64,000 nucleotides of DNA. Origin: Candidatus Binatia bacterium (GTDB taxonomy: Bacteria > Desulfobacterota > Binatia > UBA9968 > CAXXLF01). Positions 1 to 64,000 of the stretch are shown piece by piece. Below the pieces are notes generated by a model. That model worked only from the letters and a program-made list of their open reading frames with translations. It ran no database searches and had not been told where the DNA came from. Both the position numbers and the translations under genes were made by a program. Each line of letters begins with the position of its first letter. Position 1 is the stretch's first letter. The stretch is taken from the NCBI GenBank assembly GCA_963664015.2, contig CAXXLF010000001.1:1056001-1120000 (forward strand), in the 5' to 3' direction.

Positions 1-1210
1 TGGGCTTGGTATCCCCCTCCCTTAACGCGTTGAGCTGGCGAAACTCGAGTGGGTCCATCCCCAACGCCTCGGCCATCATATCCATGTGACTCTCTGCCGC
101 AAACAGGGCCTGGAGCTCACCCGGGGCGCGAAAGTAGCCCGAGGGGACCCGGTTGGTATATACGATATAACCCTCCATCCGAACATGTGGGGTCCGGTAG
201 GAACCCGCCATGCAGAATGTCCCGTTCATCCCGTTGCGCGGTGTTCGAGCCCCATAGGCACCGCCGTTGTAGAAGATCTTACCGTCCCATGCCCACAGGC
301 GGCCGTCTCGCTTGACACCGGTGCGTAGCGTAATCACCGCGGCGTGACGGGGCTGCCCGTCTTGAAGCTCCTCCGTATAGCTCTCGACGTATTTAATCGG
401 CCGCCCGGCCGCCTTGGCCAGATAGTAGGTGCAGATAATATCCTCGCTCCCCTGCTTACCGCCAAAAGAGCCTCCAGTAGAAACCGGGTTAACCACGACC
501 ATCTCCTCGGGAAGATCCGCGTGCGCCGCTAGCCACGTCCGAATCAGGTAAGGCGCCTGGTGACACTGCCATATGGCAACGCGCCCCTGAGCATCGATTT
601 CCAAAAGTCCCGCGCGGGGCTCTACAAAGGCATGATGAACCGACTGGGTTTGAAAGGTATGTTCGAAAATTTGATCGGACTCGGCAATACCCTGCTCGAT
701 GTCTCCTTTCGAGGAACGCTCCACAGACCGGACATTCGTCCAAGACTCGTCCTTGTTCATCCCTTTGTAACTCGCGTAGTCAGGATGAAGGACCGGAGCA
801 TCGGACTTCATGGCTTCGATTGGATCGAAAACCGCAGGCAACTCTTCGTACTCAACATCGATTAGCCCCAGCGCCTCTTCCACATCCTCCATGGTTTCGG
901 CTGCCACGGCAGCCACTTTCTCGCCAATGTAGCGAACACGGTCCTGGGCAAGGACCGTCTTGTCCCGAAGGCCGCAACCCTCCAGGCGCGACGAGACATC
1001 CTTACCCGTGATCACTGCCTTCACACCAGGGAGTCTCAGTGCCCTGCTTGTATCGACGCTGACGATTCGGGCATGGGGATAAGGGCTTCGCACATACCCA
1101 CTCCACAGGGCACCCGGCCGATTGACATCCGCCGAATAGACGGAAGCCCCTGTGACTTTACTCTCTCCTTCGATTCGGGGAATTCCCCGACCAATTACGC
1201 TTCTACTCAT
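1..1210 (-). CDS. Xanthine dehydrogenase family molybdopterin-binding subunit (5' part, runs off window)
   Basis: Absent from the ORF track. Manual translation from ATG 1210 gives MSRSVIGRGIPRIEGESKVTG..VRSPYPHARI..DRVRYIGEKVAAVAA..GGSFGGK..YFRAPG, typical Mo-hydroxylase large-subunit motifs. Confidence 0.92.
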   Translation of the reverse strand, partial: MSRSVIGRGIPRIEGESKVTGASVYSADVNRPGALWSGYVRSPYPHARIVSVDTSRALRLPGVKAVITGKDVSSRLEGCGLRDKTVLAQDRVRYIGEKVAAVAAETMEDVEEALGLIDVEYEELPAVFDPIEAMKSDAPVLHPDYASYKGMNKDESWTNVRSVERSSKGDIEQGIAESDQIFEHTFQTQSVHHAFVEPRAGLLEIDAQGRVAIWQCHQAPYLIRTWLAAHADLPEEMVVVNPVSTGGSFGGKQGSEDIICTYYLAKAAGRPIKYVESYTEELQDGQPRHAAVITLRTGVKRDGRLWAWDGKIFYNGGAYGARTPRNGMNGTFCMAGSYRTPHVRMEGYIVYTNRVPSGYFRAPGELQALFAAESHMDMMAEALGMDPLEFRQLNALREGDTKP

Positions 1211-1330
1211 CAAATGTCCTTTCTCTAATCGTATTTCAACGATTCGTTATCCTAATTTTCCTATCCATTTTATTTATAAAAAGGTCACCTAACCCGGTTG
1301 CGGTCTAGCCTAGCACCGTAGTGCCTCCTG

Positions 1331-2290
1331 TCAATCAAGATAACCGCACTGGCGCCAGAATCGCTCCGCCGCCGGGTGCAGGGGAACATCCAGGGGCCCC
1401 TCGGCGCTGTCTCGACACATACGCTCCAAAGGCAGGATCCCCTCACCTTGCCAGGGAATGATTTCTTTTCGCGCCTCCAACGCCGCACAAAAGGAAGCGA
1501 TGGTGTCATCGGGAACATCCGCGTGCGTAAAGACCGGCCAACCGCTAAAATCCAAGGAAGCGACGTCCGCGTCAAGATTGGGATGCTCGGCCTTGGCGAT
1601 GGTGACAGGGCGAAACCCCATGGTTTGCAGCCGCTCCAGTATCGATTCGTCAATGGTCAAGATACGCATTCCCGATTCAAGCGCCCGATCCCCCCACGAG
1701 TCCAGGCTTTCATCGAAGATGCCGTCCACCTCCCCGCGCTCGGCCATTTCCATTCGGGCCCGACCCGGCATTCCGGAATCGTACGTCACCCGGCCGCCCC
1801 AGGAAACGATGTCGTCGAGTGAAAATCCGGCCTGCGAGAGCACTTCGTTAACAAACAGATGCAGCGAATGGTTGGCCTGCCCGCGTAGCGAAACCCGGAG
1901 CGGGAACCGCCGTTCCCGTATATCCGAAAGGGAGACCAAGCCCGTTGCCGCTTTGACGGCGAGCACGAACGTGTCTGATGAAGGGATCACCGTGATAGCC
2001 CTCACGGGGATGGGCGCTTTATAGGGGCCCGTTCCTTTAAAGGCCAGGGTCAGCGGAGCCGAGGGGTTGATAATCGCAACATCCACCTCCCTGCGGGCGA
2101 CCTGGTCGATCCCATCGGGAGTGTCGCTGCCGACAAAGTTCAATTTCCAGGGACCGGGGCCCTGTTCCCGAAGACTGATCTGAGCCTGGGGGTAGGGAAA
2201 GGACCGATGGGCGACCAACTCGGATGTCACTTCCAGCATCAGCCGGGAACGGATAACCGAGGGTGACACACGATCGCTTTTCTTTTCCAT
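1331..2290 (-). CDS. TAXI-family solute-binding-fold protein, no signal peptide (paralog 1)
   Basis: C-terminal VPLHPAAERFW..GYL resembles the TAXI terminus; hydrophilic N-terminus. Confidence 0.75.
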   Translation of the reverse strand: MEKKSDRVSPSVIRSRLMLEVTSELVAHRSFPYPQAQISLREQGPGPWKLNFVGSDTPDGIDQVARREVDVAIINPSAPLTLAFKGTGPYKAPIPVRAITVIPSSDTFVLAVKAATGLVSLSDIRERRFPLRVSLRGQANHSLHLFVNEVLSQAGFSLDDIVSWGGRVTYDSGMPGRARMEMAERGEVDGIFDESLDSWGDRALESGMRILTIDESILERLQTMGFRPVTIAKAEHPNLDADVASLDFSGWPVFTHADVPDDTIASFCAALEARKEIIPWQGEGILPLERMCRDSAEGPLDVPLHPAAERFWRQCGYLD

Positions 2291-2367
2291 AAATGCTGCC
2301 TCTCTGGTTGATGGATGCTACGAGCGCATGTCCCAACCCGCTGTATCGGTGGAATTCAATTAACCGA

Positions 2368-3327
2368 TCAAGAGAGATAGCCGCGCCCGCGCCAAAAGCG
2401 CTCTGCCGCCGGATGCAGGGGAATGTCCAGGGGGGAATCCAAGCTGTCTCGACACATCCGCTCCAACGGTAGGGGCCCCTCTCCCTGCCACGGGACCGCT
2501 CCCTTGCGTGCTTCGAGGGCGGCGCAAAAGCAAGTGATGATATCATCCGGTACATCCGCACGGGTAAAGACCGGCCAACCGCTAAAATCCAGTGTCCAGA
2601 CATCCTCCGGAAGCTTGGGGTAGTCGGCCTTTTTAACCACTGCCCGACGAAAGCCCATGGCCTCCAGGCGCTTGAGAAGAGGCTCCTCCAAAGGCAGCAA
2701 ACGCATTCCCAGATCCAAAGCCTTGGGGGCCCAGGAATTCACGGCTTCGTCGAAAATGGCATCCGCCTCTCCGCGCTCCACGATACCGATACGCGTAGCT
2801 CCTGGAATTCCAGGATCATACCGCACTTTGCCGCCCCACGAGTTGATATCGTCCAGTGAGAAACCAAGGAGTGAGAACACATGATTGATGTGAAAATGGT
2901 CCGAATGGTTACGCTGGTCACGGAGCGAAACCCTGAGTGGGAAACGGCGTTCTTTCAAGTCCGATAACGATTTCAAGCCGGTGCTCTCGTGGACGGCAAA
3001 AACAAACTGGTCCAGCGACGGGATCACGGTAATGATCCGCAAGGGGATGGGTTCCTTATATCGACCGGTTCCCTTGAAAGCCAGCGACAGGGGGCCCGCC
3101 GGATTGATGATGGCGATATCCGACTTGCCCTGCGCTACCTCATCGATGGCGTCAGGCGTATCGCTCCCGAACAGATTCAACTTCCAGCTATCCGGCCCTT
3201 GCTCGCGCAGGCTCAAACGTGCCTGTCGATAAGGGAACTCCATCTTACCGACCATCTCGGAGGCCACCTCCAGTACGAGCCGAGAGCGGGTTATTGATGG
3301 AGGGAAATGAGGTATCTTGAAATCCAT
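2368..3327 (-). CDS. TAXI-family solute-binding-fold protein, no signal peptide (paralog 2)
   Basis: Close paralog of 1331..2290; start MDFK at 3327 after AGGAAAGG. Confidence 0.75.
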   Translation of the reverse strand: MDFKIPHFPPSITRSRLVLEVASEMVGKMEFPYRQARLSLREQGPDSWKLNLFGSDTPDAIDEVAQGKSDIAIINPAGPLSLAFKGTGRYKEPIPLRIITVIPSLDQFVFAVHESTGLKSLSDLKERRFPLRVSLRDQRNHSDHFHINHVFSLLGFSLDDINSWGGKVRYDPGIPGATRIGIVERGEADAIFDEAVNSWAPKALDLGMRLLPLEEPLLKRLEAMGFRRAVVKKADYPKLPEDVWTLDFSGWPVFTRADVPDDIITCFCAALEARKGAVPWQGEGPLPLERMCRDSLDSPLDIPLHPAAERFWRGRGYLS

Positions 3328-3404
3328 GTTGCTTTCCTTTCCTGGAGCCCAGGTTTTGCCGGTTGGCTGTGAGGGGGATGGGGCAATGATATTGCTTAAC
3401 GAGA

Positions 3405-4823
3405 CTAAAAGAGATCCTTCCACTTATCCAAAACACGGCTCCGAAGCTCGGGACTTGCAATATTGGTCTTGGGGAAATCCTTGATCCACTCGTAGGGCTT
3501 GCAGGCGTTGATAATGGCCCGGGAACTGGTGAGGTCTCCCTGTTTCTTTCGTTCAGGCGTCACCCGTGGATCCAGAGGGCTGGAAGGGCAGTCCTTGAGA
3601 ATGGATATGGTGGTCTCCGGGTCGCAGCGGGTTCCGATGGCCCAGAGAACATCTTCCGGGTCGCGGGGATTGATATCCTCATCCACGATCACGACAAACC
3701 GACCCATGTAATCGCCCGACGCCGCCAGACCAGCCTTCATGGCATGGCCGGGATATTGCTGGCGGATCTGAACCACGGTGAACCCCGGAACCCCCAAGGG
3801 CCAGACGTCAAGAACGTCGGTGATACCCGCCTTCAGGAGCTTTTCTTTATGGTTGGGTGCGTTGGTCGGGATGGCAAAGTGACTCCCTGTATGCCGATGA
3901 CGTACGGGAGGCATGCCCAGGATGATGGGATTGTTACGGTGATACAGCGCCTTGATTCGAATCACGGGTTCCGGCCTGGTCCCTGATGCGTAATACCCCG
4001 TCCACTCTCCAAATGGTCCTTCGTCTCTCGATTCCACCTCTGGTGGCGGGACCTCGCCCGCGATGACAATCTCCGAGGTAGCCGGGATAGGAACCCCTGT
4101 TACCGGTTCACGGACCACCTCGACGGGGGCTCCTCGAACATGTCCTACCAGCTCGTACTTAAACAATCCCCGCTTTTGGCCCAACATCGGCGCGGCAGCT
4201 AGAAATACGACAGGCTCCTGGCCGAAGGAAACCACCACCGGACAACTCTCACCCCTCTCCCAATACCTCTTTCGAATTATCGCTCCGGTCTTGGAGGGAG
4301 TGATATAAAGGCCGGCGGTCAGTTTGTCCTGGATCATCACCCGGTAGCAGCCGAAATTCACTTTACCGCTGTCAGGGTCTCTCATGTATACGACACAACC
4401 GGTCCCCAGATAACGTCCCCCATCGTCTTCGTGCCACCTCGGGGTGGGGAACTTCCAGAGGTCGATTCCATCTCCCGTCAGCACGTTTTCAAAGATCGGT
4501 CCCGTCTCAACTTCAACGGGAGGTACGGGCTGGTAGCAGGCTATCTTTTTTGCATAGGCATCCAGCGCGCCGTTCAGGTCGAGATCGAGGGGTAGGTCCA
4601 GCGCAAGGAGCGAACGGCGCAGGTTATCCATCGCATTGGTCAAAATACGATAGCCTTTCGGATAGCCTTTAATGGAGTCAAAGAGGAGGGCCGGACCCAG
4701 TCGTTCGTAGTTGAGTTCGGTAATGGTCCCGATCTCCAGGTCCCAATCGGCATCCTGGACAGACCGTAGCTCCTGGTTTTTATCCAGGGCCGCTACGAAC
4801 TCCCTTAAATCTCTGTATGGCAC
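3405..4823 (-). CDS. UbiD-family prFMN-dependent decarboxylase
   Basis: MPYRDLREF N-terminus, DGGRYLGT, EGPFGEWTGYY, VDEDI..VLWAIGTR. Confidence 0.93.
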   Translation of the reverse strand: MPYRDLREFVAALDKNQELRSVQDADWDLEIGTITELNYERLGPALLFDSIKGYPKGYRILTNAMDNLRRSLLALDLPLDLDLNGALDAYAKKIACYQPVPPVEVETGPIFENVLTGDGIDLWKFPTPRWHEDDGGRYLGTGCVVYMRDPDSGKVNFGCYRVMIQDKLTAGLYITPSKTGAIIRKRYWERGESCPVVVSFGQEPVVFLAAAPMLGQKRGLFKYELVGHVRGAPVEVVREPVTGVPIPATSEIVIAGEVPPPEVESRDEGPFGEWTGYYASGTRPEPVIRIKALYHRNNPIILGMPPVRHRHTGSHFAIPTNAPNHKEKLLKAGITDVLDVWPLGVPGFTVVQIRQQYPGHAMKAGLAASGDYMGRFVVIVDEDINPRDPEDVLWAIGTRCDPETTISILKDCPSSPLDPRVTPERKKQGDLTSSRAIINACKPYEWIKDFPKTNIASPELRSRVLDKWKDLF

Positions 4824-5199
4824 TTTGCTTTCCCCTTGGGATTATTAAACGTGGGACCAATCTCATTGTCGACTAAAGACTCGGTTCAATCGCCAGAGAT
4901 TTCCGCCCTATGCGTGTGATTGCCCCACCCACCGTAAACTTCCGCCAAGTACAGACAGTACCGTTTTACCTCAACCCTAGGTTCTACTCATTGCAGCGGG
5001 ATAAGGACAGATGCCAAGAACAGAAAGAGCAGCACCAGACCTAGCTGTCTAATTTCCATCATAAATTATTCGATCTTTCGTTGGAGCTACAAGGCGTTTA
5101 CACCACCCTGTAACTAGGCGCCATATACCAATATAGGCGATGAGCTGTCAAGCAAAGCCGATCCCGAGTTCAGCAGAGAGATTCCCAATCTCTACTCCC

Positions 5200-5248
5200 A
5201 AAAAAAGGGGAGCCCCCTAGAATTATCATTCCGAGGAAAGCTCGCCCC
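5200..5248 (-). terminator. Putative intrinsic terminator downstream of 5317..5724
   Basis: Imperfect GC-rich stem (GGGGCGAGC..GGGGGCTCCCC) followed by a T-run on the minus strand. Confidence 0.5.
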
Positions 5249-5316
5249 AATTCCAAATACTCACCAAGCCGGCCCGGTGGATTGCACTGGACCCCAAGAG
5301 CTTGGCCTATCAGTAC

Positions 5317-5724
5317 TTACTCGCTTTTCTTTTTCTTCTTTTTCCCCCTGACTATGATCTCCCTCTTTTCCCCAGTGGCGATCACATAGGGGACCGGATC
5401 GTATTTACCCTTGCTATTATACTTGATCAAAACGACGTCGCCCTTTTTCAGGTCCTTAAGGGATATCTCTTCTTCTGCTAATTTCTTGAACTTGGTCTCC
5501 CCGGGGTCCACGGCAATAATTTCAGCAGCCACCCTACCACGGCGTCTCTTTCCCGTATCGATTTGGATCGTCCTTCTCCCCACTTCATAGACGACTCCCT
5601 CGATGATCTGAGGCGCCTTGCTTCGGCTCCTCTTCTTCTTGCTTTGTTGAGACCATCCGTCCAACGCCATCCCTAGAACAAATGCAGTTGTTAGGAAAAT
5701 AGCTATAAACGTTCGAACCCTCAT
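5317..5724 (-). CDS. Secreted basic hypothetical protein, possible OB-fold
   Basis: Signal peptide, GGAGG RBS, IEGVVYEV..DLKKGDVVLIKY pattern, Lys-rich ends. Confidence 0.7.
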   Translation of the reverse strand: MRVRTFIAIFLTTAFVLGMALDGWSQQSKKKRSRSKAPQIIEGVVYEVGRRTIQIDTGKRRRGRVAAEIIAVDPGETKFKKLAEEEISLKDLKKGDVVLIKYNSKGKYDPVPYVIATGEKREIIVRGKKKKKKSE

Positions 5725-5845
5725 TCTCTAATACCTCCTTTGGCTCAAACTAACCTGTTCTGGATGGGCTTAGACCATATTTTCATAGACCTTGTCAAGA
5801 GGGCTAATGCATCGTGACGCCCAAATCCCCATAGGATTCAGTTCC

Positions 5846-5880
5846 TTGACAGAAACATAGGGATGTCGTAAACACCGTAC
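5846..5880 (+). promoter_or_regulatory. Sigma70-like promoter / conserved box upstream of UbiD 2
   Basis: TTGACA-N17-TAAACA; GGGATGTCGTAAACnCCGTAC is shared with 8693..8727. Confidence 0.6.
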
Positions 5881-6060
5881 GAACTCACGCACGAGGATCC
5901 GGAACGCTCCCCCCTGTGGAGTCCTAATGCACAACCTGAGGCTGCGAATCAGCAGAGGAAGAAATCGGGAATGTTCCAAAACACCACCATGGGAACCGGC
6001 GCAACACTACTCCACCGTTGTGCTGCGGGGCTCCCAATTAACCAGTAGCGAGGTAAACCG

Positions 6061-7464
6061 ATGAAAGGGTTACAGGAGTTTATTTCTGAATATGAGGCGG
6101 CCTTTCCGGACCTGGTCATCCATGTGGATAAGGAAGTGGACGCCCGTTGGGAAGCCTCGGCCATCGCGCTGAAGGCACAGAAAGAATTACGTGAGCCGCC
6201 GGTGCTTATTTTCAATCGGATTCGCACTACCACGGGGACCCTCTCCAAGTTTCCGGTGGTTTTGAATCTCTTCGCCTCACGCCAACGGGCCGCCTATGCC
6301 GTCGGTTCAGACTTTCAGCAAATTGGTCGAGATCTCTTCCAACGACGGGAGCAGCGAATCAAACCGGTTGTTGTCGACCGCCGCGACGCCTGTGTAAAAC
6401 AAGTAATCAAGACGGGAAATTCTGCCAATTTGCAGGAGATTCCGGCCCTTGTCCACGCCGCATGGGATCCGGGACCCTACGTGTCAGCGGGTTATATAAC
6501 CACTTACGATCCGGACTCGGGCGTCGACAATTGCGCCCTCCAACGGGGTTGGTTTTACGGCGAGAAGGAGATCCGTATTTTTCCCAACCGTGCCAGCCAT
6601 AATCGCTGGAACATCAATAAGCAAGAAAAACTCGGTCAAGACGCTAGGGTCGCCATCTGGATAGGTCATCACCCCGCTGTCTGCATGGGAGCTGAGGCAA
6701 AGATGGGGTATCCGTTGAGCCATTGGGATACCGCCGGCGGATGTCTGGGGGAACCTCTGAGGCTCGTGCCATCAGAGACCCTGGGAGACGACTTCCTGGT
6801 CCCCGCAGATGCCGAATTCGTCATCGAAGGCACTGTCCCCCAAGGCAAACTCAAACCGGAAGGGCCCTTTGGAGAATATACGAGGTATTTTGGCGCCCAA
6901 CGGCTTAACCCTTACATGGAAGTTACCTGCATCAGCCACCGGGAGAATGCCCTTTGGACGTCCATCATCACCGGGTACGCCGACGATCAAATTGGGGCCC
7001 TGCGCCGTGAAGGACTTGTCTTCGAAGCCGTGCAACGGGTAGTCCCACAGCTCCAGGCGGTCTATCGGCCCATGGCCGCTCCCCATCACATGTATTTACA
7101 AATTCGCAAAAACCACGATGCCCAACCCAGAGCCGCCATCATGGCAGCCTTGTCCGTACCCGACGCCATCAAGCATGTTTTCGTGTTCGATCAGGACGTG
7201 GATATCTTTGACGAGCAAGAGGTGCAATGGGCCATCGATACCCGGTCCGACTGGGCCAAAGACCTGATCGTCGTACCCAATCTGGAAGCATCCCACCTGG
7301 AGCCCACCACCAAGGGCGATGGGTTGGGAACTCGCGCAGGGATCGACTGCACCATACCTTCGCCGCCGGCGGTTTACGAGCAGCGCTCTTTCATTCCCCA
7401 GGATGTCATGGACCGTATCAAGCTTGACGACTATCTCCCCAAAGGGAAAGGAACATACCGGTAG
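6061..7464 (+). CDS. UbiD-family decarboxylase (paralog of 8935..10353)
   Basis: DPGPYVSAG, EGPFGEYTRYF, DVDIFDEQEVQWAIDTR. Confidence 0.92.
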   Translation: MKGLQEFISEYEAAFPDLVIHVDKEVDARWEASAIALKAQKELREPPVLIFNRIRTTTGTLSKFPVVLNLFASRQRAAYAVGSDFQQIGRDLFQRREQRIKPVVVDRRDACVKQVIKTGNSANLQEIPALVHAAWDPGPYVSAGYITTYDPDSGVDNCALQRGWFYGEKEIRIFPNRASHNRWNINKQEKLGQDARVAIWIGHHPAVCMGAEAKMGYPLSHWDTAGGCLGEPLRLVPSETLGDDFLVPADAEFVIEGTVPQGKLKPEGPFGEYTRYFGAQRLNPYMEVTCISHRENALWTSIITGYADDQIGALRREGLVFEAVQRVVPQLQAVYRPMAAPHHMYLQIRKNHDAQPRAAIMAALSVPDAIKHVFVFDQDVDIFDEQEVQWAIDTRSDWAKDLIVVPNLEASHLEPTTKGDGLGTRAGIDCTIPSPPAVYEQRSFIPQDVMDRIKLDDYLPKGKGTYR

Positions 7465-7509
7465 GATTCCACATCCCCAATTCACTGAAATCACGAAGGA
7501 AGGTATCTT

Positions 7510-8625
7510 ATGACAAATCAAGCTTCAAATCCGATAGGTGGCGCTTATGATGGCTGGGTCGCATCACAGGGGATACCGGTCCATGAAGGCTACTTCATTG
7601 AGGACATCAGGACCCTGGAGTTAGGTTGGTGGGAGGCGCGACAGTGCCACAGTGCCTTTATAAAACTGGCAGGCCAGGAAGGCGTCAGCGAAACCCGAGT
7701 CACGGAAATTCCTGCGGGCAAAACCCTTCCACCATCCAGGTTTTTGCTCGACGAAATTGTGTACGTGGGGGACGGACGGGGTATAGCCACGGTTTGGGGC
7801 AACGAAGACAGCCCAAAGCAGACCTTCGAGTGGCAGTCGAACAGCCTGTTTTTGATCCCGCGCAATTACGCGTGCCAGTTAAGCAATATGCAGGGGAATA
7901 AACCCGCCAGACTGCTCCATTACAACTACCTCCCGCTGGCCATGACCATTACGCCGGACCCGAAGTTTTTCTTTAACAACACGCACGTAGATCTAGAACT
8001 CTTGTACGGCAATGGTGGGGAATTTTATTCGGAGGCGAAGGCGGTGAGTGATACCGGGAGTTGGGCCGGGAGAGCGAGTGGCCGAAACATCTGGTTCGGC
8101 AATTTTTTCCCCGACATGAAGAACTGGGACAGGCTGGACACCCACGAGCACAGGGGGGCCGGGGGCAACGTCGTCCTGGTAAAATTTCCGAACTCGGCCA
8201 TGAAGGGACATATGTCGGTCTTCCCTTCCAATACTTACAAGAAAGCCCATCGTCATGGCCCGGGAGTGGTCATCGTGATCCCGTCGGGAGAGGGTTACTC
8301 CATCATGTGGCAAGAGGGGAAGGAAAAGATCGTCATCCCCTGGCATGAGGGCAGTGTGATGGTCCCTCCCGACCACTGGTTTCACCAGCACTTCAATATC
8401 GGGGGTAATCCAGCCCGGTACCTGGCCTTCCACTCGCCGGAAGGACTCGTCGGGTACAGTGAAAAGGTGGAAGAATTAGCAAAGGATCAGATCGAATATC
8501 CCGATGAAGACCGCCAGGTACGGGATACGTTCGAGGCGGAGCTTGGCAAGAGGGGAATCAAGTCTCTGATGCCTGTAGCGGCCTATCAGGATCGGAACTA
8601 TGCGTGGAGCTACCCATCGAGCTAA
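7510..8625 (+). CDS. Bicupin, gentisate 1,2-dioxygenase-like
   Basis: C-terminal cupin KKAHRHGPG..WFHQHFN; AAGGAGG RBS. Confidence 0.85.
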   Translation: MTNQASNPIGGAYDGWVASQGIPVHEGYFIEDIRTLELGWWEARQCHSAFIKLAGQEGVSETRVTEIPAGKTLPPSRFLLDEIVYVGDGRGIATVWGNEDSPKQTFEWQSNSLFLIPRNYACQLSNMQGNKPARLLHYNYLPLAMTITPDPKFFFNNTHVDLELLYGNGGEFYSEAKAVSDTGSWAGRASGRNIWFGNFFPDMKNWDRLDTHEHRGAGGNVVLVKFPNSAMKGHMSVFPSNTYKKAHRHGPGVVIVIPSGEGYSIMWQEGKEKIVIPWHEGSVMVPPDHWFHQHFNIGGNPARYLAFHSPEGLVGYSEKVEELAKDQIEYPDEDRQVRDTFEAELGKRGIKSLMPVAAYQDRNYAWSYPSS

Positions 8626-8692
8626 AGAACGGTGTTTTCTATGTCGATTCTGATCAGGACTAATCCCGGGACCGGGCCATCGGGGAACCTTA

Positions 8693-8727
8693 TTGACAGC
8701 CACCGGGGGATGTCGTAAACCCCGTAC
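8693..8727 (+). promoter_or_regulatory. Sigma70-like promoter / conserved box upstream of UbiD 3
   Basis: TTGACA-N17-TAAACC; near copy of 5846..5880. Confidence 0.6.
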
Positions 8728-8934
8728 CATAGGAAGTGGATGTTGTTATTCCGGCAGGGCGAACGTTGGCCCATGGGCAAGATTTAGAACAGGGCTCGTT
8801 CCGCTGGATGGGGTGTGGATTTAAGAGCCCAACGCCCTAATGCCAATTAGGATAACGGAAAATGAAGAGAACTTGCAGTTGGTCAATAATCCATAAACCA
8901 GGACATCAATTTAATAGGCAATAGGGGAGTTGAT

Positions 8935-10353
8935 ATGAAGGGTGCAAAGGTTCAAGGTTTACAGGAATTTTTAACGACGTACGAAGAGGCGTATCCAAAC
9001 ATGGTGGTGCATGTGCACCAGGAAGTGGATGCCCGTTACGACGCAGCGGCCATCGCCCTCAAAGCACAGAAGGAGCTTCGCGAAGCCCCCGTCTTTATCT
9101 TGCACAAACTTCGCACCATTACCGGGAAGATCTCACCCTTTCCGGTCGTTTTGAACCTCTTTGCATCCAGACAGCGTTCCGCCTTCGCCGTCGGATCGAC
9201 CTTTGAAACACTGGGCTGTGACCTGTACGAGATGCGCTCGAAACGAATCAAGCCGGTGGTGGTAAACCGCAGCGAGGCGTCGGTAAAACAAGTGGTCAAG
9301 ACCGGCGATTCCGCAAATCTGGAAGAGATCCCGGGCCTCGTCCATGCCGCTTGGGATCCGGGACCCTACGTGTCAGCGGGTTATTTAACCACTTACGACC
9401 CGGATACGGGTATCGACAACTGCGCATTGCAGCGGGGATGGCTTTACGACAAGAAGGAGCTCCGAATTTTTCCCAATCGTGCCAGCCATAACCGATGGAA
9501 CATTAACAAGTGGGAGGAACGGGGCGAAAACGCAAAGGTCGCCTATTGGGCCGGGCACCACCCTGCCGTATGCATGGGGGCGGAGGCTAAGATGGGATAC
9601 CCGCTGAGTCATTGGGATGCGGCTGGTGGCTGTATCGATGAACCGTTGCGGCTGGTGCCATCGGAGACGTTGGGAGACGACTTCCTCGTCCCCGCCGATG
9701 CCGAGTTCGTGATTGAGGGAGTCGTCCCCAAGGGAAAACTCAAGCCTGAAGGACCCTTTGGAGAATACACCCGGTACTTCGGCGCCCAACGGCTGAATCC
9801 CTATATGGAGGTGACCTGCATCAGCCATCGGAAGAATGCCCACTGGGTATCGATTCTCACAGGTTACGCAGACGATCAGATTGGCGCGTTACGCAGGGAA
9901 GGAAGCGTTTTCTCTGCGGTCCAAAGAGTGGTGCCGCAGATCAAACATGTTTACCGCCCGATGCCCGCGCCGCATCATATGTACATTCAGATCCGAAAGA
10001 CCCACGACTCCCAGCCGCGCATGGCGATCATGGCGGCGCTATCATTGCCCGATGGAGTGAAACACGTCTTCGTTTTTGACGAGGATGTGGATATCTTCGA
10101 TGAGCAGGAAGTCCAGTGGGCCATCGATACCCGGTCCGACTGGGCCAAGGACCTGATCGTTGTCCCCAACCTCCATGCCAGCAACCTGGATCCGTCCACG
10201 ACCGGCGGTGGCCTGGGAACAAGGGCGGGGATTGACTGCACCATACCGTGTCCACCGGCAGTGTACGAGCAGCGCTCGTTTATTCCGCAGGAGGTCATGG
10301 ACAGGATCAAACTTGCGGATTATCTACCTAATGGAAAAGGAAACAATCGTTGA
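8935..10353 (+). CDS. UbiD-family decarboxylase (paralog of 6061..7464)
   Basis: Same motifs, with long identical peptide stretches shared with UbiD 2. Confidence 0.92.
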   Translation: MKGAKVQGLQEFLTTYEEAYPNMVVHVHQEVDARYDAAAIALKAQKELREAPVFILHKLRTITGKISPFPVVLNLFASRQRSAFAVGSTFETLGCDLYEMRSKRIKPVVVNRSEASVKQVVKTGDSANLEEIPGLVHAAWDPGPYVSAGYLTTYDPDTGIDNCALQRGWLYDKKELRIFPNRASHNRWNINKWEERGENAKVAYWAGHHPAVCMGAEAKMGYPLSHWDAAGGCIDEPLRLVPSETLGDDFLVPADAEFVIEGVVPKGKLKPEGPFGEYTRYFGAQRLNPYMEVTCISHRKNAHWVSILTGYADDQIGALRREGSVFSAVQRVVPQIKHVYRPMPAPHHMYIQIRKTHDSQPRMAIMAALSLPDGVKHVFVFDEDVDIFDEQEVQWAIDTRSDWAKDLIVVPNLHASNLDPSTTGGGLGTRAGIDCTIPCPPAVYEQRSFIPQEVMDRIKLADYLPNGKGNNR

Positions 10354-10362
10354 GGATTAACC

Positions 10363-10530
10363 ATGGATAAAGTCAGTTATGTGACATGCCCGGGCTGCAG
10401 TCGTGATTTTTATGTGGAGCGTTCCGAGTATGCAGGGCATCCGGAAGCGCCCTGCCAGTGCCCCTTTTGCCTCCGTGAGTTCACGGCGGGAGAAGGCAAC
10501 CCGCGACCACCCCTTACAGTCAATCAATAG
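10363..10530 (+). CDS. 55-aa zinc-ribbon protein (CxxC..CxxC), candidate UbiD accessory subunit
   Basis: Absent from the ORF track. GAGGA RBS, 9 nt after the UbiD stop: MDKVSYVTCPGCSRDFYVERSEYAGHPEAPCQCPFCLREFTAGEGNPRPPLTVNQ. Confidence 0.85.
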   Translation: MDKVSYVTCPGCSRDFYVERSEYAGHPEAPCQCPFCLREFTAGEGNPRPPLTVNQ

Positions 10531-10544
10531 CCGTCGGCTTGGAC

Positions 10545-10601
10545 CGGTCCCTTCCGCTTGAAGGGGCCGAGTCTTTAGCTCGGGTAGCCGGTGCTACCCG
10601 A
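10545..10601. terminator. Two hairpins between convergent genes
   Basis: CGGTCCCTTC/GAAGGGGCCG and TCGGGTAGC/GCTACCCGA inverted repeats; no clear U-tract. Confidence 0.4.
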
Positions 10602-10607
10602 TAAGAG

Positions 10608-11723
10608 TTAGCTTGCCTGGTAATTCCACTCGTAATCGACGTTTTGGTATGCCTCTTGGGGCATCAGGGACTTGAGTCCCTTGCGTGCGAGTTCTTCGTC
10701 GAATTTTTCACGGATCCAGGGGTCTTCGTTAGGGTACTCGATTTGATCGTTTCTCCGGTCCTCTACCCTCTCGCTGTAGCCGCTTAGACCCTTGGGGGTG
10801 CGAAGCGCCAGGTACCTCGCCACTGCCGAGGTGACGTTGAAGTGCTGGTGCAACCACCGATTGGGTGGCACGAAGACACTTCCCTCATGCCAGGGAATAA
10901 CGATCTTTTCCTTCCCCTCTTGCCACATGATGGAGTACCCTTCGCCCGACGGAATAACGATGACCACTCCCGGGCCATGGCGATGCGCTTTTTTATAACT
11001 TTGAGCGGGAAAAACCGACATGTGTGAACAAATCGTCGCGTTGGGGAATCGGATATGGACAACCTTGCTTCCCCCTCCCCGTCCGGTTTGATTGTTGAGC
11101 TTGTCCCAACTACGCATGTCGGGAAAGAAATTCCCATACCAGATATCCCGATTTGTTAACCCCCCTATCCCGCCCTGGATCCTTTTGGCCTGGGAGTAAA
11201 AATCTTCATCATGCCCGTTGGTCTTACCAAAGTCTGCCGCAAAGGAATTCTGAAAAAAGAAATTAGGATCCGGTGTAACGGACATGGCCACAGGTAGGTA
11301 GTTGTAATGGAGGAGCCTTGCGGGACTGTTACCTTGCATATTGCTTAGCTGTCGAAAGGTGTTACGAGGGATCAGGAACATGCTGTGCTTCTGCCACTCG
11401 AAGGACTTTTTGGCTTCTCCCTCAGTGCCCCACACAGTAGTAACCCCACGCCCTTCGGCGACGTATACAACCTCATCCAGAGCGAAACGTAATGGGGGAA
11501 GAGTTTTGCCTGCCGGGATTTCCGTCACCCGGGCCTCACTGATCCCCTCCTGCCCGGTCAGCCTTAAAAAAGCGGCCTGGCACTGACGCTCCTCCCACCA
11601 GCCCAGCTCCAAGGTCCTGATATCCTCGACATAGTAGCCTGCGTGAATCGGGACGCCCTGCGATTGGACCCAATGCTCATAAGGATCCATCAGGTTTGTT
11701 AAATCTAACCTATCGTTGGCCAT
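10608..11723 (-). CDS. Bicupin, paralog of 7510..8625
   Basis: Start MANDRL at 11723 after GGGGGA; KKAHRHGPG and LHQHFN motifs. Confidence 0.85.
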   Translation of the reverse strand: MANDRLDLTNLMDPYEHWVQSQGVPIHAGYYVEDIRTLELGWWEERQCQAAFLRLTGQEGISEARVTEIPAGKTLPPLRFALDEVVYVAEGRGVTTVWGTEGEAKKSFEWQKHSMFLIPRNTFRQLSNMQGNSPARLLHYNYLPVAMSVTPDPNFFFQNSFAADFGKTNGHDEDFYSQAKRIQGGIGGLTNRDIWYGNFFPDMRSWDKLNNQTGRGGGSKVVHIRFPNATICSHMSVFPAQSYKKAHRHGPGVVIVIPSGEGYSIMWQEGKEKIVIPWHEGSVFVPPNRWLHQHFNVTSAVARYLALRTPKGLSGYSERVEDRRNDQIEYPNEDPWIREKFDEELARKGLKSLMPQEAYQNVDYEWNYQAS

Positions 11724-11986
11724 ACATTTCCCCCCTATGTTTCTTTTAATTAGCGATATTGAAATGGATTTGTCAACTTGGCCTTCCTTTCGATACCCAG
11801 ACACCATGGCAGAGTGATTCGTTTTGAAAACCCAAGATCCCTGCAAGTTGACTACAGCCGCGCTTTTATCTGCTTGACTTTGCACTCGTCCATATAATAA
11901 GAAAGACAAAATAATAAGAGAGAGAAACCTAGTTTTTCCAATGAAATCGACAATTTCCATATATCCATGAGAGCATAAATCCACCG

Positions 11987-13084
11987 ATGAGCAAAACAAA
12001 AGCATTGATGGGGTTTATCTTGATACTCTTTTTTACCGGCACAGCTTTTTCTGCCTCGCTGCCAAAATCGACACAGGACCTGTTGAAGCAATTTGATCTC
12101 GACCCCGCCTTGCTGGCAGACATCGACCAGGAGCTGGCGGTCCCCAAGAAATGGATTGAGGAGGCAAAAAAGGAAGGTAAGTTAAGAATTCGGTCTACGC
12201 CGGCCCGACCGGACGACCTGAGAACCCTCCTGGGTCCATTCAAAGCGCGCTATCCGTTCATTGACGTCGAGTTTTCCGGGACCAACCAGCAAACTCGTTC
12301 TGTCCGGACGCTGATGGCCTACAAGAGTGGACGCATCCTCGCAGATTTTATGAACAGTATTGGTGGCTTCATGCATGAATACAAAGCGGCCAACGCTCTC
12401 GAAAATCTTAATGACATCCCGGGCGTCCAACGTATCGCCGAAAAGGCCAAAGACCCCACTGGTGAGTGGTCGGGAATCAACCAGAACTACTGGTGTATAT
12501 CGTACAATACGAGGCTGCTAAAATCCGAAGACCTTCCGAAAAAATGGGAAGATCTTTTGACCAACTCCAAGTTCCACAATGGGAACCTGGCCCTGGGCAA
12601 TCGACCCCAGCTTATCTTTGTGGCTTTATGGGCAGCGAAAGGTGAAAAGTGGACCAAAGACTTTATCTATAGGCTGTTTACTGAAGTCAAACCTCAGTTA
12701 CGCAAGGAAGGCATGAACCTGCTTCCCCAGTTGGTGGCAGCCGGCGAATTCAACGCAGCCATGCCATCCAATAACAAGCGTCCCTACCAGCTCAAGCTTA
12801 ATGGAGCGCCCGTCGGTTTCACCTGTCCTGAACCCGTCCCCACATCTACGGAAGATTCCATAATTTTGAAAGGCGGCAATACGGCCACGGCCAAGATCTT
12901 TCTAAATTGGCTTTTAAGCAAGGAGGGTCAGATCGCCCAATATGCTTTTGAATACGCAACCCCGCTGAACGATCAACTCCGCGCCAAGCTCCTTCCCTTT
13001 TCCGACCAGATTCTGGGCAGGGAGAATAGCTTTCGAGACCGCGACTTTGAGATGAAGATCATGCCGGACCTCTCAAAGTTCTGA
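11987..13084 (+). CDS. ABC transporter substrate-binding protein (Fe3+/polyamine-like family), probably C-terminally clipped
   Basis: Signal peptide; EEAKKEGKL, ISYNTRL, LPKKWEDLL, FLNWLLSKEGQ. The frame continues 13 codons past the TGA to 13126. Confidence 0.85.
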   Translation: MSKTKALMGFILILFFTGTAFSASLPKSTQDLLKQFDLDPALLADIDQELAVPKKWIEEAKKEGKLRIRSTPARPDDLRTLLGPFKARYPFIDVEFSGTNQQTRSVRTLMAYKSGRILADFMNSIGGFMHEYKAANALENLNDIPGVQRIAEKAKDPTGEWSGINQNYWCISYNTRLLKSEDLPKKWEDLLTNSKFHNGNLALGNRPQLIFVALWAAKGEKWTKDFIYRLFTEVKPQLRKEGMNLLPQLVAAGEFNAAMPSNNKRPYQLKLNGAPVGFTCPEPVPTSTEDSIILKGGNTATAKIFLNWLLSKEGQIAQYAFEYATPLNDQLRAKLLPFSDQILGRENSFRDRDFEMKIMPDLSKF

Positions 13085-13122
13085 AGTAAACTGTGGCTTA
13101 GCGGGGGTGGCGCCGCCAGACG

Positions 13123-13299
13123 ATGACGATCAGTCGGATCGGAACCACAATAGCAACTGAACTGGGAATGGGATCTAGCGCGGCGGCACTGCTGCTACCG
13201 TGACGCCCCCTCTGGGCCACTAGCATGACGACCTTGACGGTTGTCGATGGGAGCACTTGGCTTCCACCGACATTTGGGTTAAGGGAAAGAGTACTATGA
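13123..13299 (+). pseudogene. Collapsed remnant of the ABC permease gene
   Basis: One frame with ATGA overlaps at both ends and an internal TGA at 13201; lies where the permease should be. Confidence 0.5.
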
Positions 13300-14396
13300 T
13301 AAGTATCGAAAATCTTCACATGCGCTACCGGTCAGAGATGGGGGAGGTCCATGCCGTCCGCGGGATCAATATCAATGTGAAACCGGGGCAGTTCTATACC
13401 ATGCTGGGACCCAGTGGATGCGGCAAGACCTCTACCTTGAGATCGGTAGCGGGCCTGGAGACCCCCGACGAAGGGGAAATCACCATTGGGGATGCATTGG
13501 TCTTTTCATCTTCCAAGGGTATCAACGTTCCTCCTTACAAACGGGATATCGGTATGGTGTTCCAATCCTACGCCATCTGGCCTCACATGACCGTGTACAG
13601 CAACGTCGCATTTCCTCTCGAGGAGATGGGTCGTAAATTCAACTCGGCAGAAATACGGGAGAAGGTCCTAACGGCACTGTCTCTTGTTCAATTGGACGGT
13701 TTGGAAGACCGTCCTGCACCCTTTTTAAGTGGCGGCCAGCAACAGAGGCTGGCCCTGGCACGGGCGCTGGTCAAAGAGCCACGGGTCTTACTGCTGGATG
13801 AGCCCTTGAGTAACTTGGATGCAAAGCTCCGGGAAGAAACACGCCTGGAGGTGAGGGAGTTGGTCAACCGACTCGGCATTACGACGCTCTATGTGACCCA
13901 TGATCAGCTCGAGGCGTTGACCATGTCCGATGTTGTAGCCGTAATGAACCAAGGGGAGATCATCCAGGAAGCCCCACCCAACGAAATCTATCAAGCACCG
14001 ACAGAACGCTTTGTTGCTAATTTCATCGGTCTGGCAAATTTTCTGGAGGGCGAGGTCAATGCGCTTCCCAGTAACGGGCAAGGCTTCGGCGAGGTCAAAA
14101 CCTCTGGCGGCATCATGAGATGCACGCTCCCAGATGGAGTTGGGATCGGAGAAAAGGTCGTCATCCTCGTACGTCCGGAGGACGCCAATCTAGTAGACAG
14201 CTCCTCTACAATCCAGGGCAACGTACTCAATGCCAGCGTCGATGCGGTTATATACATGGGGGACACCCTGGAGTGCCGGGTCATCACGGGGGGACAGACG
14301 ATAAAGATCAAACTTCACCCCTCCTCCACGCTGGCCCGGGGCGACACCGTGCGCTTGGAACTTCCACCGAGCCGCTGTCGCGCAATCAAAGCTTGA
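13296..14396 (+). CDS. ABC transporter ATP-binding protein (PotA/FbpC-like, TOBE domain)
   Basis: GPSGCGKT, LSGGQQQR, LLLDEPLSNLD, YVTHDQ. Confidence 0.93.
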   Translation: MISIENLHMRYRSEMGEVHAVRGININVKPGQFYTMLGPSGCGKTSTLRSVAGLETPDEGEITIGDALVFSSSKGINVPPYKRDIGMVFQSYAIWPHMTVYSNVAFPLEEMGRKFNSAEIREKVLTALSLVQLDGLEDRPAPFLSGGQQQRLALARALVKEPRVLLLDEPLSNLDAKLREETRLEVRELVNRLGITTLYVTHDQLEALTMSDVVAVMNQGEIIQEAPPNEIYQAPTERFVANFIGLANFLEGEVNALPSNGQGFGEVKTSGGIMRCTLPDGVGIGEKVVILVRPEDANLVDSSSTIQGNVLNASVDAVIYMGDTLECRVITGGQTIKIKLHPSSTLARGDTVRLELPPSRCRAIKA

Positions 14397-14441
14397 GGTC
14401 CCCCATCCCAAAGGGGATATACCAACCCCATTGCACTGACG

Positions 14442-14576
14442 ATGTTGACTCACCAGGAAAATGAGCTACTCACTCGCGTCGGGCCCGGCACACCCGGGGG
14501 CCGGATGCTCCGCTGCTACTGACAATCTGCACTTCTGTCCGAAGACCTTCCTAAGAAAGGAAACCCCAAAGCCGTG
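14442..14576 (+). pseudogene. N-terminal fragment of a phthalate-dioxygenase-like Rieske oxygenase
   Basis: MLTHQENELLTRVGPGTPGGRMLRCY*QSALLSEDLP matches the LLTRVGPGTP.G..LRRYW.P family start; TGA sits at the Trp position and the gene is truncated. Confidence 0.7.
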
Positions 14577-14626
14577 TGGAGGTGGACTAGCGAATCTCCG
14601 GTAGAGACTTTCCCCGCGGCACATCC

Positions 14627-15727
14627 TCATCCCCCGCTTTGGTTCAGAGGCATGAGTCTGGTGGTGATGCCGTTTTTTTCCAGCTCCCGATAGTATTCTT
14701 CGCGGATTGTCGGATCTTCCATCTCATAGGTGATGTTGAAAGCCCACGCTTGACGGTCTTTACTCTGGGCACTACTCGAAACGATCTCGTAATCTCGGCC
14801 CCACCCATAGCGGCTGCCAAAGCCTCGGAATGCCAGCATTCGGAACGGCCCCTTGCCCGTATTCAGGTGCTGGTGAAATTCATTGTGCACAGGCGCCACG
14901 ACGGAATAAGGTTTGAGGGGTATCTTGCGTCGATTCTTCTCCTCCTCGGTCATAAAGAGCAGTTCGTAGCCCTCTCCCTGGATCACGATCACATGGGCAT
15001 TGGGACCATGGCGGTGCGCCGTCATATAGGTCCCTTCAACAATCTCGTTGACATGCATGCCCATGGAAGTCGCGGCCATGGAAAGCTGGATCACTGTGTG
15101 GCGTATTCCACGGATCGGGTTATCATCCAAGGGCAGGGTTCTAATATCCGGAATAAAGTTCGTCTCTAGTATTCGATGCTCCCAATGAATTCCTTCATCA
15201 CCAAAGACACTGTGCATGGCATGGGAATAACGGTCTTTGAACGAAAAAGGGTTATTAAATATGAAGTCCAGGTTGTGATAAAAGTTGATCGCATAGGCCA
15301 TGTTGGTCCCAAAGAGAAACCGGCACGGCTCATCGGCGGAACTGTTGAACTCCTGATGCCACGCGTTGAGGGGGATGGCGAGGAGGGCCCCTTCTTCCCA
15401 TTCAACGGTTTGTTTTGGTTCCCCTTCCTGCCATATCGTGGTAGCGCCCCTCCCCTTCATGACATACATGATCGCATCATAGACATGATGCTCCGGCTTG
15501 AGCTGTCCCTTGGGAGGGATCTCTACTATCTGAAGATTGTAGTTCTCTTGATCTCCCAAACGGGTGTATGCGGCCTTTCCGCCCCGTCTCTCCCAGTCCG
15601 CGACGGGCAGCGTGGCAAGGTCCTCGAGGGCACTGCCTTCGTATAGTGGGACCCCTTCACTTTTGACAAAGTCCTGATAGGAACTCTTGACATACCAGTC
15701 TTTAAAACCCTGAAGCGCCTTAGACAT
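14627..15727 (-). CDS. Bicupin with His motifs in both domains
   Basis: KPEHHVYD..AWHQEFN and TAHRHGP..FHQHLN. Confidence 0.85.
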   Translation of the reverse strand: MSKALQGFKDWYVKSSYQDFVKSEGVPLYEGSALEDLATLPVADWERRGGKAAYTRLGDQENYNLQIVEIPPKGQLKPEHHVYDAIMYVMKGRGATTIWQEGEPKQTVEWEEGALLAIPLNAWHQEFNSSADEPCRFLFGTNMAYAINFYHNLDFIFNNPFSFKDRYSHAMHSVFGDEGIHWEHRILETNFIPDIRTLPLDDNPIRGIRHTVIQLSMAATSMGMHVNEIVEGTYMTAHRHGPNAHVIVIQGEGYELLFMTEEEKNRRKIPLKPYSVVAPVHNEFHQHLNTGKGPFRMLAFRGFGSRYGWGRDYEIVSSSAQSKDRQAWAFNITYEMEDPTIREEYYRELEKNGITTRLMPLNQSGG

Positions 15728-15831
15728 CCGATCGTTCCTCTATGCTTTTTTTGTCACGGTGGCAATGCAATCCCAAATCAACCCGCCTATCTGCCTTCGC
15801 CGAAAAGCTGGGACTAAGGGTTGTAAAATCT

Positions 15832-16338
15832 TCATTTGTTCATCTGGCCATCGTAGTCCGGGCGACATTTTTTCATGATTGCACGCAAATCCTGCCTTAG
15901 CTCTTCAACCGTTGCCCGTCCCACAGACCAATGGCCGTTGTATAGATTGTGGATGGTTAGGTCCGGCATTAGAGAAAAGGTATAAGGGATGGCTTCCGCG
16001 TTGCCGTGTTTCGAGACATGCCGAATATCGAGCTGCTTGATCGCCGTCTCGCCCTGATCGCTCAAGAAAGGGAAGGTTGCTCCCAGACCTGTTTTAAAAG
16101 CAGCACTCACTTCTGGCTTATCACAGCTGATAACCGCCAGCTTGCAATAGCCTACGCGTAATTCTTCTTGGATCTCTGTCAGGTACCGTAACTGCACCTG
16201 GCATTTAGGTCACCAATAGGCCCGATAAAACGCTACGATTAGCGGGAACCCCCCTGATAATTCGGACAATTTGACATTTTTCCCCTCTTCGTCCGGTAAT
16301 TCCAAATCCGGGAAACGTTTTCCGATTTCTTGGTTCAT
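15832..16338 (-). CDS. AhpC/TSA-like redoxin, probable selenoprotein (UxxC)
   Basis: GGAGG RBS and ATG 16338; FPDLELPD..IVAFYRAYW-[TGA 16212-16210]-PKC, in frame with ORF 15832..16197. Confidence 0.85.
16180..16200 (-). promoter_or_regulatory. Candidate bacterial SECIS hairpin
   Basis: CAGGUGC-AGUUACG-GUACCUG 7-bp stem starting 9 nt after the UGA, with G at loop position 2. Confidence 0.65.
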
Positions 16339-16519
16339 GAAACAACCTCCTGGGCTCTAAGACTTCTGCTGGGTGCTACTCCGGTTAGCCCGCAATCAAT
16401 GACCGGCACGGGTTGACTGGAAAGCCTCACTGACCGGCTATCCAGCATCCAAACCATCCGGTGGTGATTGCCGAATCCGGTCTGACGGTCACCGTTGACT
16501 AAAAATACGTGAGACGTTC

Positions 16520-16903
16520 CTAGAGAACGGCAACCACTTCGATCTGGAAGTAATTATTTCCCCGTAGATCAATTTTTATAGCGTGGCGGGCCGGCCGATC
16601 ATCCTCATTGGGGAACATCTTGATCCATTCCTTGTTGACGTGGTCGCGATACTTTTCGTCTTTCATAAACACGGTCATATGGACAATGTGATCAGGGGTA
16701 CCTCCTGCTTTCTCCATAAAGGTTTTAAGATTCCGGAACATAGCGGCTGCCTGTTCATCCGGATCCTCAGGCGTTAGTTTTTTCTCGATATCTCGACCCG
16801 AAATCCCAGAGGAGAAAACCATATTACCGATCTTCGACCCGTTGGGAATGGGAGCACCGTGAGGCATCCCAGGTATTTCGATGGTCTGTCGTAATTTAGC
16901 CAT
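16520..16903 (-). CDS. RidA/YjgF family protein
   Basis: GNMVFSSGISG, RPARH with the catalytic Arg, QIEVVA. Confidence 0.9.
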   Translation of the reverse strand: MAKLRQTIEIPGMPHGAPIPNGSKIGNMVFSSGISGRDIEKKLTPEDPDEQAAAMFRNLKTFMEKAGGTPDHIVHMTVFMKDEKYRDHVNKEWIKMFPNEDDRPARHAIKIDLRGNNYFQIEVVAVL

Positions 16904-17513
16904 AATTAGAGTCCCCTTTCATCAATTGCAAAGTTCTCATAGGCACCGCTAGCGTGCATAGGCTCGGACGCAAATTAGCACTAGAAGGAGAACCCCGTCA
17001 ACCCCGATTCGACATCAATCTAGCCAACCGATCATCACTATCAACTCTCGTAGGATAAGAGGGGATGCCGGGTGTACCTCGATGAAGGCGAGGCCGCAGG
17101 GGACCGAGGTCAAAACCTCACCCCTATGGTGATCGGTTGTATGGGTCTCGTCCGAAGGGAATCTCCCAGCTGTGAGTCGGAACATCGAGCGGAGGTGACA
17201 AGTGGAATTTCAATGGTGAGAGTCGAAATCACTATGCCAAAACGATTTCAGAAGCCAATCCTGCTCTCCATTATATCCGCCTTCGCAAAAGACCATGGAT
17301 GGATGCGACGGCCGAAGCTCCAGGGGCACCCGGCCGTCGCATCCGAAACGGCTGCTTCGGCCGATTCCGCCGAAGAGAAAGATGGACCCACGGGCGAAAG
17401 CCCGTGGAGGCTTCACTTCAGGAAGGGCTTCTTGCCACTTGACAGGCCCCAAGGGATGAGGCAAGATACCGTCGCTTGGCAGGCGATTGGCGCAATTTTC
17501 CGCGGTGCCCGTT

Positions 17514-17702
17514 ATGAATCAACCGGACTTTCTGACGACCGAAGAAGTCGCTCAGTATTTAAAGGTGGACAAGGACACAATTAATCGACTGGTCGCGAAG
17601 GGGAAGCTGGCCGCATTCAAGGTCGGGAAGCAATGGCGCTTCAAGCGGTCTATCCTAACGCGGTGGTTAAACAGGAATAAAAGCAAACCCTCCGCTCATT
17701 AA
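17514..17702 (+). CDS. Excisionase-family (HTH_17) DNA-binding protein
   Basis: FLTTEEVAQYLKV..TINRL..GKLAAFKVGKQWRF. Confidence 0.85.
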   Translation: MNQPDFLTTEEVAQYLKVDKDTINRLVAKGKLAAFKVGKQWRFKRSILTRWLNRNKSKPSAH

Positions 17703-17800
17703 GACCTGACCCCACACCCTTTCATTCAGGCCCGAAACTTGCAGCTTAATACTTGTGCTCTAGGCGAACCCAGCGTTTCGACTGCCCAAACTATTCGTCG

Positions 17801-19138
17801 CTAAAGTTCACCGCTGACTCCGGCTTCAACCCGGATCAATATGTTTTCCTGCACCCACCGGCCGTCCCACCATTCTAACGGCAAGACCGGCACCCCTTGA
17901 ATCAGGGTGCCGTAATGCAGGTGGTCACCTGTCGTGAGACCGGTCTCTCCAGTTCGTCCAATGATCTGTTTCCTTTCGACTTTCTCGCCTTTTTTTACAC
18001 TGATGAAACTCATGTGGCTGTAAAGGGTAAAAAGGCCCAAGCCGTGATCAATCATCACGGTGCTGCCGTAAATACCCAAGTCATCGGCAAATGCCACCAC
18101 CCCGCTGTTAGCTGCCTCAATGGGATAATTTCTTGTCACTGCCAGATCATAACCCAAGTGGAAGGCCCGGTCGATAGGTTCTCCTTTGTAATAATAAGTA
18201 CGTTCATCCCCAAAATTGGCTTCGACCTTAGAGTTTGAAAGCTGGTGAAAAGGCAGGGTCCAGAGCATCTCGTTCCGGGATACTTGACAGACCTCCCTGA
18301 TCTTGGCTTCGTTACGCGCCCGCATACCGTTGTTAACCGCGAAAAAGGCGTCTTTTAAACCTTCTTTGCCTACCCCTGTCTTTCCAAGCAGAGGGATGAC
18401 GCGGTTTTCGATCAACCGATCGGAGACCTGGATCTTCTTCTTCCTTTTTTTCACGTTCTGCACGTTATACCCCAGCGCTCGCTCCACTCTATTACCCGCT
18501 GCATCTTCCGCGATGAGGACTGCTTTACTATCACCCACATCGTGAGGATGGGCAAAAAAAGCCATAAATGTATCCGCTACTTTGAGCTTGCCTCTATATC
18601 CCTTGAAGAAATAAGAACCGAGCTTTACCCCACTGCGCACGGTATCGGAAGAAGCCTGGTAGAAGATAAGGCCTGTGCCACCAAAATTGATATAACGATC
18701 GTTGCTAATCAGGTGGAGTTTCGGCGGAGTTAAGTCGACAACTACATAGAGTTCCTGAGTGCTCTCATTGCCTTTAAAAACCCCCCAGAAAGATCGATCC
18801 CGGGCGGAGACTCTCAGAACCGCCGGTCCCTCTTGATCTTTCAACTGTTCCCGAGAAACCGAGATCGATAACTCCTTACTCATCACAGGCGCATCGTATT
18901 CCTCAATCATCAAGGGGTAATCGACTCCATTGGCCCGGAGTACCACCGAAATCTTTTTCAGCCCGCTGCCCTCCTCCACAACAGAGACGACAAAGGGTCG
19001 CGTCCCGATATATCCGTTGTCCAGTTTAATGCTGATGACTGGCGCCTGCCATTCAAACCGGGCACGGACCCAGAACCCCCCAGCGATAACAATGAGAATC
19101 ACCAATAGATAAAGGAGTGTTTTTTTCATGTTTAGCAT
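17801..19138 (-). CDS. M23 family metallopeptidase
   Basis: N-terminal TM; HLGYD, YSHM and HLH motifs. Confidence 0.9.
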   Translation of the reverse strand: MLNMKKTLLYLLVILIVIAGGFWVRARFEWQAPVISIKLDNGYIGTRPFVVSVVEEGSGLKKISVVLRANGVDYPLMIEEYDAPVMSKELSISVSREQLKDQEGPAVLRVSARDRSFWGVFKGNESTQELYVVVDLTPPKLHLISNDRYINFGGTGLIFYQASSDTVRSGVKLGSYFFKGYRGKLKVADTFMAFFAHPHDVGDSKAVLIAEDAAGNRVERALGYNVQNVKKRKKKIQVSDRLIENRVIPLLGKTGVGKEGLKDAFFAVNNGMRARNEAKIREVCQVSRNEMLWTLPFHQLSNSKVEANFGDERTYYYKGEPIDRAFHLGYDLAVTRNYPIEAANSGVVAFADDLGIYGSTVMIDHGLGLFTLYSHMSFISVKKGEKVERKQIIGRTGETGLTTGDHLHYGTLIQGVPVLPLEWWDGRWVQENILIRVEAGVSGEL

Positions 19139-19830
19139 TTTGAATGCCTACCAATCCTATGATCCGGTGATCCGAAGATTCCTATGCCACCATGCGGAAG
19201 CTCCCGACAAGCGCAGACCATGACAGTGAAAGCTCAAATTTTACGTGAATTGTTTGGTTTGTACCACAAAGTATCGAGGAATTCCACGGGGTATCAGAAT
19301 GCACTAGTATTGAATCGGGACGATCCCGTTCACGGAATGTACGAAAACGGCAGGCCGATCCTCAATAACGAGCGACTTCGACCTGGACCTTAGCGGCGGG
19401 GCCGAAAGGCGGGCTGCAAAACGTCATTCGGAAAGCAGCGTCTGTCCACCGAATCTATATCACCAGGTATAGAAAAACACTAACCAGGACAACTAAAAGT
19501 ATATACTTCTTTGGATCCTTCTCCGGCTCTAGCTTCATTGCTCCCTCCTAAGCGTTTGATGCCCTGATAAACGAGCAGAATACATGCCATACGGAACGAC
19601 CGCTGATGCCGTGGCGGACCATTGACCGGAGGTCTGAAGCCCAACACAATCTTTAAAAATCTACAGATTGTAATCGGTCAGGGGATATCCCTGCCATACC
19701 GAGTCAGAGCTTGGAAACGAGACGCACGCCCCTTCGGTGAGCCAAGGTGACCGAGTTGCGCATGGAACCTGGCTTGTGAACGATCACAAGAATTGACTCG
19801 GTCAAAAACTGATGGGTTGTGGAATCCTCT

Positions 19831-20241
19831 TCATGGGCAAGTTTTCACATCGGTCTTCACATAGGGCGGTGTGTTAATCTCAAAGTGGATGCCGGCTGGG
19901 CTAGTCACCTTGTTCTGTCGCCGATCCCGGGCGGGCTCCTCGACGTCGAACCCATGGGCGCGGAGCCGGGCGGTCAACTCATCGACTTCCGCATCCGTGG
20001 CAACGTCAAAGGCTAGATGGTTCAGGATGCATTGGCTCTGGCCGTAACCCGCAACCGGGCCGTCAACTGCATAAATAATAAACTCATGATCCCTCAGCGG
20101 GTCGGAGGTGAAAAAGGCGTTTCGATCTCCTTGCCTCACCAGTTTAAGCCCAACGATCTTTTCCCAGAAATCGCACTCCTGCTGAAAAAGCTCTCGGGGA
20201 ACATTAAACCCTGTATGACTCAACCTTGCCAACGTCGCCAT
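19831..20241 (-). CDS. VOC/glyoxalase family protein
   Basis: LSHTGF, LNHLAF, FEIN metal-ligand pattern. Confidence 0.85.
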   Translation of the reverse strand: MATLARLSHTGFNVPRELFQQECDFWEKIVGLKLVRQGDRNAFFTSDPLRDHEFIIYAVDGPVAGYGQSQCILNHLAFDVATDAEVDELTARLRAHGFDVEEPARDRRQNKVTSPAGIHFEINTPPYVKTDVKTCP

Positions 20242-20491
20242 TGAAAACGGCCCTCCTTTCCTCTCATGGTCAGGGGCTCGATCACGGAAACGGGTCTTGT
20301 GAGCCTTTGCGCCCTGTTTACCTCACGGGTCCGGCCAAGGCCAAGTGGGTCGCCGGCTATTGCAGTCCCAGCAATATTATCCAATCGCCCTATCAAGGCG
20401 GCAGCTCATCAGGGATCCCTACTCAGGAGCGTTCTTATGATTCAAGGCGCCGAGTTCAGAACGAAGGAACTCGAACGGCTCCGGGGAACTA

Positions 20492-20920
20492 CTATTTTTT
20501 ATCGAACCGGGCTTTGAGAGCGTCGGGAGTCGTGAATCGATGAGGCGGTGTATTGATTTCGAAATCAATTCCCGCCGGACTAGTCACTTTGTTTTGATTA
20601 CGGCCCATGGAGGTTTCGTCCACCTGAAATCCGTGAGCACGGAACCGTGCCGTCAATTCGTCAACTTCCGCATTTGTCGCCACATCAAATGCCAAGTGAT
20701 GTAAAATACATTCGTCCTGACCGTGCCCTGTAACGGGTCCATCCACTGCGAACAGAATAAACTCATGGTCTCGTAGTGGGTCAGCTGAAAAGAACGCTCC
20801 TCCATCGATCCTTCGGACCAGGGTGAGACCGACAAGGTTCTGCCAAAAATCGACCTCTTTCTCAAAGATTTCCTTCGGGACCTTGAATCCCACATGACTT
20901 AACCTTCCAAATGTCGCCAT
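20492..20920 (-). CDS. VOC/glyoxalase family protein (tandem paralog)
   Basis: Highly similar to 19831..20241; GGAGG RBS before ATG 20920. Confidence 0.85.
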   Translation of the reverse strand: MATFGRLSHVGFKVPKEIFEKEVDFWQNLVGLTLVRRIDGGAFFSADPLRDHEFILFAVDGPVTGHGQDECILHHLAFDVATNAEVDELTARFRAHGFQVDETSMGRNQNKVTSPAGIDFEINTPPHRFTTPDALKARFDKK

Positions 20921-21109
20921 GATACCTCCCTTGTCTGCCTCAAACACTCTCACGAAAAAGACAGGCCTTTTCTATCGTGTTGTAGCGAAGGTTGTCAATA
21001 GGGAAGGAAGTAGAACGCGGTTCAACGCCTGGGTGGATTGAAAAAGACGGCATCGAGATTATACTAAGCTTGCCTCCCCTCATCGGTCGTTCTCAAGCTC
21101 CTCTTTCTT

Positions 21110-22279
21110 TCAGTCAGTTGGATCGCTCATTCGTGCATCTTTCTCGAAATATTTACGCAGGTCAACGATTGAGCTGTCAGGCCTAAATAGCTGCTCTGGC
21201 GCCGAATAGTCCAAGTGTTCCACTATCCACTTGTCTTGTCCCTCGTTGAACCATTTGTGGAACACCCAACGATGCCAAAGCCAATATTGCAGTCGAAATG
21301 CCAGCGCTTTTAGTCCATGAAACCGTCCGGCCAACATCTGAAAGTTGCGAGTGTGTTTTGCATCGATAGGGACAGACCACCGGACATGGGTATAGTAAGT
21401 ATAGTGGTTCACGATAACGCATGGAAGGCGGAAGGCTTGAATCATAGGTTTGCCCTTAGGGCCGAAGTTTTTACGAGCTCTAGCCAGAGCTTTTCGTAAC
21501 CAAGTGTGACGCGGCCAGAGGCCGAAGCCCGGATAATTTGCCTCAAACCCGATAGGACCCCGCCGCCTCTGAACCAGATATTTACCTTGTACTTCACTTT
21601 CTACCTTCCCAGCCCAGGCCGGCGGGAGGTTAAACTGGGTTTGCCACCGGAAGCTGTACCTATGGACGTACGTGGCGTGGGACGCGTCGTACCCGTTTTC
21701 AACCGCAGCACGCCAATTACTCTTCCAGACGGAGGTGACGGACTCAAAAACGTATTCCGGTTGCAACACTTCTTCCGGAACATCTTCCTCGATTGCCGGC
21801 GGGTTGCCGTCTCCCATGTATACGTAGATGACTCGATTTCGCTCCTCCACCGGGTAGCTGCGGACCCCTTTTCCCTTCTTGCCCACAACCGTCGACTCAG
21901 GCCCGTCCGTTAGAGCCGCAATTAACTCGCCGTCGCGCAAGTTGTACGTCCACCCATGATACGGACACGTTATTATGCCTTCCGACCAGCACTTGCCTTC
22001 GGACAATGGCATGCCCCGGTGCGCACATCGATCAAAGAGCGCATAGGGCCGTTTGTTGACTCGCACAAATACCAGTTTCTCGCCAAGTAGCATGACAGAT
22101 TTTGGTTTCTTCCCAAGCTGCCTGGAAAGGAGCGCAGGATACCAATAGTGGCGGAACCCCAATTCGGCAGCTTCATAACGCGCTCCTTTTGTGCTTCGCA
22201 GCTGTTGGTCCTGCTTTGTCGCAGTATATTCTTCCTCCTTGGCGACTCCATCATGTAATTGACTCACTGCATTAGCCAT
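21110..22279 (-). CDS. Rieske non-heme iron oxygenase, CarAa/OxoO-like
   Basis: CAH..CPYH Rieske motif; NWRAAVENGYDASH..VH iron site. Confidence 0.88.
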   Translation of the reverse strand: MANAVSQLHDGVAKEEEYTATKQDQQLRSTKGARYEAAELGFRHYWYPALLSRQLGKKPKSVMLLGEKLVFVRVNKRPYALFDRCAHRGMPLSEGKCWSEGIITCPYHGWTYNLRDGELIAALTDGPESTVVGKKGKGVRSYPVEERNRVIYVYMGDGNPPAIEEDVPEEVLQPEYVFESVTSVWKSNWRAAVENGYDASHATYVHRYSFRWQTQFNLPPAWAGKVESEVQGKYLVQRRRGPIGFEANYPGFGLWPRHTWLRKALARARKNFGPKGKPMIQAFRLPCVIVNHYTYYTHVRWSVPIDAKHTRNFQMLAGRFHGLKALAFRLQYWLWHRWVFHKWFNEGQDKWIVEHLDYSAPEQLFRPDSSIVDLRKYFEKDARMSDPTD

Positions 22280-22526
22280 TATACGACCCCCCTTAGCGAC
22301 CTCGAAGATCACATCTTTAACCACACGCACTTGCCTTGCCTAGTCAGCTTAAGCCTTCCGTAATCCGATTACCCGGACCATGACGATCTCACTCCCTTGA
22401 AAACATTGCCCAATAGACGGCTGCAAATGACAGGGTGACAATGTTATCCCAGTAGTACCTAAATGACCCTTGTGTCAATCCGCTTATCCGAATCGAATTT
22501 CGCCGTATGTCTGACCCGGGTGACAC

Positions 22527-23489
22527 TCAGGCCAGATAACCGCGGTCGCGCCAAAACCGTTCGGCGGCAGGGTGAAACGGAATAACCAACGGGGTATCGG
22601 GTGTATTGCGGCACATGCGTTCCAGGGGAAGCGGGCCTTCGCCCTGCCAGGGGATCCGATCCCTGCGGGCCTCCAGGGCCCGGCAGAAAGCCGTGATGAA
22701 ATCGTCGGACATGTCCGCATGGGTGAATACGGCCCATCCGCTGAAGTCGAGGCTCACCACGTCGGCCGGTAATTTGGGGTAGTCCACATTGGGGATGACA
22801 CCGCGCCGGAAGCCCATCTCTTCCAGCCTGGCCAGGTGCGACCCACCAAGCGATAGTGGCCGAATGCCATAATCCAGCGCCTTGTAAACCCAGCGATTAA
22901 TCGCCTCGTCAAAGACGGCGTCGATTTCCCCCCGCTCTATGGCGCCCAGGCGCTCGGCGGACTGGGGAATGGTTGCGTCGTAACGGATCTCGCCGCCCCA
23001 GGATATTATGTCATCCAACGAAAAACCCGCGGCCTGAAGTACCTGCTTGATATAGAAGTGCGTGGAATGGCCATGCTGTTTTCTAAGCGATACGCGAAGC
23101 GGGACCCGCCGCTCGCGGATCTCTTCGAGCGACGTGAGACCCGTGCGCTCTGAGACGGCGAAGGCGATCTGATCTTCCGAGGGGATCACCGTGACGATTC
23201 TGAGGGGTAATGGCTCGTTATACGGTCCTGTCCCACGATAGGCCAGCGCCAGGGGATCCACCGGGTTCATGATTGCGACCTGGACCCTTCCCGACACCAC
23301 CTCGTCTATGACCTCCGGGTCATCGCTGGCAAAGAGGGTCAGGGGCCAGCCGGCGGCTCCCTGCCGCCGCAGGCTCACCGTAGCCTGCCGTTGCACCCAA
23401 TCCTCTCCCCCCACCAATTCCGACGCCACCTCAAGCATCAGCCGTGACCGCGTAGTGGCCGGCACGACGAATTGTCCATGATCGATCAT
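22527..23489 (-). CDS. TAXI-family solute-binding-fold protein, no signal peptide (paralog 3)
   Basis: RSRLMLEVASEL, LDFSGW and PFHPAAERFW shared with paralogs 1 and 2; AGGAG RBS. Confidence 0.75.
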   Translation of the reverse strand: MIDHGQFVVPATTRSRLMLEVASELVGGEDWVQRQATVSLRRQGAAGWPLTLFASDDPEVIDEVVSGRVQVAIMNPVDPLALAYRGTGPYNEPLPLRIVTVIPSEDQIAFAVSERTGLTSLEEIRERRVPLRVSLRKQHGHSTHFYIKQVLQAAGFSLDDIISWGGEIRYDATIPQSAERLGAIERGEIDAVFDEAINRWVYKALDYGIRPLSLGGSHLARLEEMGFRRGVIPNVDYPKLPADVVSLDFSGWAVFTHADMSDDFITAFCRALEARRDRIPWQGEGPLPLERMCRNTPDTPLVIPFHPAAERFWRDRGYLA

Positions 23490-23723
23490 CCCGTGACTCC
23501 TTAGCAACTCGACTTCTAAGCGTAGACCAAAGTCACCCAATACACCCCATACTCATAGACTGTCAATTGGGATGTGTCTTATTGGAAAAGAGGTACGGAT
23601 TCTCCCTGGATAGGGTCAACCAAAGGCTGGCAAACACGCAGGACCCGGAAACCAAACCGTAGTCAAGCTTTCAGTCCCCGCCGTATTGGCCCTATAATGG
23701 GAGTGAACCAGTTTGCGGTACGG

Positions 23724-24572
23724 TCAGTGACTGAGAAAATCGATCACCAGGCGGGCAAACTCCTCAGCTTTTTCGTAAGCTACGAAATGCCCGGTCCCGC
23801 CGCCCCAGATGTGCAATCGAACGTTAGGAATGAGAACCAAGGCACGAAACGCACCTTCAACGGGCACCATCCTATCCTGATAGCCCCAAACCACCAGCAC
23901 CTCCGCTTTGAGGTTCCGCACCAGTTGGCTCAGGTCGCTGTTTTTGGAGGCCGAAAATTCCCGCCGGGCCTCAATATGCCCAGGAGTTAGAGCGGCGCGA
24001 AACCGGGCCTCAATGATCTCTTCGGTGCAAAGCTCGTCTTTGGGGATAAACAGATGCATCATCTTTTCCATATTCTCTCGGATCGGATTTTGAGCAAATA
24101 CGGCCAGGGCCTTGAGCCCTTCGGACGGCGAAGAAGAGAACATGAGTTGCCCCCCTCGTTCGGGAGAGCTCGACTGCATCACTATTTTCCCAACCCGGTC
24201 CGGGTAGTCGATACCCAACCGCAGCCCCATGGGCCCACTTTGGGATGAGGTATACAGGTGCGCTTTATCGATACCTAACTGGTCCATCACACTGACCACT
24301 AACCTGGCCAAAAAGACATCCAAGGGTTCACCGTTGAGCTTCGCATCTTTAGCCGAACCCCCGAAACCAGGTAGATCCATGAGGATACACTGGAAGTGCT
24401 GCGACAGCAGCGGGAGGCAATACCGCGAGTTGCCCCACGCACTGGCTCCCGGTCCACCCCCGTGGAAGCAGATGAGGGCCGGCCCACTGCCCGCCTCGTT
24501 GTAATGGATCTTTATCCCTTGGACCGTTATCTCACGATCCGTTGCTTCCTTCGTTAATTCTTGTACAACCAT
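23724..24572 (-). CDS. Alpha/beta hydrolase, meta-cleavage-product (BphD/MhpC/CarC-like)
   Basis: FHGGGPGASAWGN, DLPGFG, WGYQD, GTGH; atypical nucleophile elbow TSSQSG. Confidence 0.85.
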   Translation of the reverse strand: MVVQELTKEATDREITVQGIKIHYNEAGSGPALICFHGGGPGASAWGNSRYCLPLLSQHFQCILMDLPGFGGSAKDAKLNGEPLDVFLARLVVSVMDQLGIDKAHLYTSSQSGPMGLRLGIDYPDRVGKIVMQSSSPERGGQLMFSSSPSEGLKALAVFAQNPIRENMEKMMHLFIPKDELCTEEIIEARFRAALTPGHIEARREFSASKNSDLSQLVRNLKAEVLVVWGYQDRMVPVEGAFRALVLIPNVRLHIWGGGTGHFVAYEKAEEFARLVIDFLSH

Positions 24573-24660
24573 GCCTTCCTCCTCGGTCAACGCGTGCGGA
24601 TGGTTACGGCACACATCCCTACCTTATCTTGAGCCCGCATTGGTGCCAAGAAGTTCCAAC

Positions 24661-25098
24661 TCATGACTGAGCGAGTTCCTCAAAGGACGGTTCCGGCAAA
24701 CCCTTCTCCCATGTGGGATCCCGAAGCTCGAGTCTGTTTCCACTGGGATCATAGAAGTAGAGTTCTCTTCCGGTAAAATATCCCTTGGCGCGGTAGACAA
24801 GCTCCACGACGGAGACTTTCTTTTCCTGAAAGACTTTACAAGCCTGCACCAGTGTTTCCGAACTCACCGTGAAGGAATGATGAACCAGATCATTTTTTTC
24901 GAGGGCCTTCCTACTGCGTTCCTTTTCGGCGCATAGCAGGATATTGTGATCCCCGACATTGAAGCACGCCATGCCCGAATCGCCTAACCGCCCCACAAGC
25001 TTGAGACCAAGCAGGTCGCCGTAAAACTCTATCGACTCTTCCAGATCGTTCACAGGAATGGACCAGTGAGTAACCCCTTCAATTTTCAACAATCCCAT
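24661..25098 (-). CDS. VOC family protein
   Basis: VTHWSIPV, VHHSF, YFYDPSGNRLE. Confidence 0.88.
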   Translation of the reverse strand: MGLLKIEGVTHWSIPVNDLEESIEFYGDLLGLKLVGRLGDSGMACFNVGDHNILLCAEKERSRKALEKNDLVHHSFTVSSETLVQACKVFQEKKVSVVELVYRAKGYFTGRELYFYDPSGNRLELRDPTWEKGLPEPSFEELAQS

Positions 25099-25881
25099 AG
25101 TAGCCTCCCTTAAAACTTTCAAACCTTTTTTCCCAATCTTTACCGGCGGCACCACTGTCACGGAATCAATCAGACACGCTCTTAGTAGATTAGCAGGGAC
25201 GAGTCAAGGCACACAAATGCGGAGAGGATCGGTTTAATTGTTGCGCCCCACACGAGGCTGCCGCTTCTAGAATAATTCGTCGCGCGCCTTAACACAATTC
25301 AGCCCATTCCGTGCTCTACTATTTTAACTTTTCAAAGAGAAATCGCTGCCCTGCCCGGCGGAAGGGTCGAGAGTCAAGGGCATAGGAGGTTGGCGAGTCC
25401 GCATCCACGGGTTCGCCCCGACACCCCTGACTGTTCGAGCTTTGGCTGGAACTCAAGAATACTGCTGAACGCTATCCAACACGCGTAATGGCCCCCGCGC
25501 CATGGTGAAGCCTGGGCAGTATTGCTGATGCAAACCGCAGGACAAGACGCCATTCGGGTAATCGAATCCGAAATACTGAGGGAGAATAATCTGGACATTA
25601 ATCCCGGGGCTTCTTAGCCACAACGACGAGATCGACTGTCGAGGTGAGATGATTTCTGAGCCAACAGCTTATCGACCGAACACGTAGGCTTGAGATTTGC
25701 TTTCAATCCTTGTTGGCAGAGCATTGCCATGTCAACAGCTACAGAGGTGCTTCTCCGGGTAAACGTAGCACCCAGGAGGAATGGTGCACATCAGCCCATT
25801 CCCACTGGGATCTGGACTGTTATCGACTCCTTATCAGGAGGTCCCTTGACACGGCCCATCCCCAGCGATAAAGGAGCGGGT

Positions 25882-26274
25882 ATGACATCCAACAAAAACT
25901 CACCCGTTATAAACATAATAAATGGAGCTTCCATCGGTGGAATATTATTGGTCTTAATGAGTGCATATTCGATATGGCATATATATAGGTCGGGTCTTTC
26001 AGATATTGCTGACCTTACATATCCAATTGTCGTGGTCGTTGCTGTGGCTGGTTTAGTCGTTGGTCTATTTTTAAGAAACAGAGCAGCCGCTACAATGTTG
26101 CTCCTCTATTACGTAGGGACTAATATTTACAACCTAAGTGCTGGATTTTTACAGCCTCATCAGCTTGCAATTCCAGTGATATTCGCCGTCTGGATTTTCA
26201 GTGGCGTGGCAGCAACATATCGTTATCACAATACGATGCCACAGAACGATCTCAGCAATAAAGAGGCGTCATGA
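25882..26274 (+). CDS. Hypothetical membrane protein (~4 TM)
   Basis: AAGGAG RBS, hydrophobic segments, AT-richer sequence; the last codons run into the duplicated segment. Confidence 0.7.
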   Translation: MTSNKNSPVINIINGASIGGILLVLMSAYSIWHIYRSGLSDIADLTYPIVVVVAVAGLVVGLFLRNRAAATMLLLYYVGTNIYNLSAGFLQPHQLAIPVIFAVWIFSGVAATYRYHNTMPQNDLSNKEAS

Positions 26275-26513
26275 TTTCCAACCAACCAAAAACCCGTGGA
26301 TGCCCCCTCCGGCCAGGGGCACCCCATATCCGTGAATTTGATATCTCACAGCTATACAGAGAGAACGCCCTGGAACGATAAGGTGCTTCGCAAATCAGAT
26401 TCGCGCGTCGAAGCGTAGGGCTGAGAAGATAGAGAGTATGCTGCCAGAGAGGGAGGAACGGAATAGGAAGTTAAAAGATCAGATTAAGGCTGTCGATCAG
26501 CTTCAGCATCAAA
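26230..26513 (+). repeat. ~285-bp direct repeat, copy 1 (contains frameshifted copy of 31655..31948)
   Basis: Aligns by eye with 31614..31898, with scattered substitutions and a 1-nt deletion (GAACGATAA vs GAACGGATAA). Confidence 0.92.
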
Positions 26514-26574
26514 GGTTAGCACGGCGGTGAGAGGATCCGCTACACCCTCTTGAACAGCGGTATCTGTCAGCGGC

Positions 26575-26840
26575 ATTTGGGGGCAACTCCATTTCCATGC
26601 TCCCCTGTTGCCCCCAAATCTGCCCCTATATGGGGGCATCTTTAGTTGGACGACATGGGATCATGCCGGACACTACATCAGGTATTTCGACGGTATTACA
26701 ATGGCTTGTTGGACTTTAGCGGACGCTACTGGATAGATAAATGGTGGAGGCGGGGGGAACTACATTACGCTCCTAACTCATTGATATAAATGATACTGCT
26801 GCCGTGAAATTACGTTGTTGCCCCCAAAGCTGCCCCCACA
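26575..26840. repeat. att site: 18-bp tmRNA 3'-end duplicate with arm-like repeats and IHF consensus
   Basis: TGGTGGAGGCGGGGGGAA 26742-26759 = 32102-32119; TGTTGCCCCCAAAnCTGCCCC at 26606 and 26816; inverted copy 26575-26587; TAACTCATTGATA 26774-26786. Confidence 0.85.
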
Positions 26841-27103
26841 GTGTCGCTCCTGGTCATAATTTTTGGCTCCTTGATCCGCTCTGAACTGCCCACATCCCTC
26901 GCCCGTTCGTCCTCAAGGACTCCCCAGGAAAGATCCCCCTAAATGCGTAGGACTCAATTAAAGCGTCGTTTAATTGCGTTCTGGGATGAAATTATGGTCT
27001 GCTAAGTCGGGTTGGCAAATTTAATTCTGAAAAAGCAATGAATCTTAAATGAAGCTGTTATTGCCCAGGTATATTTTGTTTCCAAATCCGATAGAACTTT
27101 TTC

Positions 27104-27682
27104 TTATATAAACTCTTTTCCGCCAGTTTGTCCAATCGCCCCATTTAATAAACGCGTCAGAGTCTGATTCTCATAAGTTATGCCTTTGATTATCTCTTTC
27201 CCTCGTGAAGAAAGCCGCCGATACCCCCAAACACAACGGCGTTTCGTTTCATCCCAGCCCTCGCGTTGGTAATACAGAGGCATATTGACATCAAAATAGG
27301 AAATACTATCAGCGTCCTTGAGCAGGTCGGAACGAGGGTCGCCGCCCACTTCATGAAGCGTTACAAGACGGCAAGCTTCTTCAGCAATGGGTTTGGCCAC
27401 TTGGCAATCATCCAAAATTTCCCGCAGAATCTTCGCCCCGTTTTGGGCATGCGCGGCTTTGAAGACATCATAATCGTCAAAATCGGAGCGGCGCGCCTTT
27501 CGCGCTTCCACTGCTCTGTCAATATCATGAGCGAGCGCGGCAATCTGCATGGCTGGATCAGCTGTGGGATCGAACTTAAAAAGCCATTCAAGCGTGTTAT
27601 CAGCATGGACAGGATCTTCTGGAACCTTGGAAGCGGCAATGACTTCCCGGATTTTCCGTTTGGCGCATTCGATCCTATCCAT
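27104..27682 (-). CDS. HD-domain protein (DUF4202-like), putative phosphohydrolase
   Basis: H..HD..H..HE..DAD pattern; ATG 27682 overlaps the upstream stop (ATGGATAG). Confidence 0.8.
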   Translation of the reverse strand: MDRIECAKRKIREVIAASKVPEDPVHADNTLEWLFKFDPTADPAMQIAALAHDIDRAVEARKARRSDFDDYDVFKAAHAQNGAKILREILDDCQVAKPIAEEACRLVTLHEVGGDPRSDLLKDADSISYFDVNMPLYYQREGWDETKRRCVWGYRRLSSRGKEIIKGITYENQTLTRLLNGAIGQTGGKEFI

Positions 27683-28997
27683 GATCTCGGCAGACGATGA
27701 GACGGCGTATGGTTTCAAGGTTCATCATCACGGCGATCACCAGTAGCGTCCAAAAAGGTAGATGGAGCACAGCGCCGAGAAATATGATGAAGACACGAAT
27801 GTCCCGGCCCAGTCGGAGCCCTTTGCCTTGGCGAATCTGGCGGCCCATCAGATGGTCGTATTTGTCCGCCGTGTAACTCAACAAAAAAGACCCAATGATC
27901 GCCAGGAAACCGACAAACAGGACAAGGCCTTCTGTCCTATCCGCGTAAGCGTGCCAGGTGAGGCCAAAAAGAAGGAATGCGTCAGAATAGCGGTCCAGTA
28001 CGGCATCCAACCATTTCCCGTAGTCGCTGCTTTGGAACTTGAGTCGTGCCACTTCGCCATCGCAGCCGTCGATCACCGAGGCGAATTGCGCGAGAACCCC
28101 ACCCAGGAAAAGAGCCAAATAACTGCCAAGGGAGAGCAGAACGGCAGCCAGTATTGAAAACAGGACAGAAAATAGAGATATCTGATTTGGGGTGATGGAA
28201 TAATTTACCAGTCGGCGGGAAATTCTTATGGACAAAGGCCGGTTTAAAAAACGGGCAATCGGACCGTCGTGGGTCTTCCCCCGTAGGTTGGCCAAAAGGG
28301 CGTTTTCCGCGCGTCGGAAAGCTTCCGGATCATCCACATCGATCCAGAACTGACCGTTTATGTCGACCGCATTGACCAGCCCATGGGTGGCCAGCTCCCG
28401 CACGGCTCCAGAAAGGGAAGTATCGCTGGTTTCTTCCGCACACCGTTCCAAGGTCGTGAAAATGGCGGGAGTGCATACGAAAAGACCGGTATCAAATCCA
28501 TTATATTCCTTTATGTTTTTACCGATATCCCGGATCTTCCCCCCTTCGGTCTTTACCCGAGTGACATCCTCCAAGTCGACCAGGGGGTTGCTCCTGTTTC
28601 CATCCACGCCGAGGGCAATTCCCCCATCGGCTAATGAAAACTCGATCAACTTTCGGACAATAGACGGATCAAAGAGGTGATCCGCCATCAGCAACAAAAA
28701 GGGTTCGTACAGGCAGTCCCGCGCCTTGAGTACCGAAAGGCCGTTTTCTTTTTCCCAATCCTCGTTAACGATGGTGGTGATGCCAATACCGAGACGTTCA
28801 GCCAAGCGATCGAGAAAAACGCGAACGCCCTCTCCCTGGTAACCGATGACAACAAAAAAGTCATCCGCTCCAGCCTCAATGGCACAGCGGATGATTCGTT
28901 CGATTAAAGGGATGCCAAAAAGTGGAATGAGGGGCTTGCTATCGCCCCTACTCCGAAGACGATGGCCTTTGCCTGCGGCAATAATTAGACACTTCAT
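27675..28997 (-). CDS. Bifunctional NTP transferase / CDP-alcohol phosphotransferase (IPCT/DIPPS-like)
   Basis: IIAAGKGHRL..KPL, MADH, WIDVDD; DGCDGEVAR..G..LD..LD motif in the TM domain. Confidence 0.9.
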   Translation of the reverse strand: MKCLIIAAGKGHRLRSRGDSKPLIPLFGIPLIERIIRCAIEAGADDFFVVIGYQGEGVRVFLDRLAERLGIGITTIVNEDWEKENGLSVLKARDCLYEPFLLLMADHLFDPSIVRKLIEFSLADGGIALGVDGNRSNPLVDLEDVTRVKTEGGKIRDIGKNIKEYNGFDTGLFVCTPAIFTTLERCAEETSDTSLSGAVRELATHGLVNAVDINGQFWIDVDDPEAFRRAENALLANLRGKTHDGPIARFLNRPLSIRISRRLVNYSITPNQISLFSVLFSILAAVLLSLGSYLALFLGGVLAQFASVIDGCDGEVARLKFQSSDYGKWLDAVLDRYSDAFLLFGLTWHAYADRTEGLVLFVGFLAIIGSFLLSYTADKYDHLMGRQIRQGKGLRLGRDIRVFIIFLGAVLHLPFWTLLVIAVMMNLETIRRLIVCRDHG

Positions 28998-29022
28998 ATA
29001 GGCTTCAACCTTGGTTTAGACT

Positions 29023-30192
29023 TTATGATACCAAATCTGGAGACGCCCCCAGCCCAAGTTCCTCCTTTATGCGCAGGACGCCCTTGACCTGAACAAGCTG
29101 GGTTCCTTGTATGAAACGCTCAACCATTTGAAATGCCTCATCATCAGCGACTTGGTGGAGGGGATGTTTACAGAAATAAGCTGAAGGGGCAAAAAGGACT
29201 CCGCCTTGTCCCCGGTTCAACGCCAGTTTTGTACAACGTATGGAGTCGATGACGACTCCGGCGGAATTAGGCGAATCCTCTACGGAAAGCCGAAGCTCGA
29301 TATTCATGGGTATATCGCCGAAGAGTTTACCTTCCATCCGAAGAAAACAGATTTTATTATCTTTTTGCCAAGGCACATAATCACTGGGGCCAATATGGAT
29401 ATTGTCGTCGGCCAGCCGCTTGGCGGTGACGGCCTGAACGGCTTCCGTTTTGGATTTTTTCTTCGAGGCCAGGCGATGTCGGTTGAGCATATTGAGAAAA
29501 TCGGTGTTACCGCCGGTATTGAGTTGGTAGGTCCGTTCCAGCTTGACACCACGCTTCTTAAACAAGTCGGTCAGTACGCGGTGGGTAATGGTCGCCCCAA
29601 CCTGTGACTTGATGTCATCACCGACAATGGGAACATTCTTTTCCTCAAAACGCTTGGCCCATACGGGGTCGCTGGCGATAAATACCGGTATATTGTTGAT
29701 AAATGCAACATTGGCTTCCAACGCGCAATCCACATAAAATCGGGTAGCTTCTTCTGAGCCTACCGGTAGATAATTGATGAGAATTTCCGCACCCGAATCT
29801 TTGAGAGCTTGGACGACTTCTTCTTTAGTAGGCTCCGGTTTGTCGGCAAGAACAAAAACGTTTTTATCATCATAATCGTTCATATGATCCGGAAAACCGT
29901 CCAGAACTTTACCCATCCTTACAAGGATTTCGGAGGGTGGAACGTCGGGATAGAAAACCGTAGTACAATTTGGTTTGGAAAAAATTGCTTGATGGACGTC
30001 GACCCCAACCTTTCGTTCATCGATATCAAAGGCTGCAACAACCTGGATATCCTCTGGTTTGTACCCCCCAATTTCATGATGCATCAGGCCGATTATATCT
30101 TGAGGATCTTTATCCCTGTAATAGTAGATTCCTTGAATCAGGGAACTGGAACAGTTTCCAACACCAATCAAGGCAATTTTTATTTTTTCCAT
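29023..30192 (-). CDS. ino1: myo-Inositol-1(3)-phosphate synthase
   Basis: GVGNCSSSL, GDDIKSQVGAT, QLNTGGNTDFLNM, EDSPNSAG. Confidence 0.95.
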   Translation of the reverse strand: MEKIKIALIGVGNCSSSLIQGIYYYRDKDPQDIIGLMHHEIGGYKPEDIQVVAAFDIDERKVGVDVHQAIFSKPNCTTVFYPDVPPSEILVRMGKVLDGFPDHMNDYDDKNVFVLADKPEPTKEEVVQALKDSGAEILINYLPVGSEEATRFYVDCALEANVAFINNIPVFIASDPVWAKRFEEKNVPIVGDDIKSQVGATITHRVLTDLFKKRGVKLERTYQLNTGGNTDFLNMLNRHRLASKKKSKTEAVQAVTAKRLADDNIHIGPSDYVPWQKDNKICFLRMEGKLFGDIPMNIELRLSVEDSPNSAGVVIDSIRCTKLALNRGQGGVLFAPSAYFCKHPLHQVADDEAFQMVERFIQGTQLVQVKGVLRIKEELGLGASPDLVS

Positions 30193-30445
30193 ATATTAAC
30201 TCCTTTAGGCAAAAATGCCTTTAAATTCCTCCAGATAATGAGAAAACAGGTGCCTTGTAAAGAGAATTATGAACCGACTGCAACATCAAAGACCACGGTT
30301 CATTAAACCTAATGTCCTAGGTATTTATGGAGAGGGAACAAAAGCCCTCACCTATGACGCATTTCTTGAAGGGGTTTTGAGTATAGCAAGTCCAATTGAA
30401 TTATGAAAGCTCTCTTTGACTGCCCCAAGGGCTCGATCCTAGTTG

Positions 30446-31557
30446 CTATTTCCGATTACCAAATTCGGTCTGAATCGATAACTTACGCACTACCGCATTG
30501 GCGATCTCCTCAACGTCCGGTCGCTCTGTCTGCCGCGGTTCGGCCAGGCCCTGGATGATCTCACCCTGCCGCCTGCTTCCGACCTCTCCGTAGCTGTAGA
30601 ACGTCGTCAAGACACCCTCGTGCCCAAGATTCTGGCTCCAAGCTTTGAATTGCTCTGGCGTCCGGCAGACCATCTCACCGAGTCGGACAAGCGTCCTCCG
30701 CAGGCTGTGCGGATTAAAGTACGGCAGCTTGGCAGCGTGGAATGCCTCGCGAAAGATCCTGCGGATGGATGCTGCACTGCTCCAATGCTCACGTTTTAGG
30801 CCAGCGGCCTCGAACTGCTTGGCCGCGTTTAGGACCATGTCTGTTGCCGGGAAAATCGGATCATCAGTCCCCCAAAGCTTGACTTCCCGCAGGTAGTTCA
30901 CCCAGTCCACGACTATCTTGCTAATTTCTTCCCCGACGGTAAAGAAGAAGGTGGTGAAGGTCTTGCTGAATTTGGTTTTCACTTCACGGGCGTCCTGGTA
31001 GACGATTCCGGCCACCAAATCAACGTGCTTCAACTTCATTGATGCGATGGCGCTGTCCCGTGCCCCAGTAAGGAGGGTGAAAGCGACAAGGGCACGATTT
31101 CGCTGCTGGATCTCAGAGTCGTTCGGCATCTTCGCAATGACGTGCTTAATCTGCTCCATGGTCGGGAAGTGTTTTTCGCTACGTGCCGTCGCAATCCGCG
31201 AGTCTTTGTCGGATAGGTTGAAATAGTCCGCGTCGGAATACCCGAAACGGGACCTGTAGCCCGGTTGGCCACCAGCCATTGAAAGAACCGTTTGAGGTGA
31301 GCGAGCGTGGCATGAAGCGTCGCTTTGCTGAGCTTCTCACCAGTCACCATGCTTTGTTGATCCGCCAAGCGCTTCTTGAAGGCAATGGCCTGCTCGAAGT
31401 GAAACGCTTTGAAATCGCGGTACCCGGCATCGGCCTCAAACCGCGAGAGCGCTTTGGCAACAGCATCTACCGTTGGTTCGCTGTGGCGCTTGGGTTCCTT
31501 CAGGTACGTGAAATATTGTCGCTTGACCCGTTCGTTACCGGCATTGTGCTCTGCCAT
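30446..31557 (-). pseudogene. Tyrosine integrase split by a single-base frameshift near 31271
   Basis: N-part MAEHNAGNER..RFFQWL and C-part GQPGY..TGAR..HSLRR..LGH..Y are in different frames; catalytic residues are present. Confidence 0.85.
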
Positions 31558-31613
31558 GGCTTGCTGCCTCCTGTCTCAAGTCACTATTCACGGAGGGTTA
31601 AGTCCTCTCTCCT

Positions 31614-31898
31614 AATACGATGCCACAGAACGATCTCAGCAATAAAGAGGCGTCATGATTTCCAACCAACCAAAAACCCGTGGATGGCCCTACCGGCCAG
31701 GAGCACCCCATATCCGTGGATTCGACACCTCACAGCTATACAGAGAGGACGCCCTGGAACGGATAAGGTACCTCGCAAATCAGGTTCGCGCGTCGCAGCG
31801 TAGGGTTGAGAAGATAGAGAGTATGCTGCCTGAGAGGGAGAAACGGAATAGGAAGTTAAAAGAACAGATTAAGGCTGTCGATCAGCTTCAGCAACAAA
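31614..31898 (+). repeat. ~285-bp direct repeat, copy 2
   Basis: See 26230..26513. Confidence 0.92.
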
Positions 31899-31948
31899 CT
31901 GGGTCCATAAGAACGTCACCAAGAATTAACACTTCTTTCTTCCCGTGA
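31655..31948 (+). CDS. Small coiled-coil hypothetical protein divergent from the integrase
   Basis: AGAGG RBS-like; heptad-like second half; a disrupted second copy starts at 26271. Confidence 0.5.
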   Translation: MISNQPKTRGWPYRPGAPHIRGFDTSQLYREDALERIRYLANQVRASQRRVEKIESMLPEREKRNRKLKEQIKAVDQLQQQTGSIRTSPRINTSFFP

Positions 31949-32101
31949 CTCCAGTGCTTGAGTTGGCGTTCGCACTGGAGAGCGTCGATTTTGGACTGAT
32001 ACTTTTTGGAATAGATGAGATCAGTTAATCAGTGGACGCATTCTCCGCATTGTCTATTGTTCCAATATCCAATGCTCACCAAAATTATCCATTGATAATT
32101 T

Positions 32102-32452
32102 TGGTGGAGGCGGGGGGAATTGAACCCCCGTCCGAAGGTCTTCCATCAAAAACGACTACATGCTTAGCCGCTGATTTAATCTCGCCCGATAAGCCCCCAG
32201 TGGCAGGGTCTCACCGGACCAGCCGGTTTAGATCTCGACCTCATCCCCTCCGGCAGGAGACTTGGTCCATCCCGCTAAATGACGTCTTATCCGACCCCGC
32301 GGGAGAAAGCCGGTAAGACGCTAACTGCAACTAAGCAGCTAGGGAGTATTCAAAATCATCTGCAGTTAAATGCAGCCTGTTTGTTTAACGGGCCAACAGG
32401 ACCCCGGCATGCCGCTTTGACTTCCCACCCCCGTCGAACCCATTTCGCCCCC
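32102..32452 (-). ncRNA. ssrA: tmRNA, tag (A)ADDFEYSLAA
   Basis: 5' GGGGGCG..GGTTCGAC, 3' TTCAATTCCCCCCGCCTCCACCA; tag frame 32363-32331; adjacent to smpB. Confidence 0.96.
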
Positions 32453-32608
32453 AAGTCTTGGGGAAAAAATCAATCGTTAATAGTCAATGGTTAACCGCCC
32501 CCACCCAATCTCACCCTTTTAGCCTTTAAACCCTCACCATTTGGTATCGTGGGTCCATCGGGGTCGCTAAGCGAGGAGCCCTATTGACCGTTGACCATTT
32601 TCTAATGA

Positions 32609-33091
32609 CTATTCCCGTTTTGCACTTTTCAAAGTACGTTCAACCTCACGCCGCACCTCCTTGCGGCGGATCGAGTCACGCTTGTCGTAGGTTTTTTTAC
32701 CACGAGCGAGGGCCATTTCGACCTTCGCACGCCCTTCCTTAAAGTATAACCGGAGCGGCACCAGGGTCAACCCACGTTCTTTGACCTTGCCCGTCAGGCG
32801 CTCGATTTCCCTTTTATGTAAGAGGAGTTTGCGCTTTCGGACGGGCTCATGGTTCAACCCGCTAGCCGCCGGGTAGGGACTGATATGGGCATTAAAAAGA
32901 AAGGCCTCGCCTTTATTGATACGACCGTAACTGTCCACCAATTGGGCCTTGCCGTCCCTGAGGGACTTCACCTCGCTCCCCATTAGGACCAGGCCGGCCT
33001 CAAAGGTCTCTTCGATTTGGTAATCGAAACGCGCCTTTCGATTAACGCATACGATGTTTTCCTTGTTCGATTTCTGCGCCACTAACGCCAC
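32609..33091 (-). CDS. smpB: SsrA-binding protein
   Basis: NRKARFDY, EAGLVLMGSEVKSLR, RKLLLHKREI, GKKTYDKR. Confidence 0.97.
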   Translation of the reverse strand: MALVAQKSNKENIVCVNRKARFDYQIEETFEAGLVLMGSEVKSLRDGKAQLVDSYGRINKGEAFLFNAHISPYPAASGLNHEPVRKRKLLLHKREIERLTGKVKERGLTLVPLRLYFKEGRAKVEMALARGKKTYDKRDSIRRKEVRREVERTLKSAKRE

Positions 33092-33096
33092 CTTAC

Positions 33097-33465
33097 CTAT
33101 GGGCGCCCAATCACGCGCTTTAGAATCTTATTTTGCTCGTCGACGTAGACTAGTGATGGATGGTGAGATTGCCTTTCCCTGTCGTCCATCCAGGCGAAGG
33201 CGGCAATAATAACCCGTTCACCCGTCTTAATACGCAGTGCCGCAGCACCGTTCATGCGGATCTCTCCCCGCCCGGCCTGCCCTGGAATGGCATAGGTTTC
33301 GAGACGCTCCCCGCTGCTCATGCTCCAGACGTGCACCTTCTCATACGGAACGATTACCGCGGCCTCCATAAGAGCGGTGTCGACGGTCACGCTACCCTCA
33401 TAGGCAACGTTGCCGTCGGTGATCCTGGCCCCGTGAATTTTTCCCTTAAGGAGACATACGTTCAT
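33097..33465 (-). CDS. panD: Aspartate 1-decarboxylase
   Basis: KIH, YEG|SVT cleavage site, RLETY, NGAAA. Confidence 0.95.
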   Translation of the reverse strand: MNVCLLKGKIHGARITDGNVAYEGSVTVDTALMEAAVIVPYEKVHVWSMSSGERLETYAIPGQAGRGEIRMNGAAALRIKTGERVIIAAFAWMDDRERQSHHPSLVYVDEQNKILKRVIGRP

Positions 33466-33474
33466 TTTTTCCCT

Positions 33475-34320
33475 CTATGCTTCAAGCAGGCTATTGTCAA
33501 TGAGCCGAGCGCGGCCAACCCAAACCGCCAGGGCAAGCAGGGTCTTACCTTGAACCCTCTCGACGGCCTCAAGGCTCTCTGGATCGCAAAGTTCGAGATA
33601 CTCGGGCCTGGCTAACGGTTCCCTGGCAATTTCAGCACGGACCTCCCCCAGGATCCCCCCCCCGTTTGTCTCACCTAACTGCACCAGATCCTGGGCTTTT
33701 TTAAGGGCCCGAGAGAGACAGAGGGCCGCTCTCCTTTCCGCCTCATTCAGGTAAGAGTTTCGGGAACTCATGGCAAGCCCGTCGGCCTCTCGCACGATTG
33801 GGTATCCAACCAGTTCGATATCAAAGTTCATATCCTCAACCAACCGGCGAATAACCAGAAATTGCTGGTAGTCTTTCAAGCCAAAGACTGCCACGTGGGG
33901 GCGAACCATATTAAAGAGCTTGGCAACCACAATCGCCACACCCTGAAAATGCCCGGGACGATATGGACCGCAAAGAAACCGGCTCAACTCGCCCACCTCC
34001 ACTTTAGCCTGGAACCCTGGCGGATAAACCGATTCCGTCTTCGGGTAGAAGAGGAGATCCACGCCCTCCTCTGCAAGCAATTGCCGGTCCTTCTCGAAAT
34101 CACGCGGGTAGGAAGCCAGGTCTTCGCCAGGGCTAAACTGGACTGGATTGACAAAAATCGAGACGACGAGGAGATCCCCCCGTTTGCGGCCCTCCCGGAC
34201 CAACTCGAGATGGGCATCATGGAGGAATCCCATGGTAGGAACCAGGACCACCCGCCTTCCCTGGCGCCGCTGCCCTTCACTCCAGCGCTGCATCTCCCCA
34301 ATCTCTGCTACGATTTGCAT
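33475..34320 (-). CDS. panC: Pantoate-beta-alanine ligase
   Basis: VPTMGFLH, SIFVNP, RPGHF, GLAMSSRN, RLIDN. Confidence 0.97.
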   Translation of the reverse strand: MQIVAEIGEMQRWSEGQRRQGRRVVLVPTMGFLHDAHLELVREGRKRGDLLVVSIFVNPVQFSPGEDLASYPRDFEKDRQLLAEEGVDLLFYPKTESVYPPGFQAKVEVGELSRFLCGPYRPGHFQGVAIVVAKLFNMVRPHVAVFGLKDYQQFLVIRRLVEDMNFDIELVGYPIVREADGLAMSSRNSYLNEAERRAALCLSRALKKAQDLVQLGETNGGGILGEVRAEIAREPLARPEYLELCDPESLEAVERVQGKTLLALAVWVGRARLIDNSLLEA

Positions 34321-34332
34321 AGACCGCCACGC

Positions 34333-35136
34333 TTAATGGAACGTCTGCTCCTCCCCAGGGAAGAGATCTTCTCGGACGTCGGTTACGAAACTTTTTACAG
34401 CATCGGTGATCACACCCCTAAGATCAGCATACCGTTTGACAAACTTAGGCGTGTATCGATCAAAGAGCCCGAGCATGTCATGGACGACAAGCACCTGCCC
34501 GTCGCAATGAACCCCAGCCCCAATGCCTATGGTTGGGATCGACAAGCGCTCGGTGATCTCCTGAGCCAAACTCATCGGTATCCCTTCCAAAACCAGGGCA
34601 AATGCGCCTGCCTCTTCCACCGCCAAGGCGTCTCGAACAATGGCCTCACGCTGCGCCTTTTCCTTGCCTTGAACCCGGTAGCCACCGAACTGGTGAATAC
34701 GCTGTGGAGTAAGCCCGACATGGCCCATAACCGGAATCCCGGCCTCTACGATTGCCTTGATTGTCGCAGCCATCTCCACACCTCCCTCCAGCTTTACAGC
34801 CTCCGCTCTCCCTTCCTTTACGAGCCGACCGGCGTTCCTCTTAGCGTCTTCGATTTCCACCTGAAAGGATAGAAAGGGCATGTCGGCGACAACCAGGGCT
34901 CGTTTGCAACCGCGCACCACGGCTTTGGTATGGTATACCATCTCATCCATTGTAACAGTGAGAGTGTTCTCCTGCCCTTGAATCACAGCCCCCAGAGAGT
35001 CCCCCACCAGGAGGATATCGATCCCCGCTTCATCCAGGATTTGGGCAAAGGAATAATCATAGGCCGTCAGGGCCGCAATCTTTTCATCTCTGCCTTTTCT
35101 TTTCTTAATCTCCGGCACCGTAATTTTTCCGTCCAT
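34333..35136 (-). CDS. panB: Ketopantoate hydroxymethyltransferase
   Basis: [26 protein letters not shown]. Confidence 0.97.
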
Positions 35137-35200
35137 GGATTGGCACCTCCAGAGAATTAACGGGAAGAGCTACCGTTTCTCCCATTTGGAAACCCCATTG

Positions 35201-35324
35201 GTCCTTCGACTTTGCTCAGGATGGTGAGCGTGCCCGTCGAGAGCCTCATGGTTCGAGTTCCTCATCATGACCGTTAGCATGGTCGAAGGGTCAGGGCCGG
35301 GAGCCTGTCGATGGGTCGAACCAT
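35201..35324. repeat. Nested REP-like palindromic element
   Basis: CTTCGACTTTGCTCAGGATGGTGAGC..GTCGA units with several TCGAC/GTCGA arms. Confidence 0.45.
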
Positions 35325-35361
35325 TATGTCCCCGCGGTAAACCGCTGGGTTGCCCAATAAT

Positions 35362-35392
35362 AAAAAAGCCTCCCGTACCGAGCTGGAAGGCT
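35362..35392 (-). terminator. Intrinsic terminator in the panB leader
   Basis: AGCCTTCC-N10-GGGAGGCT followed by a T-run. Confidence 0.8.
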
Positions 35393-35470
35393 ATCTCTGC
35401 CAAAAGAACCACACGAGACCTATTAGACCCATTGGGCCATAATAGGGCGGCAGATTAGGGCTATCGCCAT

Positions 35471-35502
35471 CCGTCTCAGTCCAGACTATCTGGATCCAAG
35501 CG
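35471..35502 (-). promoter_or_regulatory. pan RNA motif-like hairpin
   Basis: CGCUUGG-A-UCCAGA-UAG-UCUGGA-CUGAG-A-CG stem with two bulged A, upstream of panBCD. Confidence 0.7.
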
Positions 35503-36127
35503 ATATATAATGCTGCGTTCCCGAGCCCATCGTATCGATCTCTTTGATCAAGTCAGCCAAATGATCGCTGCTCGTCATAAAATCAATATCCGAGGTGTTG
35601 ATGGCCAACAGGGGAGTATCATCGTAGCGAAAGAAAAATTCATTGTAGGCCCGTGCAACCTCGGTCAGATACTCGGGGGAAACATCTCTGTCGAAACTCT
35701 TGTTTCTCTTCTTTATTCTTTTATACAGGATATCAGGTCTGGCCTGCAAATAGACAACCAAATCGGGCTTCGGAACCCTGGGGCCCAAGGTCTGATAGAG
35801 CTGCTTGTACAGTGCGATTTCCTCGCTGCTCAGATTCAGCGACGCAAAGATTTGGTCCTTGGCGAATAGATAATCGGCCACTACGTTTTGGCTGAACAGT
35901 TCCTGCTGCATCAGTTCTCTCTGCTGCTGATAACGGCTTAGGAGAAAGAAGATTTGGGTCTGGAAGGCGTGGGTATCCCGATCCTGATAGAACTTGGTTA
36001 GAAACGGGTTTTCCTCGACTTTTTCAAAGATTCCACGCGCTTGGAATTCAGCCACCAGGCTTTTTGCCAGGCTCGTCTTGCCGACACCGATAGGGCCCTC
36101 TACGACTATGTATCGGGGCTTTTTCAT
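35486..36127 (-). CDS. Deoxynucleoside kinase
   Basis: VEGPIGVGKT, NPFL..FY, PDLVVYLQA. Confidence 0.92.
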   Translation of the reverse strand: MKKPRYIVVEGPIGVGKTSLAKSLVAEFQARGIFEKVEENPFLTKFYQDRDTHAFQTQIFFLLSRYQQQRELMQQELFSQNVVADYLFAKDQIFASLNLSSEEIALYKQLYQTLGPRVPKPDLVVYLQARPDILYKRIKKRNKSFDRDVSPEYLTEVARAYNEFFFRYDDTPLLAINTSDIDFMTSSDHLADLIKEIDTMGSGTQHYISLGSR

Positions 36128-36185
36128 CCCGAGGAATACCTTACAATAACGACCTGAGATTGTCTAGCAACACCCCGTGGAGGGG

Positions 36186-37532
36186 TCAGGGTAACCGGTA
36201 GGCGCTATAGGCCACCAATTTGTTGACATCCTGGGCCAGCTCCCCTACCCATTGCTCCTCAATGAGATCGGCCGGACACTTGCCCTGGTGGATCAGAAGT
36301 TCTTGCAAGGATTTGAGATAGAGAGTCTCGTCTTCTCCATTGCTGTTAAGGATCCGTTGGCGCTTGAGCCCTTCCCAACCAATTTGGAAGAGTTCCTTGG
36401 CCAGGTCAAGCAGGGAGTGATGGCGAATCCGCGCGCCAAGGGCCTCCCGATGAGCATCGTGGTAGAGCCTCATCCTCTCGTCGATAGACCACCCCTTGAC
36501 CAAGTCCCAGGCCGCTTCCAGACAATCCGCTTCGTAGAAAATTCCTTTGACGAGAGCCGAAAGGGATAGCATCATTTCCGGAGACTGGCTGTCCGCAGAG
36601 CGTATCTCCATATACCGCTTGATTCGAACCTCCGGGAACAAGGTGGTCAAGTGCAGTTCCCAATCGTCAGTCGTGGCGTAATGCCCCATATGACCGTGGG
36701 CCAGAAAGTGACGAAAAGGAACGCCAGAAAAATCTATGTAATTTCCATCCCGTTTAATGAAGTACATGGGGACATCAAGGGCATAGTCAACAAAGTTGCC
36801 GAAGTTCACATCGGGGGAAAAGGCAAATGGGAGAAGACCGCAACGATCCCGGTCCGTGTCGGTCCAGATATGGCCGCGGATAGTCTTATAACCGCTGAGG
36901 ACGCCCTCAGAGATGGGAGAATTGGCAAAGATGGCTGAGATCAAGGGACAAATTCCCATTCCGGTGCGAAACTTTGCCATCGCGTCCTGCTCGTCGCTAT
37001 AGTCGATATTGACCTGCACCGTAGCGGTCTGCTTCATCATCCGATGGCCCAGGGTTCCCACCTTGGCCATGTAAGGCGCCATGATACGGTAGCGCCTCTT
37101 GGGAACCCATTCGATTTCCGCCAGGGAACTCACCGGTTGCATACCGAGCCCCAGGAAAGCGACTCCCAACCTTTCAGCAACCTCCAGAAGCTCGTGAATG
37201 TGCTGGGTAAACTCGGCATTGGAACAGTGAATACTCTCGCAGGGCTCACCGCTGAGTTCAATCTGACCTCCGGGCTCTAAATTGATTTCAGCTCGTTCAC
37301 CGGTCAACGCGATTATGTGGCCGTCTTCTATCTGGGGACGCCAGTTGTAACGCTCCACCAGCGCCTTGAGAATGGCCTCCACTCCCGCCGCGCCCCCGTA
37401 GGAAATAGCCTGCCCATTACGGCAATCGATCCCGACCTTTTCGTATTCGGTACCGACGCGCCATTGATCGCGCGGCTTACCCCACGAATGAAATAATTCT
37501 TCGAGCTCTTCTTTTTTAGTGATATCGGACAT
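36186..37532 (-). CDS. gshA: Glutamate-cysteine ligase (GCS2, plant/alphaproteobacterial-like)
   Basis: VGTEYEK, LEPGGQIELSG, MMKQTATVQVN, HLTTLFPEVR. Confidence 0.88.
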   Translation of the reverse strand: MSDITKKEELEELFHSWGKPRDQWRVGTEYEKVGIDCRNGQAISYGGAAGVEAILKALVERYNWRPQIEDGHIIALTGERAEINLEPGGQIELSGEPCESIHCSNAEFTQHIHELLEVAERLGVAFLGLGMQPVSSLAEIEWVPKRRYRIMAPYMAKVGTLGHRMMKQTATVQVNIDYSDEQDAMAKFRTGMGICPLISAIFANSPISEGVLSGYKTIRGHIWTDTDRDRCGLLPFAFSPDVNFGNFVDYALDVPMYFIKRDGNYIDFSGVPFRHFLAHGHMGHYATTDDWELHLTTLFPEVRIKRYMEIRSADSQSPEMMLSLSALVKGIFYEADCLEAAWDLVKGWSIDERMRLYHDAHREALGARIRHHSLLDLAKELFQIGWEGLKRQRILNSNGEDETLYLKSLQELLIHQGKCPADLIEEQWVGELAQDVNKLVAYSAYRLP

Positions 37533-38550
37533 GGGCGCGAATATTCTTGACAAACGGTGGCGAGATAATGCCTTTCTCGGTAATAATGCCCGCGATTAAC
37601 TCCTGTGGCGTGATGTCAAAAGCGGGATTGAGAACTCCGATGCCCCGGGGGGCGATGGCATGGCCGAAAATATGCGTAACCTCCTTGCGATCCCTCATCT
37701 CGATGGGAATCCCGGCTCCCGAGATACACTTTAGGTCAATGGAGGAGATTGGGCAAGCCACGTAAAAGGGGACCGCATGCTGCCGGGCCAAAACGGCAAT
37801 GGTATAGGTCCCGATCTTGTTCGCAACATCGCCGTTGGCGGCGGCTCGATCACACCCAACGATCACTGCGTCCAATTTTGTCTTCTGCATGAGATAGCCC
37901 ACCGTATTGTCCGTAATCAGTGTAACCGGGATACGTTCTTTCTTGAGTTCCCAGGTCGTGAGCCGGGCCCCCTGTAGAAACGGCCGGGTCTCGTTGACAA
38001 AGACCTCGATTCGCTTACCCATCTCCTTGCTAGCACGAAATACACCGAGGGCCGTGCCATACCCGGCCGTGGCGAGGGCACCAGCGTTACAGGTGGTCAG
38101 AACCTTGGAACCGTTCTTCAGTAGTTTGGCGCCCCATTTCCCCAGGCTACGGTTGGTCGCAATGTCTTCCTCATAGATCTTTTGAGCCTCTAACTTGAGT
38201 AGTTGTTTGACCGACTCGATCCCCAGGCTCCGATTTTCCACATAGACCCCGCGCATGCGCTCCAGGGCCCAGAATAGGTTAATCGCGGTGGGCCGAGCCT
38301 TTGCGAAGACACTGAATATCCGTTCGATTTCCCGATCAAAATTCTTCTCCTTCACCCAGAGGGCTCCCAGGGCAATTCCCATGGCCGTGGTCACGCCGAT
38401 TGCCGGGGCGCCACGGACAACCATTTCACGTATGGCACGGGCAACTTCATTATAGTCCTTATAAACGCGGTAGACCTCCTTATCGGGGAGCAGCCGCTGG
38501 TCGAGCAATATGACCTGATTGTTTTTCCACTCGATTGTTTTGACAGCCAT
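37516..38550 (-). CDS. mtnA: Methylthioribose-1-phosphate isomerase
   Basis: VRGAPAIG, RPTAINL, CNAGALAT, ETRPFLQGARLT. Confidence 0.95.
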   Translation of the reverse strand: MAVKTIEWKNNQVILLDQRLLPDKEVYRVYKDYNEVARAIREMVVRGAPAIGVTTAMGIALGALWVKEKNFDREIERIFSVFAKARPTAINLFWALERMRGVYVENRSLGIESVKQLLKLEAQKIYEEDIATNRSLGKWGAKLLKNGSKVLTTCNAGALATAGYGTALGVFRASKEMGKRIEVFVNETRPFLQGARLTTWELKKERIPVTLITDNTVGYLMQKTKLDAVIVGCDRAAANGDVANKIGTYTIAVLARQHAVPFYVACPISSIDLKCISGAGIPIEMRDRKEVTHIFGHAIAPRGIGVLNPAFDITPQELIAGIITEKGIISPPFVKNIRAHVRYH

Positions 38551-38662
38551 TATTGTGTTTCCTATTTGGAGCGGGTCCAGTATATTAGGGAGTTGAAGCA
38601 AGCGTCAAGGGCTTGCCTTCCCTGGTCCACCCATTTTCAGGGAAATTATATAAACTGCAACC

Positions 38663-38920
38663 ATGGACCTATACAGTGTTCTCGGCTACCTATCGGGCCT
38701 TTACCTCATCAGGCCGGATATGGAGCCTTCGACCTTTATCCGCACGGCCCTGTTGATCCACCTACTCGATGGCTTGCTCTGCCGGGTCATTGCCATTCAC
38801 TCGGGCCGTAACCGGTCCCTTTGGACCCTGGGCGGATTGCTGTTCGGAATCTGGGCCCTAGCGCCCCTCTTTTTACTTTCTGAAATTGACGCGACCCGTG
38901 CCGCGCGCCCAAAGGAGTGA
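38663..38920 (+). CDS. Small membrane hypothetical protein
   Basis: Hydrophobic 85-aa ORF directly upstream of acpS. Confidence 0.6.
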   Translation: MDLYSVLGYLSGLYLIRPDMEPSTFIRTALLIHLLDGLLCRVIAIHSGRNRSLWTLGGLLFGIWALAPLFLLSEIDATRAARPKE

Positions 38921-38938
38921 AAGTAGAAACCCAAGACA

Positions 38939-39346
38939 ATGGTGATAGGCGTAGGGGTCGATCTAATTGAGGTGCCTCGGGTCAAGGAGGCCCTGGAGAG
39001 TGGCCGGACCGGTCATCGGTTTCGGAAGCGCGTTTACACCGCCGGTGAGATCGACTACTGCGAAGGTCTCAAACGAAAATACGAGAGCTACGCGGGGCGC
39101 TTTGCCGCCAAGGAGGCGGTAATGAAGTCTTTGGGAGTGGGTTGGGGCAGAAGGGCGGGATGGCTTGACATCGAAGTCTGTTCGACCGGGACCGGAGAGC
39201 CACAAATCAGACTCCACGACAAGGCTTCAGCCCGCGCCAAAAATCTAGGGATTCGCAGCTTCTCCATATCCCTCACCCACACGGACCACTACGCCATCGC
39301 ATACGTGATCGCCGAGGGTGAAGGGGATATTTCCTCAGCACCGTAA
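38939..39346 (+). CDS. acpS: Holo-ACP synthase
   Basis: GVGVDL, AGRFAAKEAVMKSLG, SISLTH. Confidence 0.95.
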   Translation: MVIGVGVDLIEVPRVKEALESGRTGHRFRKRVYTAGEIDYCEGLKRKYESYAGRFAAKEAVMKSLGVGWGRRAGWLDIEVCSTGTGEPQIRLHDKASARAKNLGIRSFSISLTHTDHYAIAYVIAEGEGDISSAP

Positions 39347-39373
39347 CGCAACACCCCGCCAACGGGTCCCGTG

Positions 39374-40573
39374 TCAGTCCATCCGTTTTCTCAGGAAAGT
39401 CGGGATGTCAAATTCGTCCTCATCCTGTTCGACAGGAACAGACTTCTCCAACGGGATGGCATCATCCTCCTTAGCGTTCTGTTCCTTTCTCTTCCAGGTG
39501 GGAGCATCCCAATTATCGTTGATCATCCCCAGATGGACTACCTTGCGGGTACTGAGTTCCTTGTTGGCCAGGCCATCCATCGAACCCTTTGCCATTCGCC
39601 TTCCCTTTTGCTTGTCTCCGAAGCCAGTGGCAATGACCGTAATACGGATTTCGTCCTTGATGTTCTCGTCAATGACGGCGCCAAAGATAATGTTGGCATC
39701 ATCGTGAGCTTCGCTCTGAATCAAAGTGGCCGCCTCGTTGACTTCATGCAAGGCCAGGTCCGGTCCCCCCGTAATGTTGATCAAGACGCCCTTAGCTCCG
39801 TGAATCGAGACATCCTCTAGCAGAGGGCTCGAAATTGCTTGTTGGGCCGCCTCTATGGCTCGATTCTCACCGGATGCGGAGGCTGCCCCCATTAGAGCCA
39901 ATCCCATTTCAAGCATGACCGCGCGCACATCGGCGAAGTCGAGATTGATCAGGCCCGGGGTGACGATGAGATCGGAAATACCTCGCACAGCCTGGAGCAG
40001 GATACCGTCTGCCATTTTGAAGGTTTCCAACAGCGTCGTTGCCTTCCCGGCAATGCTCAAGAGCCGCTGATTGGGGATAACAATTAGCGTATCCACGTTC
40101 TCCTTGAGTTCACGTAAACCTTCTTCAGCTTGAACCATTCGCTTTTTGCCTTCGAAGATGAAGGGCTTGGTCACCACTCCCACAGTGAGTGCGCCAATCT
40201 CGCGAGCGACACTGGCAATCACCGGGGCTCCACCGGTTCCTGTGCCTCCCCCCATGCCGGCCGTGATGAAAACCATATCCGACCCTTCCAGATAACGCTG
40301 GATGCGGTCTCGGTCTTCCAAGGCGGCCCGACGACCGACCTCTGGGTTAGCACCGGCACCCAACCCCTTGGTGATCTTCTCTCCCAGTTGAATCTTGACC
40401 AGCGCCCCGCTCGCCTCCAGGGCTTGTCCATCCGTGTTGGCCACGATGAAGCCCACGCCAGTCAGGTTAGCGCCAATCATCGTACTGATTGCGTTTCCCC
40501 CTCCTCCGCCGACACCCACCGCCTTAATTCGCGCACTCAACTGGACCTGCTCCACAATCTCGAACATACTCAC
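39374..40573 (-). CDS. ftsZ: Cell division protein FtsZ
   Basis: [32 protein letters not shown]. Confidence 0.98.
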
Positions 40574-40589
40574 CCCTCCTTCTCAAATC

Positions 40590-41819
40590 TTAAAAGAACT
40601 CGTTGAACCACTCCACCATTCGATGACTTACTTTAGATAAGACGTTTTTATCACTTAGACGTACGAGTTTCCGATCCTGCCTATGCAGGCCGTATAGCAC
40701 CAAGCCAACCCCCGTCGAATAGGCTGGGCTGGAAACCACATCGATCAGCCCCCCCACCTGCGCTGGAACGCCTAACCGCACCGGTGAATTAAAGGTCTCC
40801 TCGGCCAGCTCAATCACACCGGAAAGCAGCGTCGACCCTCCGGTCATGACGATGCCGGAGAAGAGCGTATCCTCCAAACCGGACTTGAGAATCTCTCGCC
40901 GAATCAATTGGAAGATCTCTTCCAACCGGGGCTCAATAATTTCACAAAGGATACGGCGTGAGATGGATCGTGGGTTGCGGCCTCCCATGCTGGGCACTTC
41001 AACTTCCTCGTCTGCCGCTGCCATGGCCACTTTGGCATAACCGTATCTCTGTTTGATTCGCTCCGCTTCGGCAATGGGGGTCCTTAATCCAGCTGCGATA
41101 TCGTTGGTCAGGTGGTGCCCGCCGACTCCCAGGATTGCAGTGTGTTTGACCGCCCCATCATCAAACAAAACGATATCCGTGGTCCCTCCGCCGATATCGA
41201 CCAGAGCCACACCCAGTTCTCTCTCTTCCGGCGTCAAAACCGCTTCGGCGGAAGCCAAGGGTTCCAGCACGAACTCGGATACGTTGAGGCCGGTACGGTT
41301 GCAGCACTTGATGATGTTCTGAGCCGAGGTCAGGGCTCCAGTGACGATGTGGACCTTGGCCTCCAATCGTACCCCGGACATTCCCAAGGGCTCCCTGATC
41401 CCATCCTGATCGTCCACCACATATTCCTGCGGCAGGACGTGGAGGACCTCTCGATCCATGGGTATGGCTACGGCACGACCCGCGTCAATAACTCGGTCGA
41501 TGTCCCTTTTGGCGACTTCCTTGTTCTTGACAGCAACGACACCATGGCTGTTGAACCCTTTGATGTGACTCCCCGCAATGCCTGCAAAGACATGGTTGAT
41601 CTCACAACCGGCCATGATCTCACACTCCTCCACCGCCCGTTTGATGGAATTCACGGTGCTCTCAATATCAATGACCACACCTTTTCTGAGACCATGAGAC
41701 GGATGGGTTCCAACTCCGATAATTTCAACCCCGGATTCTCCCACCTCACCCACGATGGCGCAGACCTTATAAGTCCCAATATCCAAGCCGGCAATGAGAG
41801 TTTTCTTTCCCATAGACAT
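40590..41819 (-). CDS. ftsA: Cell division protein FtsA
   Basis: GLDIGT, GLRKGVV, DIGGGTTD. Confidence 0.97.
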   Translation of the reverse strand: MSMGKKTLIAGLDIGTYKVCAIVGEVGESGVEIIGVGTHPSHGLRKGVVIDIESTVNSIKRAVEECEIMAGCEINHVFAGIAGSHIKGFNSHGVVAVKNKEVAKRDIDRVIDAGRAVAIPMDREVLHVLPQEYVVDDQDGIREPLGMSGVRLEAKVHIVTGALTSAQNIIKCCNRTGLNVSEFVLEPLASAEAVLTPEERELGVALVDIGGGTTDIVLFDDGAVKHTAILGVGGHHLTNDIAAGLRTPIAEAERIKQRYGYAKVAMAAADEEVEVPSMGGRNPRSISRRILCEIIEPRLEEIFQLIRREILKSGLEDTLFSGIVMTGGSTLLSGVIELAEETFNSPVRLGVPAQVGGLIDVVSSPAYSTGVGLVLYGLHRQDRKLVRLSDKNVLSKVSHRMVEWFNEFF

Positions 41820-41884
41820 CTATTCCCACCTTTGGAGAGTCGCTATTTCCACAGGACGTTCACCCTATTGTGAATGACCGATGC

Positions 41885-42739
41885 CTAGTCTCCTTTCAAT
41901 TTCACCACGATCTGATTCCGGAAACTCATGTTCAAAGATGCAAGCCTTTTTTCTCGCCCTTTCCATTCGGCTAGTACTCGCTTGAGCCGCTGCACCTTCA
42001 CAGGCCAGTCCCCCCAACCCATATAGAGAGGAACCGGATGGGAAATGGGGTAGACAACGACACCTTCATGGGAGAGGAAACGGATCTCCGACAACGCAAC
42101 CGAATTGGCCGTCAACCGATCGTTCAATTTGATGGCCTCAACAATCTTTTGCCGGGCAAAGGGATTGTCAAATACCGACTCCTCATTTCCCAAACCCGTA
42201 ATGAATGGGAGGTTGGCCGCTTCCCCTGACTGAACCGTCTTAAATATATACCCCTCACGGTCAACATAATAAAGTTTTTCCAAAGCAACGATGGCCTTGG
42301 GGACCCACTCTTCCACCCGGATGAGGACCCGTTGAGGGAACTCTCGCCGCACCATCCCTTGTCGAATCCACGGATGACTGCTGAGCTTCATTTCGATGGA
42401 TCGGGGATCGATTTTCCAAATGTTCATTCCCGGCTTGAGTCCTGCTATGGAAACAATTTGACCTCTGCTCAGTCTTTGAGACCCGGTAACTCGAATCTCC
42501 CGCACTGAGAAATAAGAATACTCATCAAGGGCCTGTTGTAACTGGGCCATGACCCGCGTCCACGGGCTCCAATGTTCGACCCAGGGAGCCGCTCCGGCTA
42601 ATAATGCGACGCCACTTATGGACGCAAAAATTACAATTGCCGTCTTCCTCCATCGGTTGGGTTTGCGCCGTTTTTCCACGTTTGATTCGTCACCAGGTTT
42701 TGTTCTCTTTATACGGCCTCGTTTATCCCCAGAGTTCAC
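41885..42739 (-). CDS. ftsQ: Cell division protein FtsQ (start uncertain)
   Basis: TM followed by POTRA-like region; position between ddl and ftsA. Confidence 0.85.
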   Translation of the reverse strand: MNSGDKRGRIKRTKPGDESNVEKRRKPNRWRKTAIVIFASISGVALLAGAAPWVEHWSPWTRVMAQLQQALDEYSYFSVREIRVTGSQRLSRGQIVSIAGLKPGMNIWKIDPRSIEMKLSSHPWIRQGMVRREFPQRVLIRVEEWVPKAIVALEKLYYVDREGYIFKTVQSGEAANLPFITGLGNEESVFDNPFARQKIVEAIKLNDRLTANSVALSEIRFLSHEGVVVYPISHPVPLYMGWGDWPVKVQRLKRVLAEWKGREKRLASLNMSFRNQIVVKLKGD

Positions 42740-42746
42740 CCAGCTC

Positions 42747-43730
42747 TCAATTCGCCCGGGATTGCCCGATCGTGGTCTTGAGCCTGGCACCGTCAAGGAT
42801 TCGTTCCACCAAATCAGGGAAAGAGATGTCCTCGCCTCGCGCGATCTCGGGCAACAGGCTGATGGGTGTGAGCCCGGGCAACGAGTTCACCTCCAGCACA
42901 AAACATTTCCCCCGTGGCGTCACTCTCAAATCTACCCTCGGCGCCCCTTCGCATCCGAGGACATTGCTGGCCTGCTCGGCCAAACGCAGGGCTCCCCGAT
43001 ACACAGACCGGTCCAGATGAGCGGGGTAGATATGTTGGGCCAAGCCTGGTGTGTATTTGGTACGAAAATCGTAAAACCCCTTGTCCGGCTGGACCTCAAT
43101 AGCCCCCAGAGGTTTACCATTGAGTAGCCCAACGGCAATCTCTTTTCCCGGAATGTACTTTTCGACCAAGCATGTCGAATCAAATTTGAATGCCCTCTGC
43201 ATGGCCGGTGCCAATTCCTTTTTTCGCCGAACAATGGTGACGCCGAGAGTCGAACCCTCGCCTCTCGGTTTGACAACGACGGGCAAAGACAACCCTAGCC
43301 GTTTCATTTCGACTCCCTTACGGATTACCTTATAGGCCGGCGTGGGAATTCCCTTTCGTTCAAATAGTTCCTTGGCCAAGACCTTATCCATACTCAGAGC
43401 AGAGGCCGCGACTCCCGACCCCGTATAGGGGATGCCCAGAACTTCCAGTAGACCCTGAACACAGCCGTCCTCCCCAATCTTGCCATGCAACGCGTTAAAA
43501 ACAACTTTCACTCTATGTTGACGTAGCCGCATCGCTACATCTTGCTTCATCTCTATAGGGATCACCCGATACCCCTTTTGCCTCAACGCCTTGACCACCT
43601 CCTTGCCCGTTGCCTGGGAGATGGTGCGTTCCGCTGATAGCCCTCCCAGAAGCACTCCGATCAACCGATGACGGTAGTGTCCCTGCCTATTACCCGGCAC
43701 GGGTCTCAACCTGTCCCCCTGCTGCCCCAT
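42747..43730 (-). CDS. ddl: D-alanine-D-alanine ligase
   Basis: GGLSAER, LHGKIGEDG, EGST, LEVNSLPGLT. Confidence 0.95.
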   Translation of the reverse strand: MGQQGDRLRPVPGNRQGHYRHRLIGVLLGGLSAERTISQATGKEVVKALRQKGYRVIPIEMKQDVAMRLRQHRVKVVFNALHGKIGEDGCVQGLLEVLGIPYTGSGVAASALSMDKVLAKELFERKGIPTPAYKVIRKGVEMKRLGLSLPVVVKPRGEGSTLGVTIVRRKKELAPAMQRAFKFDSTCLVEKYIPGKEIAVGLLNGKPLGAIEVQPDKGFYDFRTKYTPGLAQHIYPAHLDRSVYRGALRLAEQASNVLGCEGAPRVDLRVTPRGKCFVLEVNSLPGLTPISLLPEIARGEDISFPDLVERILDGARLKTTIGQSRAN

Positions 43731-44676
43731 CGAGCCATTCGCCCACGAATTGGACCTCCGGTTCCAGCTGAACGCCGCACTTTTTCTTGACCTCCGCACC
43801 GGCGAGTTCCATCAATTTTTTTACATCCTCCGCACTAGCCCCGCCCAGATTGACGATAAAATTGGCATGCCGCTCGGAAATCTTTGCTTTCCCAACCTGG
43901 GTCCCCTTGAGGCAGGCCTGTTCGATCAACCTACCGGCGAATTCGCCCGGTGGATTTCGAAACATCGAACCCGAATTGGGGTAACCGGAGGGCTGACTGT
44001 TTTTTCTCCTCCGAGTCAGTTCGCGAACCTTGTGGGTGGCCTGTCGCCCTTCCCCCTTTTTGAGAAATAATTCCACTCGGGTGACTACGGTTTCCAAGGG
44101 CAGGCGCGTACGGCGATATGAGAATTTAAGCTCGTTTCGATCAAAGGCAACCGGCTGTCCCGTGGCCGTCACCCCTTCGACTCGGCTCACCACTTTCTCC
44201 ATTTCTGAACCATAGGCGCCGGCATTCATAACCAGTGCACCCCCTACGCTCCCCGGGATTCCCTCGGCGAATTCCAATCCGCAAAACCCCTTGGTGACGG
44301 CCAGTCGTACCAACCGTGCAACGGGAAATGCGGCGCCAATAATGATCCGCGCCTCATCCTGTGTTTCCTGCCATTGGATGTCCTTGAATCCCCCACCCAG
44401 AGATATCACGACACCCCGAATGCCTCGGTCGCTCACTACAACGTTGCTACCTCGTCCCAGCAGAAGAAATGCCACCCCATGATGTTTCAGCACAACCAAG
44501 ACTTGAGTAAGGACACTATCGTCTTGCACCTCGACAAAATAATCCGCCGGACCCCCCACACGAATCGATGTATGGCGCGCTAGGGGTTCCGCCATTTTGA
44601 ACTTCAAGCCGGCAATCGACCTTAGGGCTTCAGCCAAAAGGTCCTGCACCTGGTGTTTTTTCAACGCTGCATCCAT
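43690..44676 (-). CDS. murB: UDP-N-acetylmuramate dehydrogenase
   Basis: VGGPAD, GIPGSVGG..MNAGAYG, GSMFRNP, HANF. Confidence 0.96.
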   Translation of the reverse strand: MDAALKKHQVQDLLAEALRSIAGLKFKMAEPLARHTSIRVGGPADYFVEVQDDSVLTQVLVVLKHHGVAFLLLGRGSNVVVSDRGIRGVVISLGGGFKDIQWQETQDEARIIIGAAFPVARLVRLAVTKGFCGLEFAEGIPGSVGGALVMNAGAYGSEMEKVVSRVEGVTATGQPVAFDRNELKFSYRRTRLPLETVVTRVELFLKKGEGRQATHKVRELTRRRKNSQPSGYPNSGSMFRNPPGEFAGRLIEQACLKGTQVGKAKISERHANFIVNLGGASAEDVKKLMELAGAEVKKKCGVQLEPEVQFVGEWLDGAAGGQVETRAG

Positions 44677-46034
44677 TTCAACAGTTCTTCCCCTACTTTA
44701 TAGACATCCCCAGCTCCTAAGGTCAGAACCAAATCGCCCGCTTTCAGGTCTGGAACCAGCTGCATGGGGATCTGGCTTTTGTCTGGAATATAATGGATTT
44801 CCATATGCCCCCTGCGCTTCATTGCCCGATAGAGGCCTTCTGCATCAATCTCTGCGATGGGCTCCTCGCCTGCCCCGTAAATATCGGTGAGGATCAAACG
44901 GTCCACTCCATCAAAGGAGCAGATAAAGTCTTCGAAGAGATCCCGTGTGCGGGTGTAACGATGGAGCTGGAAGATCACGGTAAGAGGCCTACTCCAACTT
45001 TCGCGAATAGCGGTCAGGGTCGCCTGGATCTCGGCCGGATGATGCCCGTAGTCATCGATCACCGTGACTCCCCCGGCTTCGCCCTTGACTTCCATGCGGC
45101 GGTGAATCCCCATGAAGCCTTCCAAGGCCTCGACGGTTCGAGCAAAGGGCACATCCAATTCGGCACCGACGGCAACGGCAGCAAGAGCATTCATAGCATT
45201 GTGACGTCCCGGCATATGGAGCCTCATCTTACCTAAGAATTGCGAATGATGATAGACAGAAAATTCAATTTCCATGGCGCGAGGCTGAAAATCGCTTCCG
45301 TAAAAGTCGGCCTCCGTTGATAGCCCATAGGTCACGTGACGCTTATTCACCTTGGGCAGTAGGCTGCGCACCTGAGGGTCGTCTAAACAGAGGACAGCCA
45401 ACCCGTCGAAAGGGACCTTATTAATAAATTCGAGAAAGCTCTCCCGCAGACGATCCAACGTCTGAAAAAAATCCATATGCTCACGATCTATATTGGTGAC
45501 CAAAGCGATGGTGGGAGATAGATGCAAGAAGGTCCCATCGCTTTCGTCGGCTTCGGCGACCAAGAATCGCCCTTGTCCCAGCCTCGCGTTGCTCCCCAGG
45601 GAGTTGACCCGGCCCCCAATCACTAGGGTCGGATCCAGTCCGGCGGTTTCCAAGACTGCAGCGATCATGGAGGTGGTTGTGGTCTTGCCATGACTCCCTG
45701 CTACCGCAATGCCAATTTTCATCCGCATCAGCTCGGCGAGCATTTCGGCCCGTGGGATCACGGGGATGGCACGCTTGCGCGCTTCGATTACCTCGGGATT
45801 GAAGAATTTTACCGCTGAGGAGATCACGACCACCGAAGGATTGGATTCGAGATTACCCTCACCATGGCCGATGGAGACCCGGGCACCCAAGGATTGTAAC
45901 CTCCGTGTTGCCTCGCTCTCGATAAGATCAGAGCCGCTGACCTCATAACCCAAGTTCAATAGGACCTCCGCGATACCGCTCATACCAATACCGCCAATCC
46001 CGACAAAATGGACACGTTGCCTTTTTGCATGCAT
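44661..46034 (-). CDS. murC: UDP-N-acetylmuramate-L-alanine ligase
   Basis: GIGGIGMSG, GSHGKTTT, EADESD, DDYGHHP. Confidence 0.97.
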   Translation of the reverse strand: MHAKRQRVHFVGIGGIGMSGIAEVLLNLGYEVSGSDLIESEATRRLQSLGARVSIGHGEGNLESNPSVVVISSAVKFFNPEVIEARKRAIPVIPRAEMLAELMRMKIGIAVAGSHGKTTTTSMIAAVLETAGLDPTLVIGGRVNSLGSNARLGQGRFLVAEADESDGTFLHLSPTIALVTNIDREHMDFFQTLDRLRESFLEFINKVPFDGLAVLCLDDPQVRSLLPKVNKRHVTYGLSTEADFYGSDFQPRAMEIEFSVYHHSQFLGKMRLHMPGRHNAMNALAAVAVGAELDVPFARTVEALEGFMGIHRRMEVKGEAGGVTVIDDYGHHPAEIQATLTAIRESWSRPLTVIFQLHRYTRTRDLFEDFICSFDGVDRLILTDIYGAGEEPIAEIDAEGLYRAMKRRGHMEIHYIPDKSQIPMQLVPDLKAGDLVLTLGAGDVYKVGEELLKWMQR

Positions 46035-46058
46035 GGACTTAAACTCATCACCATTACG

Positions 46059-47129
46059 CTAAGCCTGCAAGAGGGCGTAACACTCATCAACAATCTTCTT
46101 GGCCGCTTCGGGCTTTCCCAGTTTCTTCGCTTCCCTACCCAGAGACTCCAGTCGATCACGGTCCCGTAGTAGGTCCCGAATCCTCTGGGCTAAGGCATAG
46201 CCGTTCAGGTCCCGGTCCAGAATCACCTCCGCGGCGCCACAATTTTCAAGGGCCTGGGCATTCAGCCTCTGGTGATCGTCAGCAGCGTAGGGATAAGGAA
46301 TTAGAACGGCGGCCTTACCAAAGGCTGCAATCTCGGCGATGGTCGATGCCCCTGCGCGGCAAACGACCAGGTCTGCCTGAGCATAGGCCCGGTCCATCTC
46401 ATCAATAAATGGACAGACCTCGACCTGAAATGGCAAGGAGGCGTAGGCTTCGGCCACCTTATCCAGGTCTGCCGCTCCCGTCTGATGGAGCACGTTCAGA
46501 TCCGGAGCCATATCGATTAACTCCTTCAATGCTTCCAGGACGCACAGGTTGATCCTGTGGGCCCCCGCGCTACCCCCGAACACAAGGAGAATGAGCTTGC
46601 CGTTCTTCTCTACAGGGGGAAGCCCCTGCCAGCGAACCGGCGTGCCAGTCTCCACCACATTGGAACGTAGAAAATAGGAAGCGCTTTCCCCGAAGGAAGT
46701 GAAGACCCGGTCTGCCACCCAGCCCAGAAATCGATTGGTAAGACCTGGCCGTAGATTTTGCTCCATGATCGCACATCGAATTCGCCTCAAGGTGCCGGCT
46801 AAAAGAAGCGGCGCCGATGCATACCCCCCCAGCCCGATGATACACTCGGGCCGAAAACGGGTGATGATTCCCATAGAACGAAAAAAGCTGACCGGCAGTC
46901 CATAGAGGGCTTCCAGCAAGCCTCGAACACCTCGCCCCTTGATGCCCTTGATAGGCACCGCTTCGAGGTCAAATCCCTCCCGTGGAAGGACGCGGTGCTC
47001 GAATCCTCGCTCACTACCGACGAAGAGTATTTTCGTGGCCGCGTCTCGCCTTTGGAACTCTCGAGCCACCGCCAGTCCGGGAAAAAGGTGCCCGCCGGTT
47101 CCTCCACCGGCCAGAATAAGCCGTATCAC
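46059..47129 (-). CDS. murG: MurG glycosyltransferase
   Basis: GGGTGGH, GGSAGA, RAGAST; GTG start overlaps the ftsW stop. Confidence 0.96.
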   Translation of the reverse strand: MIRLILAGGGTGGHLFPGLAVAREFQRRDAATKILFVGSERGFEHRVLPREGFDLEAVPIKGIKGRGVRGLLEALYGLPVSFFRSMGIITRFRPECIIGLGGYASAPLLLAGTLRRIRCAIMEQNLRPGLTNRFLGWVADRVFTSFGESASYFLRSNVVETGTPVRWQGLPPVEKNGKLILLVFGGSAGAHRINLCVLEALKELIDMAPDLNVLHQTGAADLDKVAEAYASLPFQVEVCPFIDEMDRAYAQADLVVCRAGASTIAEIAAFGKAAVLIPYPYAADDHQRLNAQALENCGAAEVILDRDLNGYALAQRIRDLLRDRDRLESLGREAKKLGKPEAAKKIVDECYALLQA

Positions 47130-48223
47130 CTCGCTCTCCTTCTCGATAGACCGAGCAGCACTCCCGCAGCGGCCAGGTTGATGACCATAGCCGAGCCCCC
47201 GTAACTGATAAACGGGAGGACCAGCCCTTTGATCGGCATGAGCCCCATGACCACTCCCATATGAACCAACGCCTGCAATCCGAAGAGTGCCGTCAAACCA
47301 AATGCGAGGTACTGAAAAAAGGGCTCGTCCAACTTTGTTGCCAGGTGCCAGCCGCGCCACAGAAGCAGGCCGAATAGCAATAAGACCAACAGGGCGCCCA
47401 ACAATCCTAGTTCTTCACCGATAACCGAATAAATAAAATCTGTATGAGCCTCGGGTAAATAGAAGAGTTTCTGCCGGCTTTGGCCTAACCCCCGCCCCCA
47501 TATGTGCCCCGATCCGAATGCGATGTATGACTGCACCATCTGGAACCCGCTGTCGCCAGCATCACCCCATGGATCGAGAAACGCCATCAGACGCCTGAGC
47601 CGGTAGTCGGTTTTGAGCACAAGGTATGCAAGTATGGGCACAGTGGCCAAACCCATGCCAGCAAGGTAGCGCAGCTTGGTCCCCGAAATGAAAAGGAGGA
47701 GGACTATCAATCCGCCGAGGATGGCAGCCCCCCCCAAGTCAGGCTCTAACAGGACCAGTCCCATGACGACCCCACCAACAATCAAGTAGGGCAACACGGA
47801 AACGGCAAAACCCTGGCCCTTGCCTTCCTTTTTAGCCAATGAGGAGGCCAGGTAAAAAACCAACGCAAGTTTAGCGAACTCGGCCGGCTGAAAGACAAAC
47901 GGACCCAGTGGAAGCCATCGCCTGGACCCGCCACGCAAAAGGCCAACATCGGGTATCAACACAAAAACCAACATGACGAGCGTAAGGCCTAGTAACGGAT
48001 AGGCCATGCACCGGTATTTTTCCGGCGGCATTAACGCCAAGGTAAAAAGGCACACCAGACCTATGGCAACGGCGGTCAATTGCTTTCGAAACAGATAGGT
48101 ACCGTCGAGGTAGCGTTCTTGAGAGTAGAGGTAGCTCGTACTCAGCACCATGGTGACCCCGATGCTCAACAGGGCAATGATGGCAAAAAATAGCCAGCGA
48201 TCGGCCCCTGTAGATTGCCTCAT
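47126..48223 (-). CDS. ftsW: SEDS protein FtsW
   Basis: RRW, FQPAEFAK, EPDLG, LPEAHTDFI, ISYGGS. Confidence 0.96.
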   Translation of the reverse strand: MRQSTGADRWLFFAIIALLSIGVTMVLSTSYLYSQERYLDGTYLFRKQLTAVAIGLVCLFTLALMPPEKYRCMAYPLLGLTLVMLVFVLIPDVGLLRGGSRRWLPLGPFVFQPAEFAKLALVFYLASSLAKKEGKGQGFAVSVLPYLIVGGVVMGLVLLEPDLGGAAILGGLIVLLLFISGTKLRYLAGMGLATVPILAYLVLKTDYRLRRLMAFLDPWGDAGDSGFQMVQSYIAFGSGHIWGRGLGQSRQKLFYLPEAHTDFIYSVIGEELGLLGALLVLLLFGLLLWRGWHLATKLDEPFFQYLAFGLTALFGLQALVHMGVVMGLMPIKGLVLPFISYGGSAMVINLAAAGVLLGLSRRRAR

Positions 48224-49554
48224 AGCTCTTGCACCAAGGCCTTGAAGGCCTTCCCTCTTTTCGCATAATCTTGAAACATGTCGAAACTCGAGCAGGCCGG
48301 GGAAAGCAGCACGACGTCTCCAGAAACAGCGTTTTTGTGTGCCTCCTGTACGGCACCCTCCAGGTTCTCGACAAGGACTGTTTCCGTACAATGCCCTACC
48401 GCTTTTTGAATGATTTCTTTCGCCGCCCCAAATAGAATGAGCTTTTTCACTTTCGCCTTCACTTCATCCTGCAAGACACCGTAATCTCCTCCCTTATCCA
48501 CACCCCCGCACAAGAGGACAACGGGAGAGGTGAAACTGGCCAAAGCCTTTAGCACAGCACCCACATTGGTCCCTTTGGAATCATTGTAAAAACGGACTCC
48601 GTCTTTTTCGCGCACGAACTCATGACGATGCTCAAGTCCAGGGAACGACTCTATGACCTTTTGGATTACCTCCGGTGCCACACCGACGGACTTTGCTACG
48701 GCTACAGCGGCCATCAGATTCTCCACGTTGTGAACGCCCTGGATGCGCATCGTGGACATGGGGAAGCGATCCTCCCCTTCTTGACCTCTCCAGACAAGAT
48801 GACTTGAGGTAGCAAAAACTCCGTGCTCCACCGGGTCCCAGCCAAAAGAGACCACTCGGGCCCTAATCTGTTCCCTCCACGACCACACCAAGGGGTCCGC
48901 TCGATTCAAGATAGCTACATCCTGCTGGGTCTGTCGGGAGAAGAGCCTTTTTTTGACTTCTGCGTAGGAATTAAAGTTTTCATAACGGTCCAGATGATCT
49001 TCGCTCAGGTTGAGAAGCACGCCAATTCTGGGGCGGAACAATTCTACCCATTCCAGCTGAAAGCTGCTTATTTCCGCGACTCCCCAATCCCAATCCTCGG
49101 AAACGAAAGCGATCAAGGGAAACCCGATGTTTCCTCCCACAAAGGTTCGGATTCCCGCGGCGGTGAGCATTTCCCCGATCAACGAGCTAGTCGTCGTCTT
49201 CCCATTGGTCCCGGTTATGGCCACTAGCGGGACCCGGAGAAAACGGTAGGCCAGTTCAATTTCGCTCAGAATCTCGATCCCGTTTTTCCGTGCCTGCTGG
49301 AGCAGAGGATTGTCCACAGGAACCCCGGGACTGGGAACGATGGCATCCATCCCCTCAACCCAACGGGTGTCGTTCCCGCCCAGCAGGTAGCGAACTGGAA
49401 TCCCTGCCAGGGATGCTACTTCCGTAAGCAATGCCTCTCTCCCTCGACTGTCACTTGCTATGACCTCCGCCCCTTGGTCCGATAGAAACCGAGCGGTCGC
49501 ACAGCCTGTGCGAGCCATCCCCAGTACCATCACCTTTTTCCCTCTGAGGTCCAT
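48220..49554 (-). CDS. murD: MurD ligase
   Basis: ITGTNGKTTT, EISSFQL, NDSKGTN, SPACSSFD. Confidence 0.96.
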   Translation of the reverse strand: MDLRGKKVMVLGMARTGCATARFLSDQGAEVIASDSRGREALLTEVASLAGIPVRYLLGGNDTRWVEGMDAIVPSPGVPVDNPLLQQARKNGIEILSEIELAYRFLRVPLVAITGTNGKTTTSSLIGEMLTAAGIRTFVGGNIGFPLIAFVSEDWDWGVAEISSFQLEWVELFRPRIGVLLNLSEDHLDRYENFNSYAEVKKRLFSRQTQQDVAILNRADPLVWSWREQIRARVVSFGWDPVEHGVFATSSHLVWRGQEGEDRFPMSTMRIQGVHNVENLMAAVAVAKSVGVAPEVIQKVIESFPGLEHRHEFVREKDGVRFYNDSKGTNVGAVLKALASFTSPVVLLCGGVDKGGDYGVLQDEVKAKVKKLILFGAAKEIIQKAVGHCTETVLVENLEGAVQEAHKNAVSGDVVLLSPACSSFDMFQDYAKRGKAFKALVQEL

Positions 49555-49661
49555 AGCCAATTTTCGTTTCCCCTTGGCCGCCCGAGACCTTTCCCACCGG
49601 TTCGACCGATTTCCTCGAATCCGACTGTCTTCAGCCAACGAACTGGTGCGGTATCGACTCC

Positions 49662-50738
49662 TCATCTTAGCTTCAGTGTACTCAGCGCCATCAGGGCGCA
49701 GATGATCGAGATAATCCAAAACCTAACGATGATCTGGGGCTCGGGCCATCCTTTGAGTTCATAATGGTGGTGAATCGGCGCCATGAGAAAGACTCGTTTG
49801 CCCCGTAGCCGGTAGGAAACGACCTGACAGATCACCGAGAGGGCCTCCACCACGAAAACTCCGCCAACAATGACCAGAAGGATCTCATTCTTGCTCATCA
49901 CCGCCACGGTGCCGAGAGCGGCCCCAAGAGCCAGAGAACCGACATCGCCCATGAACATCTGTGCCGGGTAGGTATTGAACCAAAGGAAGCCCAGGCCAGA
50001 GGCCACTATAGCGGCACAAAAAACGGTGAGCTCTCCCACTTGCCCCACATAAGGGATCTGGAGATATTCGGCAAATTCCTTGTGTCCCGTAACGTAGGAA
50101 ATAACCGCGTAGGTAGCTGCGGCTACCATCACAGGCCCGATGGCCAACCCGTCCAAACCATCGGTTAAATTGACAGCATTAGAGGAACCTACAATCACCA
50201 ATACAGCAAACGGGATATAGGCAATGCCGAGATCGGGACGAAGGGTTTTAAAAAATGGAATCCCCAGGACTCCACTGAATGAAGAATCCATGTAAAGAAC
50301 GGTTACGGCACAACCGGCCACGAGCACTTGGCTGAGCAATTTGGCCTTCATGGAAAGCCCTTTACTGCTTTTTCGTTTGAGCTTCAGGGCATCATCAATA
50401 AAACCGATCACACCAAACCCAAGGGTTATCACGAGGGCGAGCAGCACATAAAGGTTCCTGATATCGGCGAGAAGGAAGGTGGAAAGACACAACGCCAGAA
50501 TAATTAACGTTCCCCCCATGGTCGGCGTGCCCGCTTTCACCGAGTGGCTTGCGGGCCCATCGGTGCGAATCGGTTGCCCGATCTGCTTCGCAGTGAGGGA
50601 TCGGATAAGAAAAGGGCCAACGATCAACGAGGCCAACAACGCCATGAGCGCCGCCAGGGCCGCTCGAAAGGTTATATAGCGGAACACGTTTAAAACCGAA
50701 TAGTCCGTGTGAAGAGGATAAAGTAAGTAGTATAGCAA
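49662..50738 (-). CDS. mraY: Phospho-MurNAc-pentapeptide transferase
   Basis: [33 protein letters not shown]. Confidence 0.97.
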
Positions 50739-50741
50739 CGT

Positions 50742-52145
50742 CTAATCTCCCATGGACTTATACGCCGTCAGAACTTTCTCCATCGCGACACCCCGGGACC
50801 CTTTGAATAACATCCAGTCGCCTCTACGGGTCTCACGACGGATCCGCCGAGCCAGGCCCCGATGATTGCTCCCTATGATTACCCGATCGACTGCCATTCC
50901 TCCTCGCAGGGCACCGGCCTTGACCTCCGCCGCGTACTGGCCCAGGAGGTAAAGCCGACCCACCTGATGGCATGCGACGTTCTTTCCAAGTTCCCGGTGG
51001 CTTTTCTCGCTTTGCTTTCCGAGCTCGAGCATGTCCCCTAGAACGGCTATCTTTTCCCCGGATCCTTTGATTTCCATCAGCGTGCGCAGGGCGGCCTCCA
51101 TAGAGGCTGGGTTAGCATTGTAAGCATCGTTGATGATTCCCACTCCCTTGTAGCGCTCAACGTTCATCCTCATGGGCACCGGCTTCAAGGACTCCAACCC
51201 CTTGGCTATGGCGTTGACATCCACACCAAGACCGTAAGCCATAGCCGCAGCCCCCAGGGCATTGCAGAGATTGTGCTCCCCGCTCACCCTGAGGTGAACG
51301 CGGCGGCGGGCCCCCTTCACCTTTAAAGTAAACTCCGTACCCTTCTCGCCCAGGTTTTTGACCCTTTCAGCGCGCACCTTCCCACCACGGCCGTAAGTAA
51401 CCTTCTCGTTTTTAATCGACTTGGCCAGTCGGCGAATCCACGGGTCGTCTAGGTTCACGATGGCGGTTCCTCGAGGGGTGAGGCGGCGGAAGAGGTCGCT
51501 CTTTTCCCGGGCAACGCCCCCCACGCTTCGCAATCCGCTCAAATGGGCCGGTGCAACGGAGGTTATCAAAGCGATGTCGGGGTCCGCGATCTCAGTCAAT
51601 CGACGGATCTCCCCAGGTTGACTGGTGCCCAATTCCACAATGGCCACCTTTTCTTCCCCGGTGAGGCCAAGGAGAGTCAGCGGCAATCCCACCAGATTGT
51701 TGTAGTTTCCCGGCGTTTTTAGCACCTTACCTTTAAGACGGATGCCCCCGATGGACGCCCTCTCCACAATGGCCGCAACCATCTCTTTCGTTGTAGTCTT
51801 TCCATTGGAACCTGTAATGGCCAGGACTCTTGGAGCGGTCTTCCAACGCCAGTAATGAGCCATGTCACCAAGGGCCTGCAGCGTGTTTTGCACCTGAATG
51901 ACCGTGGCCTTACGAAAGCGACGGCTTCGCGTTCTTTTATGCACGACCAGGCAGCCGGCGCCGCAACGTGCGGCTTCCTCGAGAAAGACATGGCCATCAA
52001 AACGTTCTCCCTCCAAGGCAACAAAGGCTGACCGTCGCCCTACCCGCCGCGAATCGGTGACGATATCGCTAAAGAGGGTGTCGTTCCCCTGCCGTATCAT
52101 CGTCCCTCCCGTCGCCGTAAGGATATCCTCTCGCGTCCATTTCAT
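50742..52145 (-). CDS. murF: MurF ligase
   Basis: ITGSNGKTTTKEM, NDAYNANP, LGDMLELG. Confidence 0.96.
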   Translation of the reverse strand: MKWTREDILTATGGTMIRQGNDTLFSDIVTDSRRVGRRSAFVALEGERFDGHVFLEEAARCGAGCLVVHKRTRSRRFRKATVIQVQNTLQALGDMAHYWRWKTAPRVLAITGSNGKTTTKEMVAAIVERASIGGIRLKGKVLKTPGNYNNLVGLPLTLLGLTGEEKVAIVELGTSQPGEIRRLTEIADPDIALITSVAPAHLSGLRSVGGVAREKSDLFRRLTPRGTAIVNLDDPWIRRLAKSIKNEKVTYGRGGKVRAERVKNLGEKGTEFTLKVKGARRRVHLRVSGEHNLCNALGAAAMAYGLGVDVNAIAKGLESLKPVPMRMNVERYKGVGIINDAYNANPASMEAALRTLMEIKGSGEKIAVLGDMLELGKQSEKSHRELGKNVACHQVGRLYLLGQYAAEVKAGALRGGMAVDRVIIGSNHRGLARRIRRETRRGDWMLFKGSRGVAMEKVLTAYKSMGD

Positions 52146-52155
52146 GAAAGGCCCA

Positions 52156-53697
52156 TCACGCCGGCAGTTGTTCCATCTCTTCACGGATCACTTCGCGATC
52201 GTCGAAGTGAATCTTTTTCTTGCCCAAGATCTGGTAGTCCTCGTGCCCTTTTCCTGCAACAAGGATCAGATCGTCCGCCCGTGCTAGTTGAAGCGCCCAA
52301 CGAATGGCAGTGCGTCGATCCGCCTCGACCCAATACCGTTTGTCGGTCGATGCCATTTCAGATCCGGGCTCCGAATCCCGAACCTTTCTCAATCCCTGCC
52401 TTCGAATCCCGTCTTCGATCTCATCCAAAATACGATTGGGATCTTCCGTACGAGGATTGTCCGAAGTCAGAATGACCAGGTCGCCGTACCGACCTGCAAT
52501 CTCTCCCATGAGTGACCGTTTACCGCGATCCCGATCCCCACCACAGCCAAAGAGCACGATCAACCGCCCCCGGGATAACGGTCCGATGGCTTGAAGCATC
52601 TTTTCTAGAGCGTCCGGGGTGTGAGCGTAGTCAACCAATATGGTCAATCCGCGACGATTATGAATCCTTTCCAATCTTCCCGGAACCATACCGACCTTGG
52701 CCACGCCTTTAACGATCACCGAGTTCGGTATCCCCAGGGCAAATCCCACGGCAATCGCCCCCATGACGTTTTCCATATTGGCTGTGCCAATCAGCCCCGT
52801 CGAAAATGGCACCCGTTGGCCTTTGATTTGAACGGTTCCACGCAATCCATCCAGATCACTTGTGAAATCGACCGGGTGGATATCCCAATGGGGTTCGAGG
52901 CCATAACTCACGACCTCAAGACCTGTCGGCGCGACGCGCTCGATCAGTTCGCGCCCCCGGGGGTCGGAACCATGAATGACGGCAAACTTTCGCAATTTAG
53001 AGCTCTCAACCAGATAATCCGTAAAGAGCTTGGTCTTGGTCAGGAAATAACGCTCCATCTCACCGTGAAAATCCAAATGGTCGCGTGAAAGATTAGTAAA
53101 GAGTGCACCGTCGAAGTCGATCCCCCTGACCCGTTCCATATCCAAGGCATGGGAGGAGACTTCCATCCCCACTGAACGCACGCCGGCATTCGCCATTTCC
53201 GCCACCAGGGCCTGGAGATCAACGGATTCGGGCGTCGTATAGGGAGCAGGTAAAACGCGATCCCCGTAGCGATAGTTAATGGTGCCAATAATTCCGCTGG
53301 GCATACCGGCCGACGCAAAAATGGATTCCAAAAGATAGGTTGCCGTGGTCTTTCCGTTGGTACCGGTGACTCCGACCAAAACCATACGCTGGCTCGGATG
53401 AGCGTAAAAGGCCGCTGCCCATAGCCCCATGGTCCGTCTCACGTTTCGCACCCGTACCCAGGTTACGGATTCGGGCACTGCAACCTTGCGCTCCAGAACG
53501 ACGGCCGCTGCACCACGCTCCACGGCTTCGGCTACGAATTCATGGCCATCGTTGGAGCTACCGGGGAAGGCAAAGAAGACATCTCCCTGCTTCACATTTC
53601 TTGAATCATAAACCAGTCCCGCCACCGGTTGATCCGAACTCCCTTCGACTTCTTCCACGTCCCCCATTTTAAGTAATTCCTTGAGCCGCATCCTCAT
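52156..53697 (-). CDS. murE: MurE ligase (meso-DAP type)
   Basis: VTGTNGKTT, MEVSSH, DYAHTPD, DNPR. Confidence 0.96.
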   Translation of the reverse strand: MRMRLKELLKMGDVEEVEGSSDQPVAGLVYDSRNVKQGDVFFAFPGSSNDGHEFVAEAVERGAAAVVLERKVAVPESVTWVRVRNVRRTMGLWAAAFYAHPSQRMVLVGVTGTNGKTTATYLLESIFASAGMPSGIIGTINYRYGDRVLPAPYTTPESVDLQALVAEMANAGVRSVGMEVSSHALDMERVRGIDFDGALFTNLSRDHLDFHGEMERYFLTKTKLFTDYLVESSKLRKFAVIHGSDPRGRELIERVAPTGLEVVSYGLEPHWDIHPVDFTSDLDGLRGTVQIKGQRVPFSTGLIGTANMENVMGAIAVGFALGIPNSVIVKGVAKVGMVPGRLERIHNRRGLTILVDYAHTPDALEKMLQAIGPLSRGRLIVLFGCGGDRDRGKRSLMGEIAGRYGDLVILTSDNPRTEDPNRILDEIEDGIRRQGLRKVRDSEPGSEMASTDKRYWVEADRRTAIRWALQLARADDLILVAGKGHEDYQILGKKKIHFDDREVIREEMEQLPA

Positions 53698-55649
53698 TGG
53701 TCCCGTAGCGTCATTGTCAAAGTCTCTCCCTCATCCCAGCGCGTCCCCGGCAAAGGCGCTTGCCGGACTACGTATCCATGCCCTTTGATTTCGACCTGAA
53801 GGTTTAGCGTTTTTGCCTTGGTTACGGCTTCGCGAAGACTCAACCCCGTAAAGTCCGGGAAACCCGTGGTCCTCTTAATGTGGTGGACCCTCGGGTTTTG
53901 TTTATGGGTTAGGACGAGCTTCTCGACAGCCGACGCAGGTCGAAGCTTTACCGCCTCTCGCTGGGGAACGATTCCCAAGTGACGGAGGGCGCTATGGGCG
54001 ATGGTCCGAAAGAGGGGAGCCGCAATGATTCCTCCGAATACTCCCACCTCGGGTTCGTCGAGTATAACCAAGAGCACCAACCGGGGATCTTCCGCTGGGA
54101 CAAAGCCCACAAAGGACGCAACCCGCTTCTCGGCCGAGTACCCACCATGGATCAAGTCCGGCTTCTGCGATGTCCCCGTCTTTCCGGCAACTCGAAACCC
54201 TTCCACCTGGGCCAGGGCTCCCGTTCCTCCCTCGCCCACGACTCCTCCCAGCATAGACGTCATAGTGCGTGCCGTTTTTTCCGAGAGGACACGTCGAACG
54301 ACGTGTGATTGTTGAGACAAAAGAACCCGACCCTTATTATCCACCACTCGCTCCACCACAAAAGGGCGCATAAGAAATCCGCCGTTGGCGATAGCCGCGT
54401 AGGCCGTCACCAGTTGTATTGGAGTGACTGCAATTCCCTGACCGAAGGCATGGGTTGCCAAGTCGACTTGCGCCCATTTGGCGGTAGGTCGTACCAACCC
54501 CTGGGTCTCCCCGAGCAGATTAATCCCGGTGCGTTGACCAAATCCGAATTTTTTAATGTACTTAAAATACCTCTCCTTACCCAACCGCTCCGCTATCTTG
54601 GTGGCCCCGATGTTACTGGAGACCTTAAAAATCATGTCAAGATCGAGCCAACCGTGAGGTTTTTGATCGTGAATAATCCTGCCACCGAAAGCATATCGGC
54701 CCATCTCACAATAAAAAAGATCATCTCTGCCTACGACACCTTCCTGCAGCGCAGCCGCAGCAACCATCGCCTTGAACGTGGACCCAGGCTCGTAACTATC
54801 GGTGATACCCCGAATCCGCCGCCATTGGGACGGAAACCGGGAAAATCGATTAGGGTCGAAGAAAGGAAAATGCGCCAACGCCAGGACTTTTCCTGTAAAC
54901 GGTTCCAAAATAATCGCTATCCCGCTCTTAGCCCTGGAACCGGCAACCGCCGCTTCTAGCTGTTTTTCGACCAGGTTTTGAATGGCGGCATCCAGAGTCA
55001 AATGGATGTCCGCCCCCGGTGGGACCTCAAGTCCCTCGACTCCTTGCATCATCACCCGGCGTCCAAAGGCATCGCGTTCCACTAGGGGAGAACCCAATTC
55101 ACCGCGGATATACCGATCATAGTTGGCTTCCACGCCTTCGAGTCCCTTGGAATCACGACCGACAAAACCGATTATCTGACCAGCCAAGCGGCCGTGGGGG
55201 TAGTATCGCTTGGGCTCGTCAACCGTCCCCACACCCTCTAGACCGAACGAATGAACCCGTTGCGATTCCTTGGGCGTTACTTGCCGCTTGAGCCACACAA
55301 ATGGACGGTCGGATTTTAGTTTACGTTGCAAATCAGCCGTTTCCATTCCCAATGCGCTTGCGAGTTTCGGCGCCGCGGCACGGGGATTTTTGACGCTGGG
55401 TGGCCGGACATAGACAGACTCGGACTCCAGACTGATGGCCAGCGACTCACCCGATCGATCCAGAATGGAACCCCGCTTGGGCAGCAGGATCCACTTCTGG
55501 ACACGCTGTTTATCACCAAGCTTCGTAAGCCTGTCCCCCTGTAGGATCTGTAGCTGAAAGGCACGTACCCCCAAGACCAGAAACAGGATGAGGAAGAAGC
55601 CCCCCGCAATGGCGATACGGGCTCGAACCCATTTACGGTTTTCTTTCAT
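53694..55649 (-). CDS. ftsI: Penicillin-binding protein 3 with PASTA domain
   Basis: STFK, SSN, KTGT motifs. Confidence 0.94.
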   Translation of the reverse strand: MKENRKWVRARIAIAGGFFLILFLVLGVRAFQLQILQGDRLTKLGDKQRVQKWILLPKRGSILDRSGESLAISLESESVYVRPPSVKNPRAAAPKLASALGMETADLQRKLKSDRPFVWLKRQVTPKESQRVHSFGLEGVGTVDEPKRYYPHGRLAGQIIGFVGRDSKGLEGVEANYDRYIRGELGSPLVERDAFGRRVMMQGVEGLEVPPGADIHLTLDAAIQNLVEKQLEAAVAGSRAKSGIAIILEPFTGKVLALAHFPFFDPNRFSRFPSQWRRIRGITDSYEPGSTFKAMVAAAALQEGVVGRDDLFYCEMGRYAFGGRIIHDQKPHGWLDLDMIFKVSSNIGATKIAERLGKERYFKYIKKFGFGQRTGINLLGETQGLVRPTAKWAQVDLATHAFGQGIAVTPIQLVTAYAAIANGGFLMRPFVVERVVDNKGRVLLSQQSHVVRRVLSEKTARTMTSMLGGVVGEGGTGALAQVEGFRVAGKTGTSQKPDLIHGGYSAEKRVASFVGFVPAEDPRLVLLVILDEPEVGVFGGIIAAPLFRTIAHSALRHLGIVPQREAVKLRPASAVEKLVLTHKQNPRVHHIKRTTGFPDFTGLSLREAVTKAKTLNLQVEIKGHGYVVRQAPLPGTRWDEGETLTMTLRDQ

Positions 55650-55999
55650 GGGAGATTAACCAACTGATCCTTTTCCGGCTCTCTCAGTCCCAGTCGATCC
55701 TTAGCCCGTGTTTCCAAGCGGTCGGGTGAGGTCAGGGTCGCAAGCTCCAAACGAAGCTCACGGTTCTCCTGCTCCAACTGTCCCTGGAGCTTGCTCGTCG
55801 CGGAGAGAACGTAACCGAGCCGAATCACTTGCAACCTCAACCAAACGTGGGACAGGGCTAAACCGACCAGACACCCCATCAAAAGAAAAAAGGTCAAAAA
55901 TCCCCTGACCCACTTGGCTTCGTTGCCACGTCTCTTGGCCCGCCCCTTGGTAGAGGCACTCCCTCGTAACTTGACCCCACGATCCATTAACACCGGCAC
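55646..55999 (-). CDS. ftsL: Cell division protein FtsL
   Basis: TM plus leucine heptads; located between rsmH and ftsI. Confidence 0.85.
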   Translation of the reverse strand: MPVLMDRGVKLRGSASTKGRAKRRGNEAKWVRGFLTFFLLMGCLVGLALSHVWLRLQVIRLGYVLSATSKLQGQLEQENRELRLELATLTSPDRLETRAKDRLGLREPEKDQLVNLP

Positions 56000-56004
56000 G
56001 CCCG

Positions 56005-56952
56005 TTATAAGCCCTCAACAGCCCTAAGCTTGGCGGAACGGGCTCTTGGATTGGCACGGATCTCTTCGCTGGAGGGGAGCAGGGGCCTAGGGGTCAGGAC
56101 CGTAGCCTTCTTGCTCCAGCCACAGCAGCACTGGGGGATTCTGGGTGGACATACACAGTCCCGAGCCCACATGGCGAACGCCCTCTTGACCAGCCTATCC
56201 TCAAGTGAATGAAAGGAGATCACGACCATCCGGCCTTTGGCCAGAAGCAACTCATAGGCATCTTTTAAAAATGTCTCTAGAAGTTCAAGCTCCCGGTTAA
56301 CGGCAATCCGAATAGCCTGAAAGGTCCGCGTAGCCGGATGAACCCTGGGTTTTCCTTTCACGGTTTTTTGACCACCTCTCACAGCGATCCGTATAATTTC
56401 TGCCAGTTGTCTGGTGGTTACAATCTGTTGTTCCCGACGCGAGGCATCGATGGCCAAGGCTATGCGCCGCCACCTGGGCTCTTCACCGTAATCCCGGATC
56501 AATTGCTCCAGTTCGTTGACGGGAAAGTCGTTCACCACCTGGAAGGCATCCAGTGTTTGGCGCCTATCCATTCGCATATCCAGCCTAGCCTCCGACTGGA
56601 AGCTAAAGCCCCGCTCGGTTGATGACAGTTGATAAGAGGAGATTCCGAGGTCTAGGAGTATCCCATCGACCTTACCCCACTTCATCTCCCCCAAGATCTC
56701 CCCGGCCTTGGTAAAATCGGCCCGGCATGTCACAACGCGCCCGCCGAACCATTGCAGCCGCTCCCCTGCAGCCGCCAAGGCCTCCTCATCTCTATCTAAT
56801 CCAAGCAGCTGTCCATTGGGACCACTATTGGCCAGCACTTGCTCCGCATGCCCTCCCCCTCCAAGGGTGCCGTCCAGATACCGTCTTCTAGGTCCCGGTT
56901 GAAGAATATCGAGAACCTCCTGAACCATGACCGGGGCATGCGAAAATTCCAT
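56005..56952 (-). CDS. rsmH: 16S rRNA m4C1402 methyltransferase
   Basis: DGTLGGGGH, DLGISS, FHSLEDR, NPRARSAKLR. Confidence 0.97.
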   Translation of the reverse strand: MEFSHAPVMVQEVLDILQPGPRRRYLDGTLGGGGHAEQVLANSGPNGQLLGLDRDEEALAAAGERLQWFGGRVVTCRADFTKAGEILGEMKWGKVDGILLDLGISSYQLSSTERGFSFQSEARLDMRMDRRQTLDAFQVVNDFPVNELEQLIRDYGEEPRWRRIALAIDASRREQQIVTTRQLAEIIRIAVRGGQKTVKGKPRVHPATRTFQAIRIAVNRELELLETFLKDAYELLLAKGRMVVISFHSLEDRLVKRAFAMWARDCVCPPRIPQCCCGWSKKATVLTPRPLLPSSEEIRANPRARSAKLRAVEGL

Positions 56953-56968
56953 AAAACTATTTATTCCT

Positions 56969-57331
56969 TCAGTGATACGTGCCGGTCCCCTCCCAATCCT
57001 CATCAAAACTCTCAATGGCCTCTTCTAGTGAAGTATACTCTTCGAAAAACTGATCCATACCAGCGACCCTAAAGATTGTTCGGAGGTAAGGACCCATGCC
57101 TGCGAGTTTCAAATCACCGTTAAGGCTCCTCAAGATTTTCAAGCGCTCGAGCAGCACTCCAATGCTAAGGTAGTTGATATGATCCACAGCCTTCAGATTC
57201 AAAACCACCTTGGTCCGGTCGATATCAATCAAGGAACCAATGACGTTTTTGATACGCAGCATCTCGCGGAAATCGATATCCCCGTTAACATCGATCACCG
57301 AGATGTCTTGAATAACGTTTCGTTCCAGCAT
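56969..57331 (-). CDS. STAS-domain protein (anti-sigma factor antagonist-like)
   Basis: VNGDID, KVVLNLKAVDHINYLSIGVL, GDLKL; GGGAGG RBS. Confidence 0.85.
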   Translation of the reverse strand: MLERNVIQDISVIDVNGDIDFREMLRIKNVIGSLIDIDRTKVVLNLKAVDHINYLSIGVLLERLKILRSLNGDLKLAGMGPYLRTIFRVAGMDQFFEEYTSLEEAIESFDEDWEGTGTYH

Positions 57332-57382
57332 GTCGTCCCTCCCTAGCCTACGGCTCACGGACAACGGGCAAGCAACCTTACC

Positions 57383-57835
57383 CTAGAGTCCCAAGTCAAC
57401 AAGAAAATCAGGGTCCTGCATCAGTTTATCTTCAGCCTCAGCAAAGACTTTTTTCCAAATTTCCTTATCCCAAACCCGAAACTTTTCCAGGGCCGCTACC
57501 AGCACCACGTCCCGTTTAAGGTTTACGTATTGACGTAGCAGAGGTGGAATTAGGATACGGCCCTGTTTATCTACTGCACACTCACACGCCCCTCCCAGAT
57601 AGTAGTTTTGGAACATCATCATCCGTCGGTCGAACTTGGGTTTTTTCTTGATTTCTTCTTCGAAGTGGAGCCATTCGTCCAGGGGGTAGACATCCAGGCA
57701 GCGTCTGGAATCAATGACGAAGTTGGTAATCACCAATCGTTCGTCTCCTTTTCCTAGAAGGACTTCACGAAACTTGGAGGGAATGCTCAGGCGTCCCTTG
57801 GAGTCGATGGTATGTTCATGCGTTCCGCGAAACAT
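57383..57835 (-). CDS. mraZ: Transcriptional regulator MraZ
   Basis: MFRG, IDSKGRLSIP, DKQGRILIP. Confidence 0.96.
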   Translation of the reverse strand: MFRGTHEHTIDSKGRLSIPSKFREVLLGKGDERLVITNFVIDSRRCLDVYPLDEWLHFEEEIKKKPKFDRRMMMFQNYYLGGACECAVDKQGRILIPPLLRQYVNLKRDVVLVAALEKFRVWDKEIWKKVFAEAEDKLMQDPDFLVDLGL

Positions 57836-57840
57836 GGTAT

Positions 57841-57876
57841 TGGGCTACTATGGGAGAATCTTCCACTTTACCCCAC
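57841..57876. promoter_or_regulatory. Putative MraZ operator boxes
   Basis: TGGG at 57841 and 57851, CCAC at 57863 and 57873: 10-nt spacing immediately upstream of mraZ. Confidence 0.6.
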
Positions 57877-58084
57877 ATTGTGGCCGACTATAACTTTCCG
57901 ACCTAACCCTGTCAATAAAAAAATGTAACGCAAAATCAATGTGAATAGCGGCTCACAGCAAGCACCATATGTAGATATCCGCATACGGTCAATCCGGTGA
58001 TGCGTACCCACATATGGTGGCAGCCAATTTTTGGTTGGTGCGTTTAGGGACGCGAAATCGCGCCGTAGGAACACGTGGGGAAAC

Positions 58085-58552
58085 GGGCTAAAGTGGATCG
58101 GTAAGCCGGATTCTGTCAGGCCCCCTAATGAGGGGCCAGAACGATCATTCCTCTCAACCCATAATTGCTCATGGGGTCTAGCGACCTTACCCGAAGGTTT
58201 TGAGCGGACAACTCAACCCTCCTATTTGGTCTTGCTCCGGGTGGGGTTTACCTAGCATCCGCCATCACTGGTGGACCGGTGAGCTCTTACCTCGCCTTTT
58301 CACCCTTACCCCATGAAATAACCCGTTGGGCAACTGGAATCTCTGCAATGAAATTCCTACTTATGTTGCAGTTCCAGTTTAGCTTTACAGATTTTTATTT
58401 CATGGGGCGGTATGTTTTCTGTGGCACTTTCCCCCGATGACTCGGGGCCGCCGTTAACGGCCACCCTGTCCTGTGGAGTCCGGACTTTCCTCCCCCCACG
58501 GCGCCACCAATGCGGCGGCCGAGGGAAGCGACCGTTTGATCCACTTTAGCCC
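58085..58552 (-). ncRNA. rnpB: RNase P RNA (type A)
   Basis: GAGGAAAGTCCGGACTCC and ACAGAATCCGGCTTA; 15-bp terminal helix GGGCTAAAGTGGATC/GATCCACTTTAGCCC. Confidence 0.96.
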
Positions 58553-58639
58553 AAGTGATCTCGATACTCGTTTATTCGTTCACTCGTTCGTTTTCACTTC
58601 TTTCCCCGTTCCAAGGACAAACAGATTACGGATAGTCGA

Positions 58640-59068
58640 TTAACGTTGCGCAGGGGCTTCGTCGATAGCCCGGTTGGCAAGCCGGTCGGCTACTCGGTTA
58701 AATTCCCGCCGTACATGAGTCACGCCAAAAGCATCGAACCGCCCCAATAATTCCACCGCTTCTTGATGCAGCAACTTGAGATTTTCATTCTTAACGCGAT
58801 AGACCCCGTTGAGTTGGCGGACGAGCAACTCGGAATCACTCTGGATTTTAAGCCTTTTGGCTCCCCGTTTGATAGCTGCCTTAAGGCCCATCAGGAGGCC
58901 CTGGTACTCAGCCACGTTGTTTGTGGTCGTACCTAGATAAGTGAACAGCTCATCGATTACCGCTCCATTTTCGTCATAGATGACGGCACCGCATCCCGCT
59001 TGTCCAGGGTTACCCCTCGATGCCCCATCGACCATGAGACACCATTCCCCTCGGCGCTCAGACACCAT
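58640..59068 (-). CDS. rnhA: Ribonuclease HI family protein
   Basis: DGASRGNPG, TNNVAEY, DSEL, HVRREFN..AD. Confidence 0.9.
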   Translation of the reverse strand: MVSERRGEWCLMVDGASRGNPGQAGCGAVIYDENGAVIDELFTYLGTTTNNVAEYQGLLMGLKAAIKRGAKRLKIQSDSELLVRQLNGVYRVKNENLKLLHQEAVELLGRFDAFGVTHVRREFNRVADRLANRAIDEAPAQR

Positions 59069-59073
59069 AAAAC

Positions 59074-59802
59074 CTAGATCTGCTTATCCTCGGTAGACGA
59101 TGACTCGTAGTAAAGGATACGATGACAGCTGGGACACATGTTGAGCTTGTCGTTCCTTATGATCTCATTCCATAGCTGGGGAGGGATATTCATGTGGCAG
59201 CCCTCGCAGATCCCCGCAGAGGCAGTGACCACAGCCATGCCGCCGCGGCGGGCAAAAATGAGCTCATAGCGTCCGATGAGATCGCCATTGAGGCTTGCAG
59301 CGGTCTCTTGGCGGACCTTGATCGCTTCGGCTACTGACTGCTCGATTTCGACCAACTGGGTATCGAAATCTTTCCTTCTCTCAGCCCATGTCTCCTCCAG
59401 GGACTTTAGCTCATCTTCCTTTTCCTTGAGGATACTGGCTTCGCCCTCCAGCTCGGTCATGGCGGTGACTACTTCTTCCTCCAATTGGCCGTTGGCCTGT
59501 TTGATTTGCTCAATTTCCCTCTGAAGTGCTTGCATCTCTTTGATATTCTTGATTTGTGTCATCCGCATCCGTTTATCCGCGGCTCGCTTCCCATCCAGCT
59601 GGAGTTGTTTTTCCTTTTCCTGTCTCAGCTTGTCCTTAGTTTCCCATTCGGCTCGGAGGGTTCCGCCATCGGCACGCTTGGTATCGATTTCCTGTTCCTT
59701 CTCACGGATTTCCTTTAGCAGTTCTTCCTTCGCCTCCGTTTGATCCCGTATCTTTCGATCCAAATTCTGTAACGACGCTAAGACCTCTATCTGCTCGCGC
59801 AA
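59074..59802 (-). CDS. Coiled-coil protein with C4 zinc ribbon (CT398/HP0958-like)
   Basis: Long coiled coil, then CEGC..CPSCHRILY. Confidence 0.9.
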   Translation of the reverse strand: MREQIEVLASLQNLDRKIRDQTEAKEELLKEIREKEQEIDTKRADGGTLRAEWETKDKLRQEKEKQLQLDGKRAADKRMRMTQIKNIKEMQALQREIEQIKQANGQLEEEVVTAMTELEGEASILKEKEDELKSLEETWAERRKDFDTQLVEIEQSVAEAIKVRQETAASLNGDLIGRYELIFARRGGMAVVTASAGICEGCHMNIPPQLWNEIIRNDKLNMCPSCHRILYYESSSTEDKQI

Positions 59803-59821
59803 CTTACAACCTCCTATCGTT

Positions 59822-59854
59822 AAAAAAAGAAATGCACCCTTGTGGGTGCATTTC
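59822..59854 (-). terminator. Terminator-like hairpin just upstream of the zinc-ribbon gene
   Basis: GAAATGCACCC-N4-GGGTGCATTTC followed by T7 on the minus strand. Confidence 0.65.
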
Positions 59855-60074
59855 GCCGTCTGAATTCAGCTGATTGCCATTGTGGCTTGATTTGGCTTGA
59901 TGTGTAAAATCATCCCTCTCCAACAATGTTTTTTCTATATCTTTAACTTGAATCGTTTCTGTTGTAAAGGGCCTAATCCCACGACGTCGATGATGGCCTT
60001 CCCATCTCAATAGGTGCCCGCTGATCGCGTCCTGCCGTCAAGCCGAAAAGTCCCCGGTTTGTAACGTCTTTCCA

Positions 60075-60440
60075 TTGTCTGCCGGGATGCCAGTGGAGGC
60101 CGGGACCGACCTTTCCTTCCGTTAAATCACTGGGATCCCCTTGGACGGATCCCCTCGCTCGGTAAACTCAATCCCATTATGGATCAAGCATTGGAGGATA
60201 CGCTTGGCCTTGGCAGAATTGACAAGATCGGTTCCCATGACGAACCGCTAGGTGAAATTGTCCCAGATGACCGATAGATCTTTATCCATCAGGGTGAGGT
60301 GCGCTGACGTTTATAGCTCCTCAAGGGGTTCCTCCAGCATCAATTCCTGCTCTTCCACCCGGATCGACTTGGATTCGAGCCCCGTGGCCTCGTTGCGTTC
60401 AACGTATGGCCGCCGTTGCCGAGATGCACGTCGAGCTACT
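60075..60440 (-). pseudogene. Possible decayed histidine-kinase HATPase fragment
   Basis: Stop-interrupted frame with KAKRILQCLIHNGIEFTERG (N-box-like) and STGIPA (G1-like). Confidence 0.35.
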
Positions 60441-60513
60441 TGATTTACTTTATTTTCTTCTCCTTCTTTGCTCTCTTTTCTTTCTTTTGTTTGTCCGTAT
60501 ACATATCTGAAGC

Positions 60514-61089
60514 TTACCCCACATAACCACCGTTATTGGCACGGATAATATCGTCGAGGCTCACGCTCGCCGAAACCGATAAGTCGCTCTCCCCATCTCT
60601 CCCCTTGCTGTAAAGGTCAAAATCCGTATTCAAGGGAACGGCCAAAAAATCTTTGCGGGCATTGCCTTTCGACGGTTCGCCGAGATCGGAAAAACTCAAA
60701 TACTCGCGTACGTGACCCCAGGGATCGGGGATCTCGCCCTTGGGTATACTCGCCAGTGAAACCGGCATGCTCCCGTAGGTGAACTCGTACAGTTCGATCC
60801 CGGTTTGCAGCGTATGGCGCATATCCGCAGTCGCTTTAGCACCTTTTGCCTTATCGACGTAGCTGCCGAAATACGGGAGGGCAATACTTATGAGAATCAT
60901 GATGACCGTCGTAGCCACCATCAGCTCGACAAACGTAAAGCCACGGATGCCATATTGCTTGTCCCTGCATGAAAAGTGCAAAACCGGTGCACCAGATCCC
61001 AGTTCGGAGCACAAAAGAGCCCCACTCGCACCGTTGGGCGAGCCGAAGTTGCAAAAAACAGGACCAAACTTGGATTCACCAGATTTCAT
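60514..61089 (-). CDS. Prepilin-type N-methylation protein (GspG-like pseudopilin)
   Basis: G|FTFVELM plus hydrophobic helix; DPWG, DFDLYSKGRDG, DDI; start uncertain. Confidence 0.8.
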   Translation of the reverse strand: MKSGESKFGPVFCNFGSPNGASGALLCSELGSGAPVLHFSCRDKQYGIRGFTFVELMVATTVIMILISIALPYFGSYVDKAKGAKATADMRHTLQTGIELYEFTYGSMPVSLASIPKGEIPDPWGHVREYLSFSDLGEPSKGNARKDFLAVPLNTDFDLYSKGRDGESDLSVSASVSLDDIIRANNGGYVG

Positions 61090-61091
61090 TC

Positions 61092-61463
61092 TTAGTGCTT
61101 CGCTTTCGTCCACGTTACACGTCTTTGATTCTGGATCCTGAGCTCCTCATCGTGACTCGATGAATCGTAGGTAAAGGAAATCTTATGCTCGAAACCTTCG
61201 AGATCCTTGTACGTGATCGTATAGGAGACCTGATCACCTGTGCGGACCGTTTGAATAGCCTTGATAAGGTTGGTATCAACCTGTTCCGCTCCAATTCTAA
61301 AAACTATGTGATCTTTGGTAAACTCTAGAGTCCGGCCCTCATACTCAGCGGCCCTGGTCTTCCACGACCCCAATAGATGATCTGGCATGGTATCCTCTTC
61401 CTCATGACAGCCCAAGAAAAGTAGAGATATCATTGCTGTGATCAAGCCGTTTGCCAGCTTCAT
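61092..61463 (-). CDS. Putative lipoprotein
   Basis: Signal peptide ending in LFLGC. Confidence 0.65.
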   Translation of the reverse strand: MKLANGLITAMISLLFLGCHEEEDTMPDHLLGSWKTRAAEYEGRTLEFTKDHIVFRIGAEQVDTNLIKAIQTVRTGDQVSYTITYKDLEGFEHKISFTYDSSSHDEELRIQNQRRVTWTKAKH

Positions 61464-61860
61464 GATTCCAAAACCCTTTCCCCAGATCTCCTTCCTCAAG
61501 AATCGGTCACACCACGAAACCCAACCCTACGAAAAGGTACAGATATGCACGAATAGTGCCACCATGGGAATTCGAGAGATGGAATCCTTAAATAATATAC
61601 GTATTTAGAGACTTACATTCCTGTCTCCCGACACCGATCGCAAGAAACGCCTAACCTTGGCTGTCATCGAAATGCCGTTACACGTCATTCGGCACTCAGG
61701 ACTACAATCTGAGCCCTCTAAACGCGATCATTGGGGTGCGAAGAACCATAAAGCCCACGTTTACGGCGGTTTTGATTACTATTGAGGGGCAGATCAGGCG
61801 AAAGGGAAAACCCTAGAAAAATAGAAGAGTTATGAAACTCCCAATGGTCAGGAGAGGTAG

Positions 61861-63015
61861 TTAGCGCCAGCGAGCCTGGAGCCTTAACAGATCGGTCAAG
61901 AAGGATATGAGATCGGTTATTTTTACCCCCTCGCGCTGGGTGATCTCGGTCCAGCTGGCGTTATTCCTATAGCGGCCCACGACCCGACGGATGGAGGCTT
62001 GCCTTAAATAGGACGTCCCTTTCAAGGCCGCATACTCACCTAGGCTAACACGAAGCTGTTGGATCTCCTGGAGCAGCTCCCTCCAGTCTCTGCTGCGTAC
62101 TCGGTAACCCAGTGCCTGGAGCATGGCCTTCTGTCCCGGTGCATCTCCCGTCTGTTTATTGACCGTTCCTATTTTTTTGAGCAGTGCCCTCTCGGCCAGG
62201 GCCTGGGGTGAATCAAGAGCCTTCAGCGATGGCAGCAACTCGGGGATGGCTTGGGAGGTACGGTAAAACTTTAAGGCCTCGGGGATCCATGCGCGCAGTT
62301 GCTGCGTGCGCTTCGTATATCCGGGATGTGTGGACATGAAGCCCGGAGGTGCCCCCTGCCCCTTTGCGGCAGCCTCTCTCTCCATCCGTTTCCACAGCTC
62401 CAGGGACGCCCTTGGGTCATACCCTGCTTGGGCCATGAGCCTGAGACCGATCCGGTCCGCCTCCAACTCCTGCGAGCGACCGAAGGGAAGAATCACTCCA
62501 AAGGCAGTGCCTGCGCCGTAGATCTGCATCCAAACCGGATCTACGCCGAAACCCGTTCCAACCATCGCCGGAATCTGTAAGAGTTGGTTCTGACTCATCC
62601 GTTCCGCTCCATGACGGGCCAGGGCATGGGCCACCTCATGACCCATGACTACCGCTAAACCTGCCTCGTCCCGGGCAGCGGGAAAGATCCCCGTATAGAC
62701 AGCCACCTTCCCCCCGGGAACGGCAAAGGCGTTGGCCATCTCGGGATCGTCAATAATTGTAAACTCCCACTTGTAATCGGGCTTGTTGGCGACCCGTGCT
62801 ATCTTCTCTCCTACTTTGCGCACCAGGCGCATAGCCTTGGGGTTTTCTGAGATCACACTCTGGCGCAAAATCGCACGATAGGCCTGCTCGCCCTCGCTGA
62901 TCTCCGTGCCTTCGGAGATGATCATAAACTGCTTTCTGCCGGTGATGAGCACCGTTGCACAGGCGGGGATGAGGAATACCAGGAGGATAAAGCCCAAAGG
63001 GCGAATGTTCAGCAT
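61861..63015 (-). CDS. M48 family metallopeptidase (lipoprotein)
   Basis: NAFAVPGG, GHEVAH, ELEAD, STHP. Confidence 0.92.
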   Translation of the reverse strand: MLNIRPLGFILLVFLIPACATVLITGRKQFMIISEGTEISEGEQAYRAILRQSVISENPKAMRLVRKVGEKIARVANKPDYKWEFTIIDDPEMANAFAVPGGKVAVYTGIFPAARDEAGLAVVMGHEVAHALARHGAERMSQNQLLQIPAMVGTGFGVDPVWMQIYGAGTAFGVILPFGRSQELEADRIGLRLMAQAGYDPRASLELWKRMEREAAAKGQGAPPGFMSTHPGYTKRTQQLRAWIPEALKFYRTSQAIPELLPSLKALDSPQALAERALLKKIGTVNKQTGDAPGQKAMLQALGYRVRSRDWRELLQEIQQLRVSLGEYAALKGTSYLRQASIRRVVGRYRNNASWTEITQREGVKITDLISFLTDLLRLQARWR

Positions 63016-63049
63016 GATGGTAAGTAAATTTATTCCTTTTCCGGCGCTT

Positions 63050-64000
63050 TCACAACAATCTATAGAACCCCATCTTGCCTGGATTCATGATCTCATTAGG
63101 ATCCAGGGTTCTCTTTATCCGGCCCATGATTTCGTTTCCTTGTCCATGCTCGCGGGCCATGAGGGAAGCCAATTTTAACCCCACACCGTGGCAATACTCC
63201 ATCGACCCTGCCATCTCCTGAACCAAGAGTAAGAGCTCCTTGACGGCATCTTCTAAAGCAGCCGGCCCTCGCTGGTCCTTTTCTAGCGCCAGGCGCAAAG
63301 AGAAAAGCTCCGGCTGTGTCCAAAGCCCGCTTTCCTGGAGACGCACGCCATGGGTGGCAACGATTTGCTTCGCCGCTCCTCTAAAAGCCAGGACCTGAGC
63401 CACGGGAAGGGCCACATGGATAAAATCCCGGGGGAAGGCTTCGTTTCTACGTTGCCTCCCCTGCCGCCTATCCTTCCGATTGTGCATGAAGCGATAGGCG
63501 ATATCATGACGCTCGCTCCAGAAGCGCTCTGCGTCCTGATCCGGTAGCCTCTTCGCCTTGGCCTCAGTGCAAACGGCCACCGCCAATCGTTCCTCCGCTT
63601 GCACCAGTTCCCGAGTCCCCTCGAAACCCAGATAGAGAACGGCCCCGTCATCGGACTTTACCGGATCATCGCCGAAGTCCATCAGGGACGGCCGTAGCCC
63701 CAGAACGGAGAACCTTTTGATGGCTTCGAAACCGGCTTCAAACGAAGCGAAGTGAAAGGCCAGAAGGGAGCGGTGTTCCGGTACCGGGAAGGCCCTCAGA
63801 GTCGCCTCCGTAACAATACCAAAGCAGCCCTCTCCCCCGATCATGAGCCGCTTTAAGTCGATACCCGTGGAAGACTTGGGCACTGCCCGGGTCTGAAGGT
63901 GCTCCCCCTGGGGCATGACTGCCTCCAGCCCTAGGACCTGATCACCCATGGAGCCGTATTTACCCCCGCGGTACCCCAGGCTGTTCGTGGAGATGGCTCC
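63050..64000 (-). CDS. FAD-binding oxidoreductase (GlcD/AGPS-like), 5' end outside window
   Basis: GIDLKRLMIGGEGCFGIVTEATL, HGVG, DPNEIMNPGK. Confidence 0.88.
   Translation of the reverse strand, partial: GAISTNSLGYRGGKYGSMGDQVLGLEAVMPQGEHLQTRAVPKSSTGIDLKRLMIGGEGCFGIVTEATLRAFPVPEHRSLLAFHFASFEAGFEAIKRFSVLGLRPSLMDFGDDPVKSDDGAVLYLGFEGTRELVQAEERLAVAVCTEAKAKRLPDQDAERFWSERHDIAYRFMHNRKDRRQGRQRRNEAFPRDFIHVALPVAQVLAFRGAAKQIVATHGVRLQESGLWTQPELFSLRLALEKDQRGPAALEDAVKELLLLVQEMAGSMEYCHGVGLKLASLMAREHGQGNEIMGRIKRTLDPNEIMNPGKMGFYRLL

Follow-up and report, generated by a model that had tools for sequence, protein, structure and literature searches.

A leaderless TAXI-fold protein family encoded among catabolic enzymes in Candidatus Binatia carries a conserved acid pair in its cleft

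Three genes in a 64,000-nucleotide stretch of a Candidatus Binatia genome (the window) encode proteins of a family which keeps the TAXI-type two-lobed fold and has lost both the export leader and the transporter context, as is seen in enzymes recruited from a binding fold. The preliminary description of the window had proposed an undescribed cytoplasmic family of enzymes or intermediate carriers in aromatic catabolism. That the family is undescribed, cytoplasmic and not part of a TAXI transporter is well supported, and the role in aromatic catabolism may hold. Because the cleft Asp/Glu pair is invariant and the operons are subfamily-specific, we favour enzymes, and we give an even chance to acid-base enzymes of the cytoplasm with (hetero)aromatic acids or ring-fission products as substrates.

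The three copies are genuine paralogs, as had been claimed from the motifs RSRLxLEVxSE, LDFSGW and PxHPAAERFW, all of which occur in all three proteins, and their pairwise identity is 56-65%. They pass PF16868 (36-40 bits, cut-off 27) and fall under the TIGR02122 cut-off of 84.35 bits, with 36.1, 39.0 and 54.3 bits. Pfam and NCBIfam matches bore out the described context, in which UbiD is followed at one site by copy 2, then copy 1 and the Mo enzyme, the gaps being 77, 77 and 117 nt, and at the other site copy 3 stands between the upstream HsaD/BphD-like hydrolase and the Rieske oxygenase (Table 1). The names "Mo-hydroxylase" and "ring-fission hydrolase" hold at the family level, the NCBIfam matches of both being under the cut-off. 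The absence of a transporter stands for the TRAP membrane subunit, but the window does hold a secreted ABC binding protein and an ABC ATPase, with no ABC permease alongside. Positions 837-5000 were matched without differences by DNA contigs of two public runs, which may be the window's own source. RNA from two runs gave only four contigs (151-154 nt, depth about 3) within the family genes, without a silent control stretch, and promoter and terminator scans stayed at chance level.

Table 1. Genes of the window discussed in the text
Feature	Position	Strand	Remarks
Leaderless TAXI-fold protein, copy 1 (P0001, 319 aa)	1331..2290	-	PF16868 36.5 bits (cut-off 27), TIGR02122 36.1 bits (cut-off 84.35)
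Leaderless TAXI-fold protein, copy 2 (P0002, 319 aa)	2368..3327	-	in tandem with copy 1 (65% identity)
Leaderless TAXI-fold protein, copy 3 (P0003, 320 aa)	22527..23489	-	structure modelled
UbiD-family (de)carboxylase, directly upstream of the copy 2/copy 1 tandem	3405..4823	-	PF01977/PF20695/PF20696; TIGR00148 above cut-off
Xanthine-oxidase-family molybdoenzyme large subunit, runs past window edge	2..1213	-	PF02738 + PF01315; NCBIfam matches under cut-off
HsaD/BphD-like alpha/beta hydrolase, upstream of copy 3	23724..24614	-	PF00561; NF045632 215 bits (cut-off 400)
Rieske oxygenase, homotrimeric ring-hydroxylase domain (CarAa/OxoO type), downstream of copy 3	21110..22330	-	PF00355 + PF11723
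Secreted ABC binding protein, between the two TAXI-fold sites	11987-13084
ABC ATPase, between the two TAXI-fold sites	13257-14396

Asp106 (D106) and Glu195 (E195) were invariant in 50/50 diverse members, where the mean column identity is 34%, and variable in 29 canonical TAXI proteins. The preliminary description had suggested mapping the conserved cleft residues, and doing so placed this pair at ligand-site positions known from solved TAXI proteins, corresponding to E125 and Y200/M201 of VcGluP by alignment, not by coordinates. Invariant polar residues at cleft positions, placed here by the same alignment, are also a feature of fold-recruited enzymes. Among 86 close members, R14, N75, D106, D194, E195, S250 and G251 were present in 86/86, R136 in 85/86 and H141 in 83/86; in the wider set H141 was found in 36/50 and D194 in 44/50. 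The Asp/Glu pair persists in members of only about 25% identity and in both N-terminal topologies of the family. The window's clade has a reordered N-terminus, with helix-strand-strand in place of strand-helix-strand, and its alignment to TAXI chains begins only at residue 38-48. In a distant member (P0190), by contrast, the alignment sets in at residue 1-4 and at the very start of mature TAXI chains, as a clean deletion of the leader would give. The conserved acid pair in the cleft suggests that these proteins are enzymes.

We propose a TAXI-type binding protein as the ancestor, from which a cytoplasmic enzyme family would have arisen by loss of the signal peptide and the permease and then expanded beside (hetero)aromatic catabolic operons. 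The two lobes would close on a carboxylated substrate, probably held by Arg14, Arg136, Asn75 and His141. Asp106 and Glu195 could provide general acid/base catalysis without a cofactor; that they bind a single metal ion is less likely. The variable positions 77-78, 105, 176 and 197-199 may set the specificity. Cyclohexadienyl dehydratase has a binding-protein origin and uses a glutamate as general acid, according to the accessible part of PMC7683729. The likeliest reaction class, which we put forward tentatively, would be that of the lyases, with proto-decarboxylation or dehydration/hydration of a hydroxylated (hetero)aromatic acid or of the product of its ring fission. It takes the larger share of the chance given to an enzyme, and a hydrolase or isomerase step makes up the rest.

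Thi5, DszB and 4,5-dihydroxyphthalate decarboxylase are of the same wider fold class. Together with cyclohexadienyl dehydratase and MqnA/MqnD, all of the type II periplasmic-binding-protein fold, they probably come from other binding-protein branches than the family. Our searches gave TAXI chains or chance matches only, with no detectable sequence similarity to any of these enzymes, and no TAXI-derived enzyme came up. The family also differs from the TAXI-TRAP solute-binding proteins (TIGR02122/PF16868; VcGluP 8s4j/9ibo, T. thermophilus 1us4/8u79, Ehrlichia 4ddd, VCA0144 9ibp), since it stays under the TIGR02122 cut-off (36-54 against 84.35 bits) and lacks their leader and DctQM permease. Its cleft is charged, with the invariant Asp/Glu plus Arg/His, whereas the VcGluP site has neither Arg nor Lys.

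The family comprises 203 clusters at 50% identity (E up to 1e-30), and the ESM Atlas contributed PF16868 clusters only. The carrier genomes examined hold 1-11 copies, mostly 4-11; the source genome has nine, the ninth broken. Partner genes were stable within an orthologue group and not the same from one group to another. A Zn-ADH gene lies upstream in 16/27, a Rieske gene lies downstream of the copy 3 orthologues in 7/7 loci, and the UbiD-copy-copy-Mo enzyme order was kept in 2/2 (L014, L015). A cupin gene also belongs to the Rieske cassette, which is conserved as hydrolase-cupin-family gene-Rieske. One in-frame fusion to a ketopantoate-reductase-like enzyme was found, on a single contig. P0336 at first resembled a fusion with a secreted NMT1 binding protein, but this was rejected, since the homology is lost mid-way and a frameshift looks likely. 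The N-terminus of P0337 had no match in the local set. The enzyme-rich setting is partly lineage background. In the source genome, the family has 3.3 enzyme matches within 5 kb, compared with 2.64 for secreted binding proteins and 1.54 at random; secreted binding proteins are thus nearly as enzyme-surrounded, which counts against an enzymatic role.

The same proteins could be non-catalytic cytoplasmic binders, which sequester or hand on a reactive or toxic intermediate, or sense a pathway metabolite and regulate a partner. The closest structures are indeed non-catalytic, and the fold matches also include the binding-protein-fold regulatory domains of CmpC/NrtC. The partners are very varied, as for a generic accessory, and in one orthologue group secreted binding proteins adjoin the gene in 13/17. 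However, the cleft varies among binding proteins of different ligands, as in the canonical TAXI set, while the family keeps the same acid pair in distant members as well. None of the three longer homologues found is fused to a DNA-binding, ATPase or kinase domain, which is weak evidence. We consider a purely binding role rather unlikely.

The absence of a hydrophobic N-terminus, reported for the three copies, was confirmed and extended to the homologues. Our leader test was based on hydropathy (19-residue Kyte-Doolittle mean) and not on SignalP. The best mean within the first 45 residues of copies 1-3 was 0.47-0.69. By the same test, 0/57 family genes had a hydrophobic leader, compared with 24/29 canonical TAXI controls, and in a second, independent mixed set it was seen in 0/24 testable Asp/Glu-motif members. 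A leader missed through a wrong start call was ruled out by this count, by the start Met, which is the same as in close homologues, and by the longest possible upstream starts, which add only 0, 32 and 17 residues to copies 1, 2 and 3 and bring no signal-like n/h region.

A TAXI permease was found at 0/80 family loci (flanks up to 8 kb) compared with 24/30 canonical TAXI loci (flank 1.5 kb), so the homologues, like the copies in the window, show no TAXI permease beside them. Neither of the two observations which the preliminary description named as refuting, a leader at the true start or homologues consistently next to TAXI permeases, was thus made. In the mixed set, 1/32 Asp/Glu-motif members had a permease-like match, in a separate operon on the opposite strand. 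Six-frame searches of the window, with Pfam run on 55 selected ORFs, gave no DctM or TIGR02123. The source genome, which is 97% complete, had no full TAXI permease and no TIGR02123 match above the cut-off. A partner permease elsewhere in it was rejected, since its only two DctM loci are both fragmented and no closer than 72 kb to a family copy.

The family could still serve as transport receptors, either through non-classical export or by working in trans with a carrier from a distant locus (TAXI permease, ABC system or other). TAXI permeases were found elsewhere in 25/35 carrier genomes, with none found in the other 10/35, and orphan binding proteins are common in the source genome (33/75 without an ORF of at least five membrane helices within 3 kb). 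In the accessible parts of the sources, the TAXI-GltS system with BP0403 of Bordetella pertussis likewise has no adjacent TRAP permease, nor do orphan TRAP/TTT binding proteins (PMC12344293, PMC5812351), and TAXI proteins can partner non-TRAP carriers such as GltS (PMC12344293). BP0403, as far as this source extends, has an additional domain, a leader of the lipoprotein type and the GltS carrier next to it, whereas the members of the family are leaderless, single-domain and mostly surrounded by enzymes. Leaders are also kept in 60/75 orphan ABC/TTT binding proteins but in none of the family members tested. Moreover, a single-chromosome assembly (G122) carries eleven family copies and no TAXI permease was found in it, and the N-terminus and cleft are altered relative to TAXI receptors. 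A receptor role is therefore improbable.

A carrier of a metal, oxyanion or cofactor for neighbouring metalloenzymes (Mo/W, Fe, Mn, Zn), with Asp106 and Glu195 as metal ligands, seems improbable too. In its favour, metalloenzymes are most of the neighbours, a Mo-enzyme large subunit is no more than 6.5 kb away at 4/8 source-genome loci (about 7.6% expected) and the broken ninth copy follows two MoeA-like ORFs (named from sequence). Against it, a hand count in four other genomes gave only 5/37 copies within this distance (expectation about 6.5%, binomial P 0.09), the stretches covered around Aminobacter and Phaeobacter members showed no annotated Mo enzyme, and the other potential ligands, H141 and D194, vary. 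A molybdenum-cofactor carrier was rejected on the same counts, the Mo link being strong in the source genome and weak elsewhere.

The family is apparently unstudied. In full-text searches, which covered main texts and few subscription journals, no account of TAXI proteins forming a family without a leader came up. The Phaeobacter and Aminobacter gene sets suggested that the family might be one of the genes of the 7-hydroxycoumarin (hcd) cluster, which was rejected since HcdD, E, F and G have other folds in the accessible parts of PMC7913881 and PMC13468388. In a Sagittula PAH cluster, according to the accessible part of PMC11705938, the TAXI gene is of the canonical kind and accompanied by its permease.

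At somewhat below even confidence, we propose that these proteins form an enzyme superfamily of TAXI descent, with an Asp/Glu active site of its own and two N-terminal topologies, which occurs in Ca. Binatia, Chloroflexota, Actinomycetota, Alphaproteobacteria and Bacteroidota and is wrongly annotated as transporter subunits. In many (hetero)aromatic routes it would perform a step as yet unassigned, namely decarboxylation, dehydration/hydration or ring opening, with a substrate that differs per orthologue group. Since cultured carriers exist (Phaeobacter gallaeciensis, with a plasmid cluster, Aminobacter aminovorans, with pAA02, Hymenobacter and Microbacterium), the function is directly testable. 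If the proteins are enzymes, a large family now labelled as a TAXI transporter subunit is mis-annotated, and the TAXI branch joins the few known cases of a binding protein turned enzyme. Aromatic and N-heterocycle pathways are largely unassigned in the abundant uncultured lineages concerned, and there the orthologue groups serve as markers of particular operons. Even as non-catalytic binders, they would represent an undescribed cytoplasmic use of the TAXI fold.

We confirmed ORFs at all three positions where the preliminary description had placed family copies (Table), and the motifs quoted for these paralogs are present in them. Their pairwise identity is 56-65%. All three exceed the PF16868 cut-off (36-40 bits, cut-off 27) and remain under that of TIGR02122 (36-54 bits, cut-off 84.35). 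As described, they have no hydrophobic leader, whether read from the likely or the longest possible start. A UbiD gene on one side and a xanthine-oxidase-family Mo enzyme on the other flank copies 1 and 2, the gaps measuring 77, 77 and 117 nt; copy 3 has an HsaD/BphD-like hydrolase and a Rieske oxygenase of the homotrimeric type as its neighbours. A TRAP membrane gene was searched for in the window and none was found.

Table. Positions of the family copies and of other features noted (G000, the window's genome; G141, another genome carrying the family; C, contig)
Feature	Position	Strand	Remarks
Family copy 1	1331-2290	minus	319-320 aa ORF
Family copy 2	2368-3327	minus	319-320 aa ORF
Family copy 3	22527-23489	minus	319-320 aa ORF
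Secreted ABC binding protein and ABC ATPase	window 11987-14396		no permease
Two more UbiD paralogues, three related bicupin genes	window 6061-15727		together with the permease-less ABC binding protein/ATPase
myo-inositol-1-phosphate synthase, nucleotidyltransferase/CDP-alcohol phosphotransferase fusion, DUF4202 gene	window 27104-31279		integrase adjoining, smpB near; synthase and fusion presumably a di-myo-inositol-phosphate-type pair; the genes may lie on an integrated element
DctM pieces	G000 C1:114645-115885		stops, frame changes; putative fragmentary DctP-like ORF upstream
DctM pieces	G000 C2:2087402-2088546		stops, frame changes; putative DctQ-like ORF
Ninth family copy, in two frames	G000 C2:353308-354329		directly after two putative MoeA-like ORFs; either a real pseudogene or an assembly error
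Phthalate-type island	G000 C1:298080-312900		three Rieske oxygenases, GFO dehydrogenase, TPP enzyme, family copy, two LigB-like genes; signal-less binding-protein-fold gene, which we take to resemble 4,5-dihydroxyphthalate decarboxylase
Three family copies of same score and length	G141 C6:6121, C7:8691, C14:587600		either recent duplication or assembly repeat

Family loci and loci of canonical TAXI proteins went through scripted tests of the same kind, with permeases detected by phmmer and then by an HMM made from the control permeases. A permease was found near none of 80 family loci (flanks up to 8 kb, many contigs being shorter), whereas 24/30 canonical loci had one within a flank of just 1.5 kb. 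None of the 57 family genes with sufficient upstream frame showed a hydrophobic leader, in contrast to 24/29 controls. We judge that the family does not supply a subunit of TAXI transporters. In a second, mixed set (87 loci, 84 classified), 32 loci carried the family Asp/Glu motif; no leader was found in the 24 testable ones, and one of the 32 had a permease-like match, which belongs to another operon, on the opposite strand and 2-3 kb off. According to reviews, TAXI binding proteins act outside the cytoplasm and share an operon with fused DctQM (PMC5812351; PMC11574862), and the single described exception is a lipoprotein TAXI paired with GltS (PMC12344293).

Two further groups lack the Asp/Glu motif. 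Three loci from Ca. Binatia-type genomes (L094, L098 and L102, in G150, G132 and G140) hold a second TAXI lineage over the TIGR02122 cut-off. Neither a leader nor, within 1.5 kb, a permease was seen, and this lineage may have entered the cytoplasm independently; one of the loci adjoins an isochorismatase-family gene. A Cys-rich TAXI-like group (L135, L141-L143, L146, L148-L150 and others) has paired Cys in its N-terminal region and no permease match in its loci.

Six columns are invariant in 50 members with a mean column identity of 34%: P76, D106, G165, E195, H306 and A309. Since H306 and A309 are part of the C-terminal motif common to all TAXI proteins, the polar invariants peculiar to the family are D106 and E195; both columns are variable in 29 canonical proteins. 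In a profile alignment N75, D106 and D194/E195 match Q93, E125 and Y200/M201 of VcGluP, a TAXI protein of solved structure, in which these residues line the glutamate site (PMC11574862). Among 86 close members R14, N75, D106, D194, E195, S250 and G251 are present in all, R136 in 85 and H141 in 83. Positions 77-78, 105, 176 and 197-199 differ by subfamily. An acid pair that stays constant within a rim that varies looks like the pattern of enzymes sharing one chemistry but differing in substrate. The members had been gathered by a profile, which favours conservation of this sort.

The proteins had been proposed to be cytoplasmic enzymes or carriers in aromatic catabolism. Of this proposal, the missing leader and permease were observed, together with the fold, the conservation and the operon pairing, whereas the location, the ligand and the catalysis we infer. 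The likeliest reading, to which we give an even chance, is that of cytoplasmic enzymes that would close on carboxylated (hetero)aromatic intermediates or ring-fission acids, with Asp106 and Glu195 supplying the acid-base chemistry; the likeliest reaction class would be a lyase-type step. Thi5, DszB, 4,5-dihydroxyphthalate decarboxylase and MqnA are enzymes of the wider binding-protein fold; the first three have this fold in common with the family, but their scores do not exceed those of unrelated binding proteins. A precedent is cyclohexadienyl dehydratase, described as arising from an amino-acid binding protein and using a Glu general acid (PMC7683729). A binder or sensor without catalytic activity is a more doubtful reading, with which the acid pair would also be compatible, as a site for one shared chemical group.

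Could the proteins be transport receptors acting in trans or exported unusually? We regard this as unlikely. TAXI permeases are encoded elsewhere in the genome in 25 of 35 carriers; none was found in the other 10, where incomplete MAGs can hide genes, and one of these is a single-chromosome assembly with 11 family copies. In the window's genome (3.5 Mb, 97% complete; nine family copies, one split across two frames) no TAXI permease over cut-off was found. Its two DctM loci are both broken and lie at least 72 kb from every family copy, and TRAP transport may be decaying there.

Partner genes recur within orthologue groups (defined at 70% identity) and none is universal across the family. A Zn-alcohol dehydrogenase lies upstream in 16/27 members of one group and a secreted NMT1-type binding protein in 13/17 of another. 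Copy-3 orthologues have a Rieske oxygenase downstream (7/7) and a cupin upstream (4/7); the order UbiD-copy-copy-Mo enzyme and the pairing of an upstream TPP enzyme with a downstream LigB-like gene were each seen in 2/2. Distant members neighbour flavin monooxygenases, VOC and cupin proteins, CoA transferases, and dienelactone-hydrolase-like and FAH-family genes. Leaderless members on Aminobacter pAA02 and Phaeobacter pP11_c (L002 and L003) share a cluster of MhpA-like monooxygenase, FAH-family, VOC, IclR and dienelactone-hydrolase genes, gene types like those of hcdABCR. A link to Mo enzymes, seen at 4/8 loci in the window's genome, was not upheld, as it recurs at only 5/37 elsewhere. We consider a metal or cofactor carrier improbable.

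Within 5 kb, the family had 3.3 enzyme matches on average, compared with 2.64 around 75 secreted binding proteins and 1.54 around random sites; the enzyme classes were drawn from the family's own neighbourhoods. The window's genome holds 68 Rieske, 53 UbiD, 70 amidohydrolase and 73 cupin ORF matches, fragments included, and 33 of the 75 secreted binding proteins lack a multi-pass membrane ORF within 3 kb. Because the enzyme background is high and permease-less binding proteins are common, in this lineage little weight attaches to a position among enzymes without a transporter; the diagnostic features are the absent leader and the cleft.

A word-seeded search returned 1,939 proteins at E<=1e-5, and an exhaustive profile search 203 clusters (50% identity) at E<=1e-30 and 877 at 1e-10, the weak end taking in ordinary TAXI proteins. 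The loci studied are the best 80 of 247 relatives from species genomes, mostly labelled Ca. Binatia/Deltaproteobacteria or Chloroflexota; more remote members were found on Hymenobacter, Aminobacter and Phaeobacter plasmids, and in Microbacterium. Occurrence is patchy, with 2/121 genomes in a host-phylum sample (window's genome included) and 7/401 in a sample built around an alphaproteobacterial MAG (itself included). The 35 carriers hold 1-11 copies each, and the family has two N-terminal topologies. In a single case (P0335, 663 aa, one contig) a ketopantoate-reductase-like (ApbA) enzyme is fused in-frame to the family domain, and this may reflect a read-through error.

The open full-text literature searched yielded no account of leaderless TAXI proteins. 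One survey goes no further than to say that proteins with matches to binding-protein profiles are in some cases cytosolic (PMC9602780); in another, glutamate is the sole structurally known PF16868 ligand (PMC10443332). Our own tests concern the comparison with canonical TAXI loci as controls, the absence of permeases at the level of whole genomes, the invariant Asp/Glu pair with its placement in the cleft, the two topologies and the background of the lineage. Recruitment of a binding-protein fold to the cytoplasm is already known in kind, and the family is probably an enzyme case of it.
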